In this document: piece by piece, positions 1 through 60,999 of the stretch
How positions within the stretch are numbered: the stretch's first letter is position 1
Layout of the letters: every line of letters starts with the position of its first letter
Origin: Gammaproteobacteria bacterium
GTDB lineage: Bacteria > Pseudomonadota > Gammaproteobacteria > GCA-001735895
NCBI GenBank assembly: GCA_050295575.1
Contig: JBNKPX010000006.1
Span: forward strand, 1 to 60,999
Direction of reading: 5' to 3'
DNA length: 60,999 bases
Made by a program: the position numbers and the translations under genes
Notes under the pieces: model-generated
The model's database searches: none
What the model saw: only the letters and a program-made list of their open reading frames with translations
What the model was told of the DNA's origin: nothing

Positions 1-1
1 C

Positions 2-1039
2 GAAAAGCAGTTTGGTAAAGGATCAGTGATGCGCATGGGCGACGGCATGATCGATCGCAATCTGGAAGCGATCTCAACCGGTTCTTTGTCGCTGGATATT
101 GCTCTAGGAGTAGGTGGTCTGCCCAAAGGTCGGGTGATCGAAATCTATGGCCCTGAATCCTCGGGTAAAACCACGCTGGCCTTACAGGTGCTGGCACAGT
201 GCCAGAAAAAAGGTGGTACAGCAGCATTTGTGGATGCGGAACACGCACTGGATCCACTATATGCCGAGAAGCTGGGTGTTGATATGGAAGAATTACTGGT
301 TTCTCAGCCAGATACGGGTGAGCAATCATTGGAAATCACCGATATGCTGGTTCGTTCCGGTGCAGTGGATGTGATCGTTGTCGACTCGGTGGCAGCATTG
401 ACACCAAAGGCTGAGATTGAAGGCGACATGGGGGATTCACATGTTGGCCTTCAGGCACGCTTGATGTCTCAGGCGTTGCGTAAGCTAACCGGCAGTATCA
501 AACGATCCAATTCTATGGTGATTTTTATCAACCAGATCCGTATGAAGATTGGTGTTATGTTTGGTAACCCCGAAACCACCACCGGTGGTAATGCACTAAA
601 ATTCTACTCTTCAGTGCGTCTGGATATCCGTCGTATCGGTGCGATTAAGAAAGGCGATGAAGTGGTGGGTAATGAAACCCGCGTCAAGGTGGTGAAGAAT
701 AAGGTGGCCCCCCCATTTAAACAGTGTGAATTTGAAATCCTGTATGGCGAAGGTACCTCACTAGAGGGTGAATTAATTGATCTCGGCGTTAAGCTGGGGT
801 TTGTTGACAAGGCTGGAGCCTGGTATAGCTATAAAGAAGAGCGTATTGGTCAGGGTAAGGATAATGTACGTAATTATCTCAAGGAACATCCTGAAATGGC
901 CGCCGACATCGAAGCACGTATCCGTGCTGAATTATTGCCAAAGAATAAAGACAAGGATGAGGTTCAGGATGAAGTCAAAGATGAAATGAAGGCTGAAGGC
1001 AAAAAAAAGAAGGCAAAAGCAGATCTTATTGAGAGTTAA
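2..1039 (+). CDS. recA: Recombinase RecA (5' end lies upstream of the window)
   Basis: The frame is open from base 2 ([13 protein letters not shown]). It has Walker [10 protein letters not shown] and the RecA motifs GGNALKFY and [12 protein letters not shown]. Confidence 0.99.
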
Positions 1040-1042
1040 GCC

Positions 1043-1480
1043 TTGAATGTTGTACGTAGCGCTCGCAATACCGCGATGGATTTACTATCGCGGCGCGAGC
1101 ACTCGCGAAGTGAACTGGCACAGAAGCTCAGGCAGCGCGACTTCGATAATGATGAAATTGAGCAGGCGCTGCAGCAGTTACAGCTGGAAAATCTGCAAAG
1201 TGATGAGCGCTATGCAGAAAGCTATGTATATCAACGTGCACAAAAGGGCTTTGGTCCATTACGCATACAGCATGAGTTAGCTCAGCGTGGTATCTCAGAA
1301 AATCTACTAGCACAGGTCATGTCCGGCTACAGTGATAGCTGGACCGAGCGCATGCAGGAGCAGCGTATCAAGAAATTTGGCACTAATATCCCCGAAGATT
1401 ATGCAGAAAAGATGAAACAGGCGCGTTTTTTGCAAAATAGGGGTTTTTCTCCAGAGTCAGTCATGCGATTATTCCGCTGA
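1043..1480 (+). CDS. recX: Regulatory protein RecX
   Basis: Directly follows recA. Motifs AMDLLSRREHSRSEL, GFGPLRIQHELAQRGI and RFLQNRGFS. Confidence 0.95.
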   Translation: MNVVRSARNTAMDLLSRREHSRSELAQKLRQRDFDNDEIEQALQQLQLENLQSDERYAESYVYQRAQKGFGPLRIQHELAQRGISENLLAQVMSGYSDSWTERMQEQRIKKFGTNIPEDYAEKMKQARFLQNRGFSPESVMRLFR

Positions 1481-1646
1481 TATGGAATTTACCCCCTGTT
1501 GAGAAAGTCAGTGCAGAAAATACGCGAGTAGACCATGCTCGAGTGCTTTCTCTTTAATGCATATTTATACAGGGTCCCATTCAAATTCAGTTTATAAGCC
1601 GCTTTTGGCTTGAAAATATCATCAATAATCAGGTTTGACAGTATTA

Positions 1647-4277
1647 ATGACTACCAGCGCAGAATTACGAGAACAGTTCCTGACTTTCTTTAAAGAAAGA
1701 GGTCATGAAGTAGTGGCATCCAGCTCACTGGTGCCTGGCAATGATCCCACCCTGTTGTTTACCAATGCCGGTATGGTGCAGTTTAAGGATGTTTTTCTGG
1801 GTAAGGATTTACGTGACTATACGCGTGCAACCACGTCGCAGCGCTGTGTACGTGCAGGCGGGAAGCATAATGATCTGGAAAATGTCGGTTACACCGCGCG
1901 TCATCACACCTTTTTTGAAATGCTGGGTAACTTCAGTTTTGGCGATTACTTCAAGCGTGAAGCCATTCAATTTGCCTGGGAGTTTTTGACCAGGGTGGTC
2001 GGGCTTCCGGCAGAAAAGCTATGGGTTACCGTCTACGAAGATGATGACGAAGCCGCTGATATCTGGCTGAAGGAAATGAATGTTGATCCTGCTCGTTTTG
2101 GCCGCATCGGAGACAAGCCGGGCGGGAAAAAGAACGAAAGCGATAATTTCTGGTCGATGGGTGACACCGGCCCCTGTGGTCCCTGTAGTGAAATCTTTTA
2201 TGACCATGGTGATCATATCTGGGGTGGCCCTCCAGGCTCGCCAGAGGAAGATGGAGATCGCTACATAGAGATCTGGAATCTGGTATTCATGCAATACGAC
2301 CGCGATGCCAGTGGTACCTTGACACCTTTACCCAAGCCTTCGGTAGATACCGGTATGGGGCTGGAGCGTCTGGCAGCAATCTTACAGAATGTGCATAGCA
2401 ACTATGAGATCGACCTGTTTCAGGCCTTGATCAAAGCCGCCGCTAAATATACCTCGGTTACTGACCTGGAAAACAAATCACTACGTGTTATTGCCGATCA
2501 TATCCGCTCCTGTGCCTTCATGATTGTGGATGGTATTTTGCCTTCCAATGAAGGTCGTGGTTATGTGCTGCGTCGTATTATTCGACGTGCCTCGCGTCAC
2601 GGGCATCAACTGGGTTGTAATGAACCTTTTTTCTACCGCCTGGTAGAAGATCTGGTTGAACAAATGGGTGAAGCCTATCCAGAGCTGGTTAAAAACAGTG
2701 AGCATGTAGCCAATGTGCTACTCAAGGAAGAACAGCGTTTTGCCGAAACGTTGGAGAATGGAATGAAAATCCTGCAGCAATCTATCGATAGTATGCAGGG
2801 CAAGGTGATTGATGGTGAAACTGTTTTCAAGTTATACGATACCTATGGGTTTCCGGTAGACCTGACTGCCGATGTCGCGCGTGAACAGCAGCTGGAAATT
2901 GATCATGAAGGCTTTGAAAAGGCCATGGCACAGCAGAAAGATCGAGCTCGCTCACACAGCCAGTTTGCAGCGGGCGACAATGTGATTCAACTGCAGGATG
3001 TGCAGAAAACTGAATTCAAGGGATATGAGTCACTGGCCGAAGATTGTCAGGTCATTAGTATTCTTAAGGATGGTGATGAAGTCGACGAGCTTAATGCTGG
3101 CGAAGAAGCGATCATTATCCTGAATCACACCCCGTTCTACGGAGAGTCAGGTGGTCAGGTTGGTGATACAGGTGAGCTGCTAGCGGGTGATAACCGTTTT
3201 CTGGTGAATGATACTCAAAAGCAGAGTGATGTGTTTTTACATATCGGCAAGCTTGAGGCTGGCTCAATCAAGGTTGGCGATAAGATATATGCGCACGTGA
3301 ATGAGCAACGTCGGCAGGCGATTAAGCTAAATCATTCAGCTACCCATTTAATGCATGAAGCCCTGCGAACCGTACTGGGTGATCACGTGCAGCAAAAAGG
3401 ATCCCTGGTGGACAATGAAAAACTGCGTTTTGACTTTTCTCATTTTCAACCCGTGACGGCTACTGAAATTCGTCAGATCGAAGGTCTGGTGAATGATGAA
3501 ATCAGAATGAATCTGGAAACAACGGCTCGACTGATGTCTATAGACGATGCCAAAGAAACCGGCGCCATGATGCTGTTTGGTGAAAAATATGGCAGCACGG
3601 TTCGTGTACTGAGTATAGGCTCAGATTCGGTCGAGCTATGTGGAGGCACCCACGTTGAGCGCGCAGGCGATATTGGTCTGTTTAAAATCGTTCTGGAAAC
3701 CGGTGTAGCTGCCGGTGTACGTCGTATCGAAGCGCTCACCGGTGAAGCCGCAATGCAGCGCTTTTATGATGATGAGGACAGGCTTGATCAATTGGCTTCT
3801 CTGGTCAAGGCAGGTCGTGACGATGTGATGCATAAGGTTGAGCAACTGCAACAAAGCCAGCGCAAGCTGGAGAAAGAACTGGAACAGTTAAAATCAAAAA
3901 TGGCCTCTCAGGCCGGTGGTGATCTGGCTTCACAGGCCGTCGAGATTGATGGCATCAAGGTGCTTGCTGCTAAGCTCGAGGGGGCTGATGTTAAAACATT
4001 GCGCGATACGGTTGATCAGCTTAAGAATAAACTGGGTCAGGCGATAGTGGTTCTCGCATCTTCGGATGAGGGCAAGGTGTCTATCATTGCAGGAGTCAGC
4101 AAAGCTGAAACAGCCAAAATACGTGCAGGTGACGTGGTGAATATGGTTGCGCAACAGTGTGGAGGTAAGGGCGGAGGACGTCCAGATATGGCGCAGGCCG
4201 GTGGCAATCAGCCTGAAAATCTGTCCGCAGCGCTGAATTCTGTATCTGAATGGGTAAAAGAACAATTATCTGGCTGA
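1647..4277 (+). CDS. alaS: Alanine--tRNA ligase (ATG 1647 preferred over TTG 1635)
   Basis: Motifs [15 protein letters not shown] and [18 protein letters not shown], editing-domain NHSATHL and ELCGGTH, C-terminal [14 protein letters not shown]. Confidence 0.99.
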
Positions 4278-4294
4278 TTTTTATCAGATATTTC

Positions 4295-4323
4295 GTGACT
4301 TGATGCGTAGTGATCTCTATAAT
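4295..4323 (+). promoter_or_regulatory. Putative sigma70 promoter for the aspartate kinase gene
   Basis: GTGACT, 17 bp spacer, TATAAT, ending 44 bp before the ATG at 4368. Confidence 0.45.
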
Positions 4324-4367
4324 CCCCGACCCAATTTCGGGATAATCGATTTCCTTCAGATTTAGTA

Positions 4368-5609
4368 ATGGCACTTTTAGTTCAGAAATATGGTGGCACT
4401 TCGGTGGGTTCTGTCGAACGCATTGAAGCGGTTGCCGATAAAGTCATTGGTTATAAAAACCAGGGCAACGACATGGTTGTCGTGGTTTCTGCTATGAGTG
4501 GTGAAACAAATCGCCTGACCGATCTGGCCAAACAGATAAACCCTTCTATCCGCGGACGCGAGCTTGATGTACTACTTACCACGGGTGAGCAGGTAACAAT
4601 CGCTCTACTTAGTATGGCGATTGAAAAAAGAGGGTATGCGGCCAAGTCGTATACCGGAGCACAGGTTAAGATTGTTACCGATGCTGCGCACAATAAAGCA
4701 CGTATTCAGTCTATAGATGCTGGCAATATTAAACAGGATCTTGCCGAGGGAAAAATAATTGTCGTAGCCGGATTTCAGGGTGTTGATGAAAATGGCAATA
4801 TCACGACTCTGGGGCGTGGTGGTTCTGATACCACGGGTGTTGCATTGGCGGCGGCATTAAAGGCTGATGAGTGCCAGATTTTTACCGATGTAGATGGTGT
4901 TTATACCACGGATCCTCGTATGGTATCTGATGCACGTCGGCTGAATAAAATCACCTTTGAAGAAATGCTTGAAATGGCAAGTCTGGGATCCAAGGTATTG
5001 CAGATTAGAGCGGTTGAATTCGCAGGCAAATACGAAGTACCTTTACGCGTTTTATCCTCTTTTGAAGAGGGGGATGGAACTCTGATTACATCTGAAACAA
5101 AAGAGGATGATACTGTGGAACAGGCAGTAATTTCTGGAATTGCTTTTAATCGTGATGAAGCGCAGTTAACCATTAATGGTGTACCGGATACTCCCGGGAT
5201 AGCTTTTCAAATTTTAGGGCCAATCTCGGATGCTAATATCGAAGTCGATATGATTCTTCAGAATATAGGTGCAGACGGAACTACCGACTTTACCTTTACT
5301 GTTCATCGTAATGATTATGAAGTGGCACTGGAAATCTTGAAAAAGACTTCAGACACACTTGGTGCCAGAGAGGTCTGTGGCAACAACAAAATTGTAAAGC
5401 TTTCGATCGTTGGCGTTGGCATGCGCTCACATGCTGGTATAGCTAGTAAGATGTTTGAAGTACTGGCCAAAGAAGGGATTAATATTATTATGATTGGAAC
5501 CTCAGAAATTAAGATTTCTGTTGTTGTAGATGAAAAGTACCTGGAGCTTGGAGTTCGTGCATTACACGATGGATTTGGCCTGGCAAATACCATCGAAGAA
5601 ACAATTTAG
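4368..5609 (+). CDS. lysC: Aspartate kinase
   Basis: Motifs VQKYGGTSVG, TTLGRGGSDTT and DVDGVYTTDPR, two C-terminal ACT domains, and the conserved alaS-lysC-csrA order. Confidence 0.96.
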   Translation: MALLVQKYGGTSVGSVERIEAVADKVIGYKNQGNDMVVVVSAMSGETNRLTDLAKQINPSIRGRELDVLLTTGEQVTIALLSMAIEKRGYAAKSYTGAQVKIVTDAAHNKARIQSIDAGNIKQDLAEGKIIVVAGFQGVDENGNITTLGRGGSDTTGVALAAALKADECQIFTDVDGVYTTDPRMVSDARRLNKITFEEMLEMASLGSKVLQIRAVEFAGKYEVPLRVLSSFEEGDGTLITSETKEDDTVEQAVISGIAFNRDEAQLTINGVPDTPGIAFQILGPISDANIEVDMILQNIGADGTTDFTFTVHRNDYEVALEILKKTSDTLGAREVCGNNKIVKLSIVGVGMRSHAGIASKMFEVLAKEGINIIMIGTSEIKISVVVDEKYLELGVRALHDGFGLANTIEETI

Positions 5610-5786
5610 TCTTGATACAGTGACGCAGTAAACATATCTGGAGATATGTAACTGTTTGGGGTAGCTCTACCTGTAAATGTCGGGTAGAATTCGAGCCTTC
5701 GGACGTCGTTGAAATTTGGATATATAATAAGACAGGTATTGTTCGGAAAACCTGCATTTATGATTGACTTATTTAGGAGATGAAAA

Positions 5787-5987
5787 ATGCTTATATTAAC
5801 AAGGCGAGTAGGTGAGACCTTAATGATCGGTGATGAAGTTACAGTAACCGTTCTCGGCGTTAAGGGAAATCAAGTGCGTATTGGTGTAAATGCCCCACGT
5901 GAAGTGGCCGTACATCGTGAAGAAATTTATGACCGAATCAAAGCGGAGCAGGAGCAGGACCCTGACAGCCTCGGTAATAGTTATTAA
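5787..5987 (+). CDS. csrA: Carbon storage regulator CsrA/RsmA
   Basis: [16 protein letters not shown]...VRIGVNAP...VHREEIY, with RBS AGGAG upstream. Confidence 0.99.
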
Positions 5988-6003
5988 GAAGTTTTAGAAA
6001 TAC

Positions 6004-6094
6004 GGAGAGCTGGCCGAGTGGCTGAAGGCGCGCCCCTGCTAAGGGCGTATACGTTAATAGCGTATCGAGGGTTCGAATCCCTCGCTCTCCGCCA
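6004..6094 (+). tRNA. tRNA-Ser (anticodon GCT)
   Basis: Acceptor stem GGAGAGC/GCTCTCC-G-CCA, anticodon arm CGCCC-CTGCTAA-GGGCG, long variable arm, T-loop GGTTCGAATCC. Confidence 0.98.
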
Positions 6095-6099
6095 TAATC

Positions 6100-6126
6100 A
6101 AACCCCGCAATTGCGGGGTTTTTTTT
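6100..6126 (+). terminator. Rho-independent terminator after tRNA-Ser
   Basis: AAACCCCGC-AATT-GCGGGGTTT hairpin running into a T-tract. Confidence 0.9.
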
Positions 6127-6182
6127 GGCCTGAGGCAACTGCATTGTTCTATCTTCGCTCATCCCTGAGCTGGTACTACCGA

Positions 6183-6273
6183 CGTCCATGCATCCGCTAA
6201 ATAACAGCATCCATGCTGAAAACGCTCCTATGCGTCCATGCATCCGCTAAATAACAGCGTCCATGCTGAAAAC
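6183..6273. repeat. Two 41-bp direct repeats (50-bp period, 1 mismatch) that form GGA-loop hairpins on the minus strand
   Basis: CGTCCATGCATCCGCTAAATAACAGCRTCCATGCTGAAAAC at 6183-6223 and 6233-6273. Confidence 0.95.
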
Positions 6274-6328
6274 CCAGCAAGTGAATCTCGCTAAGAGTCG
6301 AATTGCACATTTGAGGCTGTGTATCTCG

Positions 6329-6422
6329 TTGCCTATAGGGACATAGGTAAGGGGCGTGAGCAGGACGCGGAAGCCTTGCCTATAGGGACATAGGTAAGGG
6401 GCGTGAGCAGGACGCGGCAGCT
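6329..6422. repeat. Two tandem 47-bp repeats (2 mismatches) that form GGA-loop hairpins on the plus strand
   Basis: TTGCCTATAGGGACATAGGTAAGGGGCGTGAGCAGGACGCGG(A/C)AGC(C/T) at 6329-6375 and 6376-6422. Confidence 0.95.
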
Positions 6423-6595
6423 TTGTAACTCCTTGACCTGAACCACCTCAAGCGCGCTACACTCGTCCAACCGCGGAATCCAGAGGAGTATTAGATAACA
6501 GCATGCTATGTAGATTAAGCTATCTGTATAGATGAGGTGTTTTTCTAACCAGTTAAACGGGGGCAGAGTAATAAGGATTGGTGCCAGAAGAAAGC

Positions 6596-7441
6596 TCAGT
6601 ATAGCTGAAAGCTTAATAACCCGGGTGGCTGCAGGTTGGAATACATGCTTAGACCGCAGGAAATATGGCCGCGATGGCTGAGCTCAATTTTTTCATGTGA
6701 TAAAAATATTTCACGGTCATCCGTGTAAATGTAGCTACCGTTTGAGCTATGGTCTTCAAAATAAATAGTATTGTAGTTTAGCTGGATAGTGGCATGGTTG
6801 CGTGATATTTGATCGCTATCAATAAAGATATCTGAGTTGCCTGACCTGCCGATCTGGATAATGGTATTGCGAGATGAGCGGAATAGCTTGGTTTGCTCAT
6901 CAAACTTAATCCTGAAGGTCATTTCACATGCCTTAGCCTTTGTAATATCTTCATCATCATCTAAAGCAATGCTGATCGAATTATCCTCGTCACCACGTAA
7001 AAAATAGTTTACGTCAGGGTTGCTGGAGATGTATTGCTCTACCAGATCAGCATCAACTCGGCTCAGCAGCATTTCATTCTTACGTGATGCGAAAGATAGT
7101 TTGGTGGCAAAATTCACAGCTTCACCGTAAATTTGGTCCTGGTGAATAAAGTAATCACCCATACACAGGCTCGATTTTATGCAGATACTATTGCCATTGC
7201 AGGGTTTGTCCTTGCGGGATGTGATGCGCAGTATAGAGATTAAAAAGTCTAGCGCCTGATATAGGTTTTCGAAGGTTAAGATCGATTCGTCAAAAATATC
7301 AATGTGGTTGAGCGGTGTGATCTGCGACCTTTCTTTTGCTGCTCGAAAGATACTTTTACGTAATTCAATATATTCTGATGTTTCGTCAAAAGGTGAAAAG
7401 CTAATTGTCGAAACGATTCCGTTTTGTTGTTGTATGTTCAT
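6596..7441 (-). CDS. FHA-domain protein with an N-terminal degenerate class III nucleotidyl cyclase domain
   Basis: C-terminal FHA motifs IGRS, QISRNHATI and DHSSNGSYI. N-terminal cyclase-like segment IYGEAVNFATKL...NEMLLS. Confidence 0.8.
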   Translation of the reverse strand: MNIQQQNGIVSTISFSPFDETSEYIELRKSIFRAAKERSQITPLNHIDIFDESILTFENLYQALDFLISILRITSRKDKPCNGNSICIKSSLCMGDYFIHQDQIYGEAVNFATKLSFASRKNEMLLSRVDADLVEQYISSNPDVNYFLRGDEDNSISIALDDDEDITKAKACEMTFRIKFDEQTKLFRSSRNTIIQIGRSGNSDIFIDSDQISRNHATIQLNYNTIYFEDHSSNGSYIYTDDREIFLSHEKIELSHRGHISCGLSMYSNLQPPGLLSFQLY

Positions 7442-7469
7442 ATCCTGCTTGCCACTCTTATCATTTTTA

Positions 7470-8057
7470 TTAGCTGCTTTTTAACAGTAAAGGAATAGTT
7501 GAAAAGTTGTTTTTAATTTCTGTAACAATATCGGAGTTAGCCTGTTTAACAAATAAGGAGGTATTGTGGTTCATCTTATTTCCACGGTAGGCTGCGAAAT
7601 TCTTTTGAAAATCTACGATCTGTTGATTGTCTCCGGTTAGCAGATACCAGTTAGGATTGTCGATACGATGCTGTTTTGCATAGTTTTTAAGCTCGGCTGG
7701 TGTATCGGTATCAGGATCAATGCTGATCATAGCTATGATGGTGTCTTCTGGCAGATGGGGTTGTATGCTCTTAAGGCTTAGAGTAGTGGTGGTGCATATG
7801 GTTACACAATGTGTAAAGAAGAAGGCAAAAACGACATTTTTGTCAGTATTAAACAATGAGTCGAGAACTACTGCTTCGTTGTTCTGGTCAATTAGACTGA
7901 TATTCGGGAAGCTATAGCGAAATTTGCTGGCAGGGGAGGGGGTGGCGGATACAAAGACCAGGTTGTTCCCTGTGGTAACCAGGCTGCTCAGATCGAAAGC
8001 GGCAAGATTAAAGCAAAATGAGACCAGCAAGGTCGATAAAAGAATTTTATCTCTCAT
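7470..8057 (-). CDS. SCO1/SenC-family copper chaperone, exported
   Basis: Signal peptide, FFFTHCVTIC (CxxxC), ISIDPDTDTP and WYLLTG, and a distal His in NKMNHNT. Confidence 0.92.
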   Translation of the reverse strand: MRDKILLSTLLVSFCFNLAAFDLSSLVTTGNNLVFVSATPSPASKFRYSFPNISLIDQNNEAVVLDSLFNTDKNVVFAFFFTHCVTICTTTTLSLKSIQPHLPEDTIIAMISIDPDTDTPAELKNYAKQHRIDNPNWYLLTGDNQQIVDFQKNFAAYRGNKMNHNTSLFVKQANSDIVTEIKNNFSTIPLLLKSS

Positions 8058-8119
8058 ATGTGGCTCACCTCCCGAGAGCGATATTTAACGCAAAAATAAC
8101 GACAAGGATACGTCTGGAG

Positions 8120-8138
8120 CGTGAAAATTACGTGAAAA
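8120..8138. promoter_or_regulatory. Direct-repeat site (11-bp period), candidate OmpR/ColR-family binding box
   Basis: CGTGAAAA-TTA-CGTGAAAA in the divergent promoter region between sco and the 1855-aa gene. Confidence 0.45.
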
Positions 8139-8263
8139 ACCATGGGCTTAGGTGGACCTGGTTCACGAATTTGCAATAAAAAACCTGCAATTCCAAATGC
8201 ATTTATACCTACCTCTAACTGCGTAAATATCTACCCGGTATTACGCTTATACATTATTAGATA

Positions 8264-8280
8264 TGCGGCAGATTGTCGCA
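8264..8280. promoter_or_regulatory. Candidate RegA/PrrA(RoxR)-type box
   Basis: TGCGGC-AGATT-GTCGCA, an imperfect palindrome matching the GCGNC...GNCGC RegA/PrrA pattern. Confidence 0.5.
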
Positions 8281-8412
8281 CTAAAGCCTGTGTTCTACGT
8301 ATATCACCCCTTTACATTCCCTTCTATTATGACTTCCATCAAAAATTGTTTGGGCTGTGCGCCCTGATTTTGAATAGGCGATACAAGTGATGAATGTTAT
8401 GAGGATAACCTA

Positions 8413-11400
8413 ATGAGTAAATCATTAATGTATGAAAGGTTGGTTAGACCCATAGTGGCAACGGCAATGTTTGTCGGGATAAGTGTATCCCAGCAGGCGA
8501 GTGCAGCTACTCTGACCATAAACACAGAAAATAAGGCAGGTCTATCAGCCAATGTCGGTTTCCGCTACCTGGTTGAAGAAGACACCATGTATAAGCCAAC
8601 ACCGGGTACACAGGATAATCAAAGCCTGTCATTTCAATTTCATCGTAGTCATACCCCTGTTGTGGTGGGGGCAGATGGACAGGGTATCCATGGAGAAACC
8701 GCTGCGGGCGAAACTTCAGCGGTCGTTGAGGTTCCTGATAACGGAAATTATTTTGTTTCAGTGCTTCCTTATAAAGGCCATGCCTTGGGTGGTGTGGCGG
8801 TTCAGGTAGGTACGGATCCTGTTACGGCGACGGTTCGTGTAAACGACTACCCAATCCCTACTGCGCAGATCAGTATTCAGGTCTTTGAGGACAATAGCCC
8901 AATTAATGGTGCAATAGACCCAGGTGAACGTGGATTAAATGGTTCCATAGTTGGTGTCGATGGTGAGAAAAAGTTTATACCTTTCCATGTGACTCTGGAA
9001 GATCCAGCGGGCCAGTATGGTGCTGGTGGTGGTCGCGTAGCTTCCGATGCCTACGGCAATCCGTTGGGTACTGATTACTCCGGTATGGATGCAAACGGTA
9101 AGCCTATTGTGAGTTCATATCCTGCTGGTTACGATACCAATGGTATGATTGTTAACCCGGGTGCGCTGACTCCTGGCTCGGTCAAGCTGGTACCTAACGA
9201 TCAGGGTTATCTGGTTATCAAGAACCTGCGTCCTGGTAAGTATGGTGTCATCGTTACTCCTCCAGCTGGTGCCGGATGGAGACAGACTACCTCTATTGAA
9301 GGTACGTTTGTTAACGATGCCTGGGTTAAAGCAGGAAACCCTGAGGTGTTCGTTGAATTTGGTCCTCCAGGCCCTCATGTGGCCGTCGGTTTTGTGCGTG
9401 ATTTTGACTGTATCAATAATTCAAAAATTGATCACACGTCAATTGACCCAGACCTCAATCCCTGTGTAGGTTATATACCTCCTGCAGCAGGAACTGGTGC
9501 GACTATTACCGGTAAGGCTGTGGACAACCATATGTCCCGCTCGCCTGATTTTCAGTTCCATCCTGGTACTGATTTTCCTTCATGTGTCGTGGGTATCAAT
9601 GAATTCACTTCTGGCCAGACCATCTATAACGGCCCCTGTACTAACTCAGCATTTACTATCGAGAACGTACCCCCGGGTCAATACAACCTTTCCATCTTTG
9701 ATGATCCGCTTGATGCAGTAATTGCAAGTCATCCATTTACCGTTGGTGGGAATGCGACTGATGGTTTCACGGTATCTGCGCTTACGATTCCTACTACTGG
9801 ATCAGACGTGAATGGCAATACCACTACAGTAGTTCCAACCTGTACAAATGCTGTCTGTGATCTTGGCGAACTGCCACTGTTCAACTGGTTTTTCAAGCTG
9901 GACACCTCAGAGTTCTTTGATCGCAACGAAAATGGTTTTCGTGATTGTGTGACTACAGCCTGTGATGATCCTGCAGTTGACGATGTACGCATGAATGCTA
10001 GCTCCTTCACCAATAATATCCGCTGGCGCGATGGTCGTATCTATCAGTCAGCAGCGGTAGACGGTGAAGGTTCTGCGCCGTTTAATCAGGTGTTCCCTTT
10101 CTTCCACTGGTTGGTTGCAGAAAGTGATTTCGCCAAGTTCAAGGCGACTGGTGCGACCATTACGGTAGACAATGGTGGTGGTAACAACACGGGTGGTGGT
10201 GCTTTAGGCGATATACTTAATCCTGCAAATGATCTACAGACTAATGGCTATATCGCCCAGTTGCAGGAAACCGATGCGAATGGTATTGCTCTGCAGCCCT
10301 GTAATGATGCCGATCAAACCCAGACTGAATGTACTCATGATGGTGGTTGGTCACTTACCGAAAAGGGTCAGGTTCTGACTCTGGGAGTGCAGGGCTTTCT
10401 GGGGCAGAAATCAGTACTGGAATTTGGTAGAACCAACTACGGTGTAAATGAAAACGGTGGTATTTCAGGTGTGGCTGTGTATGCAATCACCCGTGCTGAA
10501 CACGATCCACGTTATGCGGTAACTGAAATCTGGGAGCCGGGTATTCCTCGCGTACAGTTCGCGCTGTATCAGGATGCTGATTCAGATGGCGTTTCTGATG
10601 ACATTGATGGTGTTGCTGGTTTTATGGAATCAGACGTTGATAACTACCCACTAGGTTGGGCAACCGGTGGCGCCATGGGTCCTGAAGATATCGACCGTGA
10701 TGGTAATACAACTTTCGACTATCACGATGCGATCGACGTAACCTGGTCAGACAGCTGGGATGACAATGAGCCTACCAACTGTCAGGGTTATAACCAGATG
10801 CCTGGTATCGATGATCACCTATGCTTTGATGGTATGCGTAACTGGAACCAGGTCCGGCCAGCAGTATTTGACGGTGGTTATGCGTTCCCTAATTCACCTA
10901 ATGCTGCCAATGTAACTGTGGGTGCTGATGGTAAAGAGTATCTGACCAAGGGTTACTATGTGGTTCAGGCATTCACACCTCCAGGCTATGAGCTGGTAAA
11001 AGAGGAAAGCAAGAACGTCGATTTCGGCGATGAATATGCGATACCTCAATTGCTGCCAGTAGAGTGTGTGGGCGACCTGCATACGGTTCCTGCTCTGCTG
11101 TCTTATGTGACTGCCGCAGATGGTGTTACTCAGGTTGTTGATGGTGATCCCGCAGATTACGCAGCACCTTATGCCGGTGAACAGCGTCCTTTATGTGATA
11201 AGAAACACATCCTCCTGACCGACGGTCGTAATGCGGCTACTGACTTCCACTTCTTCACCGATGTACCTAAAGCGGCACACGTCGTGGGTGGTATCCTTAA
11301 CGATCTGGCGAACGAGTTCAATCCTAGCGCTCCAACCTTCGGCGAGAAATTCGCGCCACCCTGGTTGCCAGTGGCTTTCTATGACTGGTCTGGTAAAGAG

Positions 11401-13980
11401 ATCACTCGTGTTTATACCGATGAATTCGGTAAGTACAACGCGATGCTGCCTTCATCTAGTACAGCGAATGCTGCAAGTCCATCCGGGTATACCCCGAATA
11501 TGATTGTTTCCTGTATGAATGATGCGGGTTATGTAGATGATCCATTCAATCCTGGTAAAAAGATTGTGGATCCTAACCATAATCCACAGTACACCCAGTT
11601 CTGTTACACCTTCCAGTATATGCCTGGTGCAACAACCTATCTGGATACCCCGGTACTGCAGATGTCAGCCTTCGCGGGTTCCGGTTTGCAACTTGACTGT
11701 GAAGCTGCGGATACAACGCCTCTGATCGCTTCGGTGACTGCAGGTGCTCTGGTTGGTCCTTATATTCCAGATCAGGTGAATGGGGATCTGGCATCTCGTA
11801 CCCTGACCATTACTTCGGCAGGGTTAAGAAATGTACTGAATCCTTCATCTAATGAGCTGACTTCCAAGTTCGTAACACGTAACTACGGATTTGGTGCTGT
11901 CGAAGGTAATGTCACTCTGACGAATGAGGCGGGGCAGTCATATAATCTGGTAGGTCTTGACTGGACTGATAGTGTTATTGCTGCTCCAGTAGACGGAAAC
12001 GTGCCCAATGGTCGTTACCAGCTCACCGTAGAGAATGCTGCCGGTGTCGCTTCACCCATGGGTGTCTCTGTTATCGTTGGTCCACTACGTTATGCAGGCA
12101 GTAATGTAATTGAGGTTCATCCTAGCTCTGCTGCTGGTGCTACCCCGCTTCAGGATGCACTGGATAGCGCGACTCGTGGTGATCTGATCCTGGTAGAGGC
12201 GGGTGTTTATGATGAAATGCCTATCATGACGGTGCCGGTCTATCTGCAAGGTGCTGGGGCTTACTCCACTACGATCAATGCTCGCGCCTTACCGGCTGAG
12301 AAGGTTACCGCGTGGAAGAACAAGATTGCTACCCTGCTCGGAACACCAAATGGTTTGATTGGTGACAAGTTCGATCTGTTGCCTGGTCAGAATGCGGGTC
12401 CGATGATGTTTGATACCGAAGAAGGTCCTGGCCTGATGGTGTTAGGCAAGTCTTCTGGTGGTAACCGCTTCAATAATGGTGGAAATAGCTCTGGCTTTGA
12501 CGGTTTTACAGTCACCGGTGCCTCAACTGGTGGTGGTATTTTTGTCAACGGCTACATCAATGGCTTTGATATCAGCAATAACCTGGTTACCGGCAACGAA
12601 GGTACCTACGGTGGTGGTATCCGTATCGGTCATTACAACCTGCTGAATGGCACTGCTTACACCGATAGTAACAACGACAATATCCGTATTCACCATAACT
12701 TTGTGAATATGAACGGTACCCAGAACGGTGCTGGTGGCGGTATTGCGCTGTACAACGGCACCAATAACTACCGTGTGCTCGACAACATGATCTGCGGTAA
12801 CTTCGCAGCGACTGATGGTGCGGGTATAGGTCATCTGGGTCTGAGTTCAGGCGGTCGGATTAAAGATAACAAGGTCATCTTTAATCAGTCTTTCCGTCAA
12901 ATGCCAGGCTTTGAAACCGATGGTGGCGGTATCCTGGTTGCTGGTATGGATTCACAGGGAGCGCTTGGTCTGAGTGAAGGTTCTGGTCATGTGTTTATCG
13001 ATCGCAACCTGATTCAGGGCAACCAGGCAGGTGCTGGTGACGGTGCAGGTATCGCCTTACGTCGTACCAATGGACTGGATATTGCGGCTGACCCCGCCAA
13101 TAACCTGCCCCGTACGCCCTGGTGGCTGGTGCGTATCACCAATAACACTATTGTGAATAACGTAGCGGGTCTGGCTGGTGGCGGTATATCTCTGAAGGAT
13201 GCGCTGAGAGTTGAAATCGAAAACAACACCATTGCCAACAATGAGACGACTGGTACAGCAGGCGGTGCCTTTCAGCTCGGTGGTACACCTGGTCAATCGG
13301 CACCACATACTGCAGGTATTGCTTCGTACGGGCTTGAAACCCTGGCTGGTGTTTCTACCAGTACCATCAACCGCTTCAATAAGGCCTACTCAAACCCACT
13401 GTTGCAAAGCAATATCATCTGGCACAACAAGCAAAGCTACTTTGTGTTAAGTGCTGATGCCAATATTGCTGGTAGTTCGCTGGTGGATGCTGGATACAGT
13501 GATCTGGGCGTAGTTAATGTTCCGGGTACGCTGGATCAGATTCGCTGGAGTCTGGTAACCGATGCTACTACTGGAAACGGTGGTGTAGCTTACCCTGCTG
13601 GCTGGCACATTCAGGATGACACCGACATCGTAGCTGGTGATCTATTTGTGGCTCCATACCTGAACAGTAACCCGGGTCTCAATCCAAAGCAGGTCGAGTT
13701 CCAGACTATGATGGTAGCCCCGGCACTGGATGAGGGCGGTAACTGGATAGATGTACGCTACGCACCCTTGTCCATCAACGATGTGGATGGGCTGAATAAC
13801 GCTATTGACGTTCCATCCGACTACCACCTGACTGCTACTACAGTGGCGATAGACGCGGGCAATCCGAGACGTGGACGTCGCGGCGATGGTCTTGACATCG
13901 ACCTGCAGCCTGGTGTTGTTGACAGCGCGGCCTACATTGGTTCAGCAGTTGATCAAGGTTCAGACGAGGTGCAGCAATGA
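8413..13980 (+). CDS. Large secreted protein (1855 aa): Ig-like/SdrD-B-like repeats, IPT/TIG-like domain, right-handed beta-helix
   Basis: Sec signal ending QQASA, DxDxDG Ca-binding-like loops, many Cys pairs, repeated GGGI/N-x-I-x-x-N beta-helix coils in the C-terminal third, and a C-terminal DYHL...AIDAG...DQGSDE segment. RBS GAGGA. Confidence 0.75.
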   Translation: MSKSLMYERLVRPIVATAMFVGISVSQQASAATLTINTENKAGLSANVGFRYLVEEDTMYKPTPGTQDNQSLSFQFHRSHTPVVVGADGQGIHGETAAGETSAVVEVPDNGNYFVSVLPYKGHALGGVAVQVGTDPVTATVRVNDYPIPTAQISIQVFEDNSPINGAIDPGERGLNGSIVGVDGEKKFIPFHVTLEDPAGQYGAGGGRVASDAYGNPLGTDYSGMDANGKPIVSSYPAGYDTNGMIVNPGALTPGSVKLVPNDQGYLVIKNLRPGKYGVIVTPPAGAGWRQTTSIEGTFVNDAWVKAGNPEVFVEFGPPGPHVAVGFVRDFDCINNSKIDHTSIDPDLNPCVGYIPPAAGTGATITGKAVDNHMSRSPDFQFHPGTDFPSCVVGINEFTSGQTIYNGPCTNSAFTIENVPPGQYNLSIFDDPLDAVIASHPFTVGGNATDGFTVSALTIPTTGSDVNGNTTTVVPTCTNAVCDLGELPLFNWFFKLDTSEFFDRNENGFRDCVTTACDDPAVDDVRMNASSFTNNIRWRDGRIYQSAAVDGEGSAPFNQVFPFFHWLVAESDFAKFKATGATITVDNGGGNNTGGGALGDILNPANDLQTNGYIAQLQETDANGIALQPCNDADQTQTECTHDGGWSLTEKGQVLTLGVQGFLGQKSVLEFGRTNYGVNENGGISGVAVYAITRAEHDPRYAVTEIWEPGIPRVQFALYQDADSDGVSDDIDGVAGFMESDVDNYPLGWATGGAMGPEDIDRDGNTTFDYHDAIDVTWSDSWDDNEPTNCQGYNQMPGIDDHLCFDGMRNWNQVRPAVFDGGYAFPNSPNAANVTVGADGKEYLTKGYYVVQAFTPPGYELVKEESKNVDFGDEYAIPQLLPVECVGDLHTVPALLSYVTAADGVTQVVDGDPADYAAPYAGEQRPLCDKKHILLTDGRNAATDFHFFTDVPKAAHVVGGILNDLANEFNPSAPTFGEKFAPPWLPVAFYDWSGKEITRVYTDEFGKYNAMLPSSSTANAASPSGYTPNMIVSCMNDAGYVDDPFNPGKKIVDPNHNPQYTQFCYTFQYMPGATTYLDTPVLQMSAFAGSGLQLDCEAADTTPLIASVTAGALVGPYIPDQVNGDLASRTLTITSAGLRNVLNPSSNELTSKFVTRNYGFGAVEGNVTLTNEAGQSYNLVGLDWTDSVIAAPVDGNVPNGRYQLTVENAAGVASPMGVSVIVGPLRYAGSNVIEVHPSSAAGATPLQDALDSATRGDLILVEAGVYDEMPIMTVPVYLQGAGAYSTTINARALPAEKVTAWKNKIATLLGTPNGLIGDKFDLLPGQNAGPMMFDTEEGPGLMVLGKSSGGNRFNNGGNSSGFDGFTVTGASTGGGIFVNGYINGFDISNNLVTGNEGTYGGGIRIGHYNLLNGTAYTDSNNDNIRIHHNFVNMNGTQNGAGGGIALYNGTNNYRVLDNMICGNFAATDGAGIGHLGLSSGGRIKDNKVIFNQSFRQMPGFETDGGGILVAGMDSQGALGLSEGSGHVFIDRNLIQGNQAGAGDGAGIALRRTNGLDIAADPANNLPRTPWWLVRITNNTIVNNVAGLAGGGISLKDALRVEIENNTIANNETTGTAGGAFQLGGTPGQSAPHTAGIASYGLETLAGVSTSTINRFNKAYSNPLLQSNIIWHNKQSYFVLSADANIAGSSLVDAGYSDLGVVNVPGTLDQIRWSLVTDATTGNGGVAYPAGWHIQDDTDIVAGDLFVAPYLNSNPGLNPKQVEFQTMMVAPALDEGGNWIDVRYAPLSINDVDGLNNAIDVPSDYHLTATTVAIDAGNPRRGRRGDGLDIDLQPGVVDSAAYIGSAVDQGSDEVQQ

Positions 13981-14039
13981 AAAGTCAATTCATACACAGT
14001 TTGGATAAGGTAAACATTAAAACCGTGAGGTACGGAAAA

Positions 14040-15350
14040 ATGAAAACTTTCTTGAAATACGGGAGCTGTGCTTCGCTACTTGCGATGCTTATGTTACCGG
14101 TCTCACCCGTACAGGCCTCGGTCTTCGTGCAGTGCCCGGGTGATACAGATGGTGATGCCACCTGGAATAGTCCAGGTGAAACACAGCCAGATAACGTGGT
14201 CTGCATGCACCTGAGTAGTGGTGACGGTTATGCCAATATGGCTGATGGCTATCGACAGTATATCTTTGGCTTCGGTGATTTGACTGGTGTGCCCCCCGAA
14301 GATGCTGGCGATGCGGGCATTCTTAATGCCCAGATCTCGGCGCCGACTATCCAGTTGAGGCAGGGGGAGGAGTTTTACCTGACCCTGACCAACACCGGTA
14401 TGCTCGAGCGCCCTGATCTATTCGATGGGCATAGCGTGCATTTTCATGGTTTTCCAAATGCCTCCAGTGTGTTCGACGGGGTACCCGATGCCTCTATCGC
14501 GATCAATATGGGGGCTTCGATGACCTATTTCTACAACATAGTGGAGCCGGGAACATACCTCTACCACTGCCACGTAGAGGCGGCGGAGCACATGCAGATG
14601 GGTATGCAGGGTAACCTGTATGTTCATCCTGCACAGGATGGCACAGCCTATGATTATCCATCACGTGATGGAACCATCAGAAGCTATACCAAGTTCGCCT
14701 ATAACGATGCTGATCCAGTGAATGGTACGGGTGATCCCGGATCTACCGGCTACGATGTGGAATATCCACTACAGCTGATAGCTTTTGATCACAACTTTCA
14801 TGACAAGCATATCGCGGTGCAACCTTTGCCGTTCGCAGAGATGAAGGATGATTATCATATGTTTAATGGTCGTGGCTACCCGGCTTCGGTTCAGCCAGCT
14901 GACTATTATGTTACCAATCCAGGGGCTGCACAGACGACTATAGGCACTCGTATAGCCGATCTGGTTAATGGACAGGCTATTACTGATGGCTGGAAGCAAT
15001 CTGGAACTGAGTCAACTAACACACAGCCTTACTCGTCCAAAATAACGGTTGCAGCGGGTCAAAAGCTGTTGCTGCGTATCACAAACCTGAGTATCACCAA
15101 CTTCCATACAGTGACGGCTTTAGGATTGCCGATGAAGGTCATCGGTCAGGGTGGTCGTGAAATGGTGGATAAGTATGAAACTTCTTCGGTGAATCTGGGT
15201 GGTGGTGAAGCCTATGACGTCATCATTGATACCATGGGTATAACGCCTGGAACATACTTTGTATATACCAACGAGCTGCACCAGTTGAGTAACAGAGAAG
15301 AAAGTTTTGGTGGCGCGATGACAGAAATTGTCGTCACTCCAGCGATTTAA
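14040..15350 (+). CDS. Two-domain multicopper-oxidase-family chain A (type-1 Cu site plus 4 cluster His in domain 1)
   Basis: Sec signal (ATG 14040 preceded by GAGG; the ORF extends upstream to 13977). Motifs HSVHFHG and YHCHVEAAEHMQMGM. Domain 2 lacks Cu motifs. Confidence 0.9.
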   Translation: MKTFLKYGSCASLLAMLMLPVSPVQASVFVQCPGDTDGDATWNSPGETQPDNVVCMHLSSGDGYANMADGYRQYIFGFGDLTGVPPEDAGDAGILNAQISAPTIQLRQGEEFYLTLTNTGMLERPDLFDGHSVHFHGFPNASSVFDGVPDASIAINMGASMTYFYNIVEPGTYLYHCHVEAAEHMQMGMQGNLYVHPAQDGTAYDYPSRDGTIRSYTKFAYNDADPVNGTGDPGSTGYDVEYPLQLIAFDHNFHDKHIAVQPLPFAEMKDDYHMFNGRGYPASVQPADYYVTNPGAAQTTIGTRIADLVNGQAITDGWKQSGTESTNTQPYSSKITVAAGQKLLLRITNLSITNFHTVTALGLPMKVIGQGGREMVDKYETSSVNLGGGEAYDVIIDTMGITPGTYFVYTNELHQLSNREESFGGAMTEIVVTPAI

Positions 15351-15361
15351 TTTAGGAGAAT

Positions 15362-16807
15362 ATGATGAATATCTTTAAATCATACCGAAAAACGGGGGTC
15401 GCCCTGGCAGCGGTTTCCCTGATGACTCTGTCATTCGGTGTTCAGGCTGAGATTCAAGGCATACAAGGACCCGTGTTCGATCTGTATGCCAAGCAATTTC
15501 AGATTGCAACACCCGATGGTGACAGTATCCGCATGTGGGGTTTTGGTACAAAGGATGCGACAACAGGGGTGATAACACCTCAGTATCCGGCGCCAACATT
15601 GTTTGCTAATGAAGGCGACACCATTTCTATAACGGTGCATAACATCGATATCCCTCAGCAGGTAGCCCTGGCATTTCCTGGTCAGGGGGCACAGACCAAG
15701 ACCTGTAATATAGGTAATCCTTTTTCGGTTTCTGGCTGTTACGAGCTAACTGCTGAAAAGCTGAATGTTGTTCCTGCCAGCGATAATGGCGTACATTCCA
15801 TTACTTACAGCTTTACCGTCAGGCCGGGTACCTATATGTATCAGGCTGGGGTAAACCCTCAAATCCAGATGGATATGGGGTTGGTCGGTGCGCTGATAGT
15901 TCGTCCAACCATGCAGGTTGGCGATTTAACTACGCCTGACTATCATGCGGTTGGTCTGGCCTACGATAACGCAGCTACGGTTTATGACAATGAGTTTCTG
16001 TTCTTCCTGAGCGAGATGGATCCCAAGCTGCATTATCTGGCGGAACTGGATCAGGTGGAAAACTTCGATAATGCTGCTTACAGCAGTACATTGTTCTTCA
16101 TCAATGGTCGAAACTCTCCCGATACCCTGGCAGGTGATTTCATTCCGCAGCTACCCAATCAGCCTTACGGTTCGATTGTTGGCATGCATCCTGGGCAAAG
16201 GATATTACTACGCGTGTTGAATGCCGGTCGTAACCAGCATCCATTGCATCTGCATGGTAACCATTTCAAGCAGATTGCGCGTGATGGCTATCTGATCGGT
16301 CCACGTGATGCTATTACGGGTAACCTGATTAAGTTGAGCCCGGTTGTGAACTACACCCTTGGAGCAGTACAAAGCTCTACCAGTGACCTTATCTTTGAGT
16401 GGACAGGAAAGGGACTAGGCTGGGATATGTACGGTAAACCGCATGTCTCTGCTACTCATCCCAATACCTGTACCGATGTGCAAAACAACTATAGCCATGC
16501 ACCAGAGCCGGATGGTTATGACGACACTTATTTTGAATGGTGTGGTTTAGCCGGTGATCCGGTCCCCACTGACCATGGCCAGGAGCTTCCTGTAGTACTG
16601 CCTGAAAATCTGGATCTTGCCTTTGGTGGATTCTGGGGTGGAAGTCCTTACCTGGGAAGTACAGGTACATTACCAGTCGGTGAGGGTGGACTTAACCCAG
16701 CAGGCGGCATGGTGTTTATGTGGCACTCTCATTCTGAGCGTGAGTTGACCAATAACGATATCTATCCTGGCGGCATGCTGACCATGATGATCCTGAGCCC
16801 TTATTAG
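15362..16807 (+). CDS. Two-domain multicopper-oxidase-family chain B (4 cluster His in domain 2, no type-1 Cys)
   Basis: Sec signal. Domain 1 is degenerate (GTYMYQAG). Domain 2 has HPLHLHGNH and WHSHSE. Confidence 0.88.
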   Translation: MMNIFKSYRKTGVALAAVSLMTLSFGVQAEIQGIQGPVFDLYAKQFQIATPDGDSIRMWGFGTKDATTGVITPQYPAPTLFANEGDTISITVHNIDIPQQVALAFPGQGAQTKTCNIGNPFSVSGCYELTAEKLNVVPASDNGVHSITYSFTVRPGTYMYQAGVNPQIQMDMGLVGALIVRPTMQVGDLTTPDYHAVGLAYDNAATVYDNEFLFFLSEMDPKLHYLAELDQVENFDNAAYSSTLFFINGRNSPDTLAGDFIPQLPNQPYGSIVGMHPGQRILLRVLNAGRNQHPLHLHGNHFKQIARDGYLIGPRDAITGNLIKLSPVVNYTLGAVQSSTSDLIFEWTGKGLGWDMYGKPHVSATHPNTCTDVQNNYSHAPEPDGYDDTYFEWCGLAGDPVPTDHGQELPVVLPENLDLAFGGFWGGSPYLGSTGTLPVGEGGLNPAGGMVFMWHSHSERELTNNDIYPGGMLTMMILSPY

Positions 16808-16817
16808 GAGAAACAAA

Positions 16818-19205
16818 ATGAAACGTTCAATCATATCCGCCGCAATTCTGGCTGCTATGGGTTTAGGTACGGCAACATCTGCCTCCGCTCTTACACTGGA
16901 TCTGTGTGCTGGAGAATTCGAGATAACCTCTCAGTCTATAGATGGTAATACTACGCCGATTAAAATGTGGGGTTATGCGCTGGGAACCATGACTGCTGGT
17001 GCCTCTGCCAGTGGCATGGTTTGTGTCAATAAACCGACTGCGCCAGGTCCGCGCATAACGGTCCCTGTGGGTGATCCAGAACTGGTGATTCATTTGCATA
17101 ACGCTTTACCACGAGCTACCTCTTTGATTATTCCTGGCACGGTAAAGGTTGGTGCGAATGCAATGACTCCTGTTTTCTTTACCGATAACAAATTAAACCA
17201 GCGGGTCCGTTCGTTTGATAAAGAAGTAGCACCGGCAGGCATGGAAACCTATAGCTGGTCAAACCTCCAACCCGGAAGTTATATGTATCAATCGGGAACG
17301 CATCAGCAGGTTCAGGTTCAGATGGGGCTTGCTGGCCCTGCGACCAAGGACTTTGCTGCGGGTCAGGCATATGCAGGAGCCAATTCTGTATACGCACAGG
17401 ATACCCTGTTGATCTATAGTGAGATCGATCGAGTGATCCATGATGGAGTGGCTGCTGGCCAATATAACGAGAGTGATATGCAGAGCACGGTGCACTATGC
17501 ACCCAAGTACTTCAACCTGACGATTGTCAATAATGGGTTGACTGGTTCAGCATTGTTCAATGATGTGCTGGTGTGGAAGATGCCACCAAATCAGCGTCCA
17601 TTAGTGCGTATGTTTAATGCCAGTAGCAAGATTCATGTACCTACGGTACTGGAAGCCGGTTTTGACGTGATTGCTGAAGATGGCAAGCAATATCCTAATG
17701 TGCATAAGGAATATGCGGTTGCCCTGCCTCCGCTGAAAACCAAGGATGCATTTTTGAATATCACTGGTGAAGGCTTCGCTTTTGGACCATTTTTTCCACC
17801 CGTTGGGTCATCCTTCCGCCTGACTGATGCAGCGATGTCGGTGAGTAATCCGATACCAGCTACCGGGGCGGTATTAGCTCTTGCTGAGCATCATGAAATC
17901 GCTAACGGCAGTGACAACGGTATGGTTGTTCATATCGAGATCGAACCTCAGCCAGGCTATAGCAGTACTACACCATTGACCGATGCAACTATGATAGCCA
18001 GGCGTGATGAAGCTCAGGTCGATGAAGGTGGAATGGTTAATATCAATGTCGTTGGCAATGATTTAAATGCTACTGGTGCCGTGTTGACTGTCACTTCTGC
18101 ACCCAAGCATGCTGAAAGCTATACCATCAACGGTGGAACTATCAGTTATCAGCATGATGCAACTGAAGCGGGCAGGGATTCATTGATCTACACACTCACC
18201 AAAGGTACAGAGGTTTCATCTGCTGCTGTGGTGATTGCAGTGAATTCATCCAACGATGCGCCTATAGCAAATCCTGATAGCGCTACAGTGAAAGTGGGTC
18301 AAACTGTTGAAATCCGTGTAACGGATAACGACACCGACGCGGACTCACGAGAGCTTAAGGTTCTATCAGTTGATGCTAGTGGTTTAAGCAATGCCCAGTT
18401 AGTCAGCTTTGTTGATAAAGCAATTACCGTAACCGGTGTTACTGCGGGCGATGCTGAAACAATGAGCTACGTGGTATCGGATGGTGACGGTGGTTTAGCT
18501 ACCGGTCAGCTAACGCTCTCAGTGGTAGACGCAACTAGCGGTACGGGTGGTATCTATGGTAGTGGCAATAATGGTAGCGGAACGGGTGCTGGTACGACCG
18601 GTAGCAAGCCTGAAACCAATGAAGACAAGTTCGAAGTGCATGAGCACGGTATCTACAGCACCGTGGGTAACAAGATCCTGGGTGTACTGGCGAACGACAT
18701 CGAGAATGGCGGTAAGGTAAGTCCTACTCTGGCTATCTACCCTGAGCATGGTTCGGTTGAAATGTTTGAAGATGGTACTTTCGTGTATACGCATGATGGT
18801 TCCGAATCTAGCGAAGATGGCTTTACCTACGAGGTTTACAATGACTTTGGTTCCACCAAAGGCGAAGTGGAGATCAAGATACTGCCTAAAATGGATCCAC
18901 CAAGAACCAATAATGACAAGGCTAGAACCAATGTGGATACACCAGTTACTATCGATATCCTGAGAAATGACAAGGATAAAGATAGCAACAAGAGAGCAGC
19001 AACTATTGTGATTGATGTCTCTAGTGTATCTCCTGGTGCTAAAGTTGAGGTAGTAAATCAGAGGGTTGTCTACACTCCTGCACCCGGTTTCTCCGGTAGA
19101 GACAGTTTTAAATATAGTCTGAAAGACGATAAAACTGGAGAGGCATCACATCGATCTGCAAGGGTTAGTGTGAAAGTGAAAAGCCATCATAAACATGACG
19201 ATTAA
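16818..19205 (+). CDS. Ligand-less cupredoxin chain C fused to tandem Ig/cadherin-like repeats
   Basis: Sec signal. The MCO scaffold is recognisable (PGPRITV, GSYMYQSGTHQQVQVQMGL) but lacks HxH/HCH motifs. Four repeats of the P-x-x-N-x-D...NDxD...DSFxY type. C-terminus HHKHDD. Confidence 0.8.
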   Translation: MKRSIISAAILAAMGLGTATSASALTLDLCAGEFEITSQSIDGNTTPIKMWGYALGTMTAGASASGMVCVNKPTAPGPRITVPVGDPELVIHLHNALPRATSLIIPGTVKVGANAMTPVFFTDNKLNQRVRSFDKEVAPAGMETYSWSNLQPGSYMYQSGTHQQVQVQMGLAGPATKDFAAGQAYAGANSVYAQDTLLIYSEIDRVIHDGVAAGQYNESDMQSTVHYAPKYFNLTIVNNGLTGSALFNDVLVWKMPPNQRPLVRMFNASSKIHVPTVLEAGFDVIAEDGKQYPNVHKEYAVALPPLKTKDAFLNITGEGFAFGPFFPPVGSSFRLTDAAMSVSNPIPATGAVLALAEHHEIANGSDNGMVVHIEIEPQPGYSSTTPLTDATMIARRDEAQVDEGGMVNINVVGNDLNATGAVLTVTSAPKHAESYTINGGTISYQHDATEAGRDSLIYTLTKGTEVSSAAVVIAVNSSNDAPIANPDSATVKVGQTVEIRVTDNDTDADSRELKVLSVDASGLSNAQLVSFVDKAITVTGVTAGDAETMSYVVSDGDGGLATGQLTLSVVDATSGTGGIYGSGNNGSGTGAGTTGSKPETNEDKFEVHEHGIYSTVGNKILGVLANDIENGGKVSPTLAIYPEHGSVEMFEDGTFVYTHDGSESSEDGFTYEVYNDFGSTKGEVEIKILPKMDPPRTNNDKARTNVDTPVTIDILRNDKDKDSNKRAATIVIDVSSVSPGAKVEVVNQRVVYTPAPGFSGRDSFKYSLKDDKTGEASHRSARVSVKVKSHHKHDD

Positions 19206-19233
19206 CCTCAAAAGTTAATCAATTGAATTAACT

Positions 19234-19247
19234 GTGCAGGGACGCAC
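19234..19247 (+). promoter_or_regulatory. GGA-loop hairpin (possible CsrA site) between the oxidase and T2SS genes
   Basis: GTGC-AGGGAC-GCAC. Confidence 0.3.
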
Positions 19248-19407
19248 GGGAGATTCATTTATTAATCTCTAACACATATTTTTCTTTTTCTTGCCAGGGC
19301 CTGTTAACACTAATAAACATGGATACATTCGATATATGCAGCAAGGTTGTTCCTGAGCTCCTGCTTTATCGCTTTATTCTTTTACTGTAGCTTTAATATC
19401 TGTCACT

Positions 19408-21192
19408 ATGATTCGAAATATTCCAACATATAGTAGTTTTGAAGATCTGTCGAAAGAAGATATGAGCGCAGAGAATCCAGCAACTGAAAGCGGTCAGAGT
19501 TTTTTATTCCCTGATGATGAGCTTCAGTTTGTTCAGTCATTACATGCAAAATCCATCCTGTCGAAAGGCGATCTCAAGAAAATAGAGATGCTGCTTAAGT
19601 CAGGCAAGACCGATCTTTCGGTTGTCCAGTTAGTTTTAAGTTTAGGTCTGATATCAGAAAGTGATTTGCTCAATCATCTTTCGTCATTAGGTCGTATGCG
19701 CATTCTACAGCCTGAAGATTATCCTGATGAGCTTTATGCGAGGGCTACTTTTAATGCGCAGTTTCTCAAGCAGTATCAGATGGTAGTGATTTCTGACTCC
19801 GATGAGATCATGGAAATCTGTATTAATGATCCCTTTGCGCGTGGTCTGCAGCAGGCACTTTCCTTTGCTATCGGTAGCAAATTTCTAAAAATTCGTCTTG
19901 GTTTTAAAAAGGATATCGAAGAGGCGCTGGAGCGTATTCTGATGACCAAGGCCGAAGCATTTTCGAATGATAAATTCGATGAGATAGACGCCGTATTACT
20001 GGATCGGGATATACAGCAACTAAAAGAACTGGCCAGTGAAGCGCCGGTTATCAAGGTGGTTAACACCATTATCAAGGAAGCAATTCTAAAGAATTCTTCG
20101 GATATACATCTAGAGCCACAAAGCCATCAACTTAAGGTACGTAATCGTATCGATGGCGTTTTAATTACAGTACGTGAGGTGCCGGTCAACATGGCGGCGG
20201 CTGTCGTATCCCGTATCAAGATTCTGTCAGATCTGGATATTGCCCAGCGCCGAGTTCCGCAGGATGGTCGATTGAATATGAATATCGACGGTCAGGATGT
20301 GGATATCCGTGTTTCCATTATGCCGACCATTCATGGTGAAAGTGTTGTACTCAGGTTGCTGTACAAGAAATCGATTAACTTTGATTTTAACAGCCTGGGC
20401 TATTCAGAATATAACCAGAGTCGTATCTTCCAGATGCTGAATAAGCCACATGGCCTGATTCTGGTGACTGGCCCAACGGGAAGCGGAAAATCAACTTCCC
20501 TGTATGCGATGCTGCAACAGATTAATGATTCGGAAAAGAAGATTGTTTCGGTAGAAGATCCTGTCGAATACAAGATTGAAGGCATAAACCAGGTTCAGGT
20601 TAACCCCGAGGTTGGGGTGAGTTTCTCCAATGCCCTAAGAGGTATTGTGCGACATGATCCGGAAGTGATTATGGTGGGTGAGATGCGTGACTCGGAAACC
20701 GCAGGCATTGCCATCCGTGCCTCCATGACCGGGCATTTAATTCTTACTACCCTGCATACCAATACGGCTATCTCAAGTATTGATCGTCTGATGGATCTGG
20801 GTGTGGAAAAGGCGTTTGTATTTTCTGCCCTGATCGGTGTGGTAGCGCAAAGACTGGTACGGAAACTATGTGATCAATGTAAGGTGCCAGTGCAGTCTTC
20901 TTTGATTACATTACATACAGAAACTGGAGATGCCAGCATTACAGATCAGATGGGTTGTTACGAGCCGGTAGGCTGTGAGCATTGTAATGGCACCGGGTAT
21001 AAAGGTCGTTTATCGATCTGTGAAGTGATGATATTAAATGATGATTTTCGCTCCGAGGCTTTGTCTGGTCACAGCAATATGCAACAACTGGCCTGGAAGC
21101 ATGGCATGCGCCCGATGGTGGTCGATGGGTTTGAAAAAGTAAAATCGGGACAGACGACTGTTGACGAATTGTTCCGCATGGTTCTGGAGTAA
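19408..21192 (+). CDS. gspE: Type II secretion ATPase GspE (start may be 19462)
   Basis: Walker A GPTGSGKST, EDPVEY, RHDPEVIMVGEMRD, TLHTN, and tetracysteine motif CDQC/CEHC. Confidence 0.93.
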   Translation: MIRNIPTYSSFEDLSKEDMSAENPATESGQSFLFPDDELQFVQSLHAKSILSKGDLKKIEMLLKSGKTDLSVVQLVLSLGLISESDLLNHLSSLGRMRILQPEDYPDELYARATFNAQFLKQYQMVVISDSDEIMEICINDPFARGLQQALSFAIGSKFLKIRLGFKKDIEEALERILMTKAEAFSNDKFDEIDAVLLDRDIQQLKELASEAPVIKVVNTIIKEAILKNSSDIHLEPQSHQLKVRNRIDGVLITVREVPVNMAAAVVSRIKILSDLDIAQRRVPQDGRLNMNIDGQDVDIRVSIMPTIHGESVVLRLLYKKSINFDFNSLGYSEYNQSRIFQMLNKPHGLILVTGPTGSGKSTSLYAMLQQINDSEKKIVSVEDPVEYKIEGINQVQVNPEVGVSFSNALRGIVRHDPEVIMVGEMRDSETAGIAIRASMTGHLILTTLHTNTAISSIDRLMDLGVEKAFVFSALIGVVAQRLVRKLCDQCKVPVQSSLITLHTETGDASITDQMGCYEPVGCEHCNGTGYKGRLSICEVMILNDDFRSEALSGHSNMQQLAWKHGMRPMVVDGFEKVKSGQTTVDELFRMVLE

Positions 21193-21194
21193 TT

Positions 21195-22388
21195 GTGTAT
21201 AAATACCAGGCCTTGAATAACAAGGGGGAGTTTGTTGAAGGAGAGTTAAGTCTGTCCAGCGAAGAGCGGGTTGTGGAAGAATTGCTCAAACTTAATTATG
21301 TTCCCATCAAGGTTAGCAGCGTAAAACCTGAAAAAACTATTTCTCTCAAACTTTCCATAAAAGACAGGTTTGAGGTCCAGCAGTTTTTTGAAAATCTCTA
21401 TGATTATCTGGATTCAGGTTTATCTATCGATAAGGCGTTGGAGCTAGAAGCCAGAGGTATGGATCACTCAAGCGGGCAGGACATGATCGTCGAATTACTC
21501 GATCAGGTTCGTCAGGGAGGCAGCCTTTCGGAAGCGATGAAATCGCAGCCTGAATATTTTACTTCTTTGCACACGGGTATTGTTCAGGTAGGTGAAGAAA
21601 CCGATTCGCTTACTGAATCGTTCCAACTACTTTCTTCACTCATCAGTGATCTCAATGAGTTTAAGCAAAAGATAAAATCCGCGCTGGTTTACCCGATGAT
21701 CCTGACTGCTGTCATGTTTCTCTCCATCCTGATTTTATTTGGTCTGGTGATACCGCGCTTTGAAGCTTTATTTGTCAGTATGGGTATAAAAATGGAAGGT
21801 TTAACCGGCTTTATCGTCGGTATATCGAATGTATTGACCGAACAGTATCAACTGCTGCTGATTGCTTTACTGGGGATCATTATGTTGATGCGTAACCTGG
21901 CTGGTCGATTTAAGCAGGATATAAAATTTACCGGTTTTTTGCTCAGTCTGCCCATGATTGGTGACATGATTAAGCAATATAACCTGTATCTGATTTCGAG
22001 GATTCTTTCGATACTGCTGGCAAAGAATATTACCGTGCTGAAATCGCTGGAATATGTCAGGGATGCTATCGCGAATCTTGTATATAAAAAAGAGATAGAC
22101 AGCATGGCCCTTGAAATCAATAAAGGGACAGCAATGAACAATGTGTTTAGTAGCAGCTTATTCAGTCAGCATTTCATTTATATTGTCACCATAGGTGCAG
22201 AAACAGGACGCCTTGCCGAATCATTTTCCAAGCTTGCGAAGTTTTACTATAAACAGCTGGATGTTCGTATCAGGGCACTAATGGTTTATGTAGAGCCCAT
22301 CATTATCATGGTACTGGGCCTGGTGGTCGGTATGATAGTGGTGACTATGTTGCAGGCTATTCTCAGCATCAATGAGTTGGTAGTTTAG
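21195..22388 (+). CDS. gspF: Type II secretion inner-membrane protein GspF
   Basis: GspF/PilC pattern VGEE...KIKSALVYP and GAETGRL...EPIII, with three TM segments. Confidence 0.92.
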   Translation: MYKYQALNNKGEFVEGELSLSSEERVVEELLKLNYVPIKVSSVKPEKTISLKLSIKDRFEVQQFFENLYDYLDSGLSIDKALELEARGMDHSSGQDMIVELLDQVRQGGSLSEAMKSQPEYFTSLHTGIVQVGEETDSLTESFQLLSSLISDLNEFKQKIKSALVYPMILTAVMFLSILILFGLVIPRFEALFVSMGIKMEGLTGFIVGISNVLTEQYQLLLIALLGIIMLMRNLAGRFKQDIKFTGFLLSLPMIGDMIKQYNLYLISRILSILLAKNITVLKSLEYVRDAIANLVYKKEIDSMALEINKGTAMNNVFSSSLFSQHFIYIVTIGAETGRLAESFSKLAKFYYKQLDVRIRALMVYVEPIIIMVLGLVVGMIVVTMLQAILSINELVV

Positions 22389-22441
22389 TAATTCTATATG
22401 GCTGCAGACGGTGTTAATTTAATCAAAGAACTGGAAAAGAA

Positions 22442-22861
22442 ATGAAACAGAGAACAGCAGGTTTCACCCTGGTCGAATTACTGGTGGTGTTAATTATTCT
22501 GGGGCTGGTTGCGAGTATTGCAGGCCCTAATGTTATGAAGTATCTGGGCAGTTCAAAATCTAAAACTGCCAGGCTACAGTTAAAGGAGATTGAGTCATCC
22601 GTCGAGCTTTTTTTCCTCGACACCGGACGCTATCCACCGAATGATCCGGGACTGAAGGCTCTGGTTAATAATGATGCTTCGATTGCGGGATGGAGTGGTC
22701 CCTATTTCAAAAGTGGACAGATTCCGCTTGATCCCTGGGGTAACAATTACCTGTACCTGTCACCCGGAGAGCATGGGCCTTTCGATCTGATGAGCCTGGG
22801 AGCTGATAACCAGCCAGGTGGTGAAGGTGATGACAAGGATGTGACTAACTGGGCGCAATGA
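22442..22861 (+). CDS. gspG: Major pseudopilin GspG
   Basis: G|FTLVELLVV prepilin motif, DTGRYP, DPWGNNY, SLGADNQPGGEGDDKDV. Confidence 0.96.
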   Translation: MKQRTAGFTLVELLVVLIILGLVASIAGPNVMKYLGSSKSKTARLQLKEIESSVELFFLDTGRYPPNDPGLKALVNNDASIAGWSGPYFKSGQIPLDPWGNNYLYLSPGEHGPFDLMSLGADNQPGGEGDDKDVTNWAQ

Positions 22862-22862
22862 T

Positions 22863-23303
22863 ATGCGTAAAACCGGCTTTACTCTGGTTGAAGTTCTTGT
22901 TGTTCTAACCATAGTTTCGGTGGTGGTCGGATCTATCAGTTATGTCGTCATTGGTGGAGGAAATGATTTAAAGTCAGTGTCTCAGGATATTGTTCAGTCA
23001 ATGCGACTGTTACAGCAAAGATCCATACGCGATGACAGGCCCTACCAGATCGAGATCGATCTGAATGCCAATACTATCAGTTTTCTGGAAAAGGAAATTG
23101 CTATCCCTGAAGCTTTTTCTGTCACGGTAAAAACAGCTGCAAGTCAGGTAATAGAGGACAGGCTGGTCGGTATGACCTTTTTCCCCGATGCAAGCTCTAC
23201 CGGAGGTTCGATTGTGCTGGAATCGGATAAGGAAGCCTATGAAATAATGGTGGTCTGGATTTCTGGAAAAATTCAAACCAGCTACCGTAGTAAATCTTCC
23301 TGA
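22863..23303 (+). CDS. gspH: Minor pseudopilin GspH
   Basis: G|FTLVEVLVV, FFPDASSTGG, and position after gspG. Confidence 0.85.
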   Translation: MRKTGFTLVEVLVVLTIVSVVVGSISYVVIGGGNDLKSVSQDIVQSMRLLQQRSIRDDRPYQIEIDLNANTISFLEKEIAIPEAFSVTVKTAASQVIEDRLVGMTFFPDASSTGGSIVLESDKEAYEIMVVWISGKIQTSYRSKSS

Positions 23304-23692
23304 TGAGAGGCTTTAGTTTGTATACCCATCACGCCACCTCAAATCATCAAAACGGTATGACGCTACTGGAAGTGATGGTGGGTTTTGTGATCTTTAGTGC
23401 ATCGCTGGTAGCTATTCTGGACTATGTGTCCAATCAGATATATCTGAACCATTTAACAGAAAAAAACCAGCACAAAGTTCGTCTGATTTATGACTATTCC
23501 CTGACCCAGGAGATGGGGGTAGATGCGCAGCAGTCTTTTGCATCAACCCTGACCGATTTCAATCTTTCATTTGATTCGACGGTTATAGATTCCTTCGAAA
23601 GCAGAAGAGGGAATATGGTGTTAACTAAAACCATAATCTCTGTTGAGGACGGGGGCAGTTCCTATGACTGGTCTATCTATGAAATTAACTAG
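23303..23692 (+). CDS. gspI: Minor pseudopilin GspI
   Basis: G|MTLLEVMVG prepilin motif and gene order. Confidence 0.75.
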   Translation: MRGFSLYTHHATSNHQNGMTLLEVMVGFVIFSASLVAILDYVSNQIYLNHLTEKNQHKVRLIYDYSLTQEMGVDAQQSFASTLTDFNLSFDSTVIDSFESRRGNMVLTKTIISVEDGGSSYDWSIYEIN

Positions 23693-23701
23693 CAGGATAG
23701 T

Positions 23702-24313
23702 GTGGGCCAGATGAACCTCAGACCCTCAGTATGCATAAAATCAGGACAGTGTATTCAGCAAGGTTTTACGCTGGTTGAAATGCTGGTTTCGCTGGTACTT
23801 AGTGCAATTATATTTGTCAGTGCTTACCAGGTAATCTCCAACCTGATCCAGTATCAGGTTCGTTATAACGAAAATAGTGAAAGGCAGATGGATCGCCTGT
23901 TGCTGAGAAGTATGATTGGCCAGATTTTAAGTAAGGGGCTACATCAGTCTGATCTTTATTTTAAGATACAGAAAAATCCATTTTTTAAAGGTAATTCGGA
24001 TTCCATTCAAATTATCTCAAGAGCATACAGTGATCATTTTGATGTGCCTGGATATCGCATTTACAGTCTATCGGTAAATAACAATGAATTGTTTGTCAGT
24101 TATAAGCGTTTTGATGAAGAGTCGGTATTTGGTGAAGCGGTAAAGCAAACCAGTGGTATCAGAATAGAGAAGATAGGTTTTAGATATTATCTTGATGGCG
24201 AATGGCTGGATCGATGGAGTCAGGTAGATAGCATTCCAAAGCTGGTAAAAGTAATCATAACCCTGCCTGATAATAATACCTTTGAATGGGTCAATCAGAC
24301 AGGGCAGGCATGA
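23702..24313 (+). CDS. gspJ: Minor pseudopilin GspJ
   Basis: G|FTLVEMLVS and the C-terminal W-x-D-R-W...PKLVKV pattern. Confidence 0.8.
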   Translation: MGQMNLRPSVCIKSGQCIQQGFTLVEMLVSLVLSAIIFVSAYQVISNLIQYQVRYNENSERQMDRLLLRSMIGQILSKGLHQSDLYFKIQKNPFFKGNSDSIQIISRAYSDHFDVPGYRIYSLSVNNNELFVSYKRFDEESVFGEAVKQTSGIRIEKIGFRYYLDGEWLDRWSQVDSIPKLVKVIITLPDNNTFEWVNQTGQA

Positions 24314-25125
24314 TGTTTGTACGGCGCACAAGAAGATGTAGTCAGGGCTCAATTTTGCTGTATGTGTTATGGATTCTGGTGGTTATATCAGCACTTGCTT
24401 TTAAATTATCTTCTGCTTCCAGAGTGGTCATGACCAAACAGGTTTCAGAGGTCAGTCAGATCAAAAAAAAACTGCAACTAAGATCTGCAATACAGTTCGC
24501 CCGCTTTAAAATAAACAGTAATAATTGGGAAAATATAAAATTTGAACAAAATTTGAACGACCAGCGGATTTCTATACAGATTTATAATGAATCCGGCTTT
24601 GTCTCGCTCTATGATCTGAGTAGTCAGTCACTAAAAAATGTACTCGATAGCGCTAACATAAGCAGCGATGGTCTGGGTGATTTTAAGTATCTGGTCGAAG
24701 AAAAAAATCTGCGGTTTAATGACTTTGCAGAGTTAACCCAGTTTGAAGGTATAACAGAACAAGAGGTGAACGCGTTAATTCCTTATGTGAGTATCTACCA
24801 TGAGGATGCAGTTAACCCAGACAAGTCTCCGGCATCGGTTTTATTGAAGCTAGAAGGCGTTGACCAGTATCGGGTGAATAAAATAATAGAAAGCACTGAT
24901 GCGGAAGAAAAAAAGGTGCTCAGGAAGGAGGTTGTAGAGATTCTTAAGTCGCATAATTTTGCCACCTCCGAGAATGAAACTAATTATTTTCGCTTACACA
25001 TTTCGCTAGATTCCCGTTTATACAGGGTATTTCTACGATATGACCGGCGCAGTAAAGGTTTTGTTGTGGTGAATATGATTTCCCCGGTTGATATCTCCAG
25101 GGAAGTTCTGGATAAGTCATCCTGA
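24310..25125 (+). CDS. gspK: Minor pseudopilin GspK
   Basis: G|SILLYVLW (no Glu at +5, as is typical of GspK), NESG, and the FAELTQFEGI helix-hairpin segment. Confidence 0.8.
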   Translation: MMFVRRTRRCSQGSILLYVLWILVVISALAFKLSSASRVVMTKQVSEVSQIKKKLQLRSAIQFARFKINSNNWENIKFEQNLNDQRISIQIYNESGFVSLYDLSSQSLKNVLDSANISSDGLGDFKYLVEEKNLRFNDFAELTQFEGITEQEVNALIPYVSIYHEDAVNPDKSPASVLLKLEGVDQYRVNKIIESTDAEEKKVLRKEVVEILKSHNFATSENETNYFRLHISLDSRLYRVFLRYDRRSKGFVVVNMISPVDISREVLDKSS

Positions 25126-25168
25126 AGTATCAGGGTTTATCAAATAAACATGATTGGGCTAGAAATTA

Positions 25169-25618
25169 ATGATGAAGTTTCAAAGTTGTAACAAGATTCA
25201 ATTCGTTTTGGTTTTACTAATATTGACCATCATGACAGCGGTATCAGCAGACAATGCTGAACCGAAAACTATCGATCTTGAAAAGGACTGGGGAGTACAG
25301 CCAGTGATGCTTAGAGTATCGGCAGGCGGTTATATGATTGAATTTCGCTATAAGATACTGGATACAGAAAAGGCCCAGATATTTACCAGCAAAAGTGAAA
25401 AGGATTTTCCATTCCTGCTATCCATGAAGAGTCGAGTCAGGTTAGGTGTGCCATTTGGCACCACTGTTGGCTACCTTAAATCTAACCGGAAATTTCTGAA
25501 ACAGGGCAAGAATTACATCACCATGTTCTCCAATATAAATCGTCATATGTTACCCGGAGATCAGGTAAAAATTCAGATCAGTGATCAAGTCTCTGAAGTA
25601 CTCACTATTGAGAAATAA
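25169..25618 (+). CDS. Exported hypothetical protein
   Basis: 149-aa ORF with a signal-peptide-like N-terminus, embedded in the operon. No function recognised. Confidence 0.7.
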   Translation: MMKFQSCNKIQFVLVLLILTIMTAVSADNAEPKTIDLEKDWGVQPVMLRVSAGGYMIEFRYKILDTEKAQIFTSKSEKDFPFLLSMKSRVRLGVPFGTTVGYLKSNRKFLKQGKNYITMFSNINRHMLPGDQVKIQISDQVSEVLTIEK

Positions 25619-25620
25619 TT

Positions 25621-27507
25621 ATGCGTATTCTACTTTCCCTGGTGTGTCTTATGCTGTCCCTGCCGTCTGCGCAGGCTCAGGTTGTGTTACAAAAATCTTC
25701 CAATATTGCTGGGCATTATATTATCTCTTTTGTCACTAAAGAGCGCCCGCTTCTGGGCCGAAACTCGGCAAAAAGCCAGCGCCAGCAGCAAATGATTGCC
25801 TTGCGTGCTGAACTGGATAAATACCTGGATAATTTAAAGAATGATCTCTCCAGTACCGACCTGAAAATTACGCATAAACTCTGGTTACGTCAGGCAGCCG
25901 CAATCACTATTTCACCTCAATATGAACCCAAATTGAAAGCTCTGGACTATGTGATTGATGTGAAACTTGATCAACACTATAAAGTTGAAACACTAGGTGA
26001 TCTTACGTCAGGTGATTACGTGGCGGATCAACTAGAGCGAGTTGATTTAGATGATCTTTGGAGTGCAGGTTACCGTGGTCAAGGTGTAGTTGTTGCGATA
26101 CTGGATACAGGTGTCGATTACAATCACGTGGATTTGAAGAGCCGCTGGCGGGGTGGGAGTAATAGTTGGTATGACCCCTATGGTGGTCTGTCAAACGTTC
26201 CTAAAGACTATCTGGATAATAGAGGTGTTGCACATGGGACAGCTGTAGCTAGTGTAGTTTTAGGGGGTAACAAGAGTGATATTTCTAGCGAACTTCCTTA
26301 TGGCCCAAAATATCTGGGTATTGCACCCCATGCCCAATGGATTGCAGCTCGGGTTTTGGATGATCAAAATACTCTAGAGAGTGCTATTATCGCCTCCCTG
26401 CAATGGGTGCTGGATCCAGATGGCGATCCCTTAACTGATGACGCTCCCGATATCATTCAGAATTCATGGGGTATAGCAAGTCTGGATAATCCCTGTAGAA
26501 ACCCTTTTGCAACGGAGTTGGCCGCTATAGATTCGGCTGGCATAGATCTTGTGTTTGCAGTAGGCAATTTTGGTGCAGGCAACGCAGCTTCTTCTTTTAC
26601 GATTCCGGCATTTGATAATCATGTTATTTCAGTTGGCGCAATTAACTCAAATAACACAATTTATGATGAAAGTAGTCGAGGCCCAAATACATGCAACAAT
26701 AACTCCACAACGCCAATTCCTTCTGTTGTAGCTCCTGGTGTTGATATATGGGCTGCAGATTCGACAAATGGAGGAGCGACGAGCAGATTAGGTTCAGTGA
26801 CACAATTGAAAGGAACATCAATAGCATCCCCTATGGTTTCTGGTGCTCTGGCCCTTTTACGTAGCAAATACCAGGCTAATAACCACCTGAGTTATCGTCA
26901 GTCTCTGTTTGACACAACCATTCAGTTAGGATCAAGCAAAGAAGATTATGACTTTGGACGTGGCCTGGTGCAGGCAAGTGCTGCCGCAGATGTATTACAA
27001 ACAGCGACTACTGTAACTTCCCCCACTGTTAGCGTCAAACCTTCCGAAGTAAATTTCAGCACGGCTAAATATGTTTTTGCCGAGAATACTTCTCCAGCAA
27101 CGGTCAGCATTACTGTTTTACGATCTGGTGACATAAGCAATGCGGCTTCAGTTACAGTGGTTTCAACTGATGGTACGGCTATCTCTGGCAGCGATTATGT
27201 GGCGGTAAATGAAGAGCTGAGTTTTGCTGAAAACGAAAGCCAGAAGACGATTGATATAACATTGATTGATGATTTCGACTCTGAAGGAGATGAAACCTTC
27301 AGCCTTAAGTTTGTTGTGCCTTATTCGAATGTTTCCCCCGGTTCACGTACCTTACCTATAGTTATTACTGACGATGAAAAAGCCGCAGAGGATGCCACTG
27401 TCGGTGGTGCTGCTATCAGTGTGACATATCTGTTGTTGATGTTGATGCTACTGTTTACTGGATTTGTGCTCCGTCAATTAATGCCGGGTAAAAAATTAAG
27501 CGCATGA
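25621..27507 (+). CDS. S8 subtilisin-like protease with Calx-beta domain and C-terminal GlyGly-CTERM-like anchor
   Basis: Catalytic triad in ILDTG, HGTAVA and GTSIASP. Calx-beta DGTAISGSDY...EGDETF. C-terminal GG, TM helix and basic tail. Confidence 0.9.
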   Translation: MRILLSLVCLMLSLPSAQAQVVLQKSSNIAGHYIISFVTKERPLLGRNSAKSQRQQQMIALRAELDKYLDNLKNDLSSTDLKITHKLWLRQAAAITISPQYEPKLKALDYVIDVKLDQHYKVETLGDLTSGDYVADQLERVDLDDLWSAGYRGQGVVVAILDTGVDYNHVDLKSRWRGGSNSWYDPYGGLSNVPKDYLDNRGVAHGTAVASVVLGGNKSDISSELPYGPKYLGIAPHAQWIAARVLDDQNTLESAIIASLQWVLDPDGDPLTDDAPDIIQNSWGIASLDNPCRNPFATELAAIDSAGIDLVFAVGNFGAGNAASSFTIPAFDNHVISVGAINSNNTIYDESSRGPNTCNNNSTTPIPSVVAPGVDIWAADSTNGGATSRLGSVTQLKGTSIASPMVSGALALLRSKYQANNHLSYRQSLFDTTIQLGSSKEDYDFGRGLVQASAAADVLQTATTVTSPTVSVKPSEVNFSTAKYVFAENTSPATVSITVLRSGDISNAASVTVVSTDGTAISGSDYVAVNEELSFAENESQKTIDITLIDDFDSEGDETFSLKFVVPYSNVSPGSRTLPIVITDDEKAAEDATVGGAAISVTYLLLMLMLLFTGFVLRQLMPGKKLSA

Positions 27508-29027
27508 GATATTTGTTTTCCCTTTTCCTGTTGTTGCTGGTATTTCAACAATCCTTTGCGATGAGTGAAGGTGAGTCGATTTACATGACCGGCATCGATG
27601 CACAGGGAAACAGGGTGCCTGCGGTACTTAATGATCTGGCTTCGGATTCAGCGCTGGGCTGTGTCAACTGTCATCGCGAATCCGGTCTTGGTAGCTCTGA
27701 ATCAGGACGTACCTATCCCCCTGTTTCCTGGCGTTTTCTGGGGCGCAACCAGCCGGAGGATGATTCTTCACGCTTTTATCATATACAGAATAAACGTAAG
27801 GCCTATGACGCAGATAGCTTTTATCGCTTGCTGACTACAGGCATAAATTCCAATGCTGAGGTAGCTGATGGCCTGATGCCAAAATATGCGTTAACCCGTC
27901 AGCAAAGCGATGAGTTGATCGCCTATCTTAAGACCATTAATAGCAGCGACGATGCTGGCGTAGATGGCGATGTGATTCGTATTGCCACTATTGTGGATAA
28001 GCGTTTACCCGAGTTGGAAAGAGAGCAGCATATTGCTTTTTTACAAGGTTTGTTTGAGATGAAAAACGGACTGACTCGAGGAGAGTTACGACGTAAAGCT
28101 CATTCCCCGGTACAGAAGATTCCTCAGTATGAGTCATTCCGAAATTGGGAGCTGGTGGTTTGGGAGTTGCCGGAAGATACTGCGCTATGGTCAGTCAAAC
28201 TGCAGGAATACTATCAACAGAATCCGGTTTTTACTGTGCTTCGACCGATGGTAGAAGATGACTATGCAATAGTAGGCGAGTTCTGTACCAGCAATAAACT
28301 GAGCTGCTTCTTCCCTTCGGGTAAAAACCTGCCCGCAGGTGATTTTTATAATTTCGTATTCCGTAATAGTGAAAAGCAGCAAGTCGATTATATCGCAAGT
28401 CAACAGCGAAAATTCTCGGGGCGTTTGCTGTATATCGATCAGAAAGGAGATATACAGAGGCTGACTTCTTCGATGACGAATATCCCAGTAGCAGAAAATA
28501 TATCCCTGGCTGAGCTACAGACCCAGTATGCCAGTTATTGTACCGAAGAAGCTGTGCTTCTGCTTAAGGCAGATATAGATCGTGCATCTGTATTGGAGAG
28601 GCTTAAATGTCCGCTTGATGCAAAATTGATTATCAAGCTAATACAGGGTGACTCTATCAATTATCGCTCGATAGTTGATTTTATGCGGGAGAATCCAGCT
28701 AGCCAGGTTTGTTGGATTAGTGATTATGCTAAGGTTTTAAAACGTAATTTTCGTAGAATAAGAGTCAATGCCATGGTGAGTCGGTTTAACATCAAGAATC
28801 CTGATGAGGAAGAGCTGGCAAAAACTTTGTTTGCTTATGGCCTGTTCAGCGATTCGCTGCATAAGATGGCGGGTAATTTTTCAAGAATTTATATGATAGA
28901 AATCATAGAACATATGCTCAATAGTTTTCTGAATTACACGTATTTTTCCTCTATTAGCGGAGCGCCTTATCAGCGATATATAGTCGGACCTTTAGAGGAA
29001 TACTGTCCAGCAGGTGAGAGAGAGTGA
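27504..29027 (+). CDS. Exported monoheme c-type cytochrome fused to an uncharacterised C-terminal domain
   Basis: Signal peptide, CVNCH heme-binding motif, MPKY (candidate axial Met), LIAYL helix, and ~350 further residues. Confidence 0.8.
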   Translation: MRYLFSLFLLLLVFQQSFAMSEGESIYMTGIDAQGNRVPAVLNDLASDSALGCVNCHRESGLGSSESGRTYPPVSWRFLGRNQPEDDSSRFYHIQNKRKAYDADSFYRLLTTGINSNAEVADGLMPKYALTRQQSDELIAYLKTINSSDDAGVDGDVIRIATIVDKRLPELEREQHIAFLQGLFEMKNGLTRGELRRKAHSPVQKIPQYESFRNWELVVWELPEDTALWSVKLQEYYQQNPVFTVLRPMVEDDYAIVGEFCTSNKLSCFFPSGKNLPAGDFYNFVFRNSEKQQVDYIASQQRKFSGRLLYIDQKGDIQRLTSSMTNIPVAENISLAELQTQYASYCTEEAVLLLKADIDRASVLERLKCPLDAKLIIKLIQGDSINYRSIVDFMRENPASQVCWISDYAKVLKRNFRRIRVNAMVSRFNIKNPDEEELAKTLFAYGLFSDSLHKMAGNFSRIYMIEIIEHMLNSFLNYTYFSSISGAPYQRYIVGPLEEYCPAGERE

Positions 29028-30553
29028 AGGTAAATATTCTCCCCATAGCCGGTAAGTATTTTAACTGGTGGACTAGCACGCTTAAATCCTGCCTGCCTGC
29101 CCCTGCGCATAAGTTATTTAAAAAATATAACCGGGATGTGGAACTGATAATCCAGCATCAGAAAGATGGTATCTATTTACAGGATGGTAGCGGTCGAGTG
29201 ATCGATTCAATCTCAACCATCGATATTGATGATGACAATAATGAAGGCCTGGATGTCAACCTGTTCGAGGCGCAAGGGGAGGAAGAGGCTGAAGTCGATG
29301 CTACTCATAGAGGCCTGTACGATCGTACGGAGGTTATTCATCATGATTTCAAGAGAAGGGAGCCAGCTATATCAGAAAATGAGTTGGACGAAGTCGATCT
29401 GACCATCGATAACGATGCCACCATTGTGCTCAACAGGGATGATAAAACGGTACGTTTACTGGGCCAGGTTTCAGAGGATGATACCATCGTGATTCAGGAT
29501 GATCAGGGAACCCTGCTGAATCTGGATTCGGACTCATCGACTGGACAGGATGGGGATAGTACCGTTCTGTATTACAGTGATCGAGGTAGAATTCGTGCTG
29601 TAGAGGCTAAAAAAGATCCTGCACTTGAACAGAATATTGATTTCAACCTGTTAACGGATAATCCGAAGAAAGAAAAACAGGAAGCTACGGGAGAAGATTT
29701 TAATCTGGCAGCCGGGTTGCTATCGAAATATCCAGGAAATAAAAAATGCCTGTACCTGATTCCTGATGACCAGATTTTTTCACTGGTCTTGAATTACCCG
29801 GTAGAGGTGCTGGAAAATATTGAAAATGTATTACGTTATGATCTGGAAAAACATATACCACTAAGCTTTCAGGAGATACGTTTTTTTTATGCCTTAAATA
29901 TCAAGTCAGGCACAGGAAAGGTGGATGTGGAAGTCATTGTTATCAAGTCTACAGTGTTTGATTTGCTAGAGTCAGCGTTTGATTCTGAACGTCAGCGCGA
30001 AATTATTTGTACAACCCGCTATTTCTATCAGCACTACGGCACAAAAATAAATATGCTGGGCAATCGTAAGGGTGAAAGCCGCAATACATGGTTGACTGTG
30101 GGGAATATGCATACAGCAATTAATGTCATTCTGCTGCTGGGTGTGTTTGTGCTGCCTTATCAGTTGCATTATAGCCAATTGGCTGAGATTCAACCAAAGT
30201 CAAGTGCAGAGATTAGTAAGGCTGGAAAAATTGTTTCGACCATTAATCAGCTAAATGCTGAGATACAAATCGGTGAGAAATTAAATACGCAGATCAGTAA
30301 GGATCGCCGTATGGTGGAATTGCTGGCTCAGCTGAGTGAGCATATTGCAACGGATGCCTGGATATCGAGATTTAGCTATAAAAATGGTGAGCTCAAACTG
30401 AAAGGTGAAGCAGTTTCTGCAACCAGTGTATCAGATGATTTAAATAACACAGGATTATTTGAAAGCATCAAGTTTATTTCGTCGATAATTAAAAATCCAA
30501 ATACGAAAAGGGAGGCTTTTGAGCTGTCGCTAAAAGTAAAGTCTGATGCATAA
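29024..30553 (+). CDS. gspL: GspL/PilN-like T2SS component with an acidic insertion
   Basis: Xps-type N-terminus FNWW...L...LP, central LRYDLEKHIPL, a TM segment and a PilN-like C-terminal domain. Confidence 0.78.
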   Translation: MKVNILPIAGKYFNWWTSTLKSCLPAPAHKLFKKYNRDVELIIQHQKDGIYLQDGSGRVIDSISTIDIDDDNNEGLDVNLFEAQGEEEAEVDATHRGLYDRTEVIHHDFKRREPAISENELDEVDLTIDNDATIVLNRDDKTVRLLGQVSEDDTIVIQDDQGTLLNLDSDSSTGQDGDSTVLYYSDRGRIRAVEAKKDPALEQNIDFNLLTDNPKKEKQEATGEDFNLAAGLLSKYPGNKKCLYLIPDDQIFSLVLNYPVEVLENIENVLRYDLEKHIPLSFQEIRFFYALNIKSGTGKVDVEVIVIKSTVFDLLESAFDSERQREIICTTRYFYQHYGTKINMLGNRKGESRNTWLTVGNMHTAINVILLLGVFVLPYQLHYSQLAEIQPKSSAEISKAGKIVSTINQLNAEIQIGEKLNTQISKDRRMVELLAQLSEHIATDAWISRFSYKNGELKLKGEAVSATSVSDDLNNTGLFESIKFISSIIKNPNTKREAFELSLKVKSDA

Positions 30554-31148
30554 TCTTTTCGGCAACCAGAATGTAGATAAAATTATCGCCCTGACGATAC
30601 TGGCGCTATTGTTGGTGATATCATATTTGCTGTTTTCCAATCTATATCTTTCAGGGTTGAGTGAGCTTAAATCGGAGATTGAATTGAGCCGGAAAAAAAC
30701 CGGTAAAGTGGATGGTATTCTTGCTAATGAAAAAAAATATCAGCAGGAAATTAATAAGATAAAAAGTGAGTATAAGCAGTCGAGAAATTTTCTAAATAGC
30801 AATCAGCCGTCTACTGCTTCATCAGAAGTTCAAAATAAAATCAAACGTATTATTAATTCTACTTCCAGGGCAAAAATTATCTCGCTGAAACCGTTTCCGG
30901 TGATACAGCATGAGGGATATAGTGAAGTGTCTGTTGAGATTCGTATGAAGGATATAGGACACAAGGAAATCAGGAAAATGCTGTATGCTATTGAAAGTCA
31001 ATTACCGCTGATTATCATCAAGGAGCTGGATATCACGCGTACGCAGTATTCCTACAAATCAATTCTTGGTGCTGCGGCAAAAGATAAAAATGATTTAAAT
31101 GTTACTCTGGTGGCGAGTGGGTTTTTCAGGGGGGCACGTAATCAATGA
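30546..31148 (+). CDS. gspM: T2SS protein GspM
   Basis: N-terminal TM segment, coiled coil, LYAIESQLPLIIIKEL, and position after gspL. Confidence 0.8.
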   Translation: MHNLFGNQNVDKIIALTILALLLVISYLLFSNLYLSGLSELKSEIELSRKKTGKVDGILANEKKYQQEINKIKSEYKQSRNFLNSNQPSTASSEVQNKIKRIINSTSRAKIISLKPFPVIQHEGYSEVSVEIRMKDIGHKEIRKMLYAIESQLPLIIIKELDITRTQYSYKSILGAAAKDKNDLNVTLVASGFFRGARNQ

Positions 31149-31173
31149 GAACCGAAGTCAGGCGACCTAAGCC

Positions 31174-31629
31174 ATGAAATTAATTTTCTCAGCAATTATG
31201 CTCGTGGTTATTGCTTTAGTGTATCTTTACCTGGCTGATTCATTATCAGAAAAACCAACAGTCACTCATGAATTAAATCTTGATTTGGGTAAATCCCGGG
31301 CTGCTGTCAAGAAGCTGGAAAGTATCAGTCATTATAATTCGATTATTGATCGACCATTATTTGTTGAAGAACGACGATTTGAAGAAGAAAAAAAGCCGGT
31401 AACAATCGTCAAACCTGTGGCAGTTATTGAAAAATTAAATGTTAAGGCTTTGGGTATTGCTCTTTCTGGTGAAGGGCTCATAGCCGTTTTGACCGATAAA
31501 AAAAATGGGAAAACCTTAAGGATGAGAATAGGTGAAAAAATCTACGGGTGGACCTTGAAGGGCGTTTCAGAATCCAGTTTTACTTTTTCTAAGGGTGGAA
31601 AAGAAAAGGTGGTTAATTTTAAAGAATAA
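31174..31629 (+). CDS. T2SS GspC/N-like protein
   Basis: TM anchor, IDRPLF...RR motif, GE-x-I-x-GWTL. Lies between gspM and gspD. Confidence 0.65.
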   Translation: MKLIFSAIMLVVIALVYLYLADSLSEKPTVTHELNLDLGKSRAAVKKLESISHYNSIIDRPLFVEERRFEEEKKPVTIVKPVAVIEKLNVKALGIALSGEGLIAVLTDKKNGKTLRMRIGEKIYGWTLKGVSESSFTFSKGGKEKVVNFKE

Positions 31630-31641
31630 TGGGGGGGGACC

Positions 31642-33738
31642 ATGTTACGTGTTAATAAGAAAAAGCATATTAGATGCATATTTACAATAGGGCTAATATC
31701 CTTATTTACATTTTTATCGGGCTGTTCAACGCCTAACGGTCCTACTTATAAGGTGGAGGTTAATGCAGCAGGGGTTCCAGAAATTATCACTTATAATGAT
31801 AAGGGAGAGAGGGTCGCTGATGGGGCCAAAACTAATTCACTGGGTGCAGTGTATAAGTATGGGAATGGAAAAATTGTAAATGCTCCATCAAAAAGGAACT
31901 ATAGCAAAAAAGCTGGTGAGTACAGTCTGGACTTTGTGAAAATTGCGATTGAAGAATTTCTCTCTATCGTATTTAACGATATGCTCGGGAAAAACTATAT
32001 TCTGGACAGTACCATCAAGGGTGAGGTGACGGTTCAGACCAAAGGTCGGGTGAATGCTACCCAGTTGCTCTCTATCGTTGAAAGTGTACTGGCTTCCAAA
32101 AATGCGGTCATGGTCAGTAAGGATAACCACTATGAATTTATACCTCTGAGCAAAGCCAAAAATTACTCCTTAAAACCTGAACTATACAGTGCCAGGAATC
32201 TGGAAGCCGGTTTCAGAATGGTCATCATCCCGGTTAACTATCTGAATCCGGATGATCTTAAGCCTATTCTGGACTCTGTTGCCCCCGGCGCAGGCCATCT
32301 TAAGATTGATAAGGCGCGACGGGCCGTCGTGATGACAGGTACCGCACAGGAAATAGAGAATGTTGTCAATGCAGTACAGATCTTCGATGTCAGCTGGCTG
32401 GCGTCGAAATCGGTTGCATTACTGCCCGTTATCAATACACAGGCTTCAATTGTCCAGAAAGAAATTGTCAAAATTCTGACTAGTCAGAACAAGGATAATA
32501 GCATCGTAATTGATACCTTTGAGCGCTTTAATGCACTACTGGTAGTTGCAAGCAAGAAGAATGAGGTTGAAGCGGTTAAAAGATGGCTAGATGTGCTGGA
32601 TGTTGAAGTGCCTACCGCCGATACCCAGTTATTTGTATATAATGTTCAAAATCGAAAGGCCAGTGAGCTGGCTGATATGTTGAACAGTATTTTTGGTGAT
32701 GCTCCTGCTGGGATAGTTGCACCTGGTAATGCAGGTAAAACTAACACTGTTTCCAACAAGGAAGTGGTTGTCAGTAATAAAACCACCGCTTCTAAGGTAG
32801 CTGCCAGAAAGGTGAGTGCTCAGTCTTCTGGCTCTAATCTTAAAATTGTTGCGGATGAAACCAATAACGCAATCGTAATCCTGGCAAAGAAATCTGAGTT
32901 CGACAGCATCAGGAAGGTCCTCAAGGACCTCGATACCCTGCCGCTTCAGGTCCTGATAGAGGTTTCTATTGTTGAAGTAACGTTAACCGATGAGTTAAGT
33001 TATGGTCTGGAGTGGTATCTGAAAAAGAATGGTGTTAGCGGCGGTAAGTATGACGTTGAATCAACTCTAGATGTGAACTCAGGTTCTGGAATTGGACCTA
33101 TATCGCCAGGATTATCCTTGCTGCTGAGCGGTACTGGAACCTTAGTGGATGCAGTGTTTAATACACTTGCTGCGGAATCAAAGTTGAATGTGATCTCCAG
33201 TCCATCATTAATGGCGCTGGATAATCATACCGCGACTATCCGCGTCGGTGATCAGCAACCAGTCCAGGTTTCTGCTGCCAAATCAACAAACAACGATGTT
33301 TTGACGCAGTCGATAGAATATAAGAGTACGGGTGTGTTATTGTCTGTAACACCCAGAGTGAATTCTGGTGGCCTGGTCACAATGGAACTGAGTCAGGAAG
33401 TGACTGATGTGGGTAGTATTGATGATGCTACCGGTCAGCGCAGCTTTTTGCAGCGCAATATCAATAGTACAGTAGCAGTGCAAAATGGCAGAACGATTAT
33501 ATTGGGTGGTCTGATTACGGAAAATGCCAGTAATGGTGAGAGTGGTATTCCTGGGTTACATAATATTCCTTATGCCGGAGGCCTGTTTGGTAAGACCTCA
33601 AGCTCCAAAATAAAGAGAGAGCTGATCGTGCTGATTACGCCTAAGGTCATTTTCAATCATCAGGATGCACTGGATATCACTCAGGAGTATGCTGAAAAAA
33701 TGGAATTACTAAAATCATCTCTTGATGTTAAACAGTAG
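31642..33738 (+). CDS. gspD: T2SS secretin GspD (predicted lipoprotein)
   Basis: Lipobox LSGC, N0-N3 domains, secretin motifs QVLIEVSIVEV, IPGLHNIP...GGLFG and ELIVLITP. Confidence 0.95.
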   Translation: MLRVNKKKHIRCIFTIGLISLFTFLSGCSTPNGPTYKVEVNAAGVPEIITYNDKGERVADGAKTNSLGAVYKYGNGKIVNAPSKRNYSKKAGEYSLDFVKIAIEEFLSIVFNDMLGKNYILDSTIKGEVTVQTKGRVNATQLLSIVESVLASKNAVMVSKDNHYEFIPLSKAKNYSLKPELYSARNLEAGFRMVIIPVNYLNPDDLKPILDSVAPGAGHLKIDKARRAVVMTGTAQEIENVVNAVQIFDVSWLASKSVALLPVINTQASIVQKEIVKILTSQNKDNSIVIDTFERFNALLVVASKKNEVEAVKRWLDVLDVEVPTADTQLFVYNVQNRKASELADMLNSIFGDAPAGIVAPGNAGKTNTVSNKEVVVSNKTTASKVAARKVSAQSSGSNLKIVADETNNAIVILAKKSEFDSIRKVLKDLDTLPLQVLIEVSIVEVTLTDELSYGLEWYLKKNGVSGGKYDVESTLDVNSGSGIGPISPGLSLLLSGTGTLVDAVFNTLAAESKLNVISSPSLMALDNHTATIRVGDQQPVQVSAAKSTNNDVLTQSIEYKSTGVLLSVTPRVNSGGLVTMELSQEVTDVGSIDDATGQRSFLQRNINSTVAVQNGRTIILGGLITENASNGESGIPGLHNIPYAGGLFGKTSSSKIKRELIVLITPKVIFNHQDALDITQEYAEKMELLKSSLDVKQ

Positions 33739-33759
33739 AACGCGGTTAGTGGCTTTAAT

Positions 33760-34407
33760 ATGAAAATTAAATCAGTTTACATCGCAGACACCGAGACAAT
33801 CTTCACTGACTGCCTGGCAACCAGTCTGGAGCTGACTCAGCAGTTTGAAGTGATTGGTATTGGCAGTAGTGGTTCGACGGCTTTTAACGAGATTCGCGAG
33901 AATATTCCTGATCTTGTCATAACCGATTTAAATCTGGGCGCATTGAGCGGGATTAACCTGATACGCAAAATCAAGGCTAGCGGGCTGCCTTCGAAAATTA
34001 TACTGTTATCTTCTGATATAACGCCACCTGTTATCCATAAGGCTCTGAGTGCGGGTGTGGATGGCATTATTCTGAAGTATGACCATTATTCCTTACTGCT
34101 TGAAGCGATCAGTGTTATCCACCAACGCAAATTTCTCAGTCCTGGTATATCCGATCCATTAGTGAATAACTTTCTGAGTTTTAATAGTGGGTCGTCTGAT
34201 CATAACAAGGTTTCCCCTCTATCTGATAGAGAGGAGCAGGTGGCAAAATTAATCGGCGATGGTATTAGTAGTAAAGAAATAGCGGAAGTGCTTTCGATTA
34301 GTGAGAAAACGGTCAGTAAGCACCGCAGTAATATCTTTAAGAAGTTACAGATTAAAAATACTGCCCAGCTGGTTAAGTATGTTTATGACAATAATCTGGT
34401 AGGTTAG
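33760..34407 (+). CDS. NarL/LuxR-family response regulator
   Basis: Receiver domain with PDLVITD. LuxR HTH LSDREEQV...ISEKTVSKHRSNIFKKL. Confidence 0.93.
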   Translation: MKIKSVYIADTETIFTDCLATSLELTQQFEVIGIGSSGSTAFNEIRENIPDLVITDLNLGALSGINLIRKIKASGLPSKIILLSSDITPPVIHKALSAGVDGIILKYDHYSLLLEAISVIHQRKFLSPGISDPLVNNFLSFNSGSSDHNKVSPLSDREEQVAKLIGDGISSKEIAEVLSISEKTVSKHRSNIFKKLQIKNTAQLVKYVYDNNLVG

Positions 34408-34459
34408 AACTTATTGATTTATTCGTCTTTGACTATGCAGTCGTAATTCTGAGAAAAAT

Positions 34460-35143
34460 ATGAATATATTACTTGTCGAAGATAATCATGACCTTGCGCT
34501 CAATGTAACGGAATTTTTTGAGAGAAAAGGTCATATCATAGATTACGCTGCGGATGGTCTGTCAGCATTGAATCTGGTTTTAAGGCAGACCTATGAGGTT
34601 ATTATTCTGGATGTCATGTTACCTGGTATGAATGGACTTTCTTTTTGCCAGCAATTACGTGAGCATTACGAACTTGATACGCCGGTCATTATGCTGACCG
34701 CCAAAGATACCGAAGAGGATAAATTAAAAGGATTTAAAGTGGGTACAGATGATTATCTGATAAAACCATTTTCACTGCCCGAGCTGGAAGCTCGCCTGCT
34801 ATCATTAATCCGGCGCAGTAACCGCCAGTTATTCGGTAAGAAAAAACTGATTGTTGAAGATCTGGAGTATTCACCGGACACTATGAAGCTAAAGCGTGGT
34901 GGTACCGAATTGTCCTTAAAACCAATCCCATTAAAAATCCTCATTATCCTGATGCAAAACTCTAACCGAGTGGTCACTCGGCAGGAGATTGAACAGCAGG
35001 TATGGAATGATGAGCCTCCCGATAGTGAAGTGTTACGCTCACACATCTATGCAATCCGTAGTGAAGTTGATAAAAAAGGCGATAAAAAGTTGCTTCAGAC
35101 TATTCGCGGTGTTGGCTACAGGCTCGCCATTGATGAGAGTTAA
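34460..35143 (+). CDS. OmpR-family response regulator, ColR-like
   Basis: ILLVEDN, ILDVMLPG and DDYLIKPF, with winged helix PPDSEVLRSHI...TIRGVGYRL. Confidence 0.92.
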   Translation: MNILLVEDNHDLALNVTEFFERKGHIIDYAADGLSALNLVLRQTYEVIILDVMLPGMNGLSFCQQLREHYELDTPVIMLTAKDTEEDKLKGFKVGTDDYLIKPFSLPELEARLLSLIRRSNRQLFGKKKLIVEDLEYSPDTMKLKRGGTELSLKPIPLKILIILMQNSNRVVTRQEIEQQVWNDEPPDSEVLRSHIYAIRSEVDKKGDKKLLQTIRGVGYRLAIDES

Positions 35144-36416
35144 GTACAAACTGCATAGTCGCATAGCGCGGAAAATGCTCTTCCTTGCAGTTTTATCGAC
35201 TATTGCTTATTCAGTCTTTGTTGTCATGTTGGTGAATCGGCTGGAGCTCCTGATGGTGACCACCTTGCTGGGCCATGAGGCTTCTGAAATGGTCGTCGAG
35301 TTACAGCATAATCCCGATATTCCGATGCCTAGATCTGCATCGATACAGGCATACCGATTGAGCGAAGATAATACCATTCCTATTCCGCAGTATTTAAAAA
35401 AGCTCGATTATGACGGTTATGTAAAGGTAGAGCATCAAGACAGAAGTCATCATGCTACCGTGGTAGATCTGTTAGATGATCGTATCTATATTTCATTTGA
35501 TACTACCGATATTAATAAGACATTAGCGCTGTTACAGGCGATTTTGATTGGTGGCGGTTTCATCTTTGTCATTCTAATATTCGCCAGCTGGTTCTGGTTA
35601 ACCAAAAAGTTTGTCGTGCCAGTTTCTACGCTGGCTGAAGAAGTGGCCTCTCTGGATCCCAATGTGCGTAATATTCGCATCGAAGAAGGCTATAAGGATT
35701 ACGAGGTTGGCATTATAGCGCAATCTTTCGATCAGTTTCTGATACGTATGGATGAATTTGTTGAACGAGAGCAGTCCTTTTCGGCAGCTATCAGTCACGA
35801 GTTACGCACACCGGTTTCAGTTATTGCAACGGCACTAGACCTGCTGGAGCTGGATGGTGTTACCGAGCAGCAACAAGGGGTAATTAACCGTATACGCTTC
35901 TCAACAAATTATATGCAAAAAATGATAGAGTCACTGCTGTTTTTTGCCAGAAATTCGGATGAAAAGCTTGCTATCTCCTTGAAAAAAATCAGCCTGAAAG
36001 AGGTATTTGAAGAAACGCTTACCCAATATAAGGATCAGGCAAGCATTAAAAAATTAGACCTGCTGCTAGAAGTGGAGTTTGATACCGAAATCAGAATGGT
36101 AGAGAACCATATTCAAATTATCCTGGGTAATTTAATTCAAAACGCAATCAACAATACCACCGTTGGCAGTATTCAGGTGGTGCTTAAACAGGATGGTTTT
36201 TGTGTCATAGATACCGGGCATGGTATCGGTAGCAATGAAACCGATCTGGTAGTTGAGCGTTGCTATCATGGCCCGGATAGTGATGGCTGTGGACTAGGTC
36301 TCTATCTTGTGATGAAAGTTTGCAAGGTGCACGGGCTTGATTTAAAAATAGACAGCCAGCTGGGGCAGGGTTCCAGTTTCTGCGTTACCTTTCCGCGACA
36401 GCTGATTGTTCAATAA
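35133..36416 (+). CDS. Sensor histidine kinase, ColS-like
   Basis: Two TM segments, HAMP domain, H-box SHELRTP, N-box NLIQNA, G-boxes DTGHGI and GLGL. Overlaps the stop codon of the response regulator. Confidence 0.92.
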   Translation: MRVKYKLHSRIARKMLFLAVLSTIAYSVFVVMLVNRLELLMVTTLLGHEASEMVVELQHNPDIPMPRSASIQAYRLSEDNTIPIPQYLKKLDYDGYVKVEHQDRSHHATVVDLLDDRIYISFDTTDINKTLALLQAILIGGGFIFVILIFASWFWLTKKFVVPVSTLAEEVASLDPNVRNIRIEEGYKDYEVGIIAQSFDQFLIRMDEFVEREQSFSAAISHELRTPVSVIATALDLLELDGVTEQQQGVINRIRFSTNYMQKMIESLLFFARNSDEKLAISLKKISLKEVFEETLTQYKDQASIKKLDLLLEVEFDTEIRMVENHIQIILGNLIQNAINNTTVGSIQVVLKQDGFCVIDTGHGIGSNETDLVVERCYHGPDSDGCGLGLYLVMKVCKVHGLDLKIDSQLGQGSSFCVTFPRQLIVQ

Positions 36417-36435
36417 TCAGTGCCAGGATTTATTG

Positions 36436-37005
36436 TTACTTGGCATTTTTGCGAAAATATTTCGGCCATTTTTCTTCTACCACAGGGCTATCCTCTGCAT
36501 GGCTGTGGCAGCTATTAATCAGGTAGGGAACATAATCTGCCTGAGCCTGTTCATTGTCGGGCTTTCCGGCAGAGTCTTTAATGCTGACCATAGTTTGAAA
36601 TGCCGTAGTTGCCATAGGGCCGAGTAATTCAGTCAGGTGAGTACAGCCACTTCGACCGCCCATAATTTCACGAACCTTGCCGCGCCACCCGGCTCCAATA
36701 GTAACGCCTGCCAGCTTCTCGAAAACTGAAGCTATCGATTTACAGTAATTATAAGGCGTGAAATCCATGATCGCTTCAGCCTGTTGAATAGTCATCTTAT
36801 GATCGATGGTGATACGAATAGACATACCATGCAGTGACTCTCCAGCTTTGATCTCACCACCTCGGTCCTTGTTAGGGAAGGAAAAAGGCTTGGTATCGTT
36901 TAAATGACCTTCAATATCAATTAAACCATCATCGCGTATAAAACCCTGGCAGGTGACTTCACGGGTATGCAGTAGTTTACGTTTGCTGGGTGTGGAAAGC
37001 GGCAT
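36436..37005 (-). CDS. DUF2889-like conserved protein
   Basis: Motifs LHTR...RDDGLIDIEG, HGM and GCTHLTEL. Confidence 0.75.
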   Translation of the reverse strand: MPLSTPSKRKLLHTREVTCQGFIRDDGLIDIEGHLNDTKPFSFPNKDRGGEIKAGESLHGMSIRITIDHKMTIQQAEAIMDFTPYNYCKSIASVFEKLAGVTIGAGWRGKVREIMGGRSGCTHLTELLGPMATTAFQTMVSIKDSAGKPDNEQAQADYVPYLINSCHSHAEDSPVVEEKWPKYFRKNAK

Positions 37006-37110
37006 ATGACAAAGGTCCGATAAAACACGCTATTTTAGAGCTTTTGAATAAATTGTGCACCTGCACAATTTAAGGCATGGCTAATGCGTGAAAAGGGCCC
37101 AATACTGACT

Positions 37111-37362
37111 CTATTCATTTTTGTTGTTATCGCCTATATGAGCAAATACATCGATGATCCATAAGCAGAAGAAAAGCACACATATGAATGTTAGCAGTGG
37201 CAGTACATAGGCGTATAAACGGCTTGAACTATCCATATCTGTGAAGAACCAGCTGGGTATAGCAATAAACAGCAGTAGCAATAATTGATTACGTCTTTTT
37301 CGGTTTAATCCTGTGTTCATATCAGGTGGCCAGTCAGGGGGATGGATTTGCCACTTTTTCAA
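37111..37362 (-). CDS. Small hypothetical membrane protein
   Basis: 83-aa ORF with two hydrophobic segments, filling an intergenic gap. Start uncertain. Confidence 0.4.
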   Translation of the reverse strand: MKKWQIHPPDWPPDMNTGLNRKRRNQLLLLLFIAIPSWFFTDMDSSSRLYAYVLPLLTFICVLFFCLWIIDVFAHIGDNNKNE

Positions 37363-37381
37363 CTTTCAACATTCGGCTTTA

Positions 37382-37395
37382 ATGATGTAGATCAT
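37382..37395 (+). promoter_or_regulatory. FNR-type box upstream of nifJ
   Basis: ATGAT-GTAG-ATCAT, with TATAAC at class II spacing (37419-37424). Confidence 0.65.
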
Positions 37396-37457
37396 GACCC
37401 TTTTTGCTGAATCTGAGCTATAACTAATAAAATTATAAAAGATAATATAAGGATATC

Positions 37458-40400
37458 ATGCAAAATACGACACTGACTATCGATGGTAACCAGGCGGCAG
37501 CCACAATTGCCCATCTTTGCAATGAAGTTATCGCCATTTATCCAATTACACCGGCCTCTCCGATGGGGGAGTGGTCTGATGAATGGTCATCCAGGGGGCA
37601 GAAAAACCTGTGGGGAACGGTCCCAGAGGTTATCGAGATGCAGTCCGAGGCGGGTGCTGTGGGTGCCATACATGGGGCTGTGCAGACGGGATCTCTAACC
37701 ACCACATTCACTGCATCGCAGGGATTACTGTTGATGCTACCCAATATGTACAAAATCGCCGGGGAGTTATCACCCACGGTGTTTCATATAGCGGCACGTT
37801 CGCTGGCCTGTCAGGCACTTTCCATATTTGGTGATCATAGCGATGTTATGTCTGCGCGTATGACCGGATTTTCAATGCTGGCATCAAATTCCCCACAGGA
37901 AGTACTGGATATGGCACTAATATCACAGGCAGCCACCTTACTGGGTCGCATACCGGTGTTACATTTCTTTGATGGCTTCAGAACCTCGCACGAACTTTCC
38001 AAGATAGATGCTATTCCAGAGGAAACCATCAGAGCATTAATCGATGACGAGGCCATCAAGGCGCATCGAGCGCGAGCCATGTCGCCATTCAACCCGATAT
38101 TACGCGGAACTTCGCAAAACCCGGATGTCTATTTTCAGGCTAGAGAATCGGTGAATTCTTTTTATCGAGCTTTTCCTGGCATTGTTCAGCAGGTGATGGA
38201 TCGGTTTGCAGAGTTGACTGGAAGAGCCTACAGGCTTTACGAATACGAGGGTGATGCTGAGGCTGAAAGTATCATTATCTTAATGGGCTCTGGTGCTGAA
38301 ACCGTACATGAAACAGTGGATTTTCTGAATCGACAGGGTGCGAAGGTAGGGGTATTAAAAGTACGCCTGTACCGGCCTCTGGATTGCCTGCAACTATTGC
38401 AGTCTATACCCACTTCAGTGAAGGGTATTGTAGTGCTTGATAGAACCAAGGAACCCGGATCTGATGGTGAGCCTTTATACAAAGACGTAGTGACGGCTTT
38501 TGCTGAAAACCTGACTATGGAAGATGCTCGTTTTAAACAAATGCCCACCATTATTGGTGGCCGCTACGGCCTGTCATCCAAGGAGTTTACTCCTGCAATG
38601 GTAAAGGCTGTGTTTGATGAAATACAGAAACCTGAACCTAAAAATCATTTCACTATCGGTATTGTGGATGATGTGACCCATACCAGCCTGGAATGGGATG
38701 ACGAGTTTAAAACTGATGCCAACGATGATGCCTTTCAGGCGTTATTCTACGGGCTGGGTAGTGACGGTACCGTCAGTGCAAATAAAAACAGTATCAAGAT
38801 TATTGGCTCAAGTACCGAATTAAAGGCACAGGGTTATTTTGTATACGACTCAAAAAAATCAGGTGCTATTACCGTGTCGCATCTGCGCTTTGGCCCACGC
38901 CCCATACGCTCAACCTATCTGATTGGAGATAATGAAGCCAACTTTGTTGCCTGTCACCAGTCGGTATTTCTACAGCGCTACAACATGCTGGATAAGGCGG
39001 CAAACAATGCTGTGTTTCTACTCAATACCAGTCAAGATGCGGCTGAAGTCTGGAACTCGCTACCGCGTAAGATGCAGCAACAATGTATCGATAAAAATAT
39101 CAGGTTCTACATCATTGATGCCTATGCGGTGGCCGAGAAATCAGGCATGGGTAAACGCATCAATACCATCATGCAAACCTGCTTTTTTGCGATATCGGGC
39201 GTATTGCCACAACAACAGGCTATAGAATCCATCAAGGAAGCAGTGGTTAAGACCTATGGTAAAAAAGGCCAACGCATCGTAGATATCAATTTTAAAGCGA
39301 TTGATGAATCTCTGGCCTGTTTGCATCAGGTGGAGATACCCGATTCAGTAGTAAGCAATTTTGAGATTCGCAGTCCGGTTTCTGCAGGTGCCCCAGAGTT
39401 TGTTAAAAATGTTATTGGCTCCATTATTGCGGGCACTGGCGATGGGCTACCAGTTAGTGTTTTTCCAGTAGATGGCTCATTTCCGACCGGTACCGCTGCG
39501 TACGAAAAACGTAATATTGCAACGGAAATTCCAGTGCTAGAAGCCGATCTTTGCTCGCAATGCGGTAAGTGTCCCATGGTATGCCCGCATGCGGCTATCC
39601 GTAGCAAGATTTTTCACCAGGATGAACTGGTCAATGCACCTGAATCGTTCAAAGCCATGCCTACGAAGGGCAAGGATTTTCCTGAGGGTTATCGCATCAC
39701 TTATCAGGTTGCGCCAGAAGACTGTACAGGCTGCGGGTTATGCGTGGATATCTGTCCGATTCGAGATAAAAGCAATGCCAGCCGTAAGGCATTGAATATG
39801 GCGCCAATAGAACCGCTGCTGGAACAGGAAAAGGAAAACTGGCAGTTTTATCTTGAACTGCCCGATTATGATCGACGTCAATTAAAAATAGGCACTATCA
39901 AGGGGGCCATGGCGCTAGAACCCCTGTTTGAGTTCTCCGGGGCCTGTTCGGGTTGTGGTGAAACTCCTTATGTAAAACTGACATCGCAATTATTTGGTGA
40001 TCGTATGCTGGTTGCTAATGCCACTGGCTGTTCATCGATTTACGGTGGTAACCTGCCCACAACCCCCTGGAGCAAAAATGATCAGGGCCTGGGACCAAGC
40101 TGGAATAACTCTCTGTTTGAAGATACCGCAGAATTTGGTCTGGGCATGCGTGTTGCCGTGGATAAAAACAAACAACAGGCACAGGAATTACTGCAACAAC
40201 TCAGTGGCCAGCTGGATGCAACACTGGTTGAGCAAATCATTAATGCCGATGAATCAAGTGAAGCCGGTATCTATGAGCAGCGACAGCGCGTAGAACAGTT
40301 AAGCGAACTATTGAAAGGAGTCTCGGATGAAAAGGCTGAAAGGCTGGAAGAGCTAAAACATTATCTGTGTCGTCAATCAGTATGGATCATGGGTGGTGAT

Positions 40401-41090
40401 GGCTGGGCTTACGATATTGGCTATGGCGGTCTGGATCATGTACTGGCGAGCGGTCGTAATGTAAATATTCTGGTGCTTGATACCGAGGTCTATTCCAACA
40501 CCGGCGGGCAAACCTCCAAGGCTACCCCGCGTGGTGCGGTAGCCAAATTCTCATCCGGTGGTAAGGCAACAGCGAAAAAAGACCTCGCTATGCTGGCTAT
40601 GGATTACGAAAATGTATACGTCGCTCATGTCGCTTATGGGGCTAAAGACGTTCAGACATTGCGTACGTTTATTGAGGCAGAAGCGTTTGAGGGGACTTCA
40701 ATTATTATTGCTTACTCGCCCTGTATCGCGCATGGTGTTGATATGGCGAACAATCATCGGCAGCAGCAAATGGCAGTGGATAGTGGTCATTGGCCGCTGT
40801 TTAGATATGATCCCAGTAAAGCCATGCAGGGGCAGAATCCTCTACATCTGGATTCGGCTGAGCCCAAGATTCCCTATCGCGATTATATTATGAGCGAAAC
40901 ACGCTTTAATATGTTGTGGCATACACACCCTGAGGAAGCCGAAGCATTTTTACAAAAGTCACAGCAGGAAGTGAGTCATCGCTATCACTACTATCGTCAG
41001 CTGGCAGAACTGGAGTGGGATCAGAATACTACGATCACCTCGGCAAAGGCCAAACTCGGCGAAACTAAAGATAAACAGGCGGAGCAATAA
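37458..41090 (+). CDS. nifJ: Pyruvate:ferredoxin/flavodoxin oxidoreductase
   Basis: AIYPITP, two CxxCxxCxxxCP clusters, FSGACSGCGE, and TPP motif GGDGWAYDIG...DTEVYSNTGGQ. Confidence 0.97.
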   Translation: MQNTTLTIDGNQAAATIAHLCNEVIAIYPITPASPMGEWSDEWSSRGQKNLWGTVPEVIEMQSEAGAVGAIHGAVQTGSLTTTFTASQGLLLMLPNMYKIAGELSPTVFHIAARSLACQALSIFGDHSDVMSARMTGFSMLASNSPQEVLDMALISQAATLLGRIPVLHFFDGFRTSHELSKIDAIPEETIRALIDDEAIKAHRARAMSPFNPILRGTSQNPDVYFQARESVNSFYRAFPGIVQQVMDRFAELTGRAYRLYEYEGDAEAESIIILMGSGAETVHETVDFLNRQGAKVGVLKVRLYRPLDCLQLLQSIPTSVKGIVVLDRTKEPGSDGEPLYKDVVTAFAENLTMEDARFKQMPTIIGGRYGLSSKEFTPAMVKAVFDEIQKPEPKNHFTIGIVDDVTHTSLEWDDEFKTDANDDAFQALFYGLGSDGTVSANKNSIKIIGSSTELKAQGYFVYDSKKSGAITVSHLRFGPRPIRSTYLIGDNEANFVACHQSVFLQRYNMLDKAANNAVFLLNTSQDAAEVWNSLPRKMQQQCIDKNIRFYIIDAYAVAEKSGMGKRINTIMQTCFFAISGVLPQQQAIESIKEAVVKTYGKKGQRIVDINFKAIDESLACLHQVEIPDSVVSNFEIRSPVSAGAPEFVKNVIGSIIAGTGDGLPVSVFPVDGSFPTGTAAYEKRNIATEIPVLEADLCSQCGKCPMVCPHAAIRSKIFHQDELVNAPESFKAMPTKGKDFPEGYRITYQVAPEDCTGCGLCVDICPIRDKSNASRKALNMAPIEPLLEQEKENWQFYLELPDYDRRQLKIGTIKGAMALEPLFEFSGACSGCGETPYVKLTSQLFGDRMLVANATGCSSIYGGNLPTTPWSKNDQGLGPSWNNSLFEDTAEFGLGMRVAVDKNKQQAQELLQQLSGQLDATLVEQIINADESSEAGIYEQRQRVEQLSELLKGVSDEKAERLEELKHYLCRQSVWIMGGDGWAYDIGYGGLDHVLASGRNVNILVLDTEVYSNTGGQTSKATPRGAVAKFSSGGKATAKKDLAMLAMDYENVYVAHVAYGAKDVQTLRTFIEAEAFEGTSIIIAYSPCIAHGVDMANNHRQQQMAVDSGHWPLFRYDPSKAMQGQNPLHLDSAEPKIPYRDYIMSETRFNMLWHTHPEEAEAFLQKSQQEVSHRYHYYRQLAELEWDQNTTITSAKAKLGETKDKQAEQ

Positions 41091-41091
41091 T

Positions 41092-42078
41092 ATGGATATG
41101 ACAACAGAATATCTTGGGTTGACTCTGAAAAACCCACTGGTCGCTTCTTCAAGTCCCATGACCTGGGAGGTTGCGACAGCGCTTGAATTACAGCAGGCTG
41201 GCATAGCAGCGATTATCATGCCATCACTGTTTGAAGAGCAGATTGATTATGAACGCTCTCAAATGGATCACTTTATTTTTCAGTCCTCATTGGGGCATGC
41301 AGAAGCAGATAGTTTCCACCCAGAACCCGCTGATTATGAGGATTGTGAAGAAAAATATATATCTCGATTAAAGGCACTAAAACAGGCCCTGGATATACCT
41401 GTTATCGCCAGTCTCAATGGTGTTACCGCTAGAGGATGGGTAGAGCATGCGGCTAAACTGGAGCAGGCTGGCGCTGATGCTATTGAACTTAATATTTATT
41501 ATATCGCGGCAGAGCTTCAGGAAACTTCCCTGCAGGTCGAACAACGCTATATGGATATTTTTACTGCTGTCAGACAACAGGTTAGCATTCCGGTGAGCCT
41601 TAAACTGTCGAATCACTTCAGCGCACTGCTACCTATGATCACGCGATTGCAGGAAGCGAGAGCCAGTGGGGTTTCCCTGTTCAATCGCTTTTATCAGCCA
41701 GATATCGATCTGGATACCCTGCTGGTAAAACCCCGAATCAATCTATCAAGCCCTGGAGAATCTCTGATGCGCATCCGCTGGACCGCGATACTCAGGCAGC
41801 ATACCAGTATGTCACTGGCTATCACAGGCGGTATGCATGATGCTGATCAGGTATTGAAAGGGTTACTGGCTGGTGCAGATGCCTGTTGTCTGTGCAGCAC
41901 CCTGCTTAAAAATGGGGCTCAGCAGACTTCAGTGATTCTGGAAGATATGTTGAGCTGGCTACAGGAAAAGGAGTACGAGTCAATTCGCCAGTTAAAAGGC
42001 AGTTTAAGTTATGCCAATGCCATCAATCCTTCTGAATACGAGCGCGCAAACTATCGGGAAGTTCTGAGTAGTTATTAG
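41092..42078 (+). CDS. Dihydroorotate dehydrogenase-like flavoprotein
   Basis: YLGLTLKNPL, IPVIASLNG, AIELN and LFNRFYQPDID. This family is commonly paired with nifJ. Confidence 0.85.
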   Translation: MDMTTEYLGLTLKNPLVASSSPMTWEVATALELQQAGIAAIIMPSLFEEQIDYERSQMDHFIFQSSLGHAEADSFHPEPADYEDCEEKYISRLKALKQALDIPVIASLNGVTARGWVEHAAKLEQAGADAIELNIYYIAAELQETSLQVEQRYMDIFTAVRQQVSIPVSLKLSNHFSALLPMITRLQEARASGVSLFNRFYQPDIDLDTLLVKPRINLSSPGESLMRIRWTAILRQHTSMSLAITGGMHDADQVLKGLLAGADACCLCSTLLKNGAQQTSVILEDMLSWLQEKEYESIRQLKGSLSYANAINPSEYERANYREVLSSY

Positions 42079-42106
42079 CCCTGTATTTTAATGTATTATA
42101 TGGGGC

Positions 42107-42727
42107 ATGACTAAAACAGATTTAGACCGTCTAACATTAACGCAAATCCGTCAGTGCCTGTTAGCAGAAAACCTGATAACTCAGGATATTCCTGTTGACT
42201 GGAACGAACAGGAATGGCGTCAGGCCGGTGTGTTAATCCCTTTTGTACGGGATCGGGATCGCTGGCATATTATATTTATCCGACGCTCTGATCATGAACA
42301 CGATCATCATAGTGGTCAGGTAGCTTTTGCGGGAGGTAAATACGAGGAACAGGATAGCGATCTTAAAACCACCGCCTTACGTGAAGCTCATGAGGAAATC
42401 GGTTTACATCCGCAGCATGTCGAAGTTCTCGGGCAACTCAACTATCACTACAGTATTACCCGCTTCAAGATCGCACCGGTGGTGGCATATGTTAGTCAGT
42501 GGCCATATTCCTTTGTACCTGACCCTGATGAGGTCGCTCGTGTTTTCAGTATACCTTTAAGCTGGTTAGTAGATCCGGCCAATTATCGTAGTGAGCAACA
42601 CGAGAGGTACGGTAGGACATTCCCTGTAGTATTTTATGACGAATACGATGGCGAGGTTCTGTGGGGCGCAACTGCGAGAATGGTGCAGTCGCTGATATCG
42701 TGTCTGCTTGATTCAGAGGGAGCCTGA
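42107..42727 (+). CDS. Nudix hydrolase, CoA pyrophosphatase subfamily
   Basis: HSGQVAFAGG, Nudix box ALREAHEEIG, and LWGATA. Confidence 0.9.
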   Translation: MTKTDLDRLTLTQIRQCLLAENLITQDIPVDWNEQEWRQAGVLIPFVRDRDRWHIIFIRRSDHEHDHHSGQVAFAGGKYEEQDSDLKTTALREAHEEIGLHPQHVEVLGQLNYHYSITRFKIAPVVAYVSQWPYSFVPDPDEVARVFSIPLSWLVDPANYRSEQHERYGRTFPVVFYDEYDGEVLWGATARMVQSLISCLLDSEGA

Positions 42728-42745
42728 GTAGCATATCCACGGTTA

Positions 42746-43639
42746 TTAACAGGCCCTGGCAGGGGCTTTAGTTTTAACAACCAGATAAACACCCATCACG
42801 GTAATCGCTATGCCGATGATCGCTGCCAGATTGAGTTGCTCATCAAAGAATAACCAGCCCTCAAGGACTACAACAGGCGGAACCAGATAAAAATAACTGG
42901 CCACACGAGCAGATTCTCCTTCTCGAATCATAAGCATGAGTAGCAATATGGCTATAATAGAAAGCACGACTACCAACCAGACCAAAGAGGCTATCAGGGT
43001 AAATGACCAGATGATTTGCTGAGTTTCAAAGCCTGTGCTGAGAATGCCCATCCAGACAACCGTTGCCAGGTACTGGAAAAAAGACCCTGGCAATAGCTTG
43101 CTGCCCTGACCAAAGTTTTTCTGGTATAAAGTGCCGATTGAAATACCGCATAGCGCGATCAGTATAGCGATGACAGCCCCCATACTGATATTATCGAAGC
43201 CGACCGATTTCCCCTGTAGCAGTACCATGGTAATACCGATCAGTCCCAGCAATAGACCAAGCCACTGCCTGGGTTTTAGCTGGTTGCCAAGTACCAGCCA
43301 GGCCAGGATTGCTGTCAAAAGCGGCTGTAAGCCGACTATTAGAGAGGCAATACCTGCGGGCATGTTCAATTTAATCGCTGCAAATACACCCCCAAGATAG
43401 GCGGCATGAATCAAGGAGCCGACCACCATCTGATGAAATGCATCAATCGGCCTGGGCCATTCGGTTTTAAACAGCTGAATGAGTAATAGAAAAACCACCA
43501 GCGTAATCAACATGCGTACTAACAGCAGGGTATAGGGCTCTATGTAGGGTAAGGCAAATTTGGCGGCGATAAATCCTGTGCTCCATAACAGCACAAAAAT
43601 CAGGGGAATAAACCTCACCAGGCGGTGAAAATATGTCAA
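42746..43639 (-). CDS. DMT/EamA-family transporter
   Basis: About 10 TM segments, LWSTGFIAAK, LIVGLQPLLTA. Confidence 0.9.
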   Translation of the reverse strand: MTYFHRLVRFIPLIFVLLWSTGFIAAKFALPYIEPYTLLLVRMLITLVVFLLLIQLFKTEWPRPIDAFHQMVVGSLIHAAYLGGVFAAIKLNMPAGIASLIVGLQPLLTAILAWLVLGNQLKPRQWLGLLLGLIGITMVLLQGKSVGFDNISMGAVIAILIALCGISIGTLYQKNFGQGSKLLPGSFFQYLATVVWMGILSTGFETQQIIWSFTLIASLVWLVVVLSIIAILLLMLMIREGESARVASYFYLVPPVVVLEGWLFFDEQLNLAAIIGIAITVMGVYLVVKTKAPARAC

Positions 43640-43743
43640 AACAGTAACCAGCGAAAATTCAGGATTACTGGATTATAAGAGGGGCTGAGGTCGTAAAACA
43701 GGGACAGATGATGCGTTATGGCAAACAAATCTGTACCAGGGCC

Positions 43744-43980
43744 TCAGGCGTTTTTATCAATAATCTCAAACATTTCATCATATAGCGCCCAGGCGGCTTC
43801 GGCTTCCTGCTGATTGATGCGCGAAATCACATTACCCATGCTGATCATTACGTACTCACCAACCTTTATATCATCTTCCATCATAAGTAACAGGCTGGCT
43901 TCACGTTCAATACCTCTGGCTTCGCAGAGGGCGCAGATACCATTAATCCTTTTGATTTGCATGGGAATACCAAGACACAT
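43744..43980 (-). CDS. hypC: Hydrogenase maturation chaperone HypC/HupF
   Basis: N-terminal MCLGIP, 78 aa, divergent from the hydrogenase operon. Confidence 0.92.
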   Translation of the reverse strand: MCLGIPMQIKRINGICALCEARGIEREASLLLMMEDDIKVGEYVMISMGNVISRINQQEAEAAWALYDEMFEIIDKNA

Positions 43981-44054
43981 AAACTAGTTACCAGGGAAGA
44001 AATAAAAATGTCAGAGACTACTCTGCAATATAGCGCCCGCTAGATTTTATTGTG

Positions 44055-44068
44055 TTGATCCAGATCAA
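44055..44068. promoter_or_regulatory. Consensus FNR box for the hydrogenase operon
   Basis: Perfect TTGAT-CCAG-ATCAA, with -10 TATACT at 44090-44095 (class II spacing). Confidence 0.88.
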
Positions 44069-44130
44069 TACTGGGTTACAGCATTTGATTATACTGGCTA
44101 CATAGTGCTGTTTAACACTGCAGGTATCAA

Positions 44131-44607
44131 ATGAATAAGAATAAGACACTGGTACTAGGTATAGGCAATACATTACTGAGCGACGAGGGTGTCGGCGTTC
44201 ATGTTATCAATCAACTTATCCTTGAAAACGCATTCTCTCCGGACGTGTTTTACATGGATGGTGGAACCCTCAGCTTCACTCTGGCCCAACCTATAGAATC
44301 CTGCGATCAGTTAATCGTTGTGGATGCCTCTGAAATAAAATCTACTCCAGGTGCTGTCAGGGTGTTCGAAAATGAAGCCATGGATTTCTTCATAAGCAAT
44401 GGTAATAAAAAATCTGTTCATGAGGTTGGTCTGGTTGATGTAATGTCGATCGCCATGTTAGCAGGCAGACTGCCGTCTCGACGCGCTCTGGTCGGTATCC
44501 AGCCGGATTCTCTGGATTGGGGTGAGTGCCCAACAAAGGTCGTTCAGCAAGCTATCCCCCAGGCCTGTGAAGAAGTAAATCGCATTATTCAGCGTTGGCA
44601 GAAATGA
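44131..44607 (+). CDS. Hydrogenase maturation endopeptidase (HynD/HyaD family)
   Basis: LGIGNTLLSDEGVG, DGGT, VVDA and SVHE. Confidence 0.93.
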   Translation: MNKNKTLVLGIGNTLLSDEGVGVHVINQLILENAFSPDVFYMDGGTLSFTLAQPIESCDQLIVVDASEIKSTPGAVRVFENEAMDFFISNGNKKSVHEVGLVDVMSIAMLAGRLPSRRALVGIQPDSLDWGECPTKVVQQAIPQACEEVNRIIQRWQK

Positions 44608-45023
44608 TGAATCCACTACAAATACCTATTGAAATCAATCACGGCTCCAGTGCAATGGCTCGGGCACTATTTAATGAGCTGGCTCAGCATTTACAGAAAT
44701 TAGTGGAGCAGGGTAAAGAACATACCGTCGACTTGTTCAGTCTGCCTGTCAATGATCAGGATAAGCAGGAGCTGGAGCAGTTGCTGGGTAAGGGGGAAGT
44801 AGACATAACACTGACCACAGTGGGTGAAAGCCGTATTTTTGAAACATCCTATAACGGCATCTGGTGGGTCAGGCACCATGCAGCAGACGCATTATTGATT
44901 TCTGAGTTCATAGAGGTGACATGGATTCCTGAAATAATTAAGAGTCATCCGTCAGATGTCGAGCTTTCGGCGGATCGAATGAAAAAGATCATCCTGCAGG
45001 ATGAAGGAGGCAAGTATCTGTGA
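44604..45023 (+). CDS. Hydrogenase expression/formation protein (HupH/HyaF-like)
   Basis: LLGKGEV...SRIFET...GIWWV...IEVT..P, located between the protease and the small subunit. Confidence 0.8.
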   Translation: MMNPLQIPIEINHGSSAMARALFNELAQHLQKLVEQGKEHTVDLFSLPVNDQDKQELEQLLGKGEVDITLTTVGESRIFETSYNGIWWVRHHAADALLISEFIEVTWIPEIIKSHPSDVELSADRMKKIILQDEGGKYL

Positions 45024-46117
45024 AGTATAATAAATCTGTTTTAGCTGACGAGCTACAACGCCACGGAATCACACGGCGTACATTCATGAAATTTTGCAGC
45101 AGTATTGCATCAGCCATGGCCTTGTCGCCGGATGCAGCCGCGCAAATGGCAGAAAAGCTGGCGTATACTCGACGACAATCAGTAATCTGGCTATCGTTTC
45201 AGGAGTGTACCGGCTGTACCGAATCTATTACGCGTTCGCACAAGCCCAGTCTGGAAAATCTGATCTTTGACTTTGTCTCACTGGATTATCACCACACCCT
45301 GCAGGCTGCATCCGGGCATGCGGCAGAAGAAGCTCGTGAAAAGGCGATGCATGAGAATGGCGGTCAATATATTCTGATTGTCGATGGTTCGATCCCACTC
45401 AAGGATGGCGGTGTTTACTCAACTATTGCCGGTATGACCAATCTGGATATGCTGCAACAGGTGGCTAAGGATGCCGCAGCTATCGTTGCGGTTGGCACCT
45501 GTGCAACCTTTGGCGGATTGCCTAAGGCATCACCGAATCCGACCGGTGCCGTTGCCGTGTCTGATATAGTGACCGATAAGCCTCTTATTAATATACCGGG
45601 CTGCCCGCCTATCCCTGTAGTAATGACCGGAGTGCTGGCGCATGTACTGACCTTTGGTATTCCTGAGCTGGATAGCCTGCATAGACCAAAAGCATTTTAC
45701 GGTGATTCTATTCATGATCGTTGCTATCGCAGGCCATTTTATGATCGCGGGCAATTTGCCAAAAGCTTTGATGATGATGGCGCTCGTAAAGGCTGGTGCC
45801 TGTATGAGCTGGGTTGTAAGGGGCCGGTGACACACAATGCCTGTGCAACCGTTAAATGGAACAATGGTACCTCTTTTCCGATTCAGTCAGGACATGGCTG
45901 TATCGGATGTTCTGAGCCTGATTTCTGGGATGCCGGAGGATTTTACAAGGCGCTTTCTACGGGCAGCAATAACCCAGGTAAGTGGGCACAGGGTGCTTTG
46001 GCAGCTGGTGTTGTTGGGGGGCTGGCTTCGGCTTACCTGAATAAAAGTACTAAAACAACCGCTCAGAAAAATGTTCAGCCTGTGACTTTAGAAGATATGG
46101 GAGGCAGTGATGAATGA
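45020..46117 (+). CDS. hynS: [NiFe]-hydrogenase small subunit (Tat-exported)
   Basis: Tat motif TRRTFMK, and Fe-S motifs ECTGC, GTCA, PGCPP, HDRCYR, CLYELGCKGP and HGCIGC. Confidence 0.93.
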   Translation: MKYNKSVLADELQRHGITRRTFMKFCSSIASAMALSPDAAAQMAEKLAYTRRQSVIWLSFQECTGCTESITRSHKPSLENLIFDFVSLDYHHTLQAASGHAAEEAREKAMHENGGQYILIVDGSIPLKDGGVYSTIAGMTNLDMLQQVAKDAAAIVAVGTCATFGGLPKASPNPTGAVAVSDIVTDKPLINIPGCPPIPVVMTGVLAHVLTFGIPELDSLHRPKAFYGDSIHDRCYRRPFYDRGQFAKSFDDDGARKGWCLYELGCKGPVTHNACATVKWNNGTSFPIQSGHGCIGCSEPDFWDAGGFYKALSTGSNNPGKWAQGALAAGVVGGLASAYLNKSTKTTAQKNVQPVTLEDMGGSDE

Positions 46118-46757
46118 AGTTGAATTACTAAATTGGGCTCGCGGCCCTGGGTTGACCTATGCCATCGTATTTATGGTATTTGGACTGACCTTGAGGATTA
46201 TTGAAATCCTTTCTTTGGGGCGGCCAGTAGAGCTGGCTGAAGTGCGATCCAGTGGTGTCAGCGATGGCTGGAAGATGATTTTAAAGCGCTCAATTCCGGA
46301 ACCGAAGAACTGGAAGTTTATTACAGCTTCCTATGTTTTTCATGTGGGGCTATTGGTCGTTATTTTCTTTTTTATTCCCCACACCCAGTTATTTAGAGAT
46401 GTGTTCGGGGTGTTCTGGGGTGGCTGGCCGAGTTACATCATAGACTTCTTTACCGTATTGAGTATTGCGGCCCTTATGTATACCCTGGTTCAGCGCTTTA
46501 CCGATCCTGCACGCAGAATTCTGAGCAAAATGTCTGACTATCTCGCGTGGGTAGTTACCTTTTTACCACTGTTAACCGGCTATATGGCTTTTCATCGTCT
46601 AGGTATGGATTACACCACCATGCTGGCGGTGCACATTCTGTCAGTGGAATTACTGATGGTAGCATTACCCATCAGTAAGCTGACTCATGTGATTACCTTT
46701 ACTATGTCCCGATTTTATACCGGGTCGAATAATGGACGTAGGGGGATTCAGTCATGA
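46107..46757 (+). CDS. isp1: Isp1, NarI-like diheme b membrane subunit
   Basis: Five TM segments with His ligands (FH, PH, VH, KLTH), located between hynS and hynL. Confidence 0.85.
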   Translation: MMNEVELLNWARGPGLTYAIVFMVFGLTLRIIEILSLGRPVELAEVRSSGVSDGWKMILKRSIPEPKNWKFITASYVFHVGLLVVIFFFIPHTQLFRDVFGVFWGGWPSYIIDFFTVLSIAALMYTLVQRFTDPARRILSKMSDYLAWVVTFLPLLTGYMAFHRLGMDYTTMLAVHILSVELLMVALPISKLTHVITFTMSRFYTGSNNGRRGIQS

Positions 46758-48022
46758 GTACATCATTTGAGCAGGGCATTAATACCCTGAAAAAGGTTAT
46801 CGATGCACCAATAGCATCTTATTTCTCCAGTTGCACTAACTGCGGTATCTGTTCTCAGGCCTGTATCTTTTTTACCGAAACACAGGATGCTAAATACACC
46901 CCCATCCGCCGAGTTGAGCCTATGCGTAGAATCTGGGAGCAGGAATATACGGTGGTGGGTAAGCTTAAAAAGCTGATTGGTCTGAGCAAGGCGGTAACTG
47001 AACAGGATTTAAAGGATAACGTCGAGCTGGCTTTTGAAAGCTGTACCACCTGTGGCCGTTGCACCATGATGTGCCCGGTAGGCAATGACATTGTGTATAT
47101 GATACGCAGGATGCGTGAAGGCTTGACCGCTGCCGGGTTGGCACCTCCATCGTTACAGGCTGCGGCGGTACGTACGCTGGAAAAAGGCAGTGTGATGGGA
47201 TTCCCGATGACAACACTGAGCGCCATGGTGATGGCTGCGGAGAAGGAAACCGGTATCGATATCAATATCGACGTACCCGATGTGGATTACCTGTTGCTGT
47301 TATCTTCAGCGGAAGTGATGCAGTTTAATGAGATTATTGGAGCTCTGGCACAGATATTTAAAGAAGCCGGGGTGACCTGGACACTGAGTTCCAAAGCCCA
47401 TGAAGCGGGTAATCCAGGTATGCATATGGGGGCATCAGAAATTGAAGCGATGATGATCAACCGTATAGTCGAAGCTGCGGAAGAGCTAAATATCAAAAAT
47501 GTTATTAGCCCAGAATGCGGTCATGCTTATATGGCGATCCGCTGGGAAGGTCCGAATGTGATTGGGCGTCCTTATCCCTTCAAGGTCTTACATATTATCG
47601 AGGTGCTGGATAAATTACGTTCTGAAGGCAAGTTGAAAACCTCTGGTAGCATGGATGAACGCCTGACCTTTCATGACCCCTGCCAGGCTGCACGCCGCGG
47701 CGGTGTCAACCAGCCACAGCGTAACCTGCTGAATATGGTGACTTCCAACTTTATCGAAATGAAAGACAACCAGGCCTGTAACTGGTGCTGCGGTGGAGGT
47801 GGTGGCATGAACACCATTGAAAAGGCTGAGCCATTGATGCGCCAGGTATTCCATCGTAAGCGTCAGCAGGTCGAAGAGCTTAATGTCACTACAGTGGTCA
47901 CCATGTGCGCGACCTGTCGCAATACGCTGGAAGAAGGCATAGAAGAAAATAATATGAATGTCGAGGTGCTTGGATTAACCGAGCTGGTTGCTAATCACCT
48001 GCTGAAGGAGAAAGAATTATGA
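46754..48022 (+). CDS. isp2: Isp2, heterodisulfide-reductase D/DsrK-like Fe-S protein
   Basis: Two CxxCxxCxxxC motifs and CCG-domain motifs ECGH, FHDPC, CCGGGGG and CATC. Confidence 0.88.
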   Translation: MSTSFEQGINTLKKVIDAPIASYFSSCTNCGICSQACIFFTETQDAKYTPIRRVEPMRRIWEQEYTVVGKLKKLIGLSKAVTEQDLKDNVELAFESCTTCGRCTMMCPVGNDIVYMIRRMREGLTAAGLAPPSLQAAAVRTLEKGSVMGFPMTTLSAMVMAAEKETGIDINIDVPDVDYLLLLSSAEVMQFNEIIGALAQIFKEAGVTWTLSSKAHEAGNPGMHMGASEIEAMMINRIVEAAEELNIKNVISPECGHAYMAIRWEGPNVIGRPYPFKVLHIIEVLDKLRSEGKLKTSGSMDERLTFHDPCQAARRGGVNQPQRNLLNMVTSNFIEMKDNQACNWCCGGGGGMNTIEKAEPLMRQVFHRKRQQVEELNVTTVVTMCATCRNTLEEGIEENNMNVEVLGLTELVANHLLKEKEL

Positions 48023-49755
48023 ATGAACGCATCGTAGTTGATCCAATTACCCGAATAGAAGGTCATTTGCGTATCGAGGCTGAAACCGATGCCAATGGCA
48101 ATATTATTGGCGCCTCCAGTGCAGGAACTATGGTTAGAGGTATTGAAACCATACTCAAAGGTCGCGATCCACGCGATGCCTGGGCTTATGCTCAGCGTAT
48201 CTGTGGTGTTTGTACTCTGGTACATGGCATCGCATCGGTACGCTCAGTAGAAAATGCCCTGAGTTATAAAATCCCCGCCAATGCTCAGTTGATTCGTAAC
48301 CTGATGATTGCTGCGCAGTATGTGCATGATCATGTGATGCATTTTTATCATTTGCACGCACTGGACTGGGTAGATGTGGTTTCAGCATTAAATGCCGATC
48401 CTAAGGCGACTTCGCAACTGGCCCAATCGCTGTCTAAATGGCCTAAGTCTTCACCGGGTTATTTCTCGGATGTGCAAAAGAAGGTAAAACAGTTTGTCGA
48501 CTCCGGGCAGTTAGGCATCTTCGCTAATGGTTACTGGGGGCATCCTGCTTATAAATTGCCTGCAGAAGCGAATTTGATGGCCGTGGCTCATTATCTGGAA
48601 GCGCTCAGCTGGCAGCGTGATGTGGTGCAGATTCATACTATTTTTGGTGGTAAAAATCCGCATCCAAATTTTCTGGTAGGTGGTGCACCTTCACCCATTA
48701 GTGGGGTGGCTGGTGATATGGGCGCTACCGCACTGAACATCCTGGGCTTGCAGGAAATACGCGGTATCATCAATAAGATGATGGATTTTGTGAATAACGT
48801 GTATGTGCCAGATACCATTGCCATTGCTGGTTTTTACAAAGACTGGTTTAAGCGTGGCTCAGGGGTGCGCAACTTCATGACCTTTGGTGATATGCCGGAA
48901 AAAGGCATGGATGATCCATCCAGTTACTTTATTCCGAGCGGAGCTATTCTGGATAGAGACTTATCCAAGATTCATCCGGTAGACCTGAACGATCCTGAAC
49001 AGATTAAGGAATTCATTGCGCATTCGTATTATGACTACTCTTCGGGCAAGGATGTCGGTTTGCATCCCTATGATGGTGAAACCAACCTTAATTACTCCGG
49101 CCCTAAACCACCTTATGATTTTCTGGATATTGAAAATAGTTATTCATGGTTGAAGTCCCCTCGCTGGAAAGGACAGCCTATGGAAGTCGGTCCATTGGCC
49201 AGGGTGTTAATGCTTTATGTAACGGGGCATGAGCCAACTCAGGAATTAGCGGGAGCCGTATTAAAACAGCTTGATGTTCCTCTGGAAGCCATGTTTTCAA
49301 CTCTGGGACGTACTGCGGCGCGTACGCTTGAAACCAAGTTGATCGGTGATCAAATGCATGTGTGGCTGGATAATCTGATCGGAAACATTAAGTCAGGTGA
49401 CCTGAGTGTGCATAACGAAGAGTTTTGGGAGCCATCCAGTTGGCCTTCTGAATGTCGTGGTGTTGGGTTTATGGAGGCGCCTCGTGGTGCGCTGGCGCAC
49501 TGGATTGTGATTAAGGATCAAAAGATTGAAAATTATCAGGCCGTTGTGCCTTCGACCTGGAATGCGGGGCCGCGCGATGCAGAGGGTCAGGATGGGCCTT
49601 ATGAAGCGGCACTGACAGATAATCATCAATTGTTCGATCCTAAACAGCCGGTTGAAATACTGCGCACCATACACAGCTACGATCCCTGTATAGCCTGTGC
49701 AGTGCATGTAACTGATCCTGATGGTGAAGAGCTTATCAAGGTTAAGGTCAGGTAG
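48019..49755 (+). CDS. hynL: [NiFe]-hydrogenase large subunit (Isp-type, group 1e)
   Basis: DPITRIEGH, L1 motif RICGVC, L2 motif DPCIACAVH with a C-terminal cleaved extension. Confidence 0.95.
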   Translation: MNERIVVDPITRIEGHLRIEAETDANGNIIGASSAGTMVRGIETILKGRDPRDAWAYAQRICGVCTLVHGIASVRSVENALSYKIPANAQLIRNLMIAAQYVHDHVMHFYHLHALDWVDVVSALNADPKATSQLAQSLSKWPKSSPGYFSDVQKKVKQFVDSGQLGIFANGYWGHPAYKLPAEANLMAVAHYLEALSWQRDVVQIHTIFGGKNPHPNFLVGGAPSPISGVAGDMGATALNILGLQEIRGIINKMMDFVNNVYVPDTIAIAGFYKDWFKRGSGVRNFMTFGDMPEKGMDDPSSYFIPSGAILDRDLSKIHPVDLNDPEQIKEFIAHSYYDYSSGKDVGLHPYDGETNLNYSGPKPPYDFLDIENSYSWLKSPRWKGQPMEVGPLARVLMLYVTGHEPTQELAGAVLKQLDVPLEAMFSTLGRTAARTLETKLIGDQMHVWLDNLIGNIKSGDLSVHNEEFWEPSSWPSECRGVGFMEAPRGALAHWIVIKDQKIENYQAVVPSTWNAGPRDAEGQDGPYEAALTDNHQLFDPKQPVEILRTIHSYDPCIACAVHVTDPDGEELIKVKVR

Positions 49756-49771
49756 GTTTCAATCCATTTGA

Positions 49772-49791
49772 GTGGCAAAGGGATTTGCCAC
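49772..49791. terminator. Hairpin between convergent genes (GGGA loop)
   Basis: GTGGCAAA-GGGA-TTTGCCAC, without a clear U-tract. Confidence 0.4.
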
Positions 49792-49832
49792 CGGGTTCAA
49801 TGCTATTCATACTATGAGCTGAATAGCTGGCT

Positions 49833-50591
49833 TTAAAAATATAATGCTGCCGCGCTACCGCACAGCGTCATAATGAATAAAAACCATTTAAGATGCTCTG
49901 GTCTGGCCTTGATTGCAAACTTTACCCCGTGATGTGCTCCTAGCATCATAGTTGTAGCCAGAATCAATCCGGGAACCCAGCTCACCTGATCTCGCAAAAT
50001 AAAGATCGCCAGAGCAATACTGGTAAACCCCACGGTGCAGGCTAACTTTAATGCATTGGTTTTTACCAGGTCGTAGCGCAAGGATCCGGCAAGAGCGAGG
50101 ATCAATACAAAACCGACACCAGCCTGTATGAAGCTACCATAAAAGCCGGAGATGAATAAGCTGCCCCAGGATGAAGGTGTTTCGCTGACGAGTTTGGGTG
50201 TCGTACCCGGTTCAGGCAAGATGACCGATGGGCGGATTAGAATAATTAACGACATGGTGACCATGGTCATTAGTAAAACCGGCTTCAGGTAAGTGACCGG
50301 GGCATAAGATGCTGCCAATGCGCCAAGAATGCCACCTATGGATAAAGGGATAAACAGAGCTTTGATGTCATGTAAGGGTAGTTGGCCATGACCGTGAAAG
50401 CTTTTTATACCCCATACTCCCTGCATAAAAATACCGACTCGGTTGGTTGCATTAGCAACATCGGCAGGCATTCCAAGCACCATCAGTGCGGGCAGCGTCA
50501 AATTCGAACCTCCGCCAGCTAAAACATTAATAATGCCGGCGATATAGCCCAATAGCAGAAGGGTTATGATTTGCAGCACACTATAATCCAT
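49833..50591 (-). CDS. TauE/SafE-family (sulfite exporter-like) membrane protein
   Basis: AGIINVLAGGG, ANATNR and GFYGSFIQAGVG, with multiple TM segments. Confidence 0.88.
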   Translation of the reverse strand: MDYSVLQIITLLLLGYIAGIINVLAGGGSNLTLPALMVLGMPADVANATNRVGIFMQGVWGIKSFHGHGQLPLHDIKALFIPLSIGGILGALAASYAPVTYLKPVLLMTMVTMSLIILIRPSVILPEPGTTPKLVSETPSSWGSLFISGFYGSFIQAGVGFVLILALAGSLRYDLVKTNALKLACTVGFTSIALAIFILRDQVSWVPGLILATTMMLGAHHGVKFAIKARPEHLKWFLFIMTLCGSAAALYF

Positions 50592-50609
50592 ACAGCTAAT
50601 TCTCAGTGT

Positions 50610-52031
50610 TTATTTTGGAGGGTGGTTTTTGGCTAGAAAGGTTAAAGCCTTACCACAGGTAGCAACGCTGTGCTTAAACTGATTGAAGAGCTCCTTATTC
50701 AACTCTTTGCTTGAGTTACTATGGTCAACATAGATGATGCCTATTGCCTTGTCGTTGATAAAAAGTGACATAGCAAGAAAATTATTCGTCATGCTGCTGG
50801 CTAGAAAACTTTGCGGGATCATTTTGTGATATTTGGCAAAGGTATTGGCATTGATCCATATCGCCTGGGGTTTGCTCAGCAAGGCCTTCAGCAAGCCGGC
50901 CTTGCTGACTTCTATTTTAAAGTGTCGAAGCGGTGACTCTGGGCTCAGACCGATATTCATCCGGCTTTGCAGGTTTTCTCGATCTTTAGATAGCAGTATC
51001 AGGCTTACCCTGGAAAATCCGAGCTCGTCGTGCAGCCCATGGATGCAGGCGTTGAGGATTTGAGACTGGGTGGTTTTTGGGGTTTTTAATAGAGCCCTGA
51101 TTTCTTTGAGGATATTTTCATACCCAGAGGAGGCAGTATTTTCCAGGTTGAGCTGATCTACTGGTTCGGTTTTTTTTATATCGGGTAGCAGGATGAGCCT
51201 GGCTGCTGCATGCCAGGAGTCTTTTAACAGTGAGTTACGGGCCGCCTGAACAGAGTTTTGATGGATTTCGCTAATAACCCGGTCTAGCGGGAGTCTCAGA
51301 TATTCAGCAAATTGTTGCTGGGTTTGTATCATCTGGTTGCTGTACCAGTCATCCTGGCTGTATTTGCATATCAAAGAGAGGAATTTAATGAGTTGAGCTC
51401 GTTTACCTGTGTCATCTTGAATGGGAATGGCTCTAAGCATAAGGCTGGGTAAGTTGAATTTTTTGACTATGCTCAGAGTAAGTTCATCAAATTTAAATCC
51501 GAAAATCTTCTCCTCGTTGGATTCATTATGCTCTGTGAGGAAATATTTATGGTAGTTGTCAAAGTCATAGCTGCAGCAAAGTAATTCACCGATATAGGCT
51601 AGCAAACCTGCAAGTTTTACGGGCTCTATCTGGGTGTAGCCCGTCAGCCGGGCCCATTTTTCAGTTTGTTCTTCATTGTGAAAGCTGCGGTTTATGATTT
51701 GCTGAAAGAGTAAAAATTGATCGGGTTTTTGAAGTTGCTCCTCGGCCACTGGCGTGTTTTCGAACAGAACGCGGGTGGCATGTTCACCTAATAGTGAAAT
51801 AGCTGATTGCGGCGAGGCAACGGGGTCGCGGTTCGATGTTGAGTTATGGTTTGAATTAACCTTTATTAGCAGCCCTAAAGATAGCCCCGGATCTCGTATT
51901 GCCAGTTGAACCAGATTATGTGCTTGATGTTCATTCTCCAGTAACTCGATAATTTCATAATGATGAACAGCAAGAGCTGGAATCACATGTGAATGCTTTT
52001 GCATCCACAACTGAGCTTTGTCTATGGACAT
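50610..52031 (-). CDS. HDOD-domain protein with C-terminal GAF-like domain
   Basis: RDPGL...VN, AISLLG and LAGLLAYIGEL. C-terminal GFSRVSL...IGIIYVD. Confidence 0.75.
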   Translation of the reverse strand: MSIDKAQLWMQKHSHVIPALAVHHYEIIELLENEHQAHNLVQLAIRDPGLSLGLLIKVNSNHNSTSNRDPVASPQSAISLLGEHATRVLFENTPVAEEQLQKPDQFLLFQQIINRSFHNEEQTEKWARLTGYTQIEPVKLAGLLAYIGELLCCSYDFDNYHKYFLTEHNESNEEKIFGFKFDELTLSIVKKFNLPSLMLRAIPIQDDTGKRAQLIKFLSLICKYSQDDWYSNQMIQTQQQFAEYLRLPLDRVISEIHQNSVQAARNSLLKDSWHAAARLILLPDIKKTEPVDQLNLENTASSGYENILKEIRALLKTPKTTQSQILNACIHGLHDELGFSRVSLILLSKDRENLQSRMNIGLSPESPLRHFKIEVSKAGLLKALLSKPQAIWINANTFAKYHKMIPQSFLASSMTNNFLAMSLFINDKAIGIIYVDHSNSSKELNKELFNQFKHSVATCGKALTFLAKNHPPK

Positions 52032-52073
52032 AAATCAGGGTGTCTTATAGTTATCAGGATAGTTTATCCGGTA

Positions 52074-52646
52074 TTATTCTTCTTCAAACCTTGATGCACC
52101 TAATGCCAGAAGCTGTTTGCCATGAATATGTTTTACCAGTATTTCACGGTCAGCTTCATGGATATGTTCAAAGTCTAACGCTATTTTATAGTGTCCTTGT
52201 TCGTCTTCAGTTGGTTCACAGTGAACAACTCGAGCAAATACGAGTATTTTCTGTTTACCAGGATTAAGCTTCAGGTGTAACTCGAGGATATCTCCTACAT
52301 TGGCTGATTCATCAGATAAAAATGATATCCCCTGTGCGCTCAGGTTCACCCGTTTTTCCAGGGTTGTGAATTTGTCTTCGTCTTCTAATATTTTATCGGT
52401 CAGAATGTCTAGCTGCTCCTGAAGCATTCCAAGATAACGACCGAGCTCAGGCATCTTAATGCTGATTTTTCGTAAGTCAGCACGGTGTTGTTCGAGCTTG
52501 AAATTGAATTCATTTCGCATCGAAGTTTGATGTGGCTCGTTCCAGAAATTTTCAAGTTTTTCTGGAACTTGCTGTTCATCGATAACCTCGGCTTTCATGT
52601 TGACGATATCTTCGATACGGAAAAAGCGTCTTCTTTCCTGTGTCAT
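52074..52646 (-). CDS. PilZ-domain protein
   Basis: c-di-GMP-binding motifs RxxxR (RRFFR) and NLSAQG. Confidence 0.85.
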   Translation of the reverse strand: MTQERRRFFRIEDIVNMKAEVIDEQQVPEKLENFWNEPHQTSMRNEFNFKLEQHRADLRKISIKMPELGRYLGMLQEQLDILTDKILEDEDKFTTLEKRVNLSAQGISFLSDESANVGDILELHLKLNPGKQKILVFARVVHCEPTEDEQGHYKIALDFEHIHEADREILVKHIHGKQLLALGASRFEEE

Positions 52647-52649
52647 AAC

Positions 52650-53549
52650 TTATTGTTCCTGAACAAAATCAACATTATTGGATGGGGACTCTGCAGTGAT
52701 AGGTTCATAATTACCATGCAGTATACTGATTTCTACACGTCGATTTTTCGAGCGGTTTTCCCAGCTGTCATTAGGTACCAGAGGCTGGTTATCTGAGTGC
52801 GCTCGAATTTCCATACGTTCAGGGTCTATGCCCCCAAATTCAATAAAAAAGTGCACCACACTGGCGGCACGTTTGGCTGACAGGTCCCAGTTAGAGCGAA
52901 ACTGGGAAGTATTGATAGGGATGTCATCGGTATGACCAGCGATAATAAAATGGCCATCGCGTTGCTTGAGTACGTTTGCTATTTGCTTCAGAATGGGCGT
53001 GAATTCTGGCTTTAGGTCGGCCTGGCCTGATGCAAAAGAGCCTTTTTCTCGAATTCGAATCAACACTCGGTCATTGAACCCTTCAACTTCGAGTAAGCCA
53101 TTTTCGATGGCATCAGCCATTTCCTTTTTTAATTCCTCGGCTTCTTCCTGGGCCTGTTGTTTGGCTTTTATCTTTGCTAAGGCTTCTGCATCCTCCAGTA
53201 TCTTATCGCTGACTGAAGACGTATCAGTAAACTCCAGATTATTCTTGGTGTCATCGCTGGTTTTTTCGCGCATTATCTCTAATGGCGTGACTTCAGTAGG
53301 CTTGCCAGGGCTGTATTTTTGAGCAATAACGCTGGTGCCTTTTGGGATTTCAGAAGCTTTTACGTCGCGTTGTACACCAAATGCATCTTGCATTGCGCCC
53401 GCGACCTGTTTGTATTTCATGACATCTAATTCTGCGAAAGAAAGCAATAGCACGAAGAAACACATCAACAAAGACATCATGTCGGCAAAGGTGGCCATCC
53501 AGGGGGCCAGGCCGGGGACACAGACTGGACAATCGTTTTCTTCACTCAT
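52650..53549 (-). CDS. pomB: Flagellar stator protein MotB/PomB
   Basis: WMATFADMMSLLMCFFVLL, and OmpA-like GHTD...NWDLS...NRRVEI. Confidence 0.9.
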   Translation of the reverse strand: MSEENDCPVCVPGLAPWMATFADMMSLLMCFFVLLLSFAELDVMKYKQVAGAMQDAFGVQRDVKASEIPKGTSVIAQKYSPGKPTEVTPLEIMREKTSDDTKNNLEFTDTSSVSDKILEDAEALAKIKAKQQAQEEAEELKKEMADAIENGLLEVEGFNDRVLIRIREKGSFASGQADLKPEFTPILKQIANVLKQRDGHFIIAGHTDDIPINTSQFRSNWDLSAKRAASVVHFFIEFGGIDPERMEIRAHSDNQPLVPNDSWENRSKNRRVEISILHGNYEPITAESPSNNVDFVQEQ

Positions 53550-53563
53550 CGAGATAGCCTTGC

Positions 53564-54316
53564 CTATTCTTCTTCTCGCTGACCTTCTGGCAGGAAGGCA
53601 CTCAGCAGTTGTTTCATGACTCGGGGGTTGGTGCCATCCTGAATAGCAGAGATAGACTCCAGTATTAGCGATTTATTCAATTTTTCCGAAGCACTTATCA
53701 GTAATAGCTTTTCTGCCAATGGAGAAGCAAATGCGTTCGCAATAATCGCACCATATAGCGTAGTGAGTAATGCTACCGCCATTGCAGGACCAATTGCAGA
53801 TGGATCGCTCATATTGGACAGCATCTGAACCAGACCTATCAGTGTGCCTATCATACCCAATGCGGGAGCATAAGTAGCCATGGCCTTGAACATATCAGCA
53901 CCTTTGGTATGTCGCTCAATGGTTAGATTGATATCTTTGGATAATAACTTATTGACGATTTCAGGGGAGTGCCCATCAATGCACAACCCTATGCCTCGTT
54001 CTAGAAAAGGATTACTTATTTCACGTCCTTCCAGCGCAAGCAGGCCTTCCTTGCGTGCAATATTGGCCATTTCAACCGCTTCTTCGATGAGATCGGTAGG
54101 GTTGTCTATTTTAAACATGAAGGCTTTCATGCCGACCTTGAAGGAGCCCAGGAAGTCAGCCAGGGTGACGCGCATCAGGGTAACGCCAAATGTCCCGCCA
54201 ACGACTATCAGAATAGACGGTACATTGACAAATAAAATGAAGGGTCCACCCATAGCTATAGCTGAACCTATGATACCGAAAGCCGCAATAATGCCGACTA
54301 GACTTGCAATGTCCAC
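53564..54316 (-). CDS. pomA: Flagellar stator protein PomA/MotA
   Basis: ARKEGLLALE, PALGMIGTLIGLVQML and GPAMAVALLTTLYG. Confidence 0.92.
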   Translation of the reverse strand: MDIASLVGIIAAFGIIGSAIAMGGPFILFVNVPSILIVVGGTFGVTLMRVTLADFLGSFKVGMKAFMFKIDNPTDLIEEAVEMANIARKEGLLALEGREISNPFLERGIGLCIDGHSPEIVNKLLSKDINLTIERHTKGADMFKAMATYAPALGMIGTLIGLVQMLSNMSDPSAIGPAMAVALLTTLYGAIIANAFASPLAEKLLLISASEKLNKSLILESISAIQDGTNPRVMKQLLSAFLPEGQREEE

Positions 54317-54526
54317 TGATTAAGCTCCAACTTGAATATTTCAGGATTAAGGAATAGTTTAGACGATTCTATCGTTTTTTGAATTTTCATCGCATTATGT
54401 TATGGAAGCTGTTTTATTACAATTCTTATGCGATTAAGCCATCCTCTGCTGAAGTTAATGAATTCAGTAGTAAATATGTGATTCGGATCGATTAAGTTAA
54501 AATAGATTAACAGGAAAGAGTTGCAG

Positions 54527-54540
54527 TTGACTTAAGTCAT
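54527..54540 (+). promoter_or_regulatory. FNR-type box upstream of hemN
   Basis: TTGAC-TTAA-GTCAT, with -10 TAAAAT at 54562-54567. Confidence 0.7.
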
Positions 54541-54608
54541 TTGTCAATACGGGCTAGTTTCTAAAATGAGCACTAATTGACTGTTCATGCTAGGAAAACT
54601 TTATCATC

Positions 54609-55988
54609 ATGCCGCAAACGCTTGATTTCGACCAAGAGCTCATTAAAAAGTACGATAAATCGGGGCCTCGTTATACCTCGTATCCTACTGCGCCGCAGTT
54701 TACGTCCGAGTATACGGAGGAAACGCTGAAAAAAAGTATACAACGTAGTAACACGGAAATGATTCCAAAAGCGTTGTCACTCTATGTTCACATTCCTTAC
54801 TGCGACACCATTTGTTATTACTGTGCCTGTAATAAAATCATTACTAAGGATCACTCGGTAACTAAGGGCTACCTGAGCCTGCTTGATAAAGAAATGCAGA
54901 TGCTGTCTCCCTTGTTTGATAAGGATCGAGAACTGGATCAATTACATCTGGGTGGTGGTACGCCTACGTTCTTGAGTGACCAGGAAATGATCGATTTGAT
55001 GAGGTCGATTGAAGATAACTTTAAGGTTTCACAGCAGTGTGAGATGTCTATTGAGATTGACCCGCGTAAAGTCACCAATGAATCTATAAAGTTGCTGTCC
55101 AATATTGGTTTTAATCGCATCAGCCTGGGGGTGCAGGATTTTGATACTAGCGTTCAGCAGGCAGTCAACAGGGAACAGAGTTATGACATGGTGAGAGACC
55201 GCCTGATGGTGGCCCGTGAAGTTGGAATTGACTCTATTAATATGGATTTGATCTATGGCTTGCCATTGCAGACTGTAGAAACCTTTGGCGACACTCTGGA
55301 TAAGGTTATTGAGTTAAGGCCTGATCGCCTGTCGATTTTTAACTATGCTCATCTGCCGGAACGTTTCAAGCCCCAGCGTCGCATCAACGAGTCTGATTTG
55401 CCTTCACCATCTGTGAAGCTTGATATATTGCAGTTGACAGTCGAAAAACTACAGCAGGCTGGCTACGTCTATATTGGAATGGATCATTTCGCTCTGGAAA
55501 GCGATTCCATGGTCAAGGCTCAGCAGGAAGGCAGCTTGCAACGAAATTTCCAGGGGTATTCGACGCATGCTGACACAGATCTCGTGGCCATAGGTGTCAG
55601 TTCTATAGGGTCTATAGGAGATAGCTATAGTCAGAATAGTAGTAATATTGATGACTACACAGCGAGTATCCTGGCGGGAAAACTACCCATAGTGCGTGGT
55701 CTGGTGCTAACCGATGAAGATTTATTGCGTAAGCAGATTATCAATCAGCTAATTTGTCATTTCCGACTGGATATTCCATTGGTGGAAAAGCAATGGGGTA
55801 TCAGTTTCCGCAAATATTTTTCTAAGGAACTTATTCAGTTGAAAAAAATGGCACAGGAAGGGTTGCTTTCTCTCGACAATAATACGATACAGGTGGAGCA
55901 GAAAGGCCGTTTCTTAATCCGTAATGTTTGTATGGTATTTGACGCTTACCTTGAAAATAACACGGTTAAATTTTCCAAAGTCATTTAA
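54609..55988 (+). CDS. hemN: Oxygen-independent coproporphyrinogen III oxidase
   Basis: GPRYTSYP, radical SAM motif CDTICYYCAC, GGGTP and RNFQGY. Confidence 0.97.
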   Translation: MPQTLDFDQELIKKYDKSGPRYTSYPTAPQFTSEYTEETLKKSIQRSNTEMIPKALSLYVHIPYCDTICYYCACNKIITKDHSVTKGYLSLLDKEMQMLSPLFDKDRELDQLHLGGGTPTFLSDQEMIDLMRSIEDNFKVSQQCEMSIEIDPRKVTNESIKLLSNIGFNRISLGVQDFDTSVQQAVNREQSYDMVRDRLMVAREVGIDSINMDLIYGLPLQTVETFGDTLDKVIELRPDRLSIFNYAHLPERFKPQRRINESDLPSPSVKLDILQLTVEKLQQAGYVYIGMDHFALESDSMVKAQQEGSLQRNFQGYSTHADTDLVAIGVSSIGSIGDSYSQNSSNIDDYTASILAGKLPIVRGLVLTDEDLLRKQIINQLICHFRLDIPLVEKQWGISFRKYFSKELIQLKKMAQEGLLSLDNNTIQVEQKGRFLIRNVCMVFDAYLENNTVKFSKVI

Positions 55989-56020
55989 TTTTCAGAGTTA
56001 TATCCTTTGCTAACAATGGT

Positions 56021-56761
56021 TTAAAAAGATTCAGTCTCTTCGCAGTTGGTTACCATCTGGGCCAGTTTATCCATATCCAGAATATCGACCTGTTTGCGAT
56101 TGATTTTTACCACTTCCTGTTCCTGAAATGATTTAAACAAGCGACTAACGGTTTCAACTGCAATGCCCAGATAGCATGCAATGTCATGTCGGGACATGGG
56201 GAGCATGAAGCTGTTAGGTGAAAAGCCTCTACGTTTGAATCGAGTTGATATGCTTAACAAAAAGGTGGCAAGACGTTCGTGGGCAGTTTGCTGGCCGAGT
56301 AATAGCTGGTGTGAATGGTCACAGTTAAGTTCATGTCCCATCAGCTTATAGACCTGATGGCGTAGTTCAGGAAGTATGCTGCACAATTCATCAAGCTTGC
56401 TAAAGGGGAGCATACAGTATGAGGTATTGTCCAGGGTAGAGGCATAACACCTGTGAGAATCATATTCCATACCATCCAGTCCGAATATTTCACCCGGTAA
56501 ATGGAATCCAAGTATTTGTTGTTCCCCTGTCTTTTTGGTTAGATAGGTTTTCACCCCACCTGATCTAACTGCATAAAAGCCGAAAAATTCATTTCCAGGC
56601 TGATAGATCATGGTGTTGGGTTCCAGTTTTCTGGGGCGCTCAATGTGTTCATCAAGCTGGCAAATTTCTTCACTAGTTAGTCCACGAGGAAGACAGAGTT
56701 CGGACAGACTGCAGGCTTCACAGCTGACTTTTAGCTGTTTGGCTAATTGTGCTTGATTCAT
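56021..56761 (-). CDS. fnr: FNR/Anr transcriptional regulator (ATG 56761 preferred)
   Basis: N-terminal CEACSLSELC plus a central Cys, and recognition helix ETVSR. Confidence 0.92.
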   Translation of the reverse strand: MNQAQLAKQLKVSCEACSLSELCLPRGLTSEEICQLDEHIERPRKLEPNTMIYQPGNEFFGFYAVRSGGVKTYLTKKTGEQQILGFHLPGEIFGLDGMEYDSHRCYASTLDNTSYCMLPFSKLDELCSILPELRHQVYKLMGHELNCDHSHQLLLGQQTAHERLATFLLSISTRFKRRGFSPNSFMLPMSRHDIACYLGIAVETVSRLFKSFQEQEVVKINRKQVDILDMDKLAQMVTNCEETESF

Positions 56762-56881
56762 GCTTTTTATTATCCTGTTAATAGATGAATTTGTTTTATT
56801 TAGGCTTCTAGGGCCAGTTAACACGCCCTAGTATGACTAAAATTAGTCAAAAGGGATATATACCATAAAAAAATTATACAC

Positions 56882-56895
56882 TTGACCCAAGTCAT
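56882..56895 (+). promoter_or_regulatory. FNR-type box upstream of ccoN
   Basis: TTGAC-CCAA-GTCAT in the fnr/ccoN divergent region. Confidence 0.7.
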
Positions 56896-56904
56896 TTTAT
56901 CAAT

Positions 56905-56921
56905 TGCGACATATTGTCACA
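56905..56921. promoter_or_regulatory. Candidate RegA/PrrA-type box upstream of ccoN
   Basis: TGCGAC-ATATT-GTCACA. Confidence 0.45.
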
Positions 56922-56963
56922 CTCGCAGCGCTTTAAATCCAATTTTATATGAGGCCATGTTTT

Positions 56964-58373
56964 ATGGAAACCTACAATTATAAGGTCGTACGGCAATTTG
57001 CTGTTATGACAGTAATCTGGGGAATCGTTGGCATGTTAGTAGGTGTATTAATTGCGGCTCAGCTTGTCTGGCCGGAATTGAATTTTGATACACCCTGGCT
57101 AACATACAGTCGATTGCGGGCACTGCATACCAATGCGGTGATTTTTGCGTTTGGTGGATCCGCGCTGTTTGCTACATCTTACTATGTAGTACAACGCACC
57201 TGTCATACGCGCCTGTTCAGCGATGGGCTAGCGGCTTTCACCTTCTGGGGATGGACGCTAATCATTTTGCTGGCAGCAATTACATTACCGTTAGGTATTA
57301 CTTCTAGTAAAGAGTATGCCGAGCTGGAATGGCCTATCGATATCCTGATCGCAGTGGTATGGGTAGTTTACGCGCTGGTATTCTTTGGTACCATCATTAA
57401 ACGTAAGGTTAAACACATCTATGTGGCTAACTGGTTTTATGGTGCTTTTATTCTCACTATTGCAGTGTTGCATATTGTGAATAGTGCTGAAATGCCGGTA
57501 TCTCTCACTAAGTCTTATTCTGCCTATCCAGGTGCTATCGATGCCATGGTTCAATGGTGGTACGGGCATAATGCAGTAGGTTTCTTCCTGACAGCCGGTT
57601 TTCTGGGCATGATGTATTACTTCATTCCTAAGGTTTCAGAACGTCCGGTTTTTTCTTATCGTCTGTCTGTAGTGCATTTCTGGGCATTAATCTCCACTTA
57701 TATGTGGGCGGGCCCTCACCATCTGCATTACACAGCACTACCTGACTGGACTCAGTCTCTGGGTATGGTGTTCTCGCTGATTCTGCTGGCTCCTAGCTGG
57801 GGTGGTATGATCAACGGTATCATGACGCTATCAGGTGCCTGGCATAAACTGCGTACAAACCCAGTACTTAAGTTCCTGATCGTTTCTCTTTCTTTCTACG
57901 GTATGTCGACCTTTGAAGGTCCGATGATGTCGATTAAGACAGTTAACGCGCTATCTCACTACACTGACTGGACTGTTGGTCATGTTCACTCTGGTGCTCT
58001 GGGCTGGGTTGCTCTGGTCAGTATCGGTTCTATGTATGCGCTGATCCCATGGGTATTCAATAAAGAAGGTATGTGGAGCACCAAGCTGGTTGATACTCAC
58101 TTCTGGATTGCTACCGTAGGTGTTGTGTTATACATCTGTGCCATGTGGATTGCGGGTGTTATGCAAGGTCTGATGTGGCGTGCGGTTAATGCTGACGGTA
58201 CCTTGACATACAGCTTTGTGGAATCACTTGAAGCTACCTATCCTTTCTACTTTGTGCGTCTGTTGGGCGGCCTGTTATTCCTTTCTGGAATGATTTTGAT
58301 GGCCTTCAATGTATTTAAGACAATTGCCGGTTCAGAAATGACCGACGATGAAGTCGCACAGCCTGCACATTAG
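56964..58373 (+). CDS. ccoN: cbb3-type cytochrome c oxidase subunit I
   Basis: [30 protein letters not shown] and [10 protein letters not shown]. Confidence 0.99.
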
Positions 58374-58383
58374 GAGAATTGCT

Positions 58384-58989
58384 ATGAGTCATGAAGTAGT
58401 AGAAAAGAATGTCGGCCTGATGGCAATCCTGGTTGTGATTGTAATCAGCTTCGGTGGCCTTGCAGAAATCGTACCTTTGTTTTTCCTCAAAGATACGACA
58501 GTACCGGTAGAAGGGGTTAAACCTTATACCGCGTTACAGTTGGAAGGTCGCGATATTTACATACGTGAAGCCTGTAACGCCTGTCACTCACAGATGGTTC
58601 GTCCATTCCGTGCGGAAACTGAGCGTTATGGTCATTACTCTGTAGGTGGTGAGTTTGTTTATGATCATCCATTCCTGTGGGGTTCCAAGCGTACAGGTCC
58701 TGATCTGCAACGTGTAGGTGGTCGTTATTCTGACGACTGGCATGTTGCGCATTTAACCAATCCACGTGACGTGGTGCCTGAGTCTAATATGCCTGGGTTT
58801 CCATGGTTGGCTGAAAATAAGCTGACTGGTGAAATGACGGCAGCCAAGATGAAGGCACTGAAGAGAGTGGGTGTTCCTTATACCGACGCAGATATGAAAG
58901 GTGCAGCAGACGCAGTCAAGGGTAAAACCGAGATGCAAGCGCTGATTGCTTACCTGCAGCATCTGGGTACTGCGGTCAGTGTTAGATAA
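58384..58989 (+). CDS. ccoO: cbb3 oxidase subunit II
   Basis: [11 protein letters not shown] and [18 protein letters not shown] before ATG 58384. Confidence 0.98.
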
Positions 58990-58999
58990 GGGGGCGGAT

Positions 59000-59161
59000 A
59001 TGAGTGCAACAGTACACAGTATCTGGACTCTGGTTCTAATGATCACGGTTCTCGGTATCTACGCCTGGGCCTGGAGTTCAAAGAGAGAAACTGACTTCGC
59101 TGAAGCAGCAAATCTCGCTCTGGACGACAGTAATACAAATCCAGAAAAGGAAGAATCATAA
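59000..59161 (+). CDS. ccoQ: cbb3 oxidase subunit CcoQ
   Basis: Single-TM peptide with WAW...FAEAANL, located between ccoO and ccoP. Confidence 0.9.
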   Translation: MSATVHSIWTLVLMITVLGIYAWAWSSKRETDFAEAANLALDDSNTNPEKEES

Positions 59162-60045
59162 TGAGTAACTTTTTCAACTGGTGGGTAATCGTAATTACCC
59201 TGGTCAACATTTTCGCCTGTTACTGGCTGATTAAGTGGACCATGAAGAAACGTCCTGAAGAGAGTGCGGCAGGTGAAGCTACCGGGCACACCTGGGATGG
59301 ACTACAAGAGTTAAATAACCCTCTACCAAAATGGTGGTTGTGGATGTTTTATATCACAATCATTTTTGGCCTGACCTATCTGGTGATCTTTCCAGGACTG
59401 GGTAACTGGCAGGGTGTTAAAGGCTGGAGTTCGCATGGTCAGTATGACACGGAAGTGAAGGATGCTGATGATATGTATGGGCCGATCTTTAGGAAATTTG
59501 CCGCAACGGCTATCCCGGCTCTTGCAAAAGATCCGGCAGCTTTACAGGCTGGTAAAAGGTTATTCGGAAATTATTGTTCACAGTGTCATGGGTCGGATGC
59601 CAAGGGTACTAAGGGATTTCCTAACCTGACTGATAATGACTGGTTGTATGGTGGTTCACCTGAAACTATCAAGGCGACTATCATGAATGGTCGTAACGGT
59701 GCTATGCCTGCCTGGGGTCCTGTACTGGGTGATAAGGGTGTTGAAAATGTGGCTAACTATGTTCAGTCTCTGAGCGGGCGTCAGGTTGATGCTGCCTCAG
59801 CTGAAGCCGGTAAAGCACAGTTTCAAACTCTATGTGTGGCCTGTCATGGTGCTGACGGTAAAGGAAATCAGGCTTTAGGTGCGCCTAATCTGACTGATAA
59901 CATCTGGTTACATGGTGGTACCGAGCTCAGCATTAGAAACACTATTACCAATGGTAAAAATAGTGTGATGCCGGCACATAACAAATTTCTGGGTGGCGAC
60001 AAAGTCCATCTGTTAGCGGCATACGTTTACAGCCTGTCTAACTAA
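59161..60045 (+). CDS. ccoP: cbb3 oxidase subunit III
   Basis: GHTWDGLQELNNPLPKWW and two CxxCH motifs (CSQCH, CVACH). Confidence 0.98.
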   Translation: MSNFFNWWVIVITLVNIFACYWLIKWTMKKRPEESAAGEATGHTWDGLQELNNPLPKWWLWMFYITIIFGLTYLVIFPGLGNWQGVKGWSSHGQYDTEVKDADDMYGPIFRKFAATAIPALAKDPAALQAGKRLFGNYCSQCHGSDAKGTKGFPNLTDNDWLYGGSPETIKATIMNGRNGAMPAWGPVLGDKGVENVANYVQSLSGRQVDAASAEAGKAQFQTLCVACHGADGKGNQALGAPNLTDNIWLHGGTELSIRNTITNGKNSVMPAHNKFLGGDKVHLLAAYVYSLSN

Positions 60046-60067
60046 TCAGAAAAGCGTTAACTCCCCC

Positions 60068-60128
60068 GCCGGGAAAGAAGCGAAGATTTGTCTCCTTGGT
60101 AAATCGCTTCTTTTCCCGGCATTTTTTT
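60068..60128 (+). terminator. Rho-independent terminator after ccoP
   Basis: GCCGGGAAAGAAGCGA...TCGCTTCTTTTCCCGGC stem followed by T7. Confidence 0.8.
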
Positions 60129-60298
60129 GTCTGCTGTTCATAGATAATAAAGCCTCAACATTTCACCGGTATCATCATCTTCGGCATGTTTCTGTCTGTT
60201 ACCTGATGCCAGCATAAATTAGACTAAAAAATTCCAGCTAACTCCGCCCGCCAAAATAGGTTAGGATATTTATAACTGATGTTAGAGGAGCCGGAAAA

Positions 60299-60999
60299 TT
60301 GTTTTTGTCCTGTTGGTATAGATCTAGTTATATAAAACGATTATCGGCCTTGTTGCTGGTGCTTTTTCTCACTGCCTGTAATGACTCTCATCAAAAGGTT
60401 GCTCTGGGAACCCTGGAGCGAGACCGTATAGCGCTATCAGCAACCACTAATGAAGTGGTGATAGACCTTCCAGTAGCGCCAGGGGCTTCGGTTACAAAAG
60501 GTACCGTTCTGGTCCGATTAGACGATACATTGCAAAAAGCACAGCTAGATAAGGCCGAAGCAGAGGTTGCACAGGCGCAGGCTAATCTGGAAAAGCTGCG
60601 GCGTGGAGCCAGGCCTGAAGAGGTGGCTTCTGCCAGGGCAAAAGTGGTTGGGGCAAAGTCAGCATTAGCTGAAAGCCAGTCGAATTATGAACGTGTTTTG
60701 AGCCTGATCAAGCAAAAGCTGGTCAGTCATACTGAGCTGGACAAGGCGCAGGCGGCGCGTGATTCCAATGAAGCCAGTTTACAGAGCGCACAGGAAGCCC
60801 TCTTGTTGTTAACCAATGGAGCGAGAGAAGAGGATTTGACAGCAGCAGAAGCTGTATTAAATGCCGCAAAAGCAATCCTGGCGATGGAAAATAAGCGTCT
60901 GGCGGATTTGACCATTAGCGCAACCCGGGATGGAATTTTAGATAATCTGCCATGGAATTTGGGAGAGCGTGTCACCACTGGTAGTCCGCTGGCTATCCT
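60299..60999 (+). CDS. HlyD-family membrane-fusion lipoprotein (runs off the 3' end; not in the ORF track)
   Basis: Read manually from TTG 60299 after RBS GAGGAG: lipobox LTAC, GTLERDRIALSA, V-x-KG-x-VLVRLD, and a coiled coil with GARPEE/GAREED. Confidence 0.85.
   Translation, partial: MFLSCWYRSSYIKRLSALLLVLFLTACNDSHQKVALGTLERDRIALSATTNEVVIDLPVAPGASVTKGTVLVRLDDTLQKAQLDKAEAEVAQAQANLEKLRRGARPEEVASARAKVVGAKSALAESQSNYERVLSLIKQKLVSHTELDKAQAARDSNEASLQSAQEALLLLTNGAREEDLTAAEAVLNAAKAILAMENKRLADLTISATRDGILDNLPWNLGERVTTGSPLAI

What the first reader, a model, noticed from the sequence alone, without database searches (positions are those of the whole stretch)
6596..36416. Self-contained ~30 kb locus: secreted copper-oxidase complex with its own T2SS, chaperone, protease, cytochrome and regulators
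Seen: SCO chaperone, a 1855-aa secreted protein, three MCO-like chains, a gspE-D operon, an S8 protease, a cytochrome c and two regulatory systems, contiguous and mostly co-oriented. Known: Mn(II) oxidation in Pseudomonas putida GB-1 uses MCOs (MnxG, McoA), SCO-family genes, two-component regulators and the Xcm T2SS, and Leptothrix MofA and Geobacter OmpB are surface MCO-like proteins. Inference: this is a dedicated extracellular or surface oxidation system (metal, halide or organic substrate), with an architecture different from those single-chain enzymes. The substrate cannot be read from the sequence.
Basis: partly seen in the sequence, partly recalled or inferred. Interest (0 to 1): 0.88.

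Follow-up and report, generated by a model that had tools for sequence, protein, structure and literature searches.

The report
Split three-chain copper oxidase with secretion system
This 30-kb gene cluster encodes a likely exported copper oxidase whose single active site appears to be shared between two different protein chains, packaged with its own export machinery, copper chaperone, protease and regulators; its core is widespread in bacteria but has no tested function.

Summary

The whole locus is colinear in 5 congeners. Its core is the 1855-aa protein, three MCO chains, a 149-aa protein and an S8 protease, usually with a SCO and cytochrome pair. This core recurs in 80 fetched loci from many phyla, out of at least 574 matches.

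The three MCO chains are paralogous two-domain cupredoxin proteins with complementary copper ligands:
- MCO1 keeps HxxHxH plus HCH..H..M.
- MCO2 keeps HxxHxHG plus WHSH.
- MCO3 keeps none.

An MCO1-MCO2 model scores 0.89 against 0.00 for the best control and places ligand histidines at the interface. The large protein is often fused to MCO1 elsewhere.

A type II secretion system (T2SS) lies next to the core in 7 of 15 distant genomes checked, in different gene orders. Four of 5 congeners have a second T2SS.

Export and substrate are not shown. A related Sideroxydans cluster is induced on magnetite.

Verdict: a new variant of a known kind, a heteromeric split-site MCO.

The parts
6596..7441 (-). 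FHA-domain protein (281 aa) with no signal peptide; probable cytoplasmic regulator
   Evidence: Pfam FHA E 2.3e-10. Found in only 6 of 80 loci, all in the window's own clade.
7470..8057 (-). SCO1/SenC-family periplasmic copper chaperone / thiol-disulfide protein
   Evidence: Pfam SCO1-SenC E 1.3e-17. C84xxxC88 and H164 are invariant in 40 sequences. Present in 39 of 80 loci, usually paired with the cytochrome.
8413..13980 (+). 1855-aa secreted scaffold or adhesin-like protein ('BIG'): beta-sandwich array plus a C-terminal right-handed beta-helix
   Evidence: No Pfam family above cut-off. Atlas neighbours carry SdrD_B, fn3_3, CarboxypepD_reg and Beta_helix. AF2 model of residues 1230-1855: pLDDT 83, pTM 0.88, beta-helix. 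Best Foldseek hit is the AlgE4 A-module, E 1.3e-5, TM 0.32/0.49. Present in 73 of 80 loci. Fused in frame to MCO1 in L052, L100 and L062 and in about 79 of 120 listed long homologues.
13977..15350 (+). MCO1: two-cupredoxin chain carrying the type-1 Cu site and half of the trinuclear-cluster histidines. The likely true start is M22 at about 14040.
   Evidence: Pfam Cu-oxidase_3, Cu-oxidase and Cu-oxidase_2. H152, H155, H157, H197, C198, H199, H205, M210, C53 and C76 are invariant in 35 sequences. Best PDB profile hit is 3g5w, a two-domain MCO, E 9.4e-20.
15362..16807 (+). MCO2: two-cupredoxin chain carrying the other half of the trinuclear-cluster histidines and no type-1 cysteine
   Evidence: H293, H296, H298, G299 and W454, H455, S456, H457 are invariant in 35 sequences and 97-99% conserved in 79. 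hhalign against MCO1: probability 99.85%, E 1.4e-30. Complex model with MCO1: 0.89, best control 0.00.
16818..19205 (+). MCO3: ligand-less two-cupredoxin chain with C-terminal Big_9/cadherin-like repeats
   Evidence: Pfam Big_9 E 2.4e-42, Cadherin_4/5, weak Cu-oxidase_3. hhalign against MCO2: probability 100%, E 1.7e-54. No conserved Cu ligand in 76 sequences; only H208 (93%) and M169 stand out. Length of the C-terminal part varies between loci, 324-1234 aa overall.
19408..25125 (+). T2SS genes gspE, F, G, H, I, J, K
   Evidence: Pfam T2SSE 2.6e-133, T2SSF, T2SSG 4.4e-37, N_methyl, T2SSJ, T2SSK. NCBIfam GspG scores above its cut-off; GspE and GspF score below theirs.
25169..25618 (+). orf149: small secreted protein of unknown fold, a core partner of the S8 protease
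   Evidence: No Pfam or NCBIfam hit. Atlas neighbours are all unnamed 'hypothetical protein' clusters. Present in 57 of 80 loci, directly upstream of S8. No conserved Cys, His or Met.
25621..27507 (+). S8 subtilase with a Calx-beta domain and a C-terminal hydrophobic anchor
   Evidence: Pfam Peptidase_S8 6.4e-45, Calx-beta 4.5e-17. D162, H205 and S400 conserved in 50 sequences. Present in 52 of 80 loci.
27504..29027 (+). MofC-like protein: monohaem cytochrome c domain plus a type-I periplasmic-binding-protein fold
   Evidence: C53xxC56H57 and M125 are invariant in 34 sequences. AF2 model pLDDT 77; the best Foldseek hits are LivJ/LivK-type binding proteins and AMPA-receptor N-terminal domains, E about 1e-7. 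This matches the description of MofC-like proteins in PMC5566968.
29024..33738 (+). T2SS genes gspL, gspM, orf151 (XpsN-like) and gspD
   Evidence: Pfam PilN, T2SSM_b, Secretin 1.6e-45, GspD N0. NCBIfam GspD 415.8 bits (cut-off 351) and GspM 77.7 bits (cut-off 60). XpsN is weak, E 9.9e-5.
33760..34407 (+). NarL/LuxR-type response regulator
   Evidence: Pfam Response_reg plus GerE. A homologue lies beside the core in 23 of 80 loci.
34460..36416 (+). OmpR-type response regulator and histidine kinase. The kinase ORF start at 34989 is probably too far upstream.
   Evidence: Pfam Response_reg plus Trans_reg_C; HisKA plus HATPase_c. The heavy-metal regulator and kinase models score below their cut-offs: 170 against 279 and 111 against 293.

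Best explanation
The locus encodes an exported multi-subunit multicopper oxidase (MCO) together with everything needed to mature and export it.

Inferred from signal peptides: the large protein, MCO1, MCO2, MCO3, orf149, S8 and the cytochrome are exported unfolded through Sec. None has a twin-arginine motif.

Inferred from family knowledge: copper is inserted in the periplasm with help from the SCO1 protein and the MofC-like cytochrome/binding protein.

Supported by ligand conservation and a complex model: MCO1, MCO2 and MCO3 are paralogous two-domain cupredoxin chains. They assemble like a two-domain-MCO trimer, but as a heterotrimer with a single catalytic centre. MCO1 domain 1 gives the type-1 Cu site (H152, C198, H205, M210) and four trinuclear-cluster histidines (H155, H157, H197, H199). 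MCO2 domain 2 gives the other four (H296, H298, H455, H457). MCO3 has no ligands. I infer that it closes the ring and carries Ig/cadherin-like domains.

Supported by frequent gene fusions: the large beta-sandwich/beta-helix protein is a fourth subunit attached to MCO1.

Inferred from gene interleaving and recurrent neighbourhood: the folded, copper-loaded complex leaves the periplasm through the T2SS whose genes are interleaved with it. The S8 protease processes or releases it. It then acts on the cell surface or in the matrix.

Inferred weakly: it oxidises a substrate with O2, most plausibly a metal such as Fe(II) or Mn(II), including mineral-bound Fe(II). This rests on the host ecology and one proteomic study of a related cluster.
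For: Gene content.

Synteny: all 23 genes are colinear in 5 of 5 congeners with spanning contigs. The core is conserved in 80 loci from Gamma- and Betaproteobacteria, Nitrospirota, Desulfobacterota-type lineages, Acidobacteriota, Planctomycetota and Bdellovibrionota.

Complementary ligands. Paralogy: hhalign 100% and 99.85%. The closest solved sequences are two-domain MCOs, 3g5w and 2zwn.

MCO1-MCO2 complex model: score 0.89 in the best run (three runs 0.89, 0.89, 0.88), best of 3 controls 0.00. This mark was reached by 58 of 80 solved complexes and 2 of 110 mismatched pairs. Runs agree in at least 96% of contacts and the partner's pLDDT is at least 91. The interface lists MCO1 residues 157 and 199 and MCO2 residues 296, 298 and 457.

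Fusion of the large protein to MCO1: in-frame fusions without a signal peptide in L052, L100 and L062. About 79 of 120 listed long homologues carry SdrD_B, fn3_3, CarboxypepD_reg or Beta_helix domains together with Cu-oxidase domains (hand count). In one search the MCO1 match lies at the C-terminal end of many representatives longer than 1900 aa.

T2SS link: orf149, S8 and the cytochrome sit between gspK and gspL. A T2SS marker lies within 25 kb of MCO1 in 7 of 15 distant genomes, in different gene orders. Cassette-adjacent GspE of Betaproteobacteria and Nitrospirota form one clade and the window's group forms another, each with SH-aLRT 100 (quick tree). A second T2SS is present in 4 of 5 congeners.

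Substrate lead: Slit_1812-1818 proteins are more abundant on magnetite than on Fe(II)-citrate (bioRxiv 10.1101/2024.09.20.614158, passages read).
Against: No experiment shows export, assembly, copper content or activity for any member of this family.

Solved two-domain-MCO homotrimers exist, so the complex model may pass by likeness to them. That shows the likeness, not that these copies bind.

MCO3's place in a ring and the contact between the large protein and MCO1 were not modelled, because only one complex job was allowed.

In 8 of 15 distant genomes no T2SS marker lies within 25 kb of the core. That sample was not random: four of the 15 were already known to have T2SS hits.

The window's own MAG (74% complete) and congener G010 (99% complete) have no other T2SS that I could find. 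In those genomes this T2SS may also serve general secretion.

An MCO passes electrons straight to O2, so the role of a cytochrome c partner is unexplained.

Orthology between this cassette and the Sideroxydans cluster was not tested, and that proteomic link is correlative.
Confidence: 0.6

Rival explanations
1. The T2SS is simply the cell's general secretion system that happens to lie beside an MCO operon. The MCO complex is periplasmic or outer-membrane-bound and does not depend on it.
For: This is the only T2SS found in the window's MAG and in G010. Eight of 15 distant genomes lack a T2SS marker within 25 kb of the core. The prepilin peptidase is shared with the pilus genes.
Against: Three core genes are interleaved between gspK and gspL, and this arrangement is kept in 5 congeners. 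T2SSs of at least two different GspE clades and gene orders lie next to the core in unrelated lineages. Four of 5 congeners have a separate canonical T2SS.
Confidence: 0.15
2. The oxidase modifies the cell's own extracellular matrix. The 1855-aa protein and MCO3's repeats are substrates or anchors of an adhesin or sheath-like structure that the MCO cross-links and the S8 protease trims. Environmental metals are not the substrate.
For: The beta-helix resembles polysaccharide-active proteins and adhesins, including AlgE4, PL6 lyases and PfbA. MCO3 carries Big_9/cadherin repeats. Neighbours of the large protein are SdrD-B-like proteins.
Against: The fold matches are generic (TM 0.2-0.5). Fusion of the large protein to MCO1 argues for a subunit rather than a substrate. 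The related Sideroxydans proteins respond to magnetite.
Confidence: 0.15
3. It is a copper-homeostasis or resistance system of the CopA/PcoA/CueO type: a cuprous oxidase with a chaperone and a metal-sensing two-component system.
For: MCO1's best NCBIfam hit is copper_res_A (E 1.3e-18). The regulator and kinase resemble heavy-metal CopRS/CusRS-type models. A SCO chaperone is present.
Against: All of these scores are far below the curated cut-offs: 66.9 against 479, 170 against 279 and 111 against 293. No CopB, CopC or CopD partners were seen in the window. A 1855-aa adhesin-like subunit, an S8 protease and a T2SS are not features of copper-resistance operons (recalled). The OmpR/HK pair is confined to the window's clade.
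Confidence: 0.07
4. The three MCO-like chains are three independent enzymes or homotrimers.
For: Each has its own signal peptide and its own gene.
Against: No single chain holds a full ligand set. MCO1 lacks the HxHG/WHSH pair, MCO2 lacks the type-1 Cys and the HCH motif, and MCO3 lacks all ligands. All three genes co-occur in 79 of 80 loci; the exception is a 2.6-kb contig.
Confidence: 0.03

Closest known systems
Slit_1812-1818 cluster of Sideroxydans lithotrophicus ES-1 (He et al. 2017, PMC5566968; Keffer et al., bioRxiv 10.1101/2024.09.20.614158)
   Same: Three tandem cupredoxin/MCO genes predicted to be extracellular. Two have MCO motifs. The third has none and is larger, with adhesin-like domains. 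[quoted passage not shown] This matches the order MCO1-MCO2-MCO3-orf149-(S8)-SCO-cytochrome seen in Betaproteobacterial loci here.
   Different: The passages I read mention no embedded T2SS, no S8 protease, no separate 1855-aa protein and no split of ligands between chains. Orthology was not tested here because no named sequence was available. Their supplementary figure of related clusters could not be seen.
Two-domain multicopper oxidases (N. europaea 3G5W, mgLAC 2ZWN, SLAC-type laccases)
   Same: Two cupredoxin domains per chain. They are the best PDB sequence matches. The trinuclear cluster is formed at a domain-1/domain-2 interface between neighbouring chains, which is what the MCO1-MCO2 model shows.
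   Different: The known enzymes are homotrimers in which every chain has all ligands, giving three active sites (recalled). Here there are three different chains, only one ligand set split over two of them, mature chains of about 410-450 aa rather than about 300, and a ligand-less third chain.
Six-domain MCOs with one trinuclear cluster: ceruloplasmin and the MnxG subunit of the Bacillus Mnx complex (PMC5622069, listing only)
   Same: Six cupredoxin domains in total, with a single trinuclear cluster at one domain interface. Mnx is also a multi-protein complex. I propose the present system works like these.
   Different: In those enzymes all six domains are on one chain (recalled). Here they are on three chains. 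The accessory proteins MnxE and MnxF have no counterpart here.
Leptothrix MofA-MofB-MofC and Geobacter OmpB (GSU1394, with GSU1397 and GSU1398) exported by the Oxp T2SS
   Same: An extracellular MCO accompanied by a MofC-like cytochrome/binding protein and, in Geobacter, a SCO1/SenC gene. OmpB secretion depends on an atypical T2SS (PMC5566968, passages read; the Mehta 2006 paper was seen only as a title in its reference list).
   Different: MofA and OmpB are single large chains. He et al. state that the tandem MCOs are not homologous to them; this was not tested here. No MofB-like isomerase is present.
Pseudomonas putida GB-1 Mn(II) oxidation: MnxG, McoA, SCO1 genes, MnxS1S2R and the Xcm T2SS
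   Same: Sec-exported MCOs, adjacent SCO1/SenC genes, two-component regulation, and a specialised T2SS alongside a second general one (review PMC13689576, passages read).
   Different: Those are single-chain MCOs. The T2SS genes are not interleaved with the oxidase genes. There is no large scaffold protein or S8 protease.

Membership tests
Multicopper oxidase superfamily | Cupredoxin (Cu-oxidase) domains | tested here: met
   MCO1 and MCO2 match Pfam Cu-oxidase families above the gathering scores. MCO3 matches Cu-oxidase_3 at 22.3 bits against a cut-off of 21. hhalign links all three chains.
Multicopper oxidase superfamily | All four copper-ligand motifs (HxHG, HxH, HxxHxH, HCH..H..M) in one polypeptide | tested here: not met
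   MCO1 has only HxxHxH plus HCH..H..M. MCO2 has only HxxHxHG plus WHSH. MCO3 has none. The set is complete only across MCO1 and MCO2 together.
Two-domain MCO (homotrimeric) | Two cupredoxin domains per chain, closest to solved two-domain MCOs | tested here: met
   The best PDB profile hits are 3g5w and 2zwn for MCO1 (E 9.4e-20 and 3.8e-17). For MCO2 these two rank second and third, after ascorbate oxidase.
Two-domain MCO (homotrimeric) | Identical chains, each contributing to two trinuclear clusters (three active sites per trimer) | tested here: not met
   Three diverged paralogues at 25-28% identity, with one ligand set in total.
Two-domain MCO (homotrimeric) | Inter-chain domain-1/domain-2 interface carrying the cluster histidines | tested here: met
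   Model only. Score 0.89, best control 0.00. This mark was reached by 58 of 80 solved complexes and 2 of 110 mismatched pairs. MCO1 residues 157 and 199 and MCO2 residues 296, 298 and 457 are at the interface. The pass may reflect likeness to solved trimers.
Type II secretion system (Gsp) | Core parts E, F, G, minor pseudopilins H-K, L, M and secretin D | tested here: met
   GspD, GspG and GspM score above NCBIfam cut-offs. GspE (527 against 630) and GspF (220 against 424) score below theirs, so the system is divergent.
Type II secretion system (Gsp) | GspC with HR/PDZ domains, and its own prepilin peptidase GspO | tested here: not met
   There is only a 151-aa XpsN-like ORF, E 9.9e-5. The single Peptidase_A24 gene in the genome is on contig C22 with pilB and pilC.
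MofC-like cytochrome (as described by He et al. 2017) | Cytochrome c domain plus a periplasmic-binding domain, next to an extracellular MCO and a SCO gene | tested here: met
   Invariant CxxCH and Met. The model's best Foldseek hits are LivJ/LivK-type binding proteins. Paired with SCO in distant loci. Sequence identity to MofC itself was not tested.
Slit_1812-1818-type cluster | Orthology of the three cupredoxin proteins to those of Sideroxydans lithotrophicus ES-1 | not tested
   Only the gene content described in the papers was compared.
Copper-resistance MCO (CopA/PcoA) | Score above the NCBIfam copper_res_A cut-off | tested here: not met
   66.9 bits against a cut-off of 478.95.
GlyGly-CTERM / rhombosortase sorting (for the S8 protease) | Rhombosortase gene in the genome | tested here: not met
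   The best TIGR03902 hit is 29.4 bits against a cut-off of 84. The genome is 74% complete.

The most novel reading that the evidence does not exclude
This is the first heteromeric two-domain multicopper oxidase. Three diverged two-domain chains form a ceruloplasmin-like six-domain ring with one active site split across two chains, bolted to a 1855-aa scaffold. On this reading it is a living intermediate between homotrimeric two-domain MCOs and single-chain six-domain MCOs. The machine is a widespread, T2SS-exported oxidase of mineral-bound or dissolved Fe(II)/Mn(II), used by chemolithotrophs at oxic-anoxic interfaces.
Probability: 0.35. Interest if true: 0.85.

Novelty: new variant of a known kind. 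Interest (0 to 1): 0.72.

Why it matters
Multicopper oxidases are thought to have evolved from trimeric two-domain ancestors to six-domain single chains such as ceruloplasmin (Nakamura and Go 2005, recalled, not read). A heterotrimer in which duplication has left one active site shared by two chains, plus one structural chain, would be the missing middle step. It could be tested directly by expression and structure determination.

The cassette is common. At least 574 matches were found among species-representative genomes, and there are 239 clusters at 50% identity with E up to 1e-30. It occurs in iron and sulfur oxidisers, methanotrophs, Nitrospirota and metal reducers, yet it has no assigned function.

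One proteomic study ties a related cluster to growth on solid magnetite. The system may therefore be an unrecognised route of extracellular metal or mineral oxidation.

The interleaved T2SS also offers a clean case for studying how a secretion system becomes specialised for one large, metal-loaded complex.

Tried and rejected
- **Expression:** no RNA holder was listed for window 12000-21900. This says nothing about expression.
- **Promoter and terminator scan of 5600-25500:** fewer promoter-like sites than in shuffles (23 against a mean of 37.8) and terminator-like sites at the chance level (16 against 15.1). The only convincing terminator follows the tRNA. This gives no operon boundaries.
- **Rhombosortase for the S8 tail:** none above cut-off. 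I dropped the GlyGly-CTERM idea.
- **Large protein:** phmmer of the 1855-aa protein against PDB sequences gave only a chance-level hit. The weak NosD hit (E 6.8e-4, 18 bits against a cut-off of 300) was not borne out. Foldseek gave generic beta-helix matches, not NosD.
- **orf149:** no family in Pfam, NCBIfam or among Atlas neighbours. Its role is unknown.
- **Island test:** I asked whether congeners lacking the cassette show an empty site between tRNA-Ser and DUF2889. Only 1 of 5 had a DUF2889 homologue, so I abandoned the test. The same flanks are seen only in G003 (DUF2889, PFOR) and G010 (aspartokinase, tRNA-Ser, DUF2889, PFOR).
- **GspE tree:** the careful tree did not finish in the time allowed. 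Only the quick tree (SH-aLRT, several long branches) is reported.
- **Literature on heteromeric MCOs:** the search for 'two-domain multicopper oxidase' with 'heterotrimer' found 1 unrelated paper. The search for 'multicopper oxidase', 'heterotrimeric', 'trinuclear' and 'two-domain' found 0. A search for the Slit_1816-1818 tags found only the Keffer study. My statement that a heteromeric two-domain MCO is not in print rests on these searches alone.

Full report
**1. Observation**

| Gene | Coordinates | Strand | Evidence |
|---|---|---|---|
| FHA protein | 6596-7441 | - | Pfam FHA |
| SCO1/SenC | 7470-8057 | - | Pfam E 1.3e-17 |
| 1855-aa ORF ('BIG') | 8413-13980 | + | no Pfam family above cut-off |
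| MCO1 | 13977-15350 | + | Cu-oxidase domains |
| MCO2 | 15362-16807 | + | Cu-oxidase domains |
| MCO3 | 16818-19205 | + | Cu-oxidase_3 plus Big_9/cadherin repeats |
| gspE-K | 19408-25125 | + | T2SS families |
| orf149 | 25169-25618 | + | no family |
| S8 subtilase + Calx-beta | 25621-27507 | + | Peptidase_S8 |
| cytochrome c protein (507 aa) | 27504-29027 | + | CxxCH |
| gspL, gspM, orf151 (XpsN-like) | 29024-31629 | + | T2SS families |
| gspD | 31642-33738 | + | Secretin |
| LuxR-type response regulator | 33760-34407 | + | Response_reg + GerE |
| OmpR-type regulator and kinase | 34460-36416 | + | two-component families |

GspD, GspG and GspM score above NCBIfam cut-offs. GspE and GspF score below theirs, so the T2SS is divergent.

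The flanks are housekeeping genes. Upstream are recA, recX, alaS, aspartokinase and tRNA-Ser(GCU) at 6004-6094. Downstream are DUF2889 and PFOR.

The window is contig C6 of a MAG that is 74% complete, in 319 contigs. Its relatives are titled only 'Gammaproteobacteria bacterium'.

**2. Conservation of the whole locus**

MCO1 has strong matches (E below 1e-80) in 11 of 40 related genomes, counting the window's own. Eight of these are among the 13 genomes of its genus. Five congeners that are 79-95% complete have no strong match. The locus is therefore accessory within the genus.

I fetched up to 36 kb around 8 of these matches. In all 5 genomes whose contigs span the locus (G001, G003, G006, G010, G011), all 23 genes are present in the same order. 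Three shorter contigs show colinear parts.

G003 and G010 share the window's flanking genes. The other three do not. The block therefore seems to keep together while its surroundings change.

**3. The conserved core**

A scan of species-representative genomes with an MCO1 alignment found at least 574 related stretches. I kept the best 80 loci, each with flanks of up to 10 kb. tblastn with the 23 window proteins gave these counts out of 80:

| Protein | Loci with a hit |
|---|---|
| MCO1 | 80 |
| MCO2 | 80 |
| MCO3 | 79 |
| large protein | 73 |
| orf149 | 57 |
| S8 | 52 |
| SCO | 39 |
| cytochrome | 35 |
| LuxR-type regulator | 23 |
| gspG | 12 |
| FHA | 6 |
| histidine kinase | 4 |

The one locus without MCO3 is a 2.6-kb contig. 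All counts are lower bounds, because many loci end at a contig end or at the flank limit.

The usual order is large protein, MCO1, MCO2, MCO3, orf149, S8, with a SCO-cytochrome pair before or after.

By record title, hosts include Gallionella, Sideroxyarcus, Thiobacillus, Sulfuricella, Rhodoferax ferrireducens, Methylocaldum, Methylomagnum, Methyloglobulus, Thioploca, Candidatus Thiodiazotropha, Nitrospirota, Desulfuromonas, Desulfococcus, Acidobacteriota, Phycisphaeraceae, Bdellovibrionota and the isolate Amphritea pacifica ZJ14W.

A search of 1.84 billion representatives found 239 clusters at E up to 1e-30.

**4. The three MCO chains share one active site**

The chains are paralogues. hhalign gives MCO3 against MCO2 a probability of 100% (E 1.7e-54) and MCO1 against MCO2 a probability of 99.85% (E 1.4e-30). 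The closest solved sequences are two-domain MCOs, 3g5w and 2zwn.

The conserved ligands are complementary.
- **MCO1, N-terminal domain:** H152, H155, H157 (HxxHxH) and H197, C198, H199, H205, M210 are invariant in 35 sequences. Its second domain has no conserved ligand.
- **MCO2, C-terminal domain:** H293, H296, H298, G299 and W454, H455, S456, H457 are invariant and 97-99% conserved in 79 sequences. Its first domain has Q-A-G where MCO1 has H-C-H.
- **MCO3:** no conserved ligand in 76 sequences.

By the canonical MCO motifs (recalled), MCO1 supplies the type-1 site and four cluster histidines. MCO2 supplies the other four, in the HxHG and WxHSH forms typical of the first domain of laccases. 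No chain can make a trinuclear cluster alone.

- Score 0.89 in the best run (three runs 0.89, 0.89, 0.88). The best of 3 controls scored 0.00.
- This mark was reached by 58 of 80 solved complexes and 2 of 110 mismatched pairs.
- The runs agree in at least 96% of contacts. The partner's pLDDT is at least 91.
- The interface lists MCO1 residues 157 and 199 and MCO2 residues 296, 298 and 457, which are five of the eight proposed cluster histidines.

Homotrimeric two-domain MCOs have been solved, so this pass may reflect likeness to them. The ligand pattern is independent evidence.

That MCO3 closes a three-chain ring is inference by analogy. It was not modelled.

**5. The 1855-aa protein**

It has a Sec-type signal peptide by eye. 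Its Atlas neighbours carry SdrD_B, fn3_3, CarboxypepD_reg and Beta_helix domains.

The last 626 residues fold as a right-handed beta-helix (pLDDT 83, pTM 0.88). PDB matches are only generic: the AlgE4 epimerase A-module at E 1.3e-5 and TM 0.32/0.49, then PL6 lyases, tailspikes and the PfbA adhesin.

It is fused in frame to mature MCO1, with no intervening signal peptide, in two Steroidobacteraceae loci and one Gallionella locus. A fourth case is ambiguous.

Among proteins of 801-2285 aa, 129 match MCO1 at E up to 1e-40. By my hand count, about 79 of the 120 listed combine these scaffold-type domains with Cu-oxidase domains. One is from the isolate Methyloprofundus sedimenti. In one search the MCO1 match lies at the C-terminal end of many representatives longer than 1900 aa.

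This Rosetta-stone pattern argues that the large protein is a subunit attached to MCO1.

**6. Accessory proteins**

- **SCO:** keeps CxxxC and His.
- **Cytochrome:** has an invariant CxxCH and Met. Its model (pLDDT 77) has a C-terminal fold like LivJ/LivK-type periplasmic binding proteins. This fits the 'MofC-like' proteins that He et al. describe beside extracellular MCOs and SCO genes (PMC5566968, passages read).
- **S8:** keeps its Asp-His-Ser triad.
- **orf149:** no recognisable family and no conserved metal ligand.

None of the exported proteins shows a twin-arginine motif (by eye). Copper loading would therefore have to occur in the periplasm, which gives the SCO-cytochrome pair a rationale. 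This step is inference.

**7. The T2SS link**

In the window's clade, the core genes orf149, S8 and the cytochrome lie between gspK and gspL.

Outside that clade, T2SS genes appear within the 10-kb flanks in 8 of 73 loci. I then checked 15 distant genomes through their handles, using secretin or GspG family searches and matching contigs by length.

A T2SS marker lies within 25 kb of MCO1 in 7 of them:
- Amphritea pacifica
- Rhodoferax ferrireducens
- Sulfuricella denitrificans (a 15-kb gap after the cytochrome)
- L050
- L054
- a Gallionella
- a Sulfuricella species

It does not in the other 8. This sample was not random: four of the 15 were already known to have T2SS hits.

The Betaproteobacterial and Nitrospirota cassettes use a gspG-F-E...D order. 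Their GspE proteins form one clade with SH-aLRT 100. The window's group forms a separate long-stemmed clade, also with SH-aLRT 100. This comes from the quick tree, which has several long branches.

Four of 5 congeners have a second, canonical gspD-E-F-G locus elsewhere. G010 does not. The window's own MAG shows no other T2SS, and its only prepilin peptidase is with the pilus genes.

Recruitment of different T2SS types beside the same core is the main argument that the complex is a T2SS cargo. It remains an inference.

**8. Function**

The substrate cannot be read from the sequence. Two points bear on it.

First, He et al. (2017) noted three tandem, predicted extracellular MCO genes with a mofC-like gene and a copper chaperone gene in Sideroxydans lithotrophicus ES-1, with no functional clue.

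Second, Keffer et al. found Slit_1812-1818 more abundant in late magnetite cultures than on Fe(II)-citrate. The cluster has three cupredoxin proteins, two with MCO motifs and a larger third without, plus SCO, a cytochrome and small proteins. The authors suggested a role in oxidising solid Fe(II) (passages read, supplements not seen).

The gene content matches the core described here. Orthology was not tested.

The rest of the window suggests a microaerophilic chemolithotroph. It holds a [NiFe] hydrogenase operon, cbb3 oxidase genes, PFOR and an FNR-type regulator.

I therefore favour an extracellular metal or mineral oxidase. Matrix cross-linking and copper homeostasis are the rivals.

**9. 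Novelty**

The tandem MCO cluster has been noticed in print but not analysed. My searches found no description of a heteromeric two-domain MCO.

New here are:
- the split ligand set
- the model of the MCO1-MCO2 interface
- the scaffold subunit shown by fusions
- the orf149-S8 module
- the breadth of distribution
- the interleaved T2SS

It is a new variant of known kinds (MCO, T2SS cargo), not a new category.

Noticed in passing
window 44131-49755: A [NiFe] hydrogenase operon. It runs HycI-like maturation protease, HupH, small subunit, a 216-aa ORF with no Pfam hit, a CCG/4Fe-4S protein, then the large subunit. The two genes inserted between the small and large subunits recall the Isp-type (hynS-isp1-isp2-hynL) layout of sulfur oxidisers (layout recalled).
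   Followed up: no
window 54609-60045: HemN-like radical SAM enzyme, an FNR/Crp-type regulator, and cbb3-type oxidase genes ccoN, ccoO and ccoP. Together with the PFOR at 37458-41090 these point to a microaerophilic lifestyle.
   Followed up: no
window 6004-6121: tRNA-Ser(GCU), followed by a strong terminator-like hairpin at 6100-6121, lies 500 bp from the locus boundary. No integrase was seen, and repeats of the tRNA end were not searched for. The locus has the same flanks only in the two closest congeners.
   Followed up: partly
window 8001-34000: GC content is uneven inside the locus. It is 0.49-0.51 over the large protein and MCO genes and 0.38-0.45 over most T2SS genes, against 0.44-0.49 in the flanks. 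This may reflect a mosaic origin, with T2SS genes joined to an older cassette.
   Followed up: no
window 6596-7441: The N-terminal 170 residues of the FHA protein have no family hit. By eye, one short stretch resembles a nucleotide-cyclase motif (recalled, untested). The gene is confined to the window's clade.
   Followed up: no
proteins P0165, P0179, P0183, P0191, P0199 and others: A separate group of MCO1 homologues of about 800-840 aa is fused to PAP2 (PF01569) and PF22778 domains instead of the scaffold domains. One is fused to an alkaline phosphatase domain (P0171).
   Followed up: no
window 49833-54316: On the minus strand: a TauE/SafE exporter, an HDOD-domain protein, a PilZ protein and a MotA/MotB pair.
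   Followed up: no
G000 contig C77, 1067-2836: A third GspE/PilB-like ATPase, 41% identical to the locus GspE, with no GspF homologue found next to it by BLAST.
   Followed up: partly

What the first reader, a model, noticed from the sequence alone, without database searches (positions are those of the whole stretch)
14040..19205. Multicopper oxidase with copper ligands split across three genes: candidate heterotrimeric enzyme
Seen: three adjacent paralogous two-domain cupredoxin chains. Chain A domain 1 has HSVHFH (14430) and HCHxxxxHxxxxM (14565), a complete type-1 site (H,C,H,M) plus four cluster His; its domain 2 is empty. Chain B domain 1 is empty; its domain 2 has HPLHLH (16238) and HSH (16724), four cluster His with the type-1 Cys replaced by Ser. 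Chain C has no Cu motifs. Known: a T2/T3 trinuclear cluster needs 8 His, and in homotrimeric two-domain MCOs (e.g. SLAC) it forms between domain 1 of one chain and domain 2 of the next. Inference: no single chain can be an oxidase, but A(d1)+B(d2) supply exactly 4+4 His and C would close the ring. This would give a six-domain, ceruloplasmin-like enzyme built from three genes with one catalytic site. Automatic annotation would miss this.
Basis: partly seen in the sequence, partly recalled or inferred. Interest (0 to 1): 0.93.

Follow-up and report, generated by a model that had tools for sequence, protein, structure and literature searches.

The report
Multicopper oxidase split across three genes
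Three neighbouring sister genes each encode part of a copper oxidase, so that only together can they build one oxygen-reducing copper centre, an arrangement conserved in hundreds of bacterial species but not yet described.

Summary
Genes A (13977/14040-15350), B (15362-16807) and C (16818-19205) are paralogous two-domain cupredoxin proteins closest to the type-C two-domain multicopper oxidases 3g5w and 2zwn. A domain 1 carries a full type-1 site plus four cluster His. B domain 2 carries the other four His, with Ser in place of the type-1 Cys. C has none. The pattern is conserved: A ligands in 76 of 76 rows, B ligands in 77-78 of 80 rows (the rest are gaps), and the order U-A-B-C in every one of 80 genome loci with room. 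It recurs in a second, soil clade. A+B complex prediction scored 0.90 (best control 0.00) and put A H155/H157/H199 against B H296/H298/H457. Natural B-C and U-A fusion proteins exist. The upstream 1855-aa beta-helix/adhesin protein U belongs to the system, as do SCO1, a subtilase, a MofC-like cytochrome c and, here, a type II secretion system. Best reading: a secreted A·B·C pseudo-trimeric oxidase with one T1 and one trinuclear cluster, tethered to U. Ring closure by C and the substrate are inferred. The gene cluster has been noticed in Sideroxydans, but my searches found no heteromer proposal in print.

The parts
7470..8057 (-). SCO1/SenC copper chaperone, divergent from the operon
   Evidence: Pfam SCO1-SenC 1.3e-17. 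A homolog lies within the fetched flanks in 39 of 80 loci.
8413..13980 (+). U: 1855-aa secreted SdrD_B/fn3_3/CarboxypepD_reg plus right-handed beta-helix protein. Its stop overlaps the start of A.
   Evidence: Atlas clusters scored 0.99-0.94. It lies upstream of A in 71 of 71 loci with room. It is fused to A in L022, L032 and L078 and in 17 of the 150 listed representative proteins.
13977..15350 (+). A: two-domain cupredoxin chain. Domain 1 has the T1 site and four cluster His. Domain 2 has no ligands. The probable signal peptide starts at Met22 (14040).
14430..14447 (+). A H152-S-V-H155-F-H157 (T1 His plus two cluster His)
   Evidence: Invariant in 76 of 76 rows. Residues 155 and 157 are at the predicted A-B interface.
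14565..14606 (+). A H197-C198-H199-x5-H205-x4-M210 (two cluster His; T1 Cys, His, Met)
   Evidence: Invariant in 76 of 76 rows. Aligns to the HCH motif of 3g5w.
15362..16807 (+). B: two-domain cupredoxin chain. Domain 1 has no ligands. Domain 2 has four cluster His.
16238..16255 (+). B H293-P-L-H296-L-H298
   Evidence: His in 78 of 80 rows, 2 gaps. Residues 296 and 298 are at the predicted interface.
16724..16732 (+). B H455-S456-H457 (Ser where the type-1 Cys would be)
   Evidence: His in 77 of 80 rows, 3 gaps. W454, H455, S456 and H457 are invariant in alignment A3. Residue 457 is at the interface.
16818..17987 (+). C core: ligand-free two-domain cupredoxin unit
   Evidence: hhalign to A and B. 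AF2 model pLDDT 81.6, pTM 0.82. Best Foldseek hits are 3g5w_A (E 9.7e-16) and 2zwn.
17988..19205 (+). C tail: four Big_9/cadherin-like Ig repeats, variable between taxa
   Evidence: Pfam Big_9 2.4e-42. Tails differ or are absent in other loci.
19408..25125 (+). Type II secretion genes gspE, F, G and four pseudopilin-sized ORFs
   Evidence: ORFs. E/F/G homologs are adjacent in L001-L005, L007 and L008. The names of E, F, G and the pseudopilins are my reading of the sequences, not a family scan.
25169..25618 (+). 149-aa secreted protein of unknown family
   Evidence: No Pfam hit. A homolog is found in 57 of 80 loci.
25621..27507 (+). Subtilase S8 with a Calx-beta domain
   Evidence: Pfam Peptidase_S8 6.4e-45. 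A homolog is found in 50 of 80 loci.
27504..29027 (+). MofC-like c-type cytochrome (one CVNCH motif)
   Evidence: CxxCH at residue 53. BLAST homologs in 33 of 80 loci. The counterpart in L040 has Cytochrom_C plus Peripla_BP_6.
29024..33738 (+). Type II secretion L-like, M, a 151-aa ORF and the secretin
   Evidence: Pfam PilN, T2SSM_b and Secretin.

Best explanation
A, B and C are three anciently diverged paralogs of a type-C two-domain multicopper oxidase. They assemble into one pseudo-threefold, six-domain ring. Only the A-domain-1/B-domain-2 interface is a catalytic site. A supplies the type-1 copper (H152, C198, H205, M210) and four cluster His (H155, H157, H197, H199). B supplies the other four (H296, H298, H455, H457). 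Electrons taken up at A's T1 copper pass through the Cys198-His197/His199 bridge to the trinuclear cluster, where O2 is reduced to water. C is a copper-free structural subunit that fills the third position and carries Ig-like adhesin repeats. The 1855-aa protein U is tethered to the N-terminus of A, and is covalently joined to it in many relatives. The complex is exported (here by an adjacent type II secretion system), matured by an SCO1 copper chaperone and possibly a subtilase, and may be served by a MofC-like cytochrome c.

Shown by sequence: the paralogy, the ligand split, its conservation, the synteny and the fusions. Predicted: the A-B binding geometry. Inferred: C in the ring, four Cu per complex, oxidase chemistry, and the electron donor (Fe(II)/mineral, Mn(II) or the cytochrome).
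For: Ligand split:
- A d1 aligns to the HxxHxH and HCH motifs of 3g5w, while A d2 has no His there.
- B d2 aligns to the two HxH motifs of 3g5w d2, while B d1 has none.

Conservation in the genome loci:
- All 8 A ligands are present in 76 of 76 rows.
- B H293/H296/H298 are present in 78 of 80 rows and H455/H457 in 77 of 80, the rest being gaps.
- None of C's 10 His (residues 1-400) sits in an HxxHxH or H[CS]H motif.

Conservation in the second clade (metagenome loci):
- A: 54 of 54 have both motifs.
- B: 80 of 80 have HxxHxH. 66 of 80 have WHSH, and the 10 of the other 14 that I printed have [LF]HSH.
- C: 0 of 48 have HxxHxH or H[CS]H.

Synteny: B follows A in 75 of 75 loci, C follows B in 69 of 70 (in the 70th, L029, C follows a lengthened B), and U precedes A in 71 of 71.

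Tree of 175 A/B/C sequences: each type is one clean split, with support 1.0, 0.988 and 0.988.

Complex prediction of A(48-457)+B(30-481):
- Score 0.90; best of 3 controls 0.00.
- The mark was reached by 58 of 80 solved complexes and 2 of 110 mismatched pairs.
- The runs agree in at least 95% of contacts, and the partner's pLDDT is at least 88.
- The interface lists A 155, 157 and 199-204 and B 296, 298 and 457.

Fusions:
- B-C: ten proteins of 866-1177 aa (one of them, P0132, lacks its N-terminal part) have a B unit that keeps its His motifs and a ligand-free C unit without a second signal peptide.
- U-A: L022, L032 and L078, plus 17 of the 150 listed representatives. All 17 have a U-homologous N-part and the A motifs.

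C core fold: best matches are 3g5w and 2zwn.

Breadth of the A-type pattern: 11 of 12 distant relatives at 35-45% identity keep d1 complete, and 10 of those 11 have no HxH after the T1 motif (one has a single HAH).
Against: - No fold or score for A+B+C, A3, B3 or C3 could be obtained (one complex job, 1000-residue limit), so heteromer preference over homomers is not tested.
- Homotrimeric two-domain oxidases are solved structures, so the 0.90 may reflect likeness to them. My own alignments were used, so the calibration counts hold only roughly.
- A H197 and B H455 are not in the printed contact list.
- The AF2 model of a natural B-C fusion was too poor to show domain packing (pLDDT 61.6, pTM 0.40).
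- B-C fusions come from one divergent clade only, and have long linkers that impose no geometry.
- There is no copper, activity or expression data for this organism.
- The cluster occurs in MAGs labelled as strict anaerobes (Desulfatibacillum, Desulfococcus, Syntrophobacterales), which sits oddly with an O2-reducing enzyme.
Confidence: 0.68

Rival explanations
1. A and B form the catalytic pair, but C is not a ring subunit. It is a cupredoxin-derived adhesin or anchor (or substrate-binding module) that acts separately, and the third ring position is filled by a second A or B, or left open.
For: Only A+B was scored. C carries variable Ig-like adhesin tails. C is the most diverged of the three, with 29% mean column identity against 40% and 42%.
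Against: C follows B in 69 of 70 loci with room, and in the 70th after a lengthened B. In some taxa it is only the bare two-domain core of 331-349 aa. It keeps the 2dMCO fold and is fused to B in ten proteins. An odd-numbered ring with a second A would leave an unpaired half-site.
Confidence: 0.17
2. Each chain forms its own homotrimer with a non-oxidase role. A3 would be a type-1 electron carrier with incomplete extra copper sites, B3 a copper-binding or storage protein, and C3 structural.
For: All solved two-domain relatives are homotrimers (passages read). No homomer control could be run.
Against: The eight His are exactly complementary and invariant across two deep clades. They face each other in the A-B model. 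It is unclear why selection would keep half-sites in both proteins if they never met.
Confidence: 0.08
3. A with B forms a nitrite-reductase-like or other mononuclear copper site rather than an O2-reducing trinuclear cluster.
For: Cu nitrite reductases appear among A's weaker PDB hits. T1 in domain 1 is the NirK layout.
Against: NCBIfam NirK model scores 30.4 bits against a cut-off of 296.3. Four HxH pairs (eight His) are kept, not the three-His NirK site. The best hits are oxidases 3g5w and 2zwn.
Confidence: 0.04

Closest known systems
Type-C two-domain multicopper oxidases (Nitrosomonas europaea blue copper oxidase 3g5w; metagenomic mgLAC 2zwn)
   Same: Two cupredoxin domains. T1 in domain 1 with HCH-x5-H spacing. 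Cluster ligands as 4 His in d1 plus 4 His in d2, meeting across a subunit interface. These are the best sequence and fold matches.
   Different: Those are homotrimers in which every chain has all ligands, giving three T1 and three clusters. Here the d1 set survives only in A and the d2 set only in B, and C has none, which gives one T1 and one cluster per presumed trimer.
Six-domain multicopper oxidases (ceruloplasmin type)
   Same: Six cupredoxin domains and a single trinuclear cluster at one interface (from general knowledge; 6dMCOs are mentioned in the passages read).
   Different: Those are single chains with several T1 sites. Here there are three gene products and one T1. No sequence-level test was made.
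Slit_1812-1818 cluster of Sideroxydans lithotrophicus ES-1 ('three tandem MCO genes')
   Same: He et al. 2017 (PMC5566968, passages) describe three tandem, predicted-extracellular MCO genes with a mofC-like gene and a copper chaperone. Keffer et al. 2025 (PMC12016527, passages) say two of them have MCO motifs and the third is larger with adhesin-like domains, and that they are more abundant on magnetite than on Fe(II)-citrate. The Gallionella locus L040 has U, A, B, C, a small ORF, a subtilase, SCO1 and a cytochrome c with a periplasmic-binding domain, which fits.
   Different: Identity with that cluster is inferred from gene content only, because I could not fetch the Slit sequences. In the passages read, neither paper proposes a heteromer or a split cluster.
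Iodide oxidase IOX (IoxA/IoxC) of Iodidimonas
   Same: An extracellular multicopper oxidase purified with a second protein. It is encoded with SCO1/SenC genes and flanked by gsp genes (PMC9415286, passages).
   Different: IoxA is reported to hold all four copper-binding regions in one chain. Homology to A, B or C was not tested.
Nmar_1354 two-domain oxidase (9CCK)
   Same: A trimeric 2dMCO described as an 'alpha-alpha-alpha-prime heterotrimer' (PMC11761707, passages).
   Different: It is one gene product. The subunits differ only by loss of a pendant domain, and all carry full ligand sets.

Membership tests
Multicopper oxidase superfamily | Cupredoxin domains of the Cu-oxidase families | tested here: met
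   Pfam hits above cut-off in A, B and C. C core fold matches MCOs.
Multicopper oxidase superfamily | Type-1 site His-Cys-His(-Met) | tested here: met
   In A only: H152, C198, H205, M210, present in 76 of 76 rows.
Multicopper oxidase superfamily | Eight His in four HxH pairs for the T2/T3 cluster | tested here: met
   Met only by A (H155, H157, H197, H199) plus B (H296, H298, H455, H457) together. No single chain has them.
Multicopper oxidase superfamily | Four Cu bound; O2 reduced to water | not testable with these tools
   Needs protein.
Type-C two-domain MCO (homotrimeric) | Two cupredoxin domains with T1 in the N-terminal domain | tested here: met
   Met for A. The definition is from PMC13151041, passages.
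Type-C two-domain MCO (homotrimeric) | Every protomer carries both the d1 and the d2 cluster His, so identical chains complete each other | tested here: not met
   A d2, B d1 and all of C lack them.
Type-C two-domain MCO (homotrimeric) | Homotrimer | not testable with these tools
   Only A+B could be scored. No homomer job was available.
Copper nitrite reductase NirK | Match to the equivalog model TIGR02376 | tested here: not met
   30.4 bits against a cut-off of 296.3.
CopA/CueO/laccase/ascorbate oxidase equivalogs | NCBIfam cut-offs | tested here: not met
   All far below cut-off, for example TIGR01480 at 66.9 against 478.95.
Sideroxydans Slit_1816-1818 cluster | Three tandem cupredoxin genes plus SCO1 plus a mofC-like cytochrome | tested here: inconclusive
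   Gene content matches in Gallionella L040 and in the window.

The most novel reading that the evidence does not exclude
U·A·B·C is a secreted, surface-tethered, copper-only terminal oxidase module for extracellular electron uptake. It would take electrons from solid Fe(II) minerals, or from the MofC-like cytochrome, at a single T1 copper and reduce O2 outside the cell. It would be a bacterial, three-gene re-invention of the ceruloplasmin plan, in which two of three catalytic sites were deliberately silenced and the dead subunit became an adhesin carrier.
Probability: 0.3. Interest if true: 0.9.

Novelty: new variant of a known kind. Interest (0 to 1): 0.82.

Why it matters
Two-domain multicopper oxidases are treated as homotrimers with three identical sites. 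A 2026 paper still describes them so (passages read). An obligate heterotrimer with one site would be a new quaternary design. It would capture in living genomes the step from a symmetric trimer to an asymmetric six-domain enzyme.

It would also change annotation. Automatic pipelines call A and B 'multicopper oxidase' and count them as separate enzymes, although neither can be one alone.

The family is large:
- at least 527 relatives among species genomes;
- 164 further loci in metagenomes;
- 240 representative clusters at E <= 1e-30.

It sits in iron oxidisers, sulfur oxidisers, methanotrophs, Nitrospirae and Actinomycetota. The probable Sideroxydans counterpart rises on magnetite, so the system may bear on how microbes oxidise solid minerals.

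Tried and rejected
- Ring closure by C: A+B+C exceeds the 1000-residue limit of complex prediction even with the shortest orthologs (my estimate from the lengths), so only A+B was sent.
- As a substitute I folded a natural B-C fusion (P0129 with alignment A7). The model was poor (pLDDT 61.6, pTM 0.40), so I made no fold search and drew no conclusion.
- I tried to deepen the fusion alignment with free C sequences. MAFFT placed them on the B half, so they were left out.
- P0121 looks frameshifted and was not counted as a fusion.
- RNA evidence: no RNA holder was listed; read laying was not used.
- The promoter/terminator scan of 7900-19600 gave fewer sites than the shuffles (13 against a mean of 18.8; 6 against 8.5), so it says nothing about operon limits.
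- PMC2665071 (the 3g5w paper) is not held. I took the type A/B/C definition from PMC13151041 instead.
- Searches for a published heteromeric or split-ligand MCO:
  - one search returned 2 papers, neither relevant;
  - one search returned 3 papers, on fungal small-subunit laccases;
  - one search returned none;
  - one search listed 5 reviews;
  - one search found only the Keffer paper for the Slit tags;
  - one search found nothing relevant.
Fig. S4 and Table S1 of Keffer et al. may show the cluster's gene map and could settle which Slit gene is which.
- The NirK reading and the single-chain oxidase reading were rejected.


Full report
WHAT IS THERE. The window carries a run of + strand genes:
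- U, 8413-13980, 1855 aa
- A, 13977-15350, 457 aa
- B, 15362-16807, 481 aa
- C, 16818-19205, 795 aa

The gaps between genes are -4, 11 and 10 bases. A conserved Met22 (14040) followed by a signal-peptide-like stretch is probably the real start of A. Met22 is invariant in alignment A1 and nearly invariant in A2.

Pfam places Cu-oxidase domains in A, B and C. No NCBIfam equivalog is reached, including NirK (30.4 bits against a cut-off of 296.3) and CopA (66.9 against 478.95).

PARALOGY AND CLOSEST STRUCTURES. Among solved structures, A matches best the type-C two-domain oxidases 3g5w (E 9.7e-15) and 2zwn. The printed alignments show two things:
- A domain 1 matches their HxxHxH and HCH-x5-H motifs.
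- A domain 2 has 'FHTVTALGLPM' where 3g5w has 'HAIHTHGH'.

B behaves the opposite way. Its domain 2 'HPLHLHG' and 'WHSH' align to 'HAIHTHG' and 'IHDH' of 3g5w. Its domain 1 'YQAGVNPQIQMDMG' replaces 'YHCHVNVNEHVTM'.

C's first ~380 residues are homologous to both A (hhalign prob 99.4, E 4.7e-22) and B (prob 100, E 8.7e-56). They carry no ligand motif. An AF2 model of the C core (pLDDT 81.6, pTM 0.82) finds 3g5w_A and 2zwn as its best PDB folds (E about 1e-15, TM by target 0.65-0.66). The rest of C is Ig-like repeats.

CONSERVATION. I examined the best 80. They come from MAGs and isolates labelled as:
- Gamma- and Betaproteobacteria (Gallionella, Sideroxyarcus, Thiobacillus, Rhodoferax ferrireducens, Methylocaldum, Amphritea pacifica)
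- Nitrospirae
- Acidobacteria
- Phycisphaerales
- Desulfobacterota
- Binatia
- Bdellovibrionota

Gene order:
- U lies upstream of A in 71 of 71 loci with room.
- B follows A in 75 of 75.
- C follows B in 69 of 70. In the exception, L029, B has a long tail and C comes right after it.

Ligands:
- A's H152, H155, H157, H197, C198, H199, H205 and M210 are present in 76 of 76 rows.
- B's H293, H296 and H298 are present in 78 of 80 rows, with 2 gaps.
- B's H455 and H457 are present in 77 of 80 rows, with 3 gaps.

A tree of 175 A, B and C sequences separates the three types by single splits, with support 1.0, 0.988 and 0.988. The triplication is therefore old, and the three genes have travelled together since.

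A second, more distant clade turned up through fusion proteins. Its named free-standing B-like relatives are from Actinomycetota: Baekduia, Streptosporangium, Sphaerisporangium, Jatrophihabitans and Thermoleophilia. I examined 80 of its 164 metagenome loci. The U-A-B-C order recurs there. The ligand pattern is the same:
- A: 54 of 54 have both motifs.
- B: 80 of 80 have HxxHxH. 66 have WHSH. Of the other 14, I printed 10, and all 10 have [LF]HSH.
- C: 0 of 48 have either motif.

A search of 1.84 billion representative proteins with A gave 240 clusters at E <= 1e-30. I read twelve relatives at 35-45% identity. Eleven keep the full d1 set, and ten of those eleven have no HxH after the T1 motif (one has a single HAH). 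One protein, P0357, has lost its ligands.

Within the window's own class, a B ortholog (E <= 1e-40) was found in 5 of 300 genomes searched, G000 included. It was not found in the one other genome of the same family, which is 99% complete. The cluster is therefore patchy, like an accessory module.

DO THE CHAINS MEET? Three lines of evidence bear on this.

(1) Complex prediction for mature A plus mature B, each with a 59-row alignment:
- Score 0.90 against a best control of 0.00 (3 controls).
- The mark was reached by 58 of 80 solved complexes and 2 of 110 mismatched pairs.
- The runs agree in at least 95% of contacts, and the partner's pLDDT is at least 88.
- The confident interface lists A 151, 155, 157-165 and 199-204, and B 292, 294, 296, 298-301 and 457-460. 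These are the two His-bearing faces.
- The invariant GGGE loop of A domain 2 (407-412) touches B 294, 296, 332 and 457.

Caveats: homotrimeric relatives are solved, so the pass may only show likeness to them. My own alignments were used. No homomer controls could be run.

(2) B-C fusions. Ten proteins of 866-1177 aa, from JGI, ENA, Logan and NCBI sources, have a B unit with HP[FM]HPH and WHSH. A linker follows, and then a C-like unit that begins at the conserved 'LCA' without a signal peptide and has no ligands. One of them, P0132, lacks its N-terminal part and shows only HSH.

(3) U-A fusions. In L022, L078 and L032 the U frame runs into 'VQCPGD' of A with no signal peptide between. Among the 150 best representatives, 17 are 1747-2816 aa with the A unit at the very C-terminus. 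All 17 have a U-homologous N-part (462-1069 bits) and the A motifs. Twelve more of 758-1438 aa have A at the C-terminal end and may be truncated fusions; I did not check them.

U itself resembles SdrD_B/fn3_3/CarboxypepD_reg/beta-helix proteins and has no CxxCH motif.

ACCESSORY GENES. Locus L040, labelled Gallionella, continues after C with a small ORF, a subtilase with Ig domains, SCO1/SenC, and a cytochrome c with a periplasmic-binding domain.

The window has the same parts, rearranged:
- SCO1 lies upstream and divergent, at 7470-8057.
- After seven type II secretion genes come the 149-aa protein, a subtilase and a 507-aa protein with one CVNCH motif. This last protein is homologous to the MofC-like gene of other loci.
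- GspL-like, GspM and the secretin follow.

Homologs within the fetched flanks, out of 80 loci:

| Gene | Loci with a homolog |
|---|---|
| 149-aa protein | 57 |
| Subtilase | 50 |
| SCO1 | 39 |
| Cytochrome | 33 |

Type II secretion genes are adjacent in the closest relatives (L001-L005, L007, L008), and also in L058, L073 and L075.

The window's genome (74% complete) has other Cu-oxidase genes only on another contig. There they lie in frames of 676 and 489 aa.

WHAT IS KNOWN. He et al. [quoted passage not shown] They predicted the proteins to be extracellular and of unknown function (passages).

Keffer et al. 2025 found Slit_1816-1818 more abundant on magnetite than on Fe(II)-citrate. They wrote that two of the proteins have canonical MCO motifs and that the third is larger with adhesin-like domains (passages). 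The gene content fits this family, with the order probably U, A, B, C = Slit_1819-1816. I could not compare sequences, so that identity is an inference.

Neither paper, in the passages I read, proposes a heteromer. Six literature searches found no description of a multicopper oxidase whose cluster ligands are split between gene products. A 2026 paper still describes two-domain oxidases as trimers, shows its own enzyme as a homotrimer of identical subunits, and classifies them by T1 position (passages).

The IOX system is the nearest biochemical analogue of a multi-protein secreted oxidase. It comprises IoxA plus IoxC with SCO1 genes and flanking gsp genes. However, IoxA is reported to carry all four copper regions (passages).

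VERDICT. Still inferred: C's place in the ring, the copper count, the oxidase chemistry and the substrate. The finding should be widened to include U and the accessory genes. I rate it a new variant of a known kind, of high interest.

Noticed in passing
window 19408-33738: A full type II secretion gene set is interleaved with three conserved accessory genes of the oxidase cluster: a 149-aa protein, a subtilase and a MofC-like cytochrome at 25169-29027. This suggests a dedicated export system.
   Followed up: partly
window 25169-25618: A 149-aa secreted protein with no Pfam family has homologs in 57 of 80 related loci, usually right after C. Its role is unknown.
   Followed up: partly
window 6596-7441 (-): An FHA-domain protein lies next to SCO1, divergent from U. 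It is conserved only in the seven closest loci, L001-L007.
   Followed up: no
window 33760-36416: A LuxR-type response regulator, an OmpR-type regulator and a histidine kinase lie directly after the secretin. They are possible regulators of the cluster.
   Followed up: no
P0156 (707 aa): This protein has two tandem units, and both match the C-like half of the fusion best. It may be a C-C or degenerate B-C fusion.
   Followed up: no
P0357 (447 aa): An A-family member at 41% identity has lost both the HxxHxH and the HCH motifs. It is a ligand-free A-like paralog.
   Followed up: no
L040:1-4323, L065:7587-12005, L072:17646-21227: Second U-like genes lie near the cluster in some loci.
   Followed up: no
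L077:12536-16237: In the locus labelled Rhodoferax ferrireducens, the tail of C is made of five DUF11 repeats instead of Big_9/cadherin repeats. In L012 (Phycisphaerales) C has no tail at all.
   Followed up: partly
A residues 50-90 (window 14124-14246): The N-terminal extension of A has an invariant Q52-C53...C76 and a nearly invariant H78, with a DxDGD stretch. Residues 50, 52 and 54 touch B in the model. It may hold a disulfide or a Ca site; this was not examined.
   Followed up: no
G000:C20:12717-23163: Two further Cu-oxidase_3 matches (129.9 and 117 bits, in open frames of 676 and 489 aa), presumably ordinary multicopper oxidase genes, lie on another contig of the same genome.
   Followed up: no

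Follow-up and report, generated by a model that had tools for sequence, protein, structure and literature searches.

We analyzed a 60,999-nucleotide stretch of gammaproteobacterial DNA (the window) and identified three copies of a conserved 16-residue unit in the cytoplasmic part of a GspL-type assembly-platform protein of a type II secretion system (T2SS). The units lie in an acidic stretch which, judged from its homologues, is a true insertion that follows beta-strand 3 of the cytoplasmic, actin-like domain. Our tentative reading, plausible though short of probable, is that the insert is a lineage-specific module of binding hairpins that acts independently of phosphorylation on an XpsL-like minimal GspL.

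The gene lies at 29024..30553 on the forward strand, encodes 509 aa and has a GTG start that overlaps the stop of the upstream gene. The sole Pfam match of the product was PilN (PF05137; residues 433-505, E 1.3e-6); the Pfam T2SSL/GspL_C and NCBIfam GspL models gave no match at E <=0.01, and the Amuc_1101 PilM-like model matched weakly with 17.6 bits (cut-off 650). Residues 37-348 of the AlphaFold2 model aligned with the cytoplasmic GspL 4pht_Y (Z 10.2, rmsd 3.1, 144/226 aligned) and with 1yf5 (Z 9.7), and the cytoplasmic core flanking the insert aligned with PilM 5eou_B (Z 8.5). Foldseek returned E-values of 1.4e-4 to 3e-3 for the cytoplasmic domain. The periplasmic ferredoxin-like domain (residues 427-506) matched PulL 5hl8_A (Z 10.2) and XcpY 6ghu_A (Z 9.7). 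The model and the structure comparisons placed a single transmembrane helix before this domain, at residues ~359-387 (30098..30184, forward strand; AlphaFold2 helix 359-387), and the top 19-residue hydropathy also fell at 359. Both folds and the single helix are shared with canonical GspL (EpsL, XcpY, PulL) and with the short XpsL-type proteins. The gene adjoins gspM inside a cluster with gspD, gspE, gspF and gspG-K and, like the gene for XpsL-type GspL, it precedes an XpsM-type gspM within a complete set of T2SS genes. By its modelled fold and gene context the 509-aa protein is a GspL of a divergent, XpsL-like branch. It differs from canonical and XpsL-type GspL in that the Pfam GspL models miss it and in carrying an insert of ~155 residues where relatives of ~360 aa have a short connection. 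The bacterium that encodes this protein is an uncultured sulfur bacterium.

The insert spans residues ~65-220 (29216..29683, forward strand), as delimited by low pLDDT, composition and the shorter relatives that do not have it. Residues 59-226 (168 aa) contained 45 D and E against 16 K and R. A sequence-only reading of this DNA had described an acidic insertion with seven D-x-T motifs in the cytoplasmic part of GspL, and the description was borne out by the translation of 29024-30553 (forward strand), by shuffling and by the structure model; the motifs were DATHRG (residues 92-97), DRTEVI (100-105), DLTIDN (125-130), DATIVL (131-136), DKTVRL (140-145), DDTIVI (152-157) and DSTVLY (178-183). 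These residues (59-226) were shuffled 20,000 times: the pattern D.T..[ILVMFYW], with 5 real occurrences, averaged 0.53 in the shuffles and reached 5 in 1/20,000, and D.T, with 7 real occurrences, averaged 1.99 (p 0.0009). In the best of five AlphaFold2 models, built on an alignment of 38 sequences, pLDDT was <50 over residues 70-217, and the insert is predicted to be disordered and devoid of an independent fold. Modelled strands inside it were confined to residues 154-156, 183-186 and 189-192 and were of low confidence. A Pfam search with the insert alone at E <=10 returned nothing but DUF6209 (E 0.06-0.095) and assigned no family, while a protein-cluster search with residues 120-200 gave only short clusters with a best score of 0.75, none of them usable. 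A TonB-box-like reading of DDTIVI was ruled out since the insert precedes the single transmembrane helix, on its cytoplasmic side.

The insert was conserved in 38 homologues and persisted to 31% identity, so that the conservation on which the sequence-only reading depended was indeed found; the alignment held 38 of the 39 homologue matches, the 328-aa fragment P0027 having been left out. In relatives of ~345-390 aa the third beta-strand ran straight to the next helix, and the insert was wholly absent from the close relative P0051 (349 aa, E 1.3e-83). Since P0051 does without it, the insert would represent an added function that is dispensable for the platform itself. We take the insertion site to be the one at which EpsL, PilM and FtsA carry domain II or 1C; domain II of canonical GspL is, however, a weak parallel, since the insertion-free parent family works with no domain there. 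No GspE was found in the stretches examined around the insertion-free relatives in G436, G178 and G236. An acidic insert whose N-terminal linker ranged from 35 to 106 residues among the 38 sequences, and which a close relative does without, could be a neutral spacer or a low-complexity expansion with no specific function. However, T180 and G188 were invariant, five residues (T142, D153, T154, Q161 and G162) were each at least 90% conserved down to 34% overall identity, and the units, unit 3 included, were retained in orthologues at 31% identity. We therefore consider a neutral spacer highly improbable.

The three units followed the consensus D-x-T-hyd-hyd-hyd-x-x-D-x-G/K-x-hyd-x-x-hyd (hyd, hydrophobic) and were separated by acidic linkers. 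Unit 1 (residues 131-146, DATIVLNRDDKTVRLL; 29414..29461, forward strand) had D or E at position 1 in 35/38 sequences, T133 in 32/38, F or L at +3 of this Thr in 32/38, and T142 in 35/38. Unit 2 (residues 152-167, DDTIVIQDDQGTLLNL; 29477..29524, forward strand) had T154 in 36/38, I at +3 in 34/38, Q161 in 36/38, G162 in 35/38 and L at position 13 in 34/38. Unit 3 (residues 178-193, DSTVLYYSDRGRIRAV; 29555..29602, forward strand) kept T180, G188 and Y or F at +3 in all 38 sequences and had I at position 13 in 34/38. The turn Asp at position 9 and the hydrophobic residue at position 16 were also conserved. The median unit length was 16, with 14-16 residues in unit 1 and 16 in every copy of unit 3, as opposed to inter-unit linkers of 0-7 and 5-13 residues. 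The proposed repetition of motifs thus stood for T133, T142, T154 and T180 but not for T94 (12/38), T102 (10/38) or T127 (19/38). DKTVRL, which had been counted as a separate repeat, instead appears to form the second strand of unit 1.

From these patterns we infer that the units are beta-hairpins, each with a strand, a tight Asp/Gly turn and a second strand. The fixed lengths of the units as against the variable linkers, together with the conserved turns and second strands, are what led us to favor a module of binding hairpins. In such a module the hairpins would pack on each other, on the units of adjacent GspL copies or on a beta-sheet that a cytoplasmic partner provides; the acidic linkers between them would tether them flexibly. 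Our first candidate for this partner is the GspE ATPase, because it is the partner of cytoplasmic GspL best known to us. Asp-x-Thr would be a structural motif at the start of a strand, with no phosphate required. Since pLDDT in the insert was <50, formation of the hairpins is only predicted. In addition, the Thr at position 3 is under stricter conservation than the start of a strand calls for, which counts against the hairpin module. Alternatively, the hairpins might fold alone or across GspL copies into a small beta-sheet domain whose fold is not yet recognised. Such a domain would agree with the six strand-like segments, which have fixed lengths and a conserved Gly and Asp in their turns; the shallow AlphaFold2 alignment (38 sequences) could hide a fold, and the D-x-T-hyd-x-hyd and L-Y-Y-S-D patterns bear some resemblance to those of strands in WD40 and YWTD propeller blades. 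On the other hand, pLDDT stayed <50 over residues 127-217 even in the best of the five models, the linkers between the units vary in length, and DUF6209 at E 0.06 was the nearest thing to a Pfam family at E <=10. We regard a folded domain of this kind as unlikely.

Another reading starts from the conserved Thr residues. FHA domains read phosphothreonine (pThr) and often prefer I or L at +3. The sequence-only reading had pointed to an FHA gene at 6596-7441 in the same window, and a Pfam search confirmed it as real (PF00498, E 2.3e-10, 41.2 bits, cut-off 20.7). The gene (6596..7441, reverse strand) encodes 281 aa, comprising a class III cyclase-like N-domain (residues 1-160), a disordered linker and the FHA domain (175-280), and its model had a pLDDT of 84.8. 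The N-domain matched 4wp9_A (E 9.7e-8, TM 0.69 on the target) along with many adenylyl and guanylyl cyclases, and no Pfam cyclase match was found at E <=0.01. The paralogue at G000:C4:55498-56403 opens with an FADVAGST-type motif; the FHA copy in the module differs, being free of Asp near its start (by eye). The FHA domain matched the fold of 6ccd (Rv1747 FHA-1), and the residues of the pThr pocket, GR (198-199), SRxH (213-216) and NG (234-235), were invariant in 12/12 orthologues, indicating at the sequence level that the pocket is intact. The linker also contains an invariant D165-x-T167, in which the residue at +3 of T167 is not hydrophobic.

On this reading a Hanks kinase encoded elsewhere would phosphorylate the leading Thr of at least one unit (T133, T154 or T180), and the FHA protein would dock there and gate or localise the T2SS. 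We consider this possible but rather unlikely. Class III cyclase domains dimerise, and the FHA protein would probably be a dimer through its cyclase-like domain. D165-x-T167 might compete from within the FHA protein, by analogy with GarA and OdhI, FHA regulators that have an internal pThr site. As in those regulators, the FHA domain follows a disordered segment in which a Thr is invariant; unlike them, the present protein has an N-domain with a class III cyclase fold and a non-hydrophobic residue at +3 of T167. Docking would account for the acidic residue at -2, the Thr and the large hydrophobic residue at +3 in every unit, and for the replacement of the Thr by Ser in only 0-2 of the 38 sequences per unit. 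An FHA pocket leaves the conservation of the turn and the second strand unexplained, so that of the docking claim the intact pocket stood while the 16-residue conservation went beyond it. Complex prediction of FHA residues 175-281 with GspL residues 122-200 gave 'no answer' with a score of 0.00 twice, was run without controls and was counted neither way.

We then considered the genes that gspL and the FHA gene share as neighbors. They belong to a conserved module of 23 genes for SCO1, three multicopper oxidases, the T2SS and regulators, with the FHA gene as its fixed end-member; on its outer side, G065 and G066 had only a giant ORF. Upstream of the FHA gene, and in the same orientation, lies the gene for an SCO1/SenC copper chaperone (7470..8057, reverse strand), with a gap of 28 bp. 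On the forward strand follow the genes for an 1855-aa protein with no Pfam match and three multicopper-oxidase-like proteins (8413..19205; N-termini signal-peptide-like by eye), for GspE, GspF, GspG and pseudopilins H-K (19408..25125), and, past gspL, for an XpsM-type GspM, an XpsN-like protein and the GspD secretin (30546..33738). GspM matched NF040576 with 77.7 bits (cut-off 60) and GspD matched TIGR02517 with 415.8 bits (cut-off 351.35), while the XpsN-like protein matched the XpsN model at just 22 bits. Genes for a LuxR-type response regulator, an OmpR-type regulator and a histidine kinase (33760..36416, forward strand) form the right end of the module. The order of all 23 genes was kept in 4/4 other contigs examined. 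When we counted strictly conserved [DE]xTxx-hydrophobic motifs in the 23 proteins across five genomes, GspL had the most with 3, in favor of FHA docking, followed by the 1855-aa exported protein (2), GspF (1) and GspD (1); the other 19 had none. Apart from T2SS parts and DNA-binding regulators, the FHA protein is the only cytoplasmic protein specific to the module, and it always accompanies the insert, which argues against the hairpin module.

The sequence-only reading had asked whether the insert co-occurs with the FHA gene, and this was the case: an FHA orthologue was present in 11/11 genomes of the order that carry an insert-bearing GspL. In 6/11 the two genes were on one contig, ~22 kb apart and in the same arrangement. 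In contrast, the orthologue was found in 0/5 genomes with insertion-free relatives, where only paralogues at 24-27% identity occurred elsewhere. These counts speak for docking; against them, the FHA gene co-occurs with the whole 23-gene module, which is inherited as a block, and not with the insert in particular. Hence co-occurrence is no independent evidence that the insert is the FHA target. Two genomes also hold an FHA orthologue with no insert-type GspL, namely G057, with a 78-aa fragment, and G008 (86% complete), in which neither an insert-type GspL nor the neighboring cytochrome gene was found. The G008 orthologue keeps the pThr pocket and T167 and lies directly upstream of an orthologue of the LuxR-type regulator (69% identity), an arrangement suggesting that the FHA protein has a regulatory role.

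A phosphorylation switch would require a kinase. As the sequence-only reading had noted, the window contains no Ser/Thr kinase, and a genome-wide search for Hanks-type kinases found 14 Pkinase, 7 FHA and 4 PP2C (PP2C_2) matches, with all Pkinase and PP2C_2 matches on contigs other than that of the window. This repertoire speaks for docking, as do four kinases (C54, C17, C147 and C4 in G000) that were common to all four same-genus genomes compared. However, the 23 module genes included no Hanks kinase or PP2C phosphatase. In a small comparison of two genomes with the module (G071 and G066) and two without it (G064 and G068), not one of 13 kinase ORFs from G000 had orthologues in both of the former and in neither of the latter. 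Thus the proposed pThr switch retains the conserved insert, the co-occurring FHA gene and the intact pocket, and is weakened by the missing module kinase and phosphatase and by the lack of a kinase that tracks the module. The latter results, and the position of the G008 FHA gene beside the LuxR-type regulator, led us to favor a phospho-independent hairpin module, with the FHA protein acting mainly in regulation together with the LuxR-type regulator.

To our knowledge, no post-translational control of T2SS assembly has been described. A full-text literature search, at the level of its listings, returned no link between FHA or pThr and GspL or the T2SS platform. The closest precedent concerns the T6SS of Agrobacterium tumefaciens, in which Fha binds Thr14 of TssL once PpkA has phosphorylated it (Lin et al. 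2014, in PMC5995506). According to PMC5995506, that system likewise has an acidic-x-x-Thr-hydrophobic site in the cytoplasmic N-terminus of a platform protein in the inner membrane (the pTssL site DLPpTVVEI, whose similar flavor favors docking) and an FHA protein encoded in the same secretion cluster. Unlike in the T2SS described here, there is one site rather than three 16-residue units, and a kinase and a phosphatase are encoded within the T6SS clusters, which counts against docking in the present module. The FHA protein studied here also has a cyclase-like N-domain, and the pThr sites on the present GspL are candidates. FHA-domain proteins accompany other machines of the type IV filament superfamily: the Tad-like Kil apparatus of Myxococcus xanthus comes with many such proteins, from which the authors of PMC8460266 infer a phospho-signalling cascade, and the archaellum regulatory network includes an FHA protein and kinases (PMC5300886). 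Those are Tad and archaellum systems rather than a T2SS, the Kil ATPase itself bears an FHA domain (PMC8460266), and a docking site on a GspL-type protein is not described in the sections of either source consulted. By gene make-up, the module resembles the Mn-oxidase loci of Pseudomonas putida GB-1 and its relatives, which combine multicopper oxidases (mnxG/mcoA) and SCO1/SenC genes with two-component regulation and with a second, dedicated T2SS; the part of PMC13689576 consulted mentions neither an FHA protein nor a GspL insert there.

In its fullest form, phosphorylation of Thr would gate this T2SS through a multivalent, dimeric, cyclase-like FHA adaptor that makes secretion of metal-oxidising multicopper oxidases depend on a cellular signal, a scheme that we find doubtful. 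In it, an outside kinase may mark up to three sites on GspL and the D-x-T of the adaptor itself may be the internal competitor. Should the units serve for docking, with or without phosphate, they would show a minimal GspL gaining a new cytoplasmic partner and would offer a handle on how a T2SS dedicated to multicopper oxidases is switched on. Even on a conservative reading, a compact repeat that is conserved and unmatched in Pfam has been added to the GspL fold at a defined position.

The 509-aa ORF for the GspL-type protein (29024-30553, + strand) lies in a type II secretion system (T2SS) cluster that we found to be complete. GspE (19408-21192, +) is followed on the same strand by GspF, GspG and pseudopilins H-K, up to 25125. 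Genes for an exported 149-aa protein, an S8 protease with a Calx-beta domain and a 507-aa cytochrome-c-like protein separate the pseudopilins from the GspL gene, and 3' of it are encoded an XpsM-type GspM (NF040576, 77.7 bits against a cut-off of 60), an XpsN-like protein and GspD (TIGR02517, 415.8 bits against a cut-off of 351.35). The sole sequence-level family match of the 509-aa protein was to Pfam PilN, at residues 433-505. In an AlphaFold2 model its folded cytoplasmic core comprises residues 37-64 and 221-348; residues 37-348 of the model aligned to cytoplasmic GspL structures (4pht_Y, Z 10.2 over 144 residues; 1yf5, Z 9.7), and residues 427-506 matched PulL and XcpY in their periplasmic domains (Z 10.2 and 9.7, respectively). 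By its modelled fold, the protein is a GspL. As for GspE, the 594-aa protein scored under both the GspE and PilB equivalog cut-offs, and its only Pfam match was MshEN at 102-180. About 100 residues lie N-terminal to this match (N-terminal part, 19408-19950); the stretch ~40-95 resembles, by eye, a second MshEN-like helical unit, and conservation in the genomes G065 and G066 does not extend to the first 31 residues. C-terminal tails of GG, hydrophobic and basic residues mark rhombosortase-processed T2SS cargo. The S8 subtilase (25621-27507) ends in such a tail, with a weak SVAGG GlyGly-CTERM match that misses the cut-off of 150 bits (21.2 bits, E 1.2e-4).

The sequence-only reading had placed an acidic insertion in the cytoplasmic part of GspL, and profile search and alignments showed it to be genuine and conserved. 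The search covered 1.84 billion representatives and returned 727 proteins with E no higher than 1e-10, 20 of them at 1e-30 or below. Among the matches listed, those weaker than about E 1e-26 were mostly 345-390 aa long and aligned only to the part of the profile beyond about its position 240; in the alignment, these shorter relatives have the invariant WW...LP helix at the N-terminus, then the first strands, and go directly to the next helix. A close relative, the 349-aa database protein P0051 (E 1.3e-83), also lacks the insert. The W15-W16...P25 motif at the N-terminus (29024-29128) was invariant in 15 of 15 sequences, comprising insert-bearing proteins and seven sampled ~360-aa relatives.

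Residues 59-226 contain 45 Asp and Glu and 16 Lys and Arg, and pLDDT stayed below 50 across residues 70-217 (AlphaFold2, 38 sequences). All seven D-x-T motifs read in the insertion were found, with Thr at residues 94, 102, 127, 133, 142, 154 and 180; five D.T..hydrophobic motifs were present in residues 59-226 against 0.53 expected from shuffles, a count reached by 1 of 20,000 shuffles. We then scored the Thr positions in 38 homologues of 34-73% identity (39 matches minus one 328-aa fragment). Four of the sites held up, T133 being retained in 32, T142 in 35, T154 in 36 and T180 in all 38, while T94, T102 and T127 were kept in only 12, 10 and 19. The [DE]-x-T-hydrophobic heads persist in orthologues down to 31% identity. 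The D-x-T insert is confirmed as an observation and sharpened.

All conserved Thr fall in three 16-residue units: unit 1 (residues 131-146, DATIVLNRDDKTVRLL), unit 2 (152-167, DDTIVIQDDQGTLLNL) and unit 3 (178-193, DSTVLYYSDRGRIRAV). Their common pattern has D/E in position 1, T in 3, D in 9 and G or K in 11, with hydrophobic residues filling 4-6, 13 and 16, and reads as strand, tight turn, strand. Unit length is steady (median 16; unit 3 is 16 residues in 38/38 sequences) and the linkers vary, from 35 to 106 residues at the N-terminal side and 0-7 and 5-13 between units. In forms 457-483 aa long, the insert is shorter but still contains the last unit. The only strands that AlphaFold2 places in the insert, at low confidence, are 154-156, 183-186 and 189-192. 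We consider it unlikely that the insert is an unrecognised small beta domain, and very improbable that it is a neutral spacer.

The FHA protein (6596-7441, -) carries an FHA domain (PF00498, E 2.3e-10). In its model (pLDDT 84.8), residues 164-172 form a disordered linker between the FHA domain and a class III cyclase-like N-domain, which matches 4wp9_A by structure comparison (E 9.7e-8); GR, SRxH, NG and the linker D165-x-T167 are invariant in 12 orthologues. The N-domain (6962-7441, -) had no Pfam cyclase match in spite of its fold and seemingly lacks the first metal-binding Asp. Most genomes of the order also have weaker paralogues (23-31% identity), and 71/78 show some match; those of ~300 aa, whose match spans both the cyclase-like and the FHA regions, are present in most of the 78, and one (G000:C4:55498-56403, in the window's own genome) begins with a canonical cyclase motif.

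The survey of 78 genomes of the order identified the insert-bearing GspL in 11, and an FHA orthologue of full length (E 1.9e-60 or lower) in 12, the same 11 and G008. The suggested co-occurrence of insert and FHA gene therefore held in 11/11 insert-bearing genomes. The two genes share a contig in six of these, separated by about 22 kb and arranged alike, and lie on different contigs in the other five. The FHA orthologue was found in 0/5 genomes with insertion-free GspL relatives, in a search where 2 of 18 matches came from genomes flagged unpublished, on which no other result depends. From the FHA gene through the histidine kinase, the order of the 23 genes was unchanged in 4/4 other contigs examined, whereas the flanking genes were found in G074 only, which makes the FHA gene the left-hand end of a conserved module. 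The module (6596-36416) encodes the FHA/cyclase-like protein, SCO1, an 1855-aa protein, three multicopper-oxidase-like proteins, the full T2SS, the S8 protease, the cytochrome-c-like protein, a LuxR regulator and an OmpR/histidine kinase pair. The 1855-aa protein (8413-13980) has a signal-peptide-like start and gave no Pfam match at an E cut-off of 0.001; four other genomes conserve it at 52-61% identity. The histidine-kinase ORF as called (34989-36416) opens at a TTG and shares 155 bases with the OmpR-type regulator gene; its true start is probably further downstream.

The proposal that phosphothreonines on the insert are docked by the FHA protein is a possible but less favoured explanation. 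In its favour, Ser almost never substitutes for a unit Thr, a large hydrophobic residue is conserved at +3, the FHA pThr pocket is intact, and the genome, where Hanks-type kinases were to be sought, has 14 Pkinase, 7 FHA and 4 PP2C matches. GspL tops the 23 module proteins in strictly conserved [DE]xTxx-hydrophobic motifs, with three, all within 40 residues. The other module proteins outside the T2SS and the two-component regulators have signal-peptide-like N-termini by eye, which leaves the FHA protein as the one cytoplasmic protein specific to the module that does not bind DNA. The nearest precedent, in the excerpted text of PMC5995506, is the Agrobacterium T6SS, where TssL pThr14 recruits Fha; the result listings of a full-text literature search showed no paper tying FHA or pThr to GspL or a T2SS platform. 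On the other hand, turn and second-strand conservation exceeds what an FHA pocket reads, and co-occurrence is that of the whole block, not specifically the insert. Neither the window nor the module encodes a kinase or phosphatase. Past the FHA gene, G065 (L057 1137-8771, -) and G066 (L058 423-4994, -) have only a giant ORF on the opposite strand, of >2500 aa and >1500 aa respectively, running off the contig. None of 13 kinase ORFs tracked the module, that is, occurred in both positive and neither negative same-genus genome (two of each); four were common to all four genomes.

Two further genomes argue against docking. G057 has a 78-aa FHA gene fragment and no such GspL was found there. In G008, a genome 86% complete, an orthologue of the FHA gene (46% identity) lies directly 5' of the orthologue of the module LuxR regulator (69% identity), on the same strand (L118 = G008:C78, 10600-12301). 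Its neighbours are a two-component pair and genes for a dihaem cytochrome c, a DUF1924 protein and a cytochrome b561, and no T2SS genes lie beside it; our queries found neither the GspL variant nor its cytochrome-c-like neighbour in this incomplete genome. The arrangement suggests that the FHA protein and LuxR regulator are a regulatory pair of their own.

The module resembles the arrangement of multicopper oxidase, SCO1, dedicated T2SS and two-component system at Mn-oxidising pseudomonad loci, as these appear in the excerpted text of PMC13689576. Its XpsL-like GspL carries, as the insert, a new and conserved repeat of three hairpin-like units. We rank a phospho-independent binding or folding module ahead of FHA docking, a small beta domain and a spacer, and tentatively favour it as the most likely role of the repeat.
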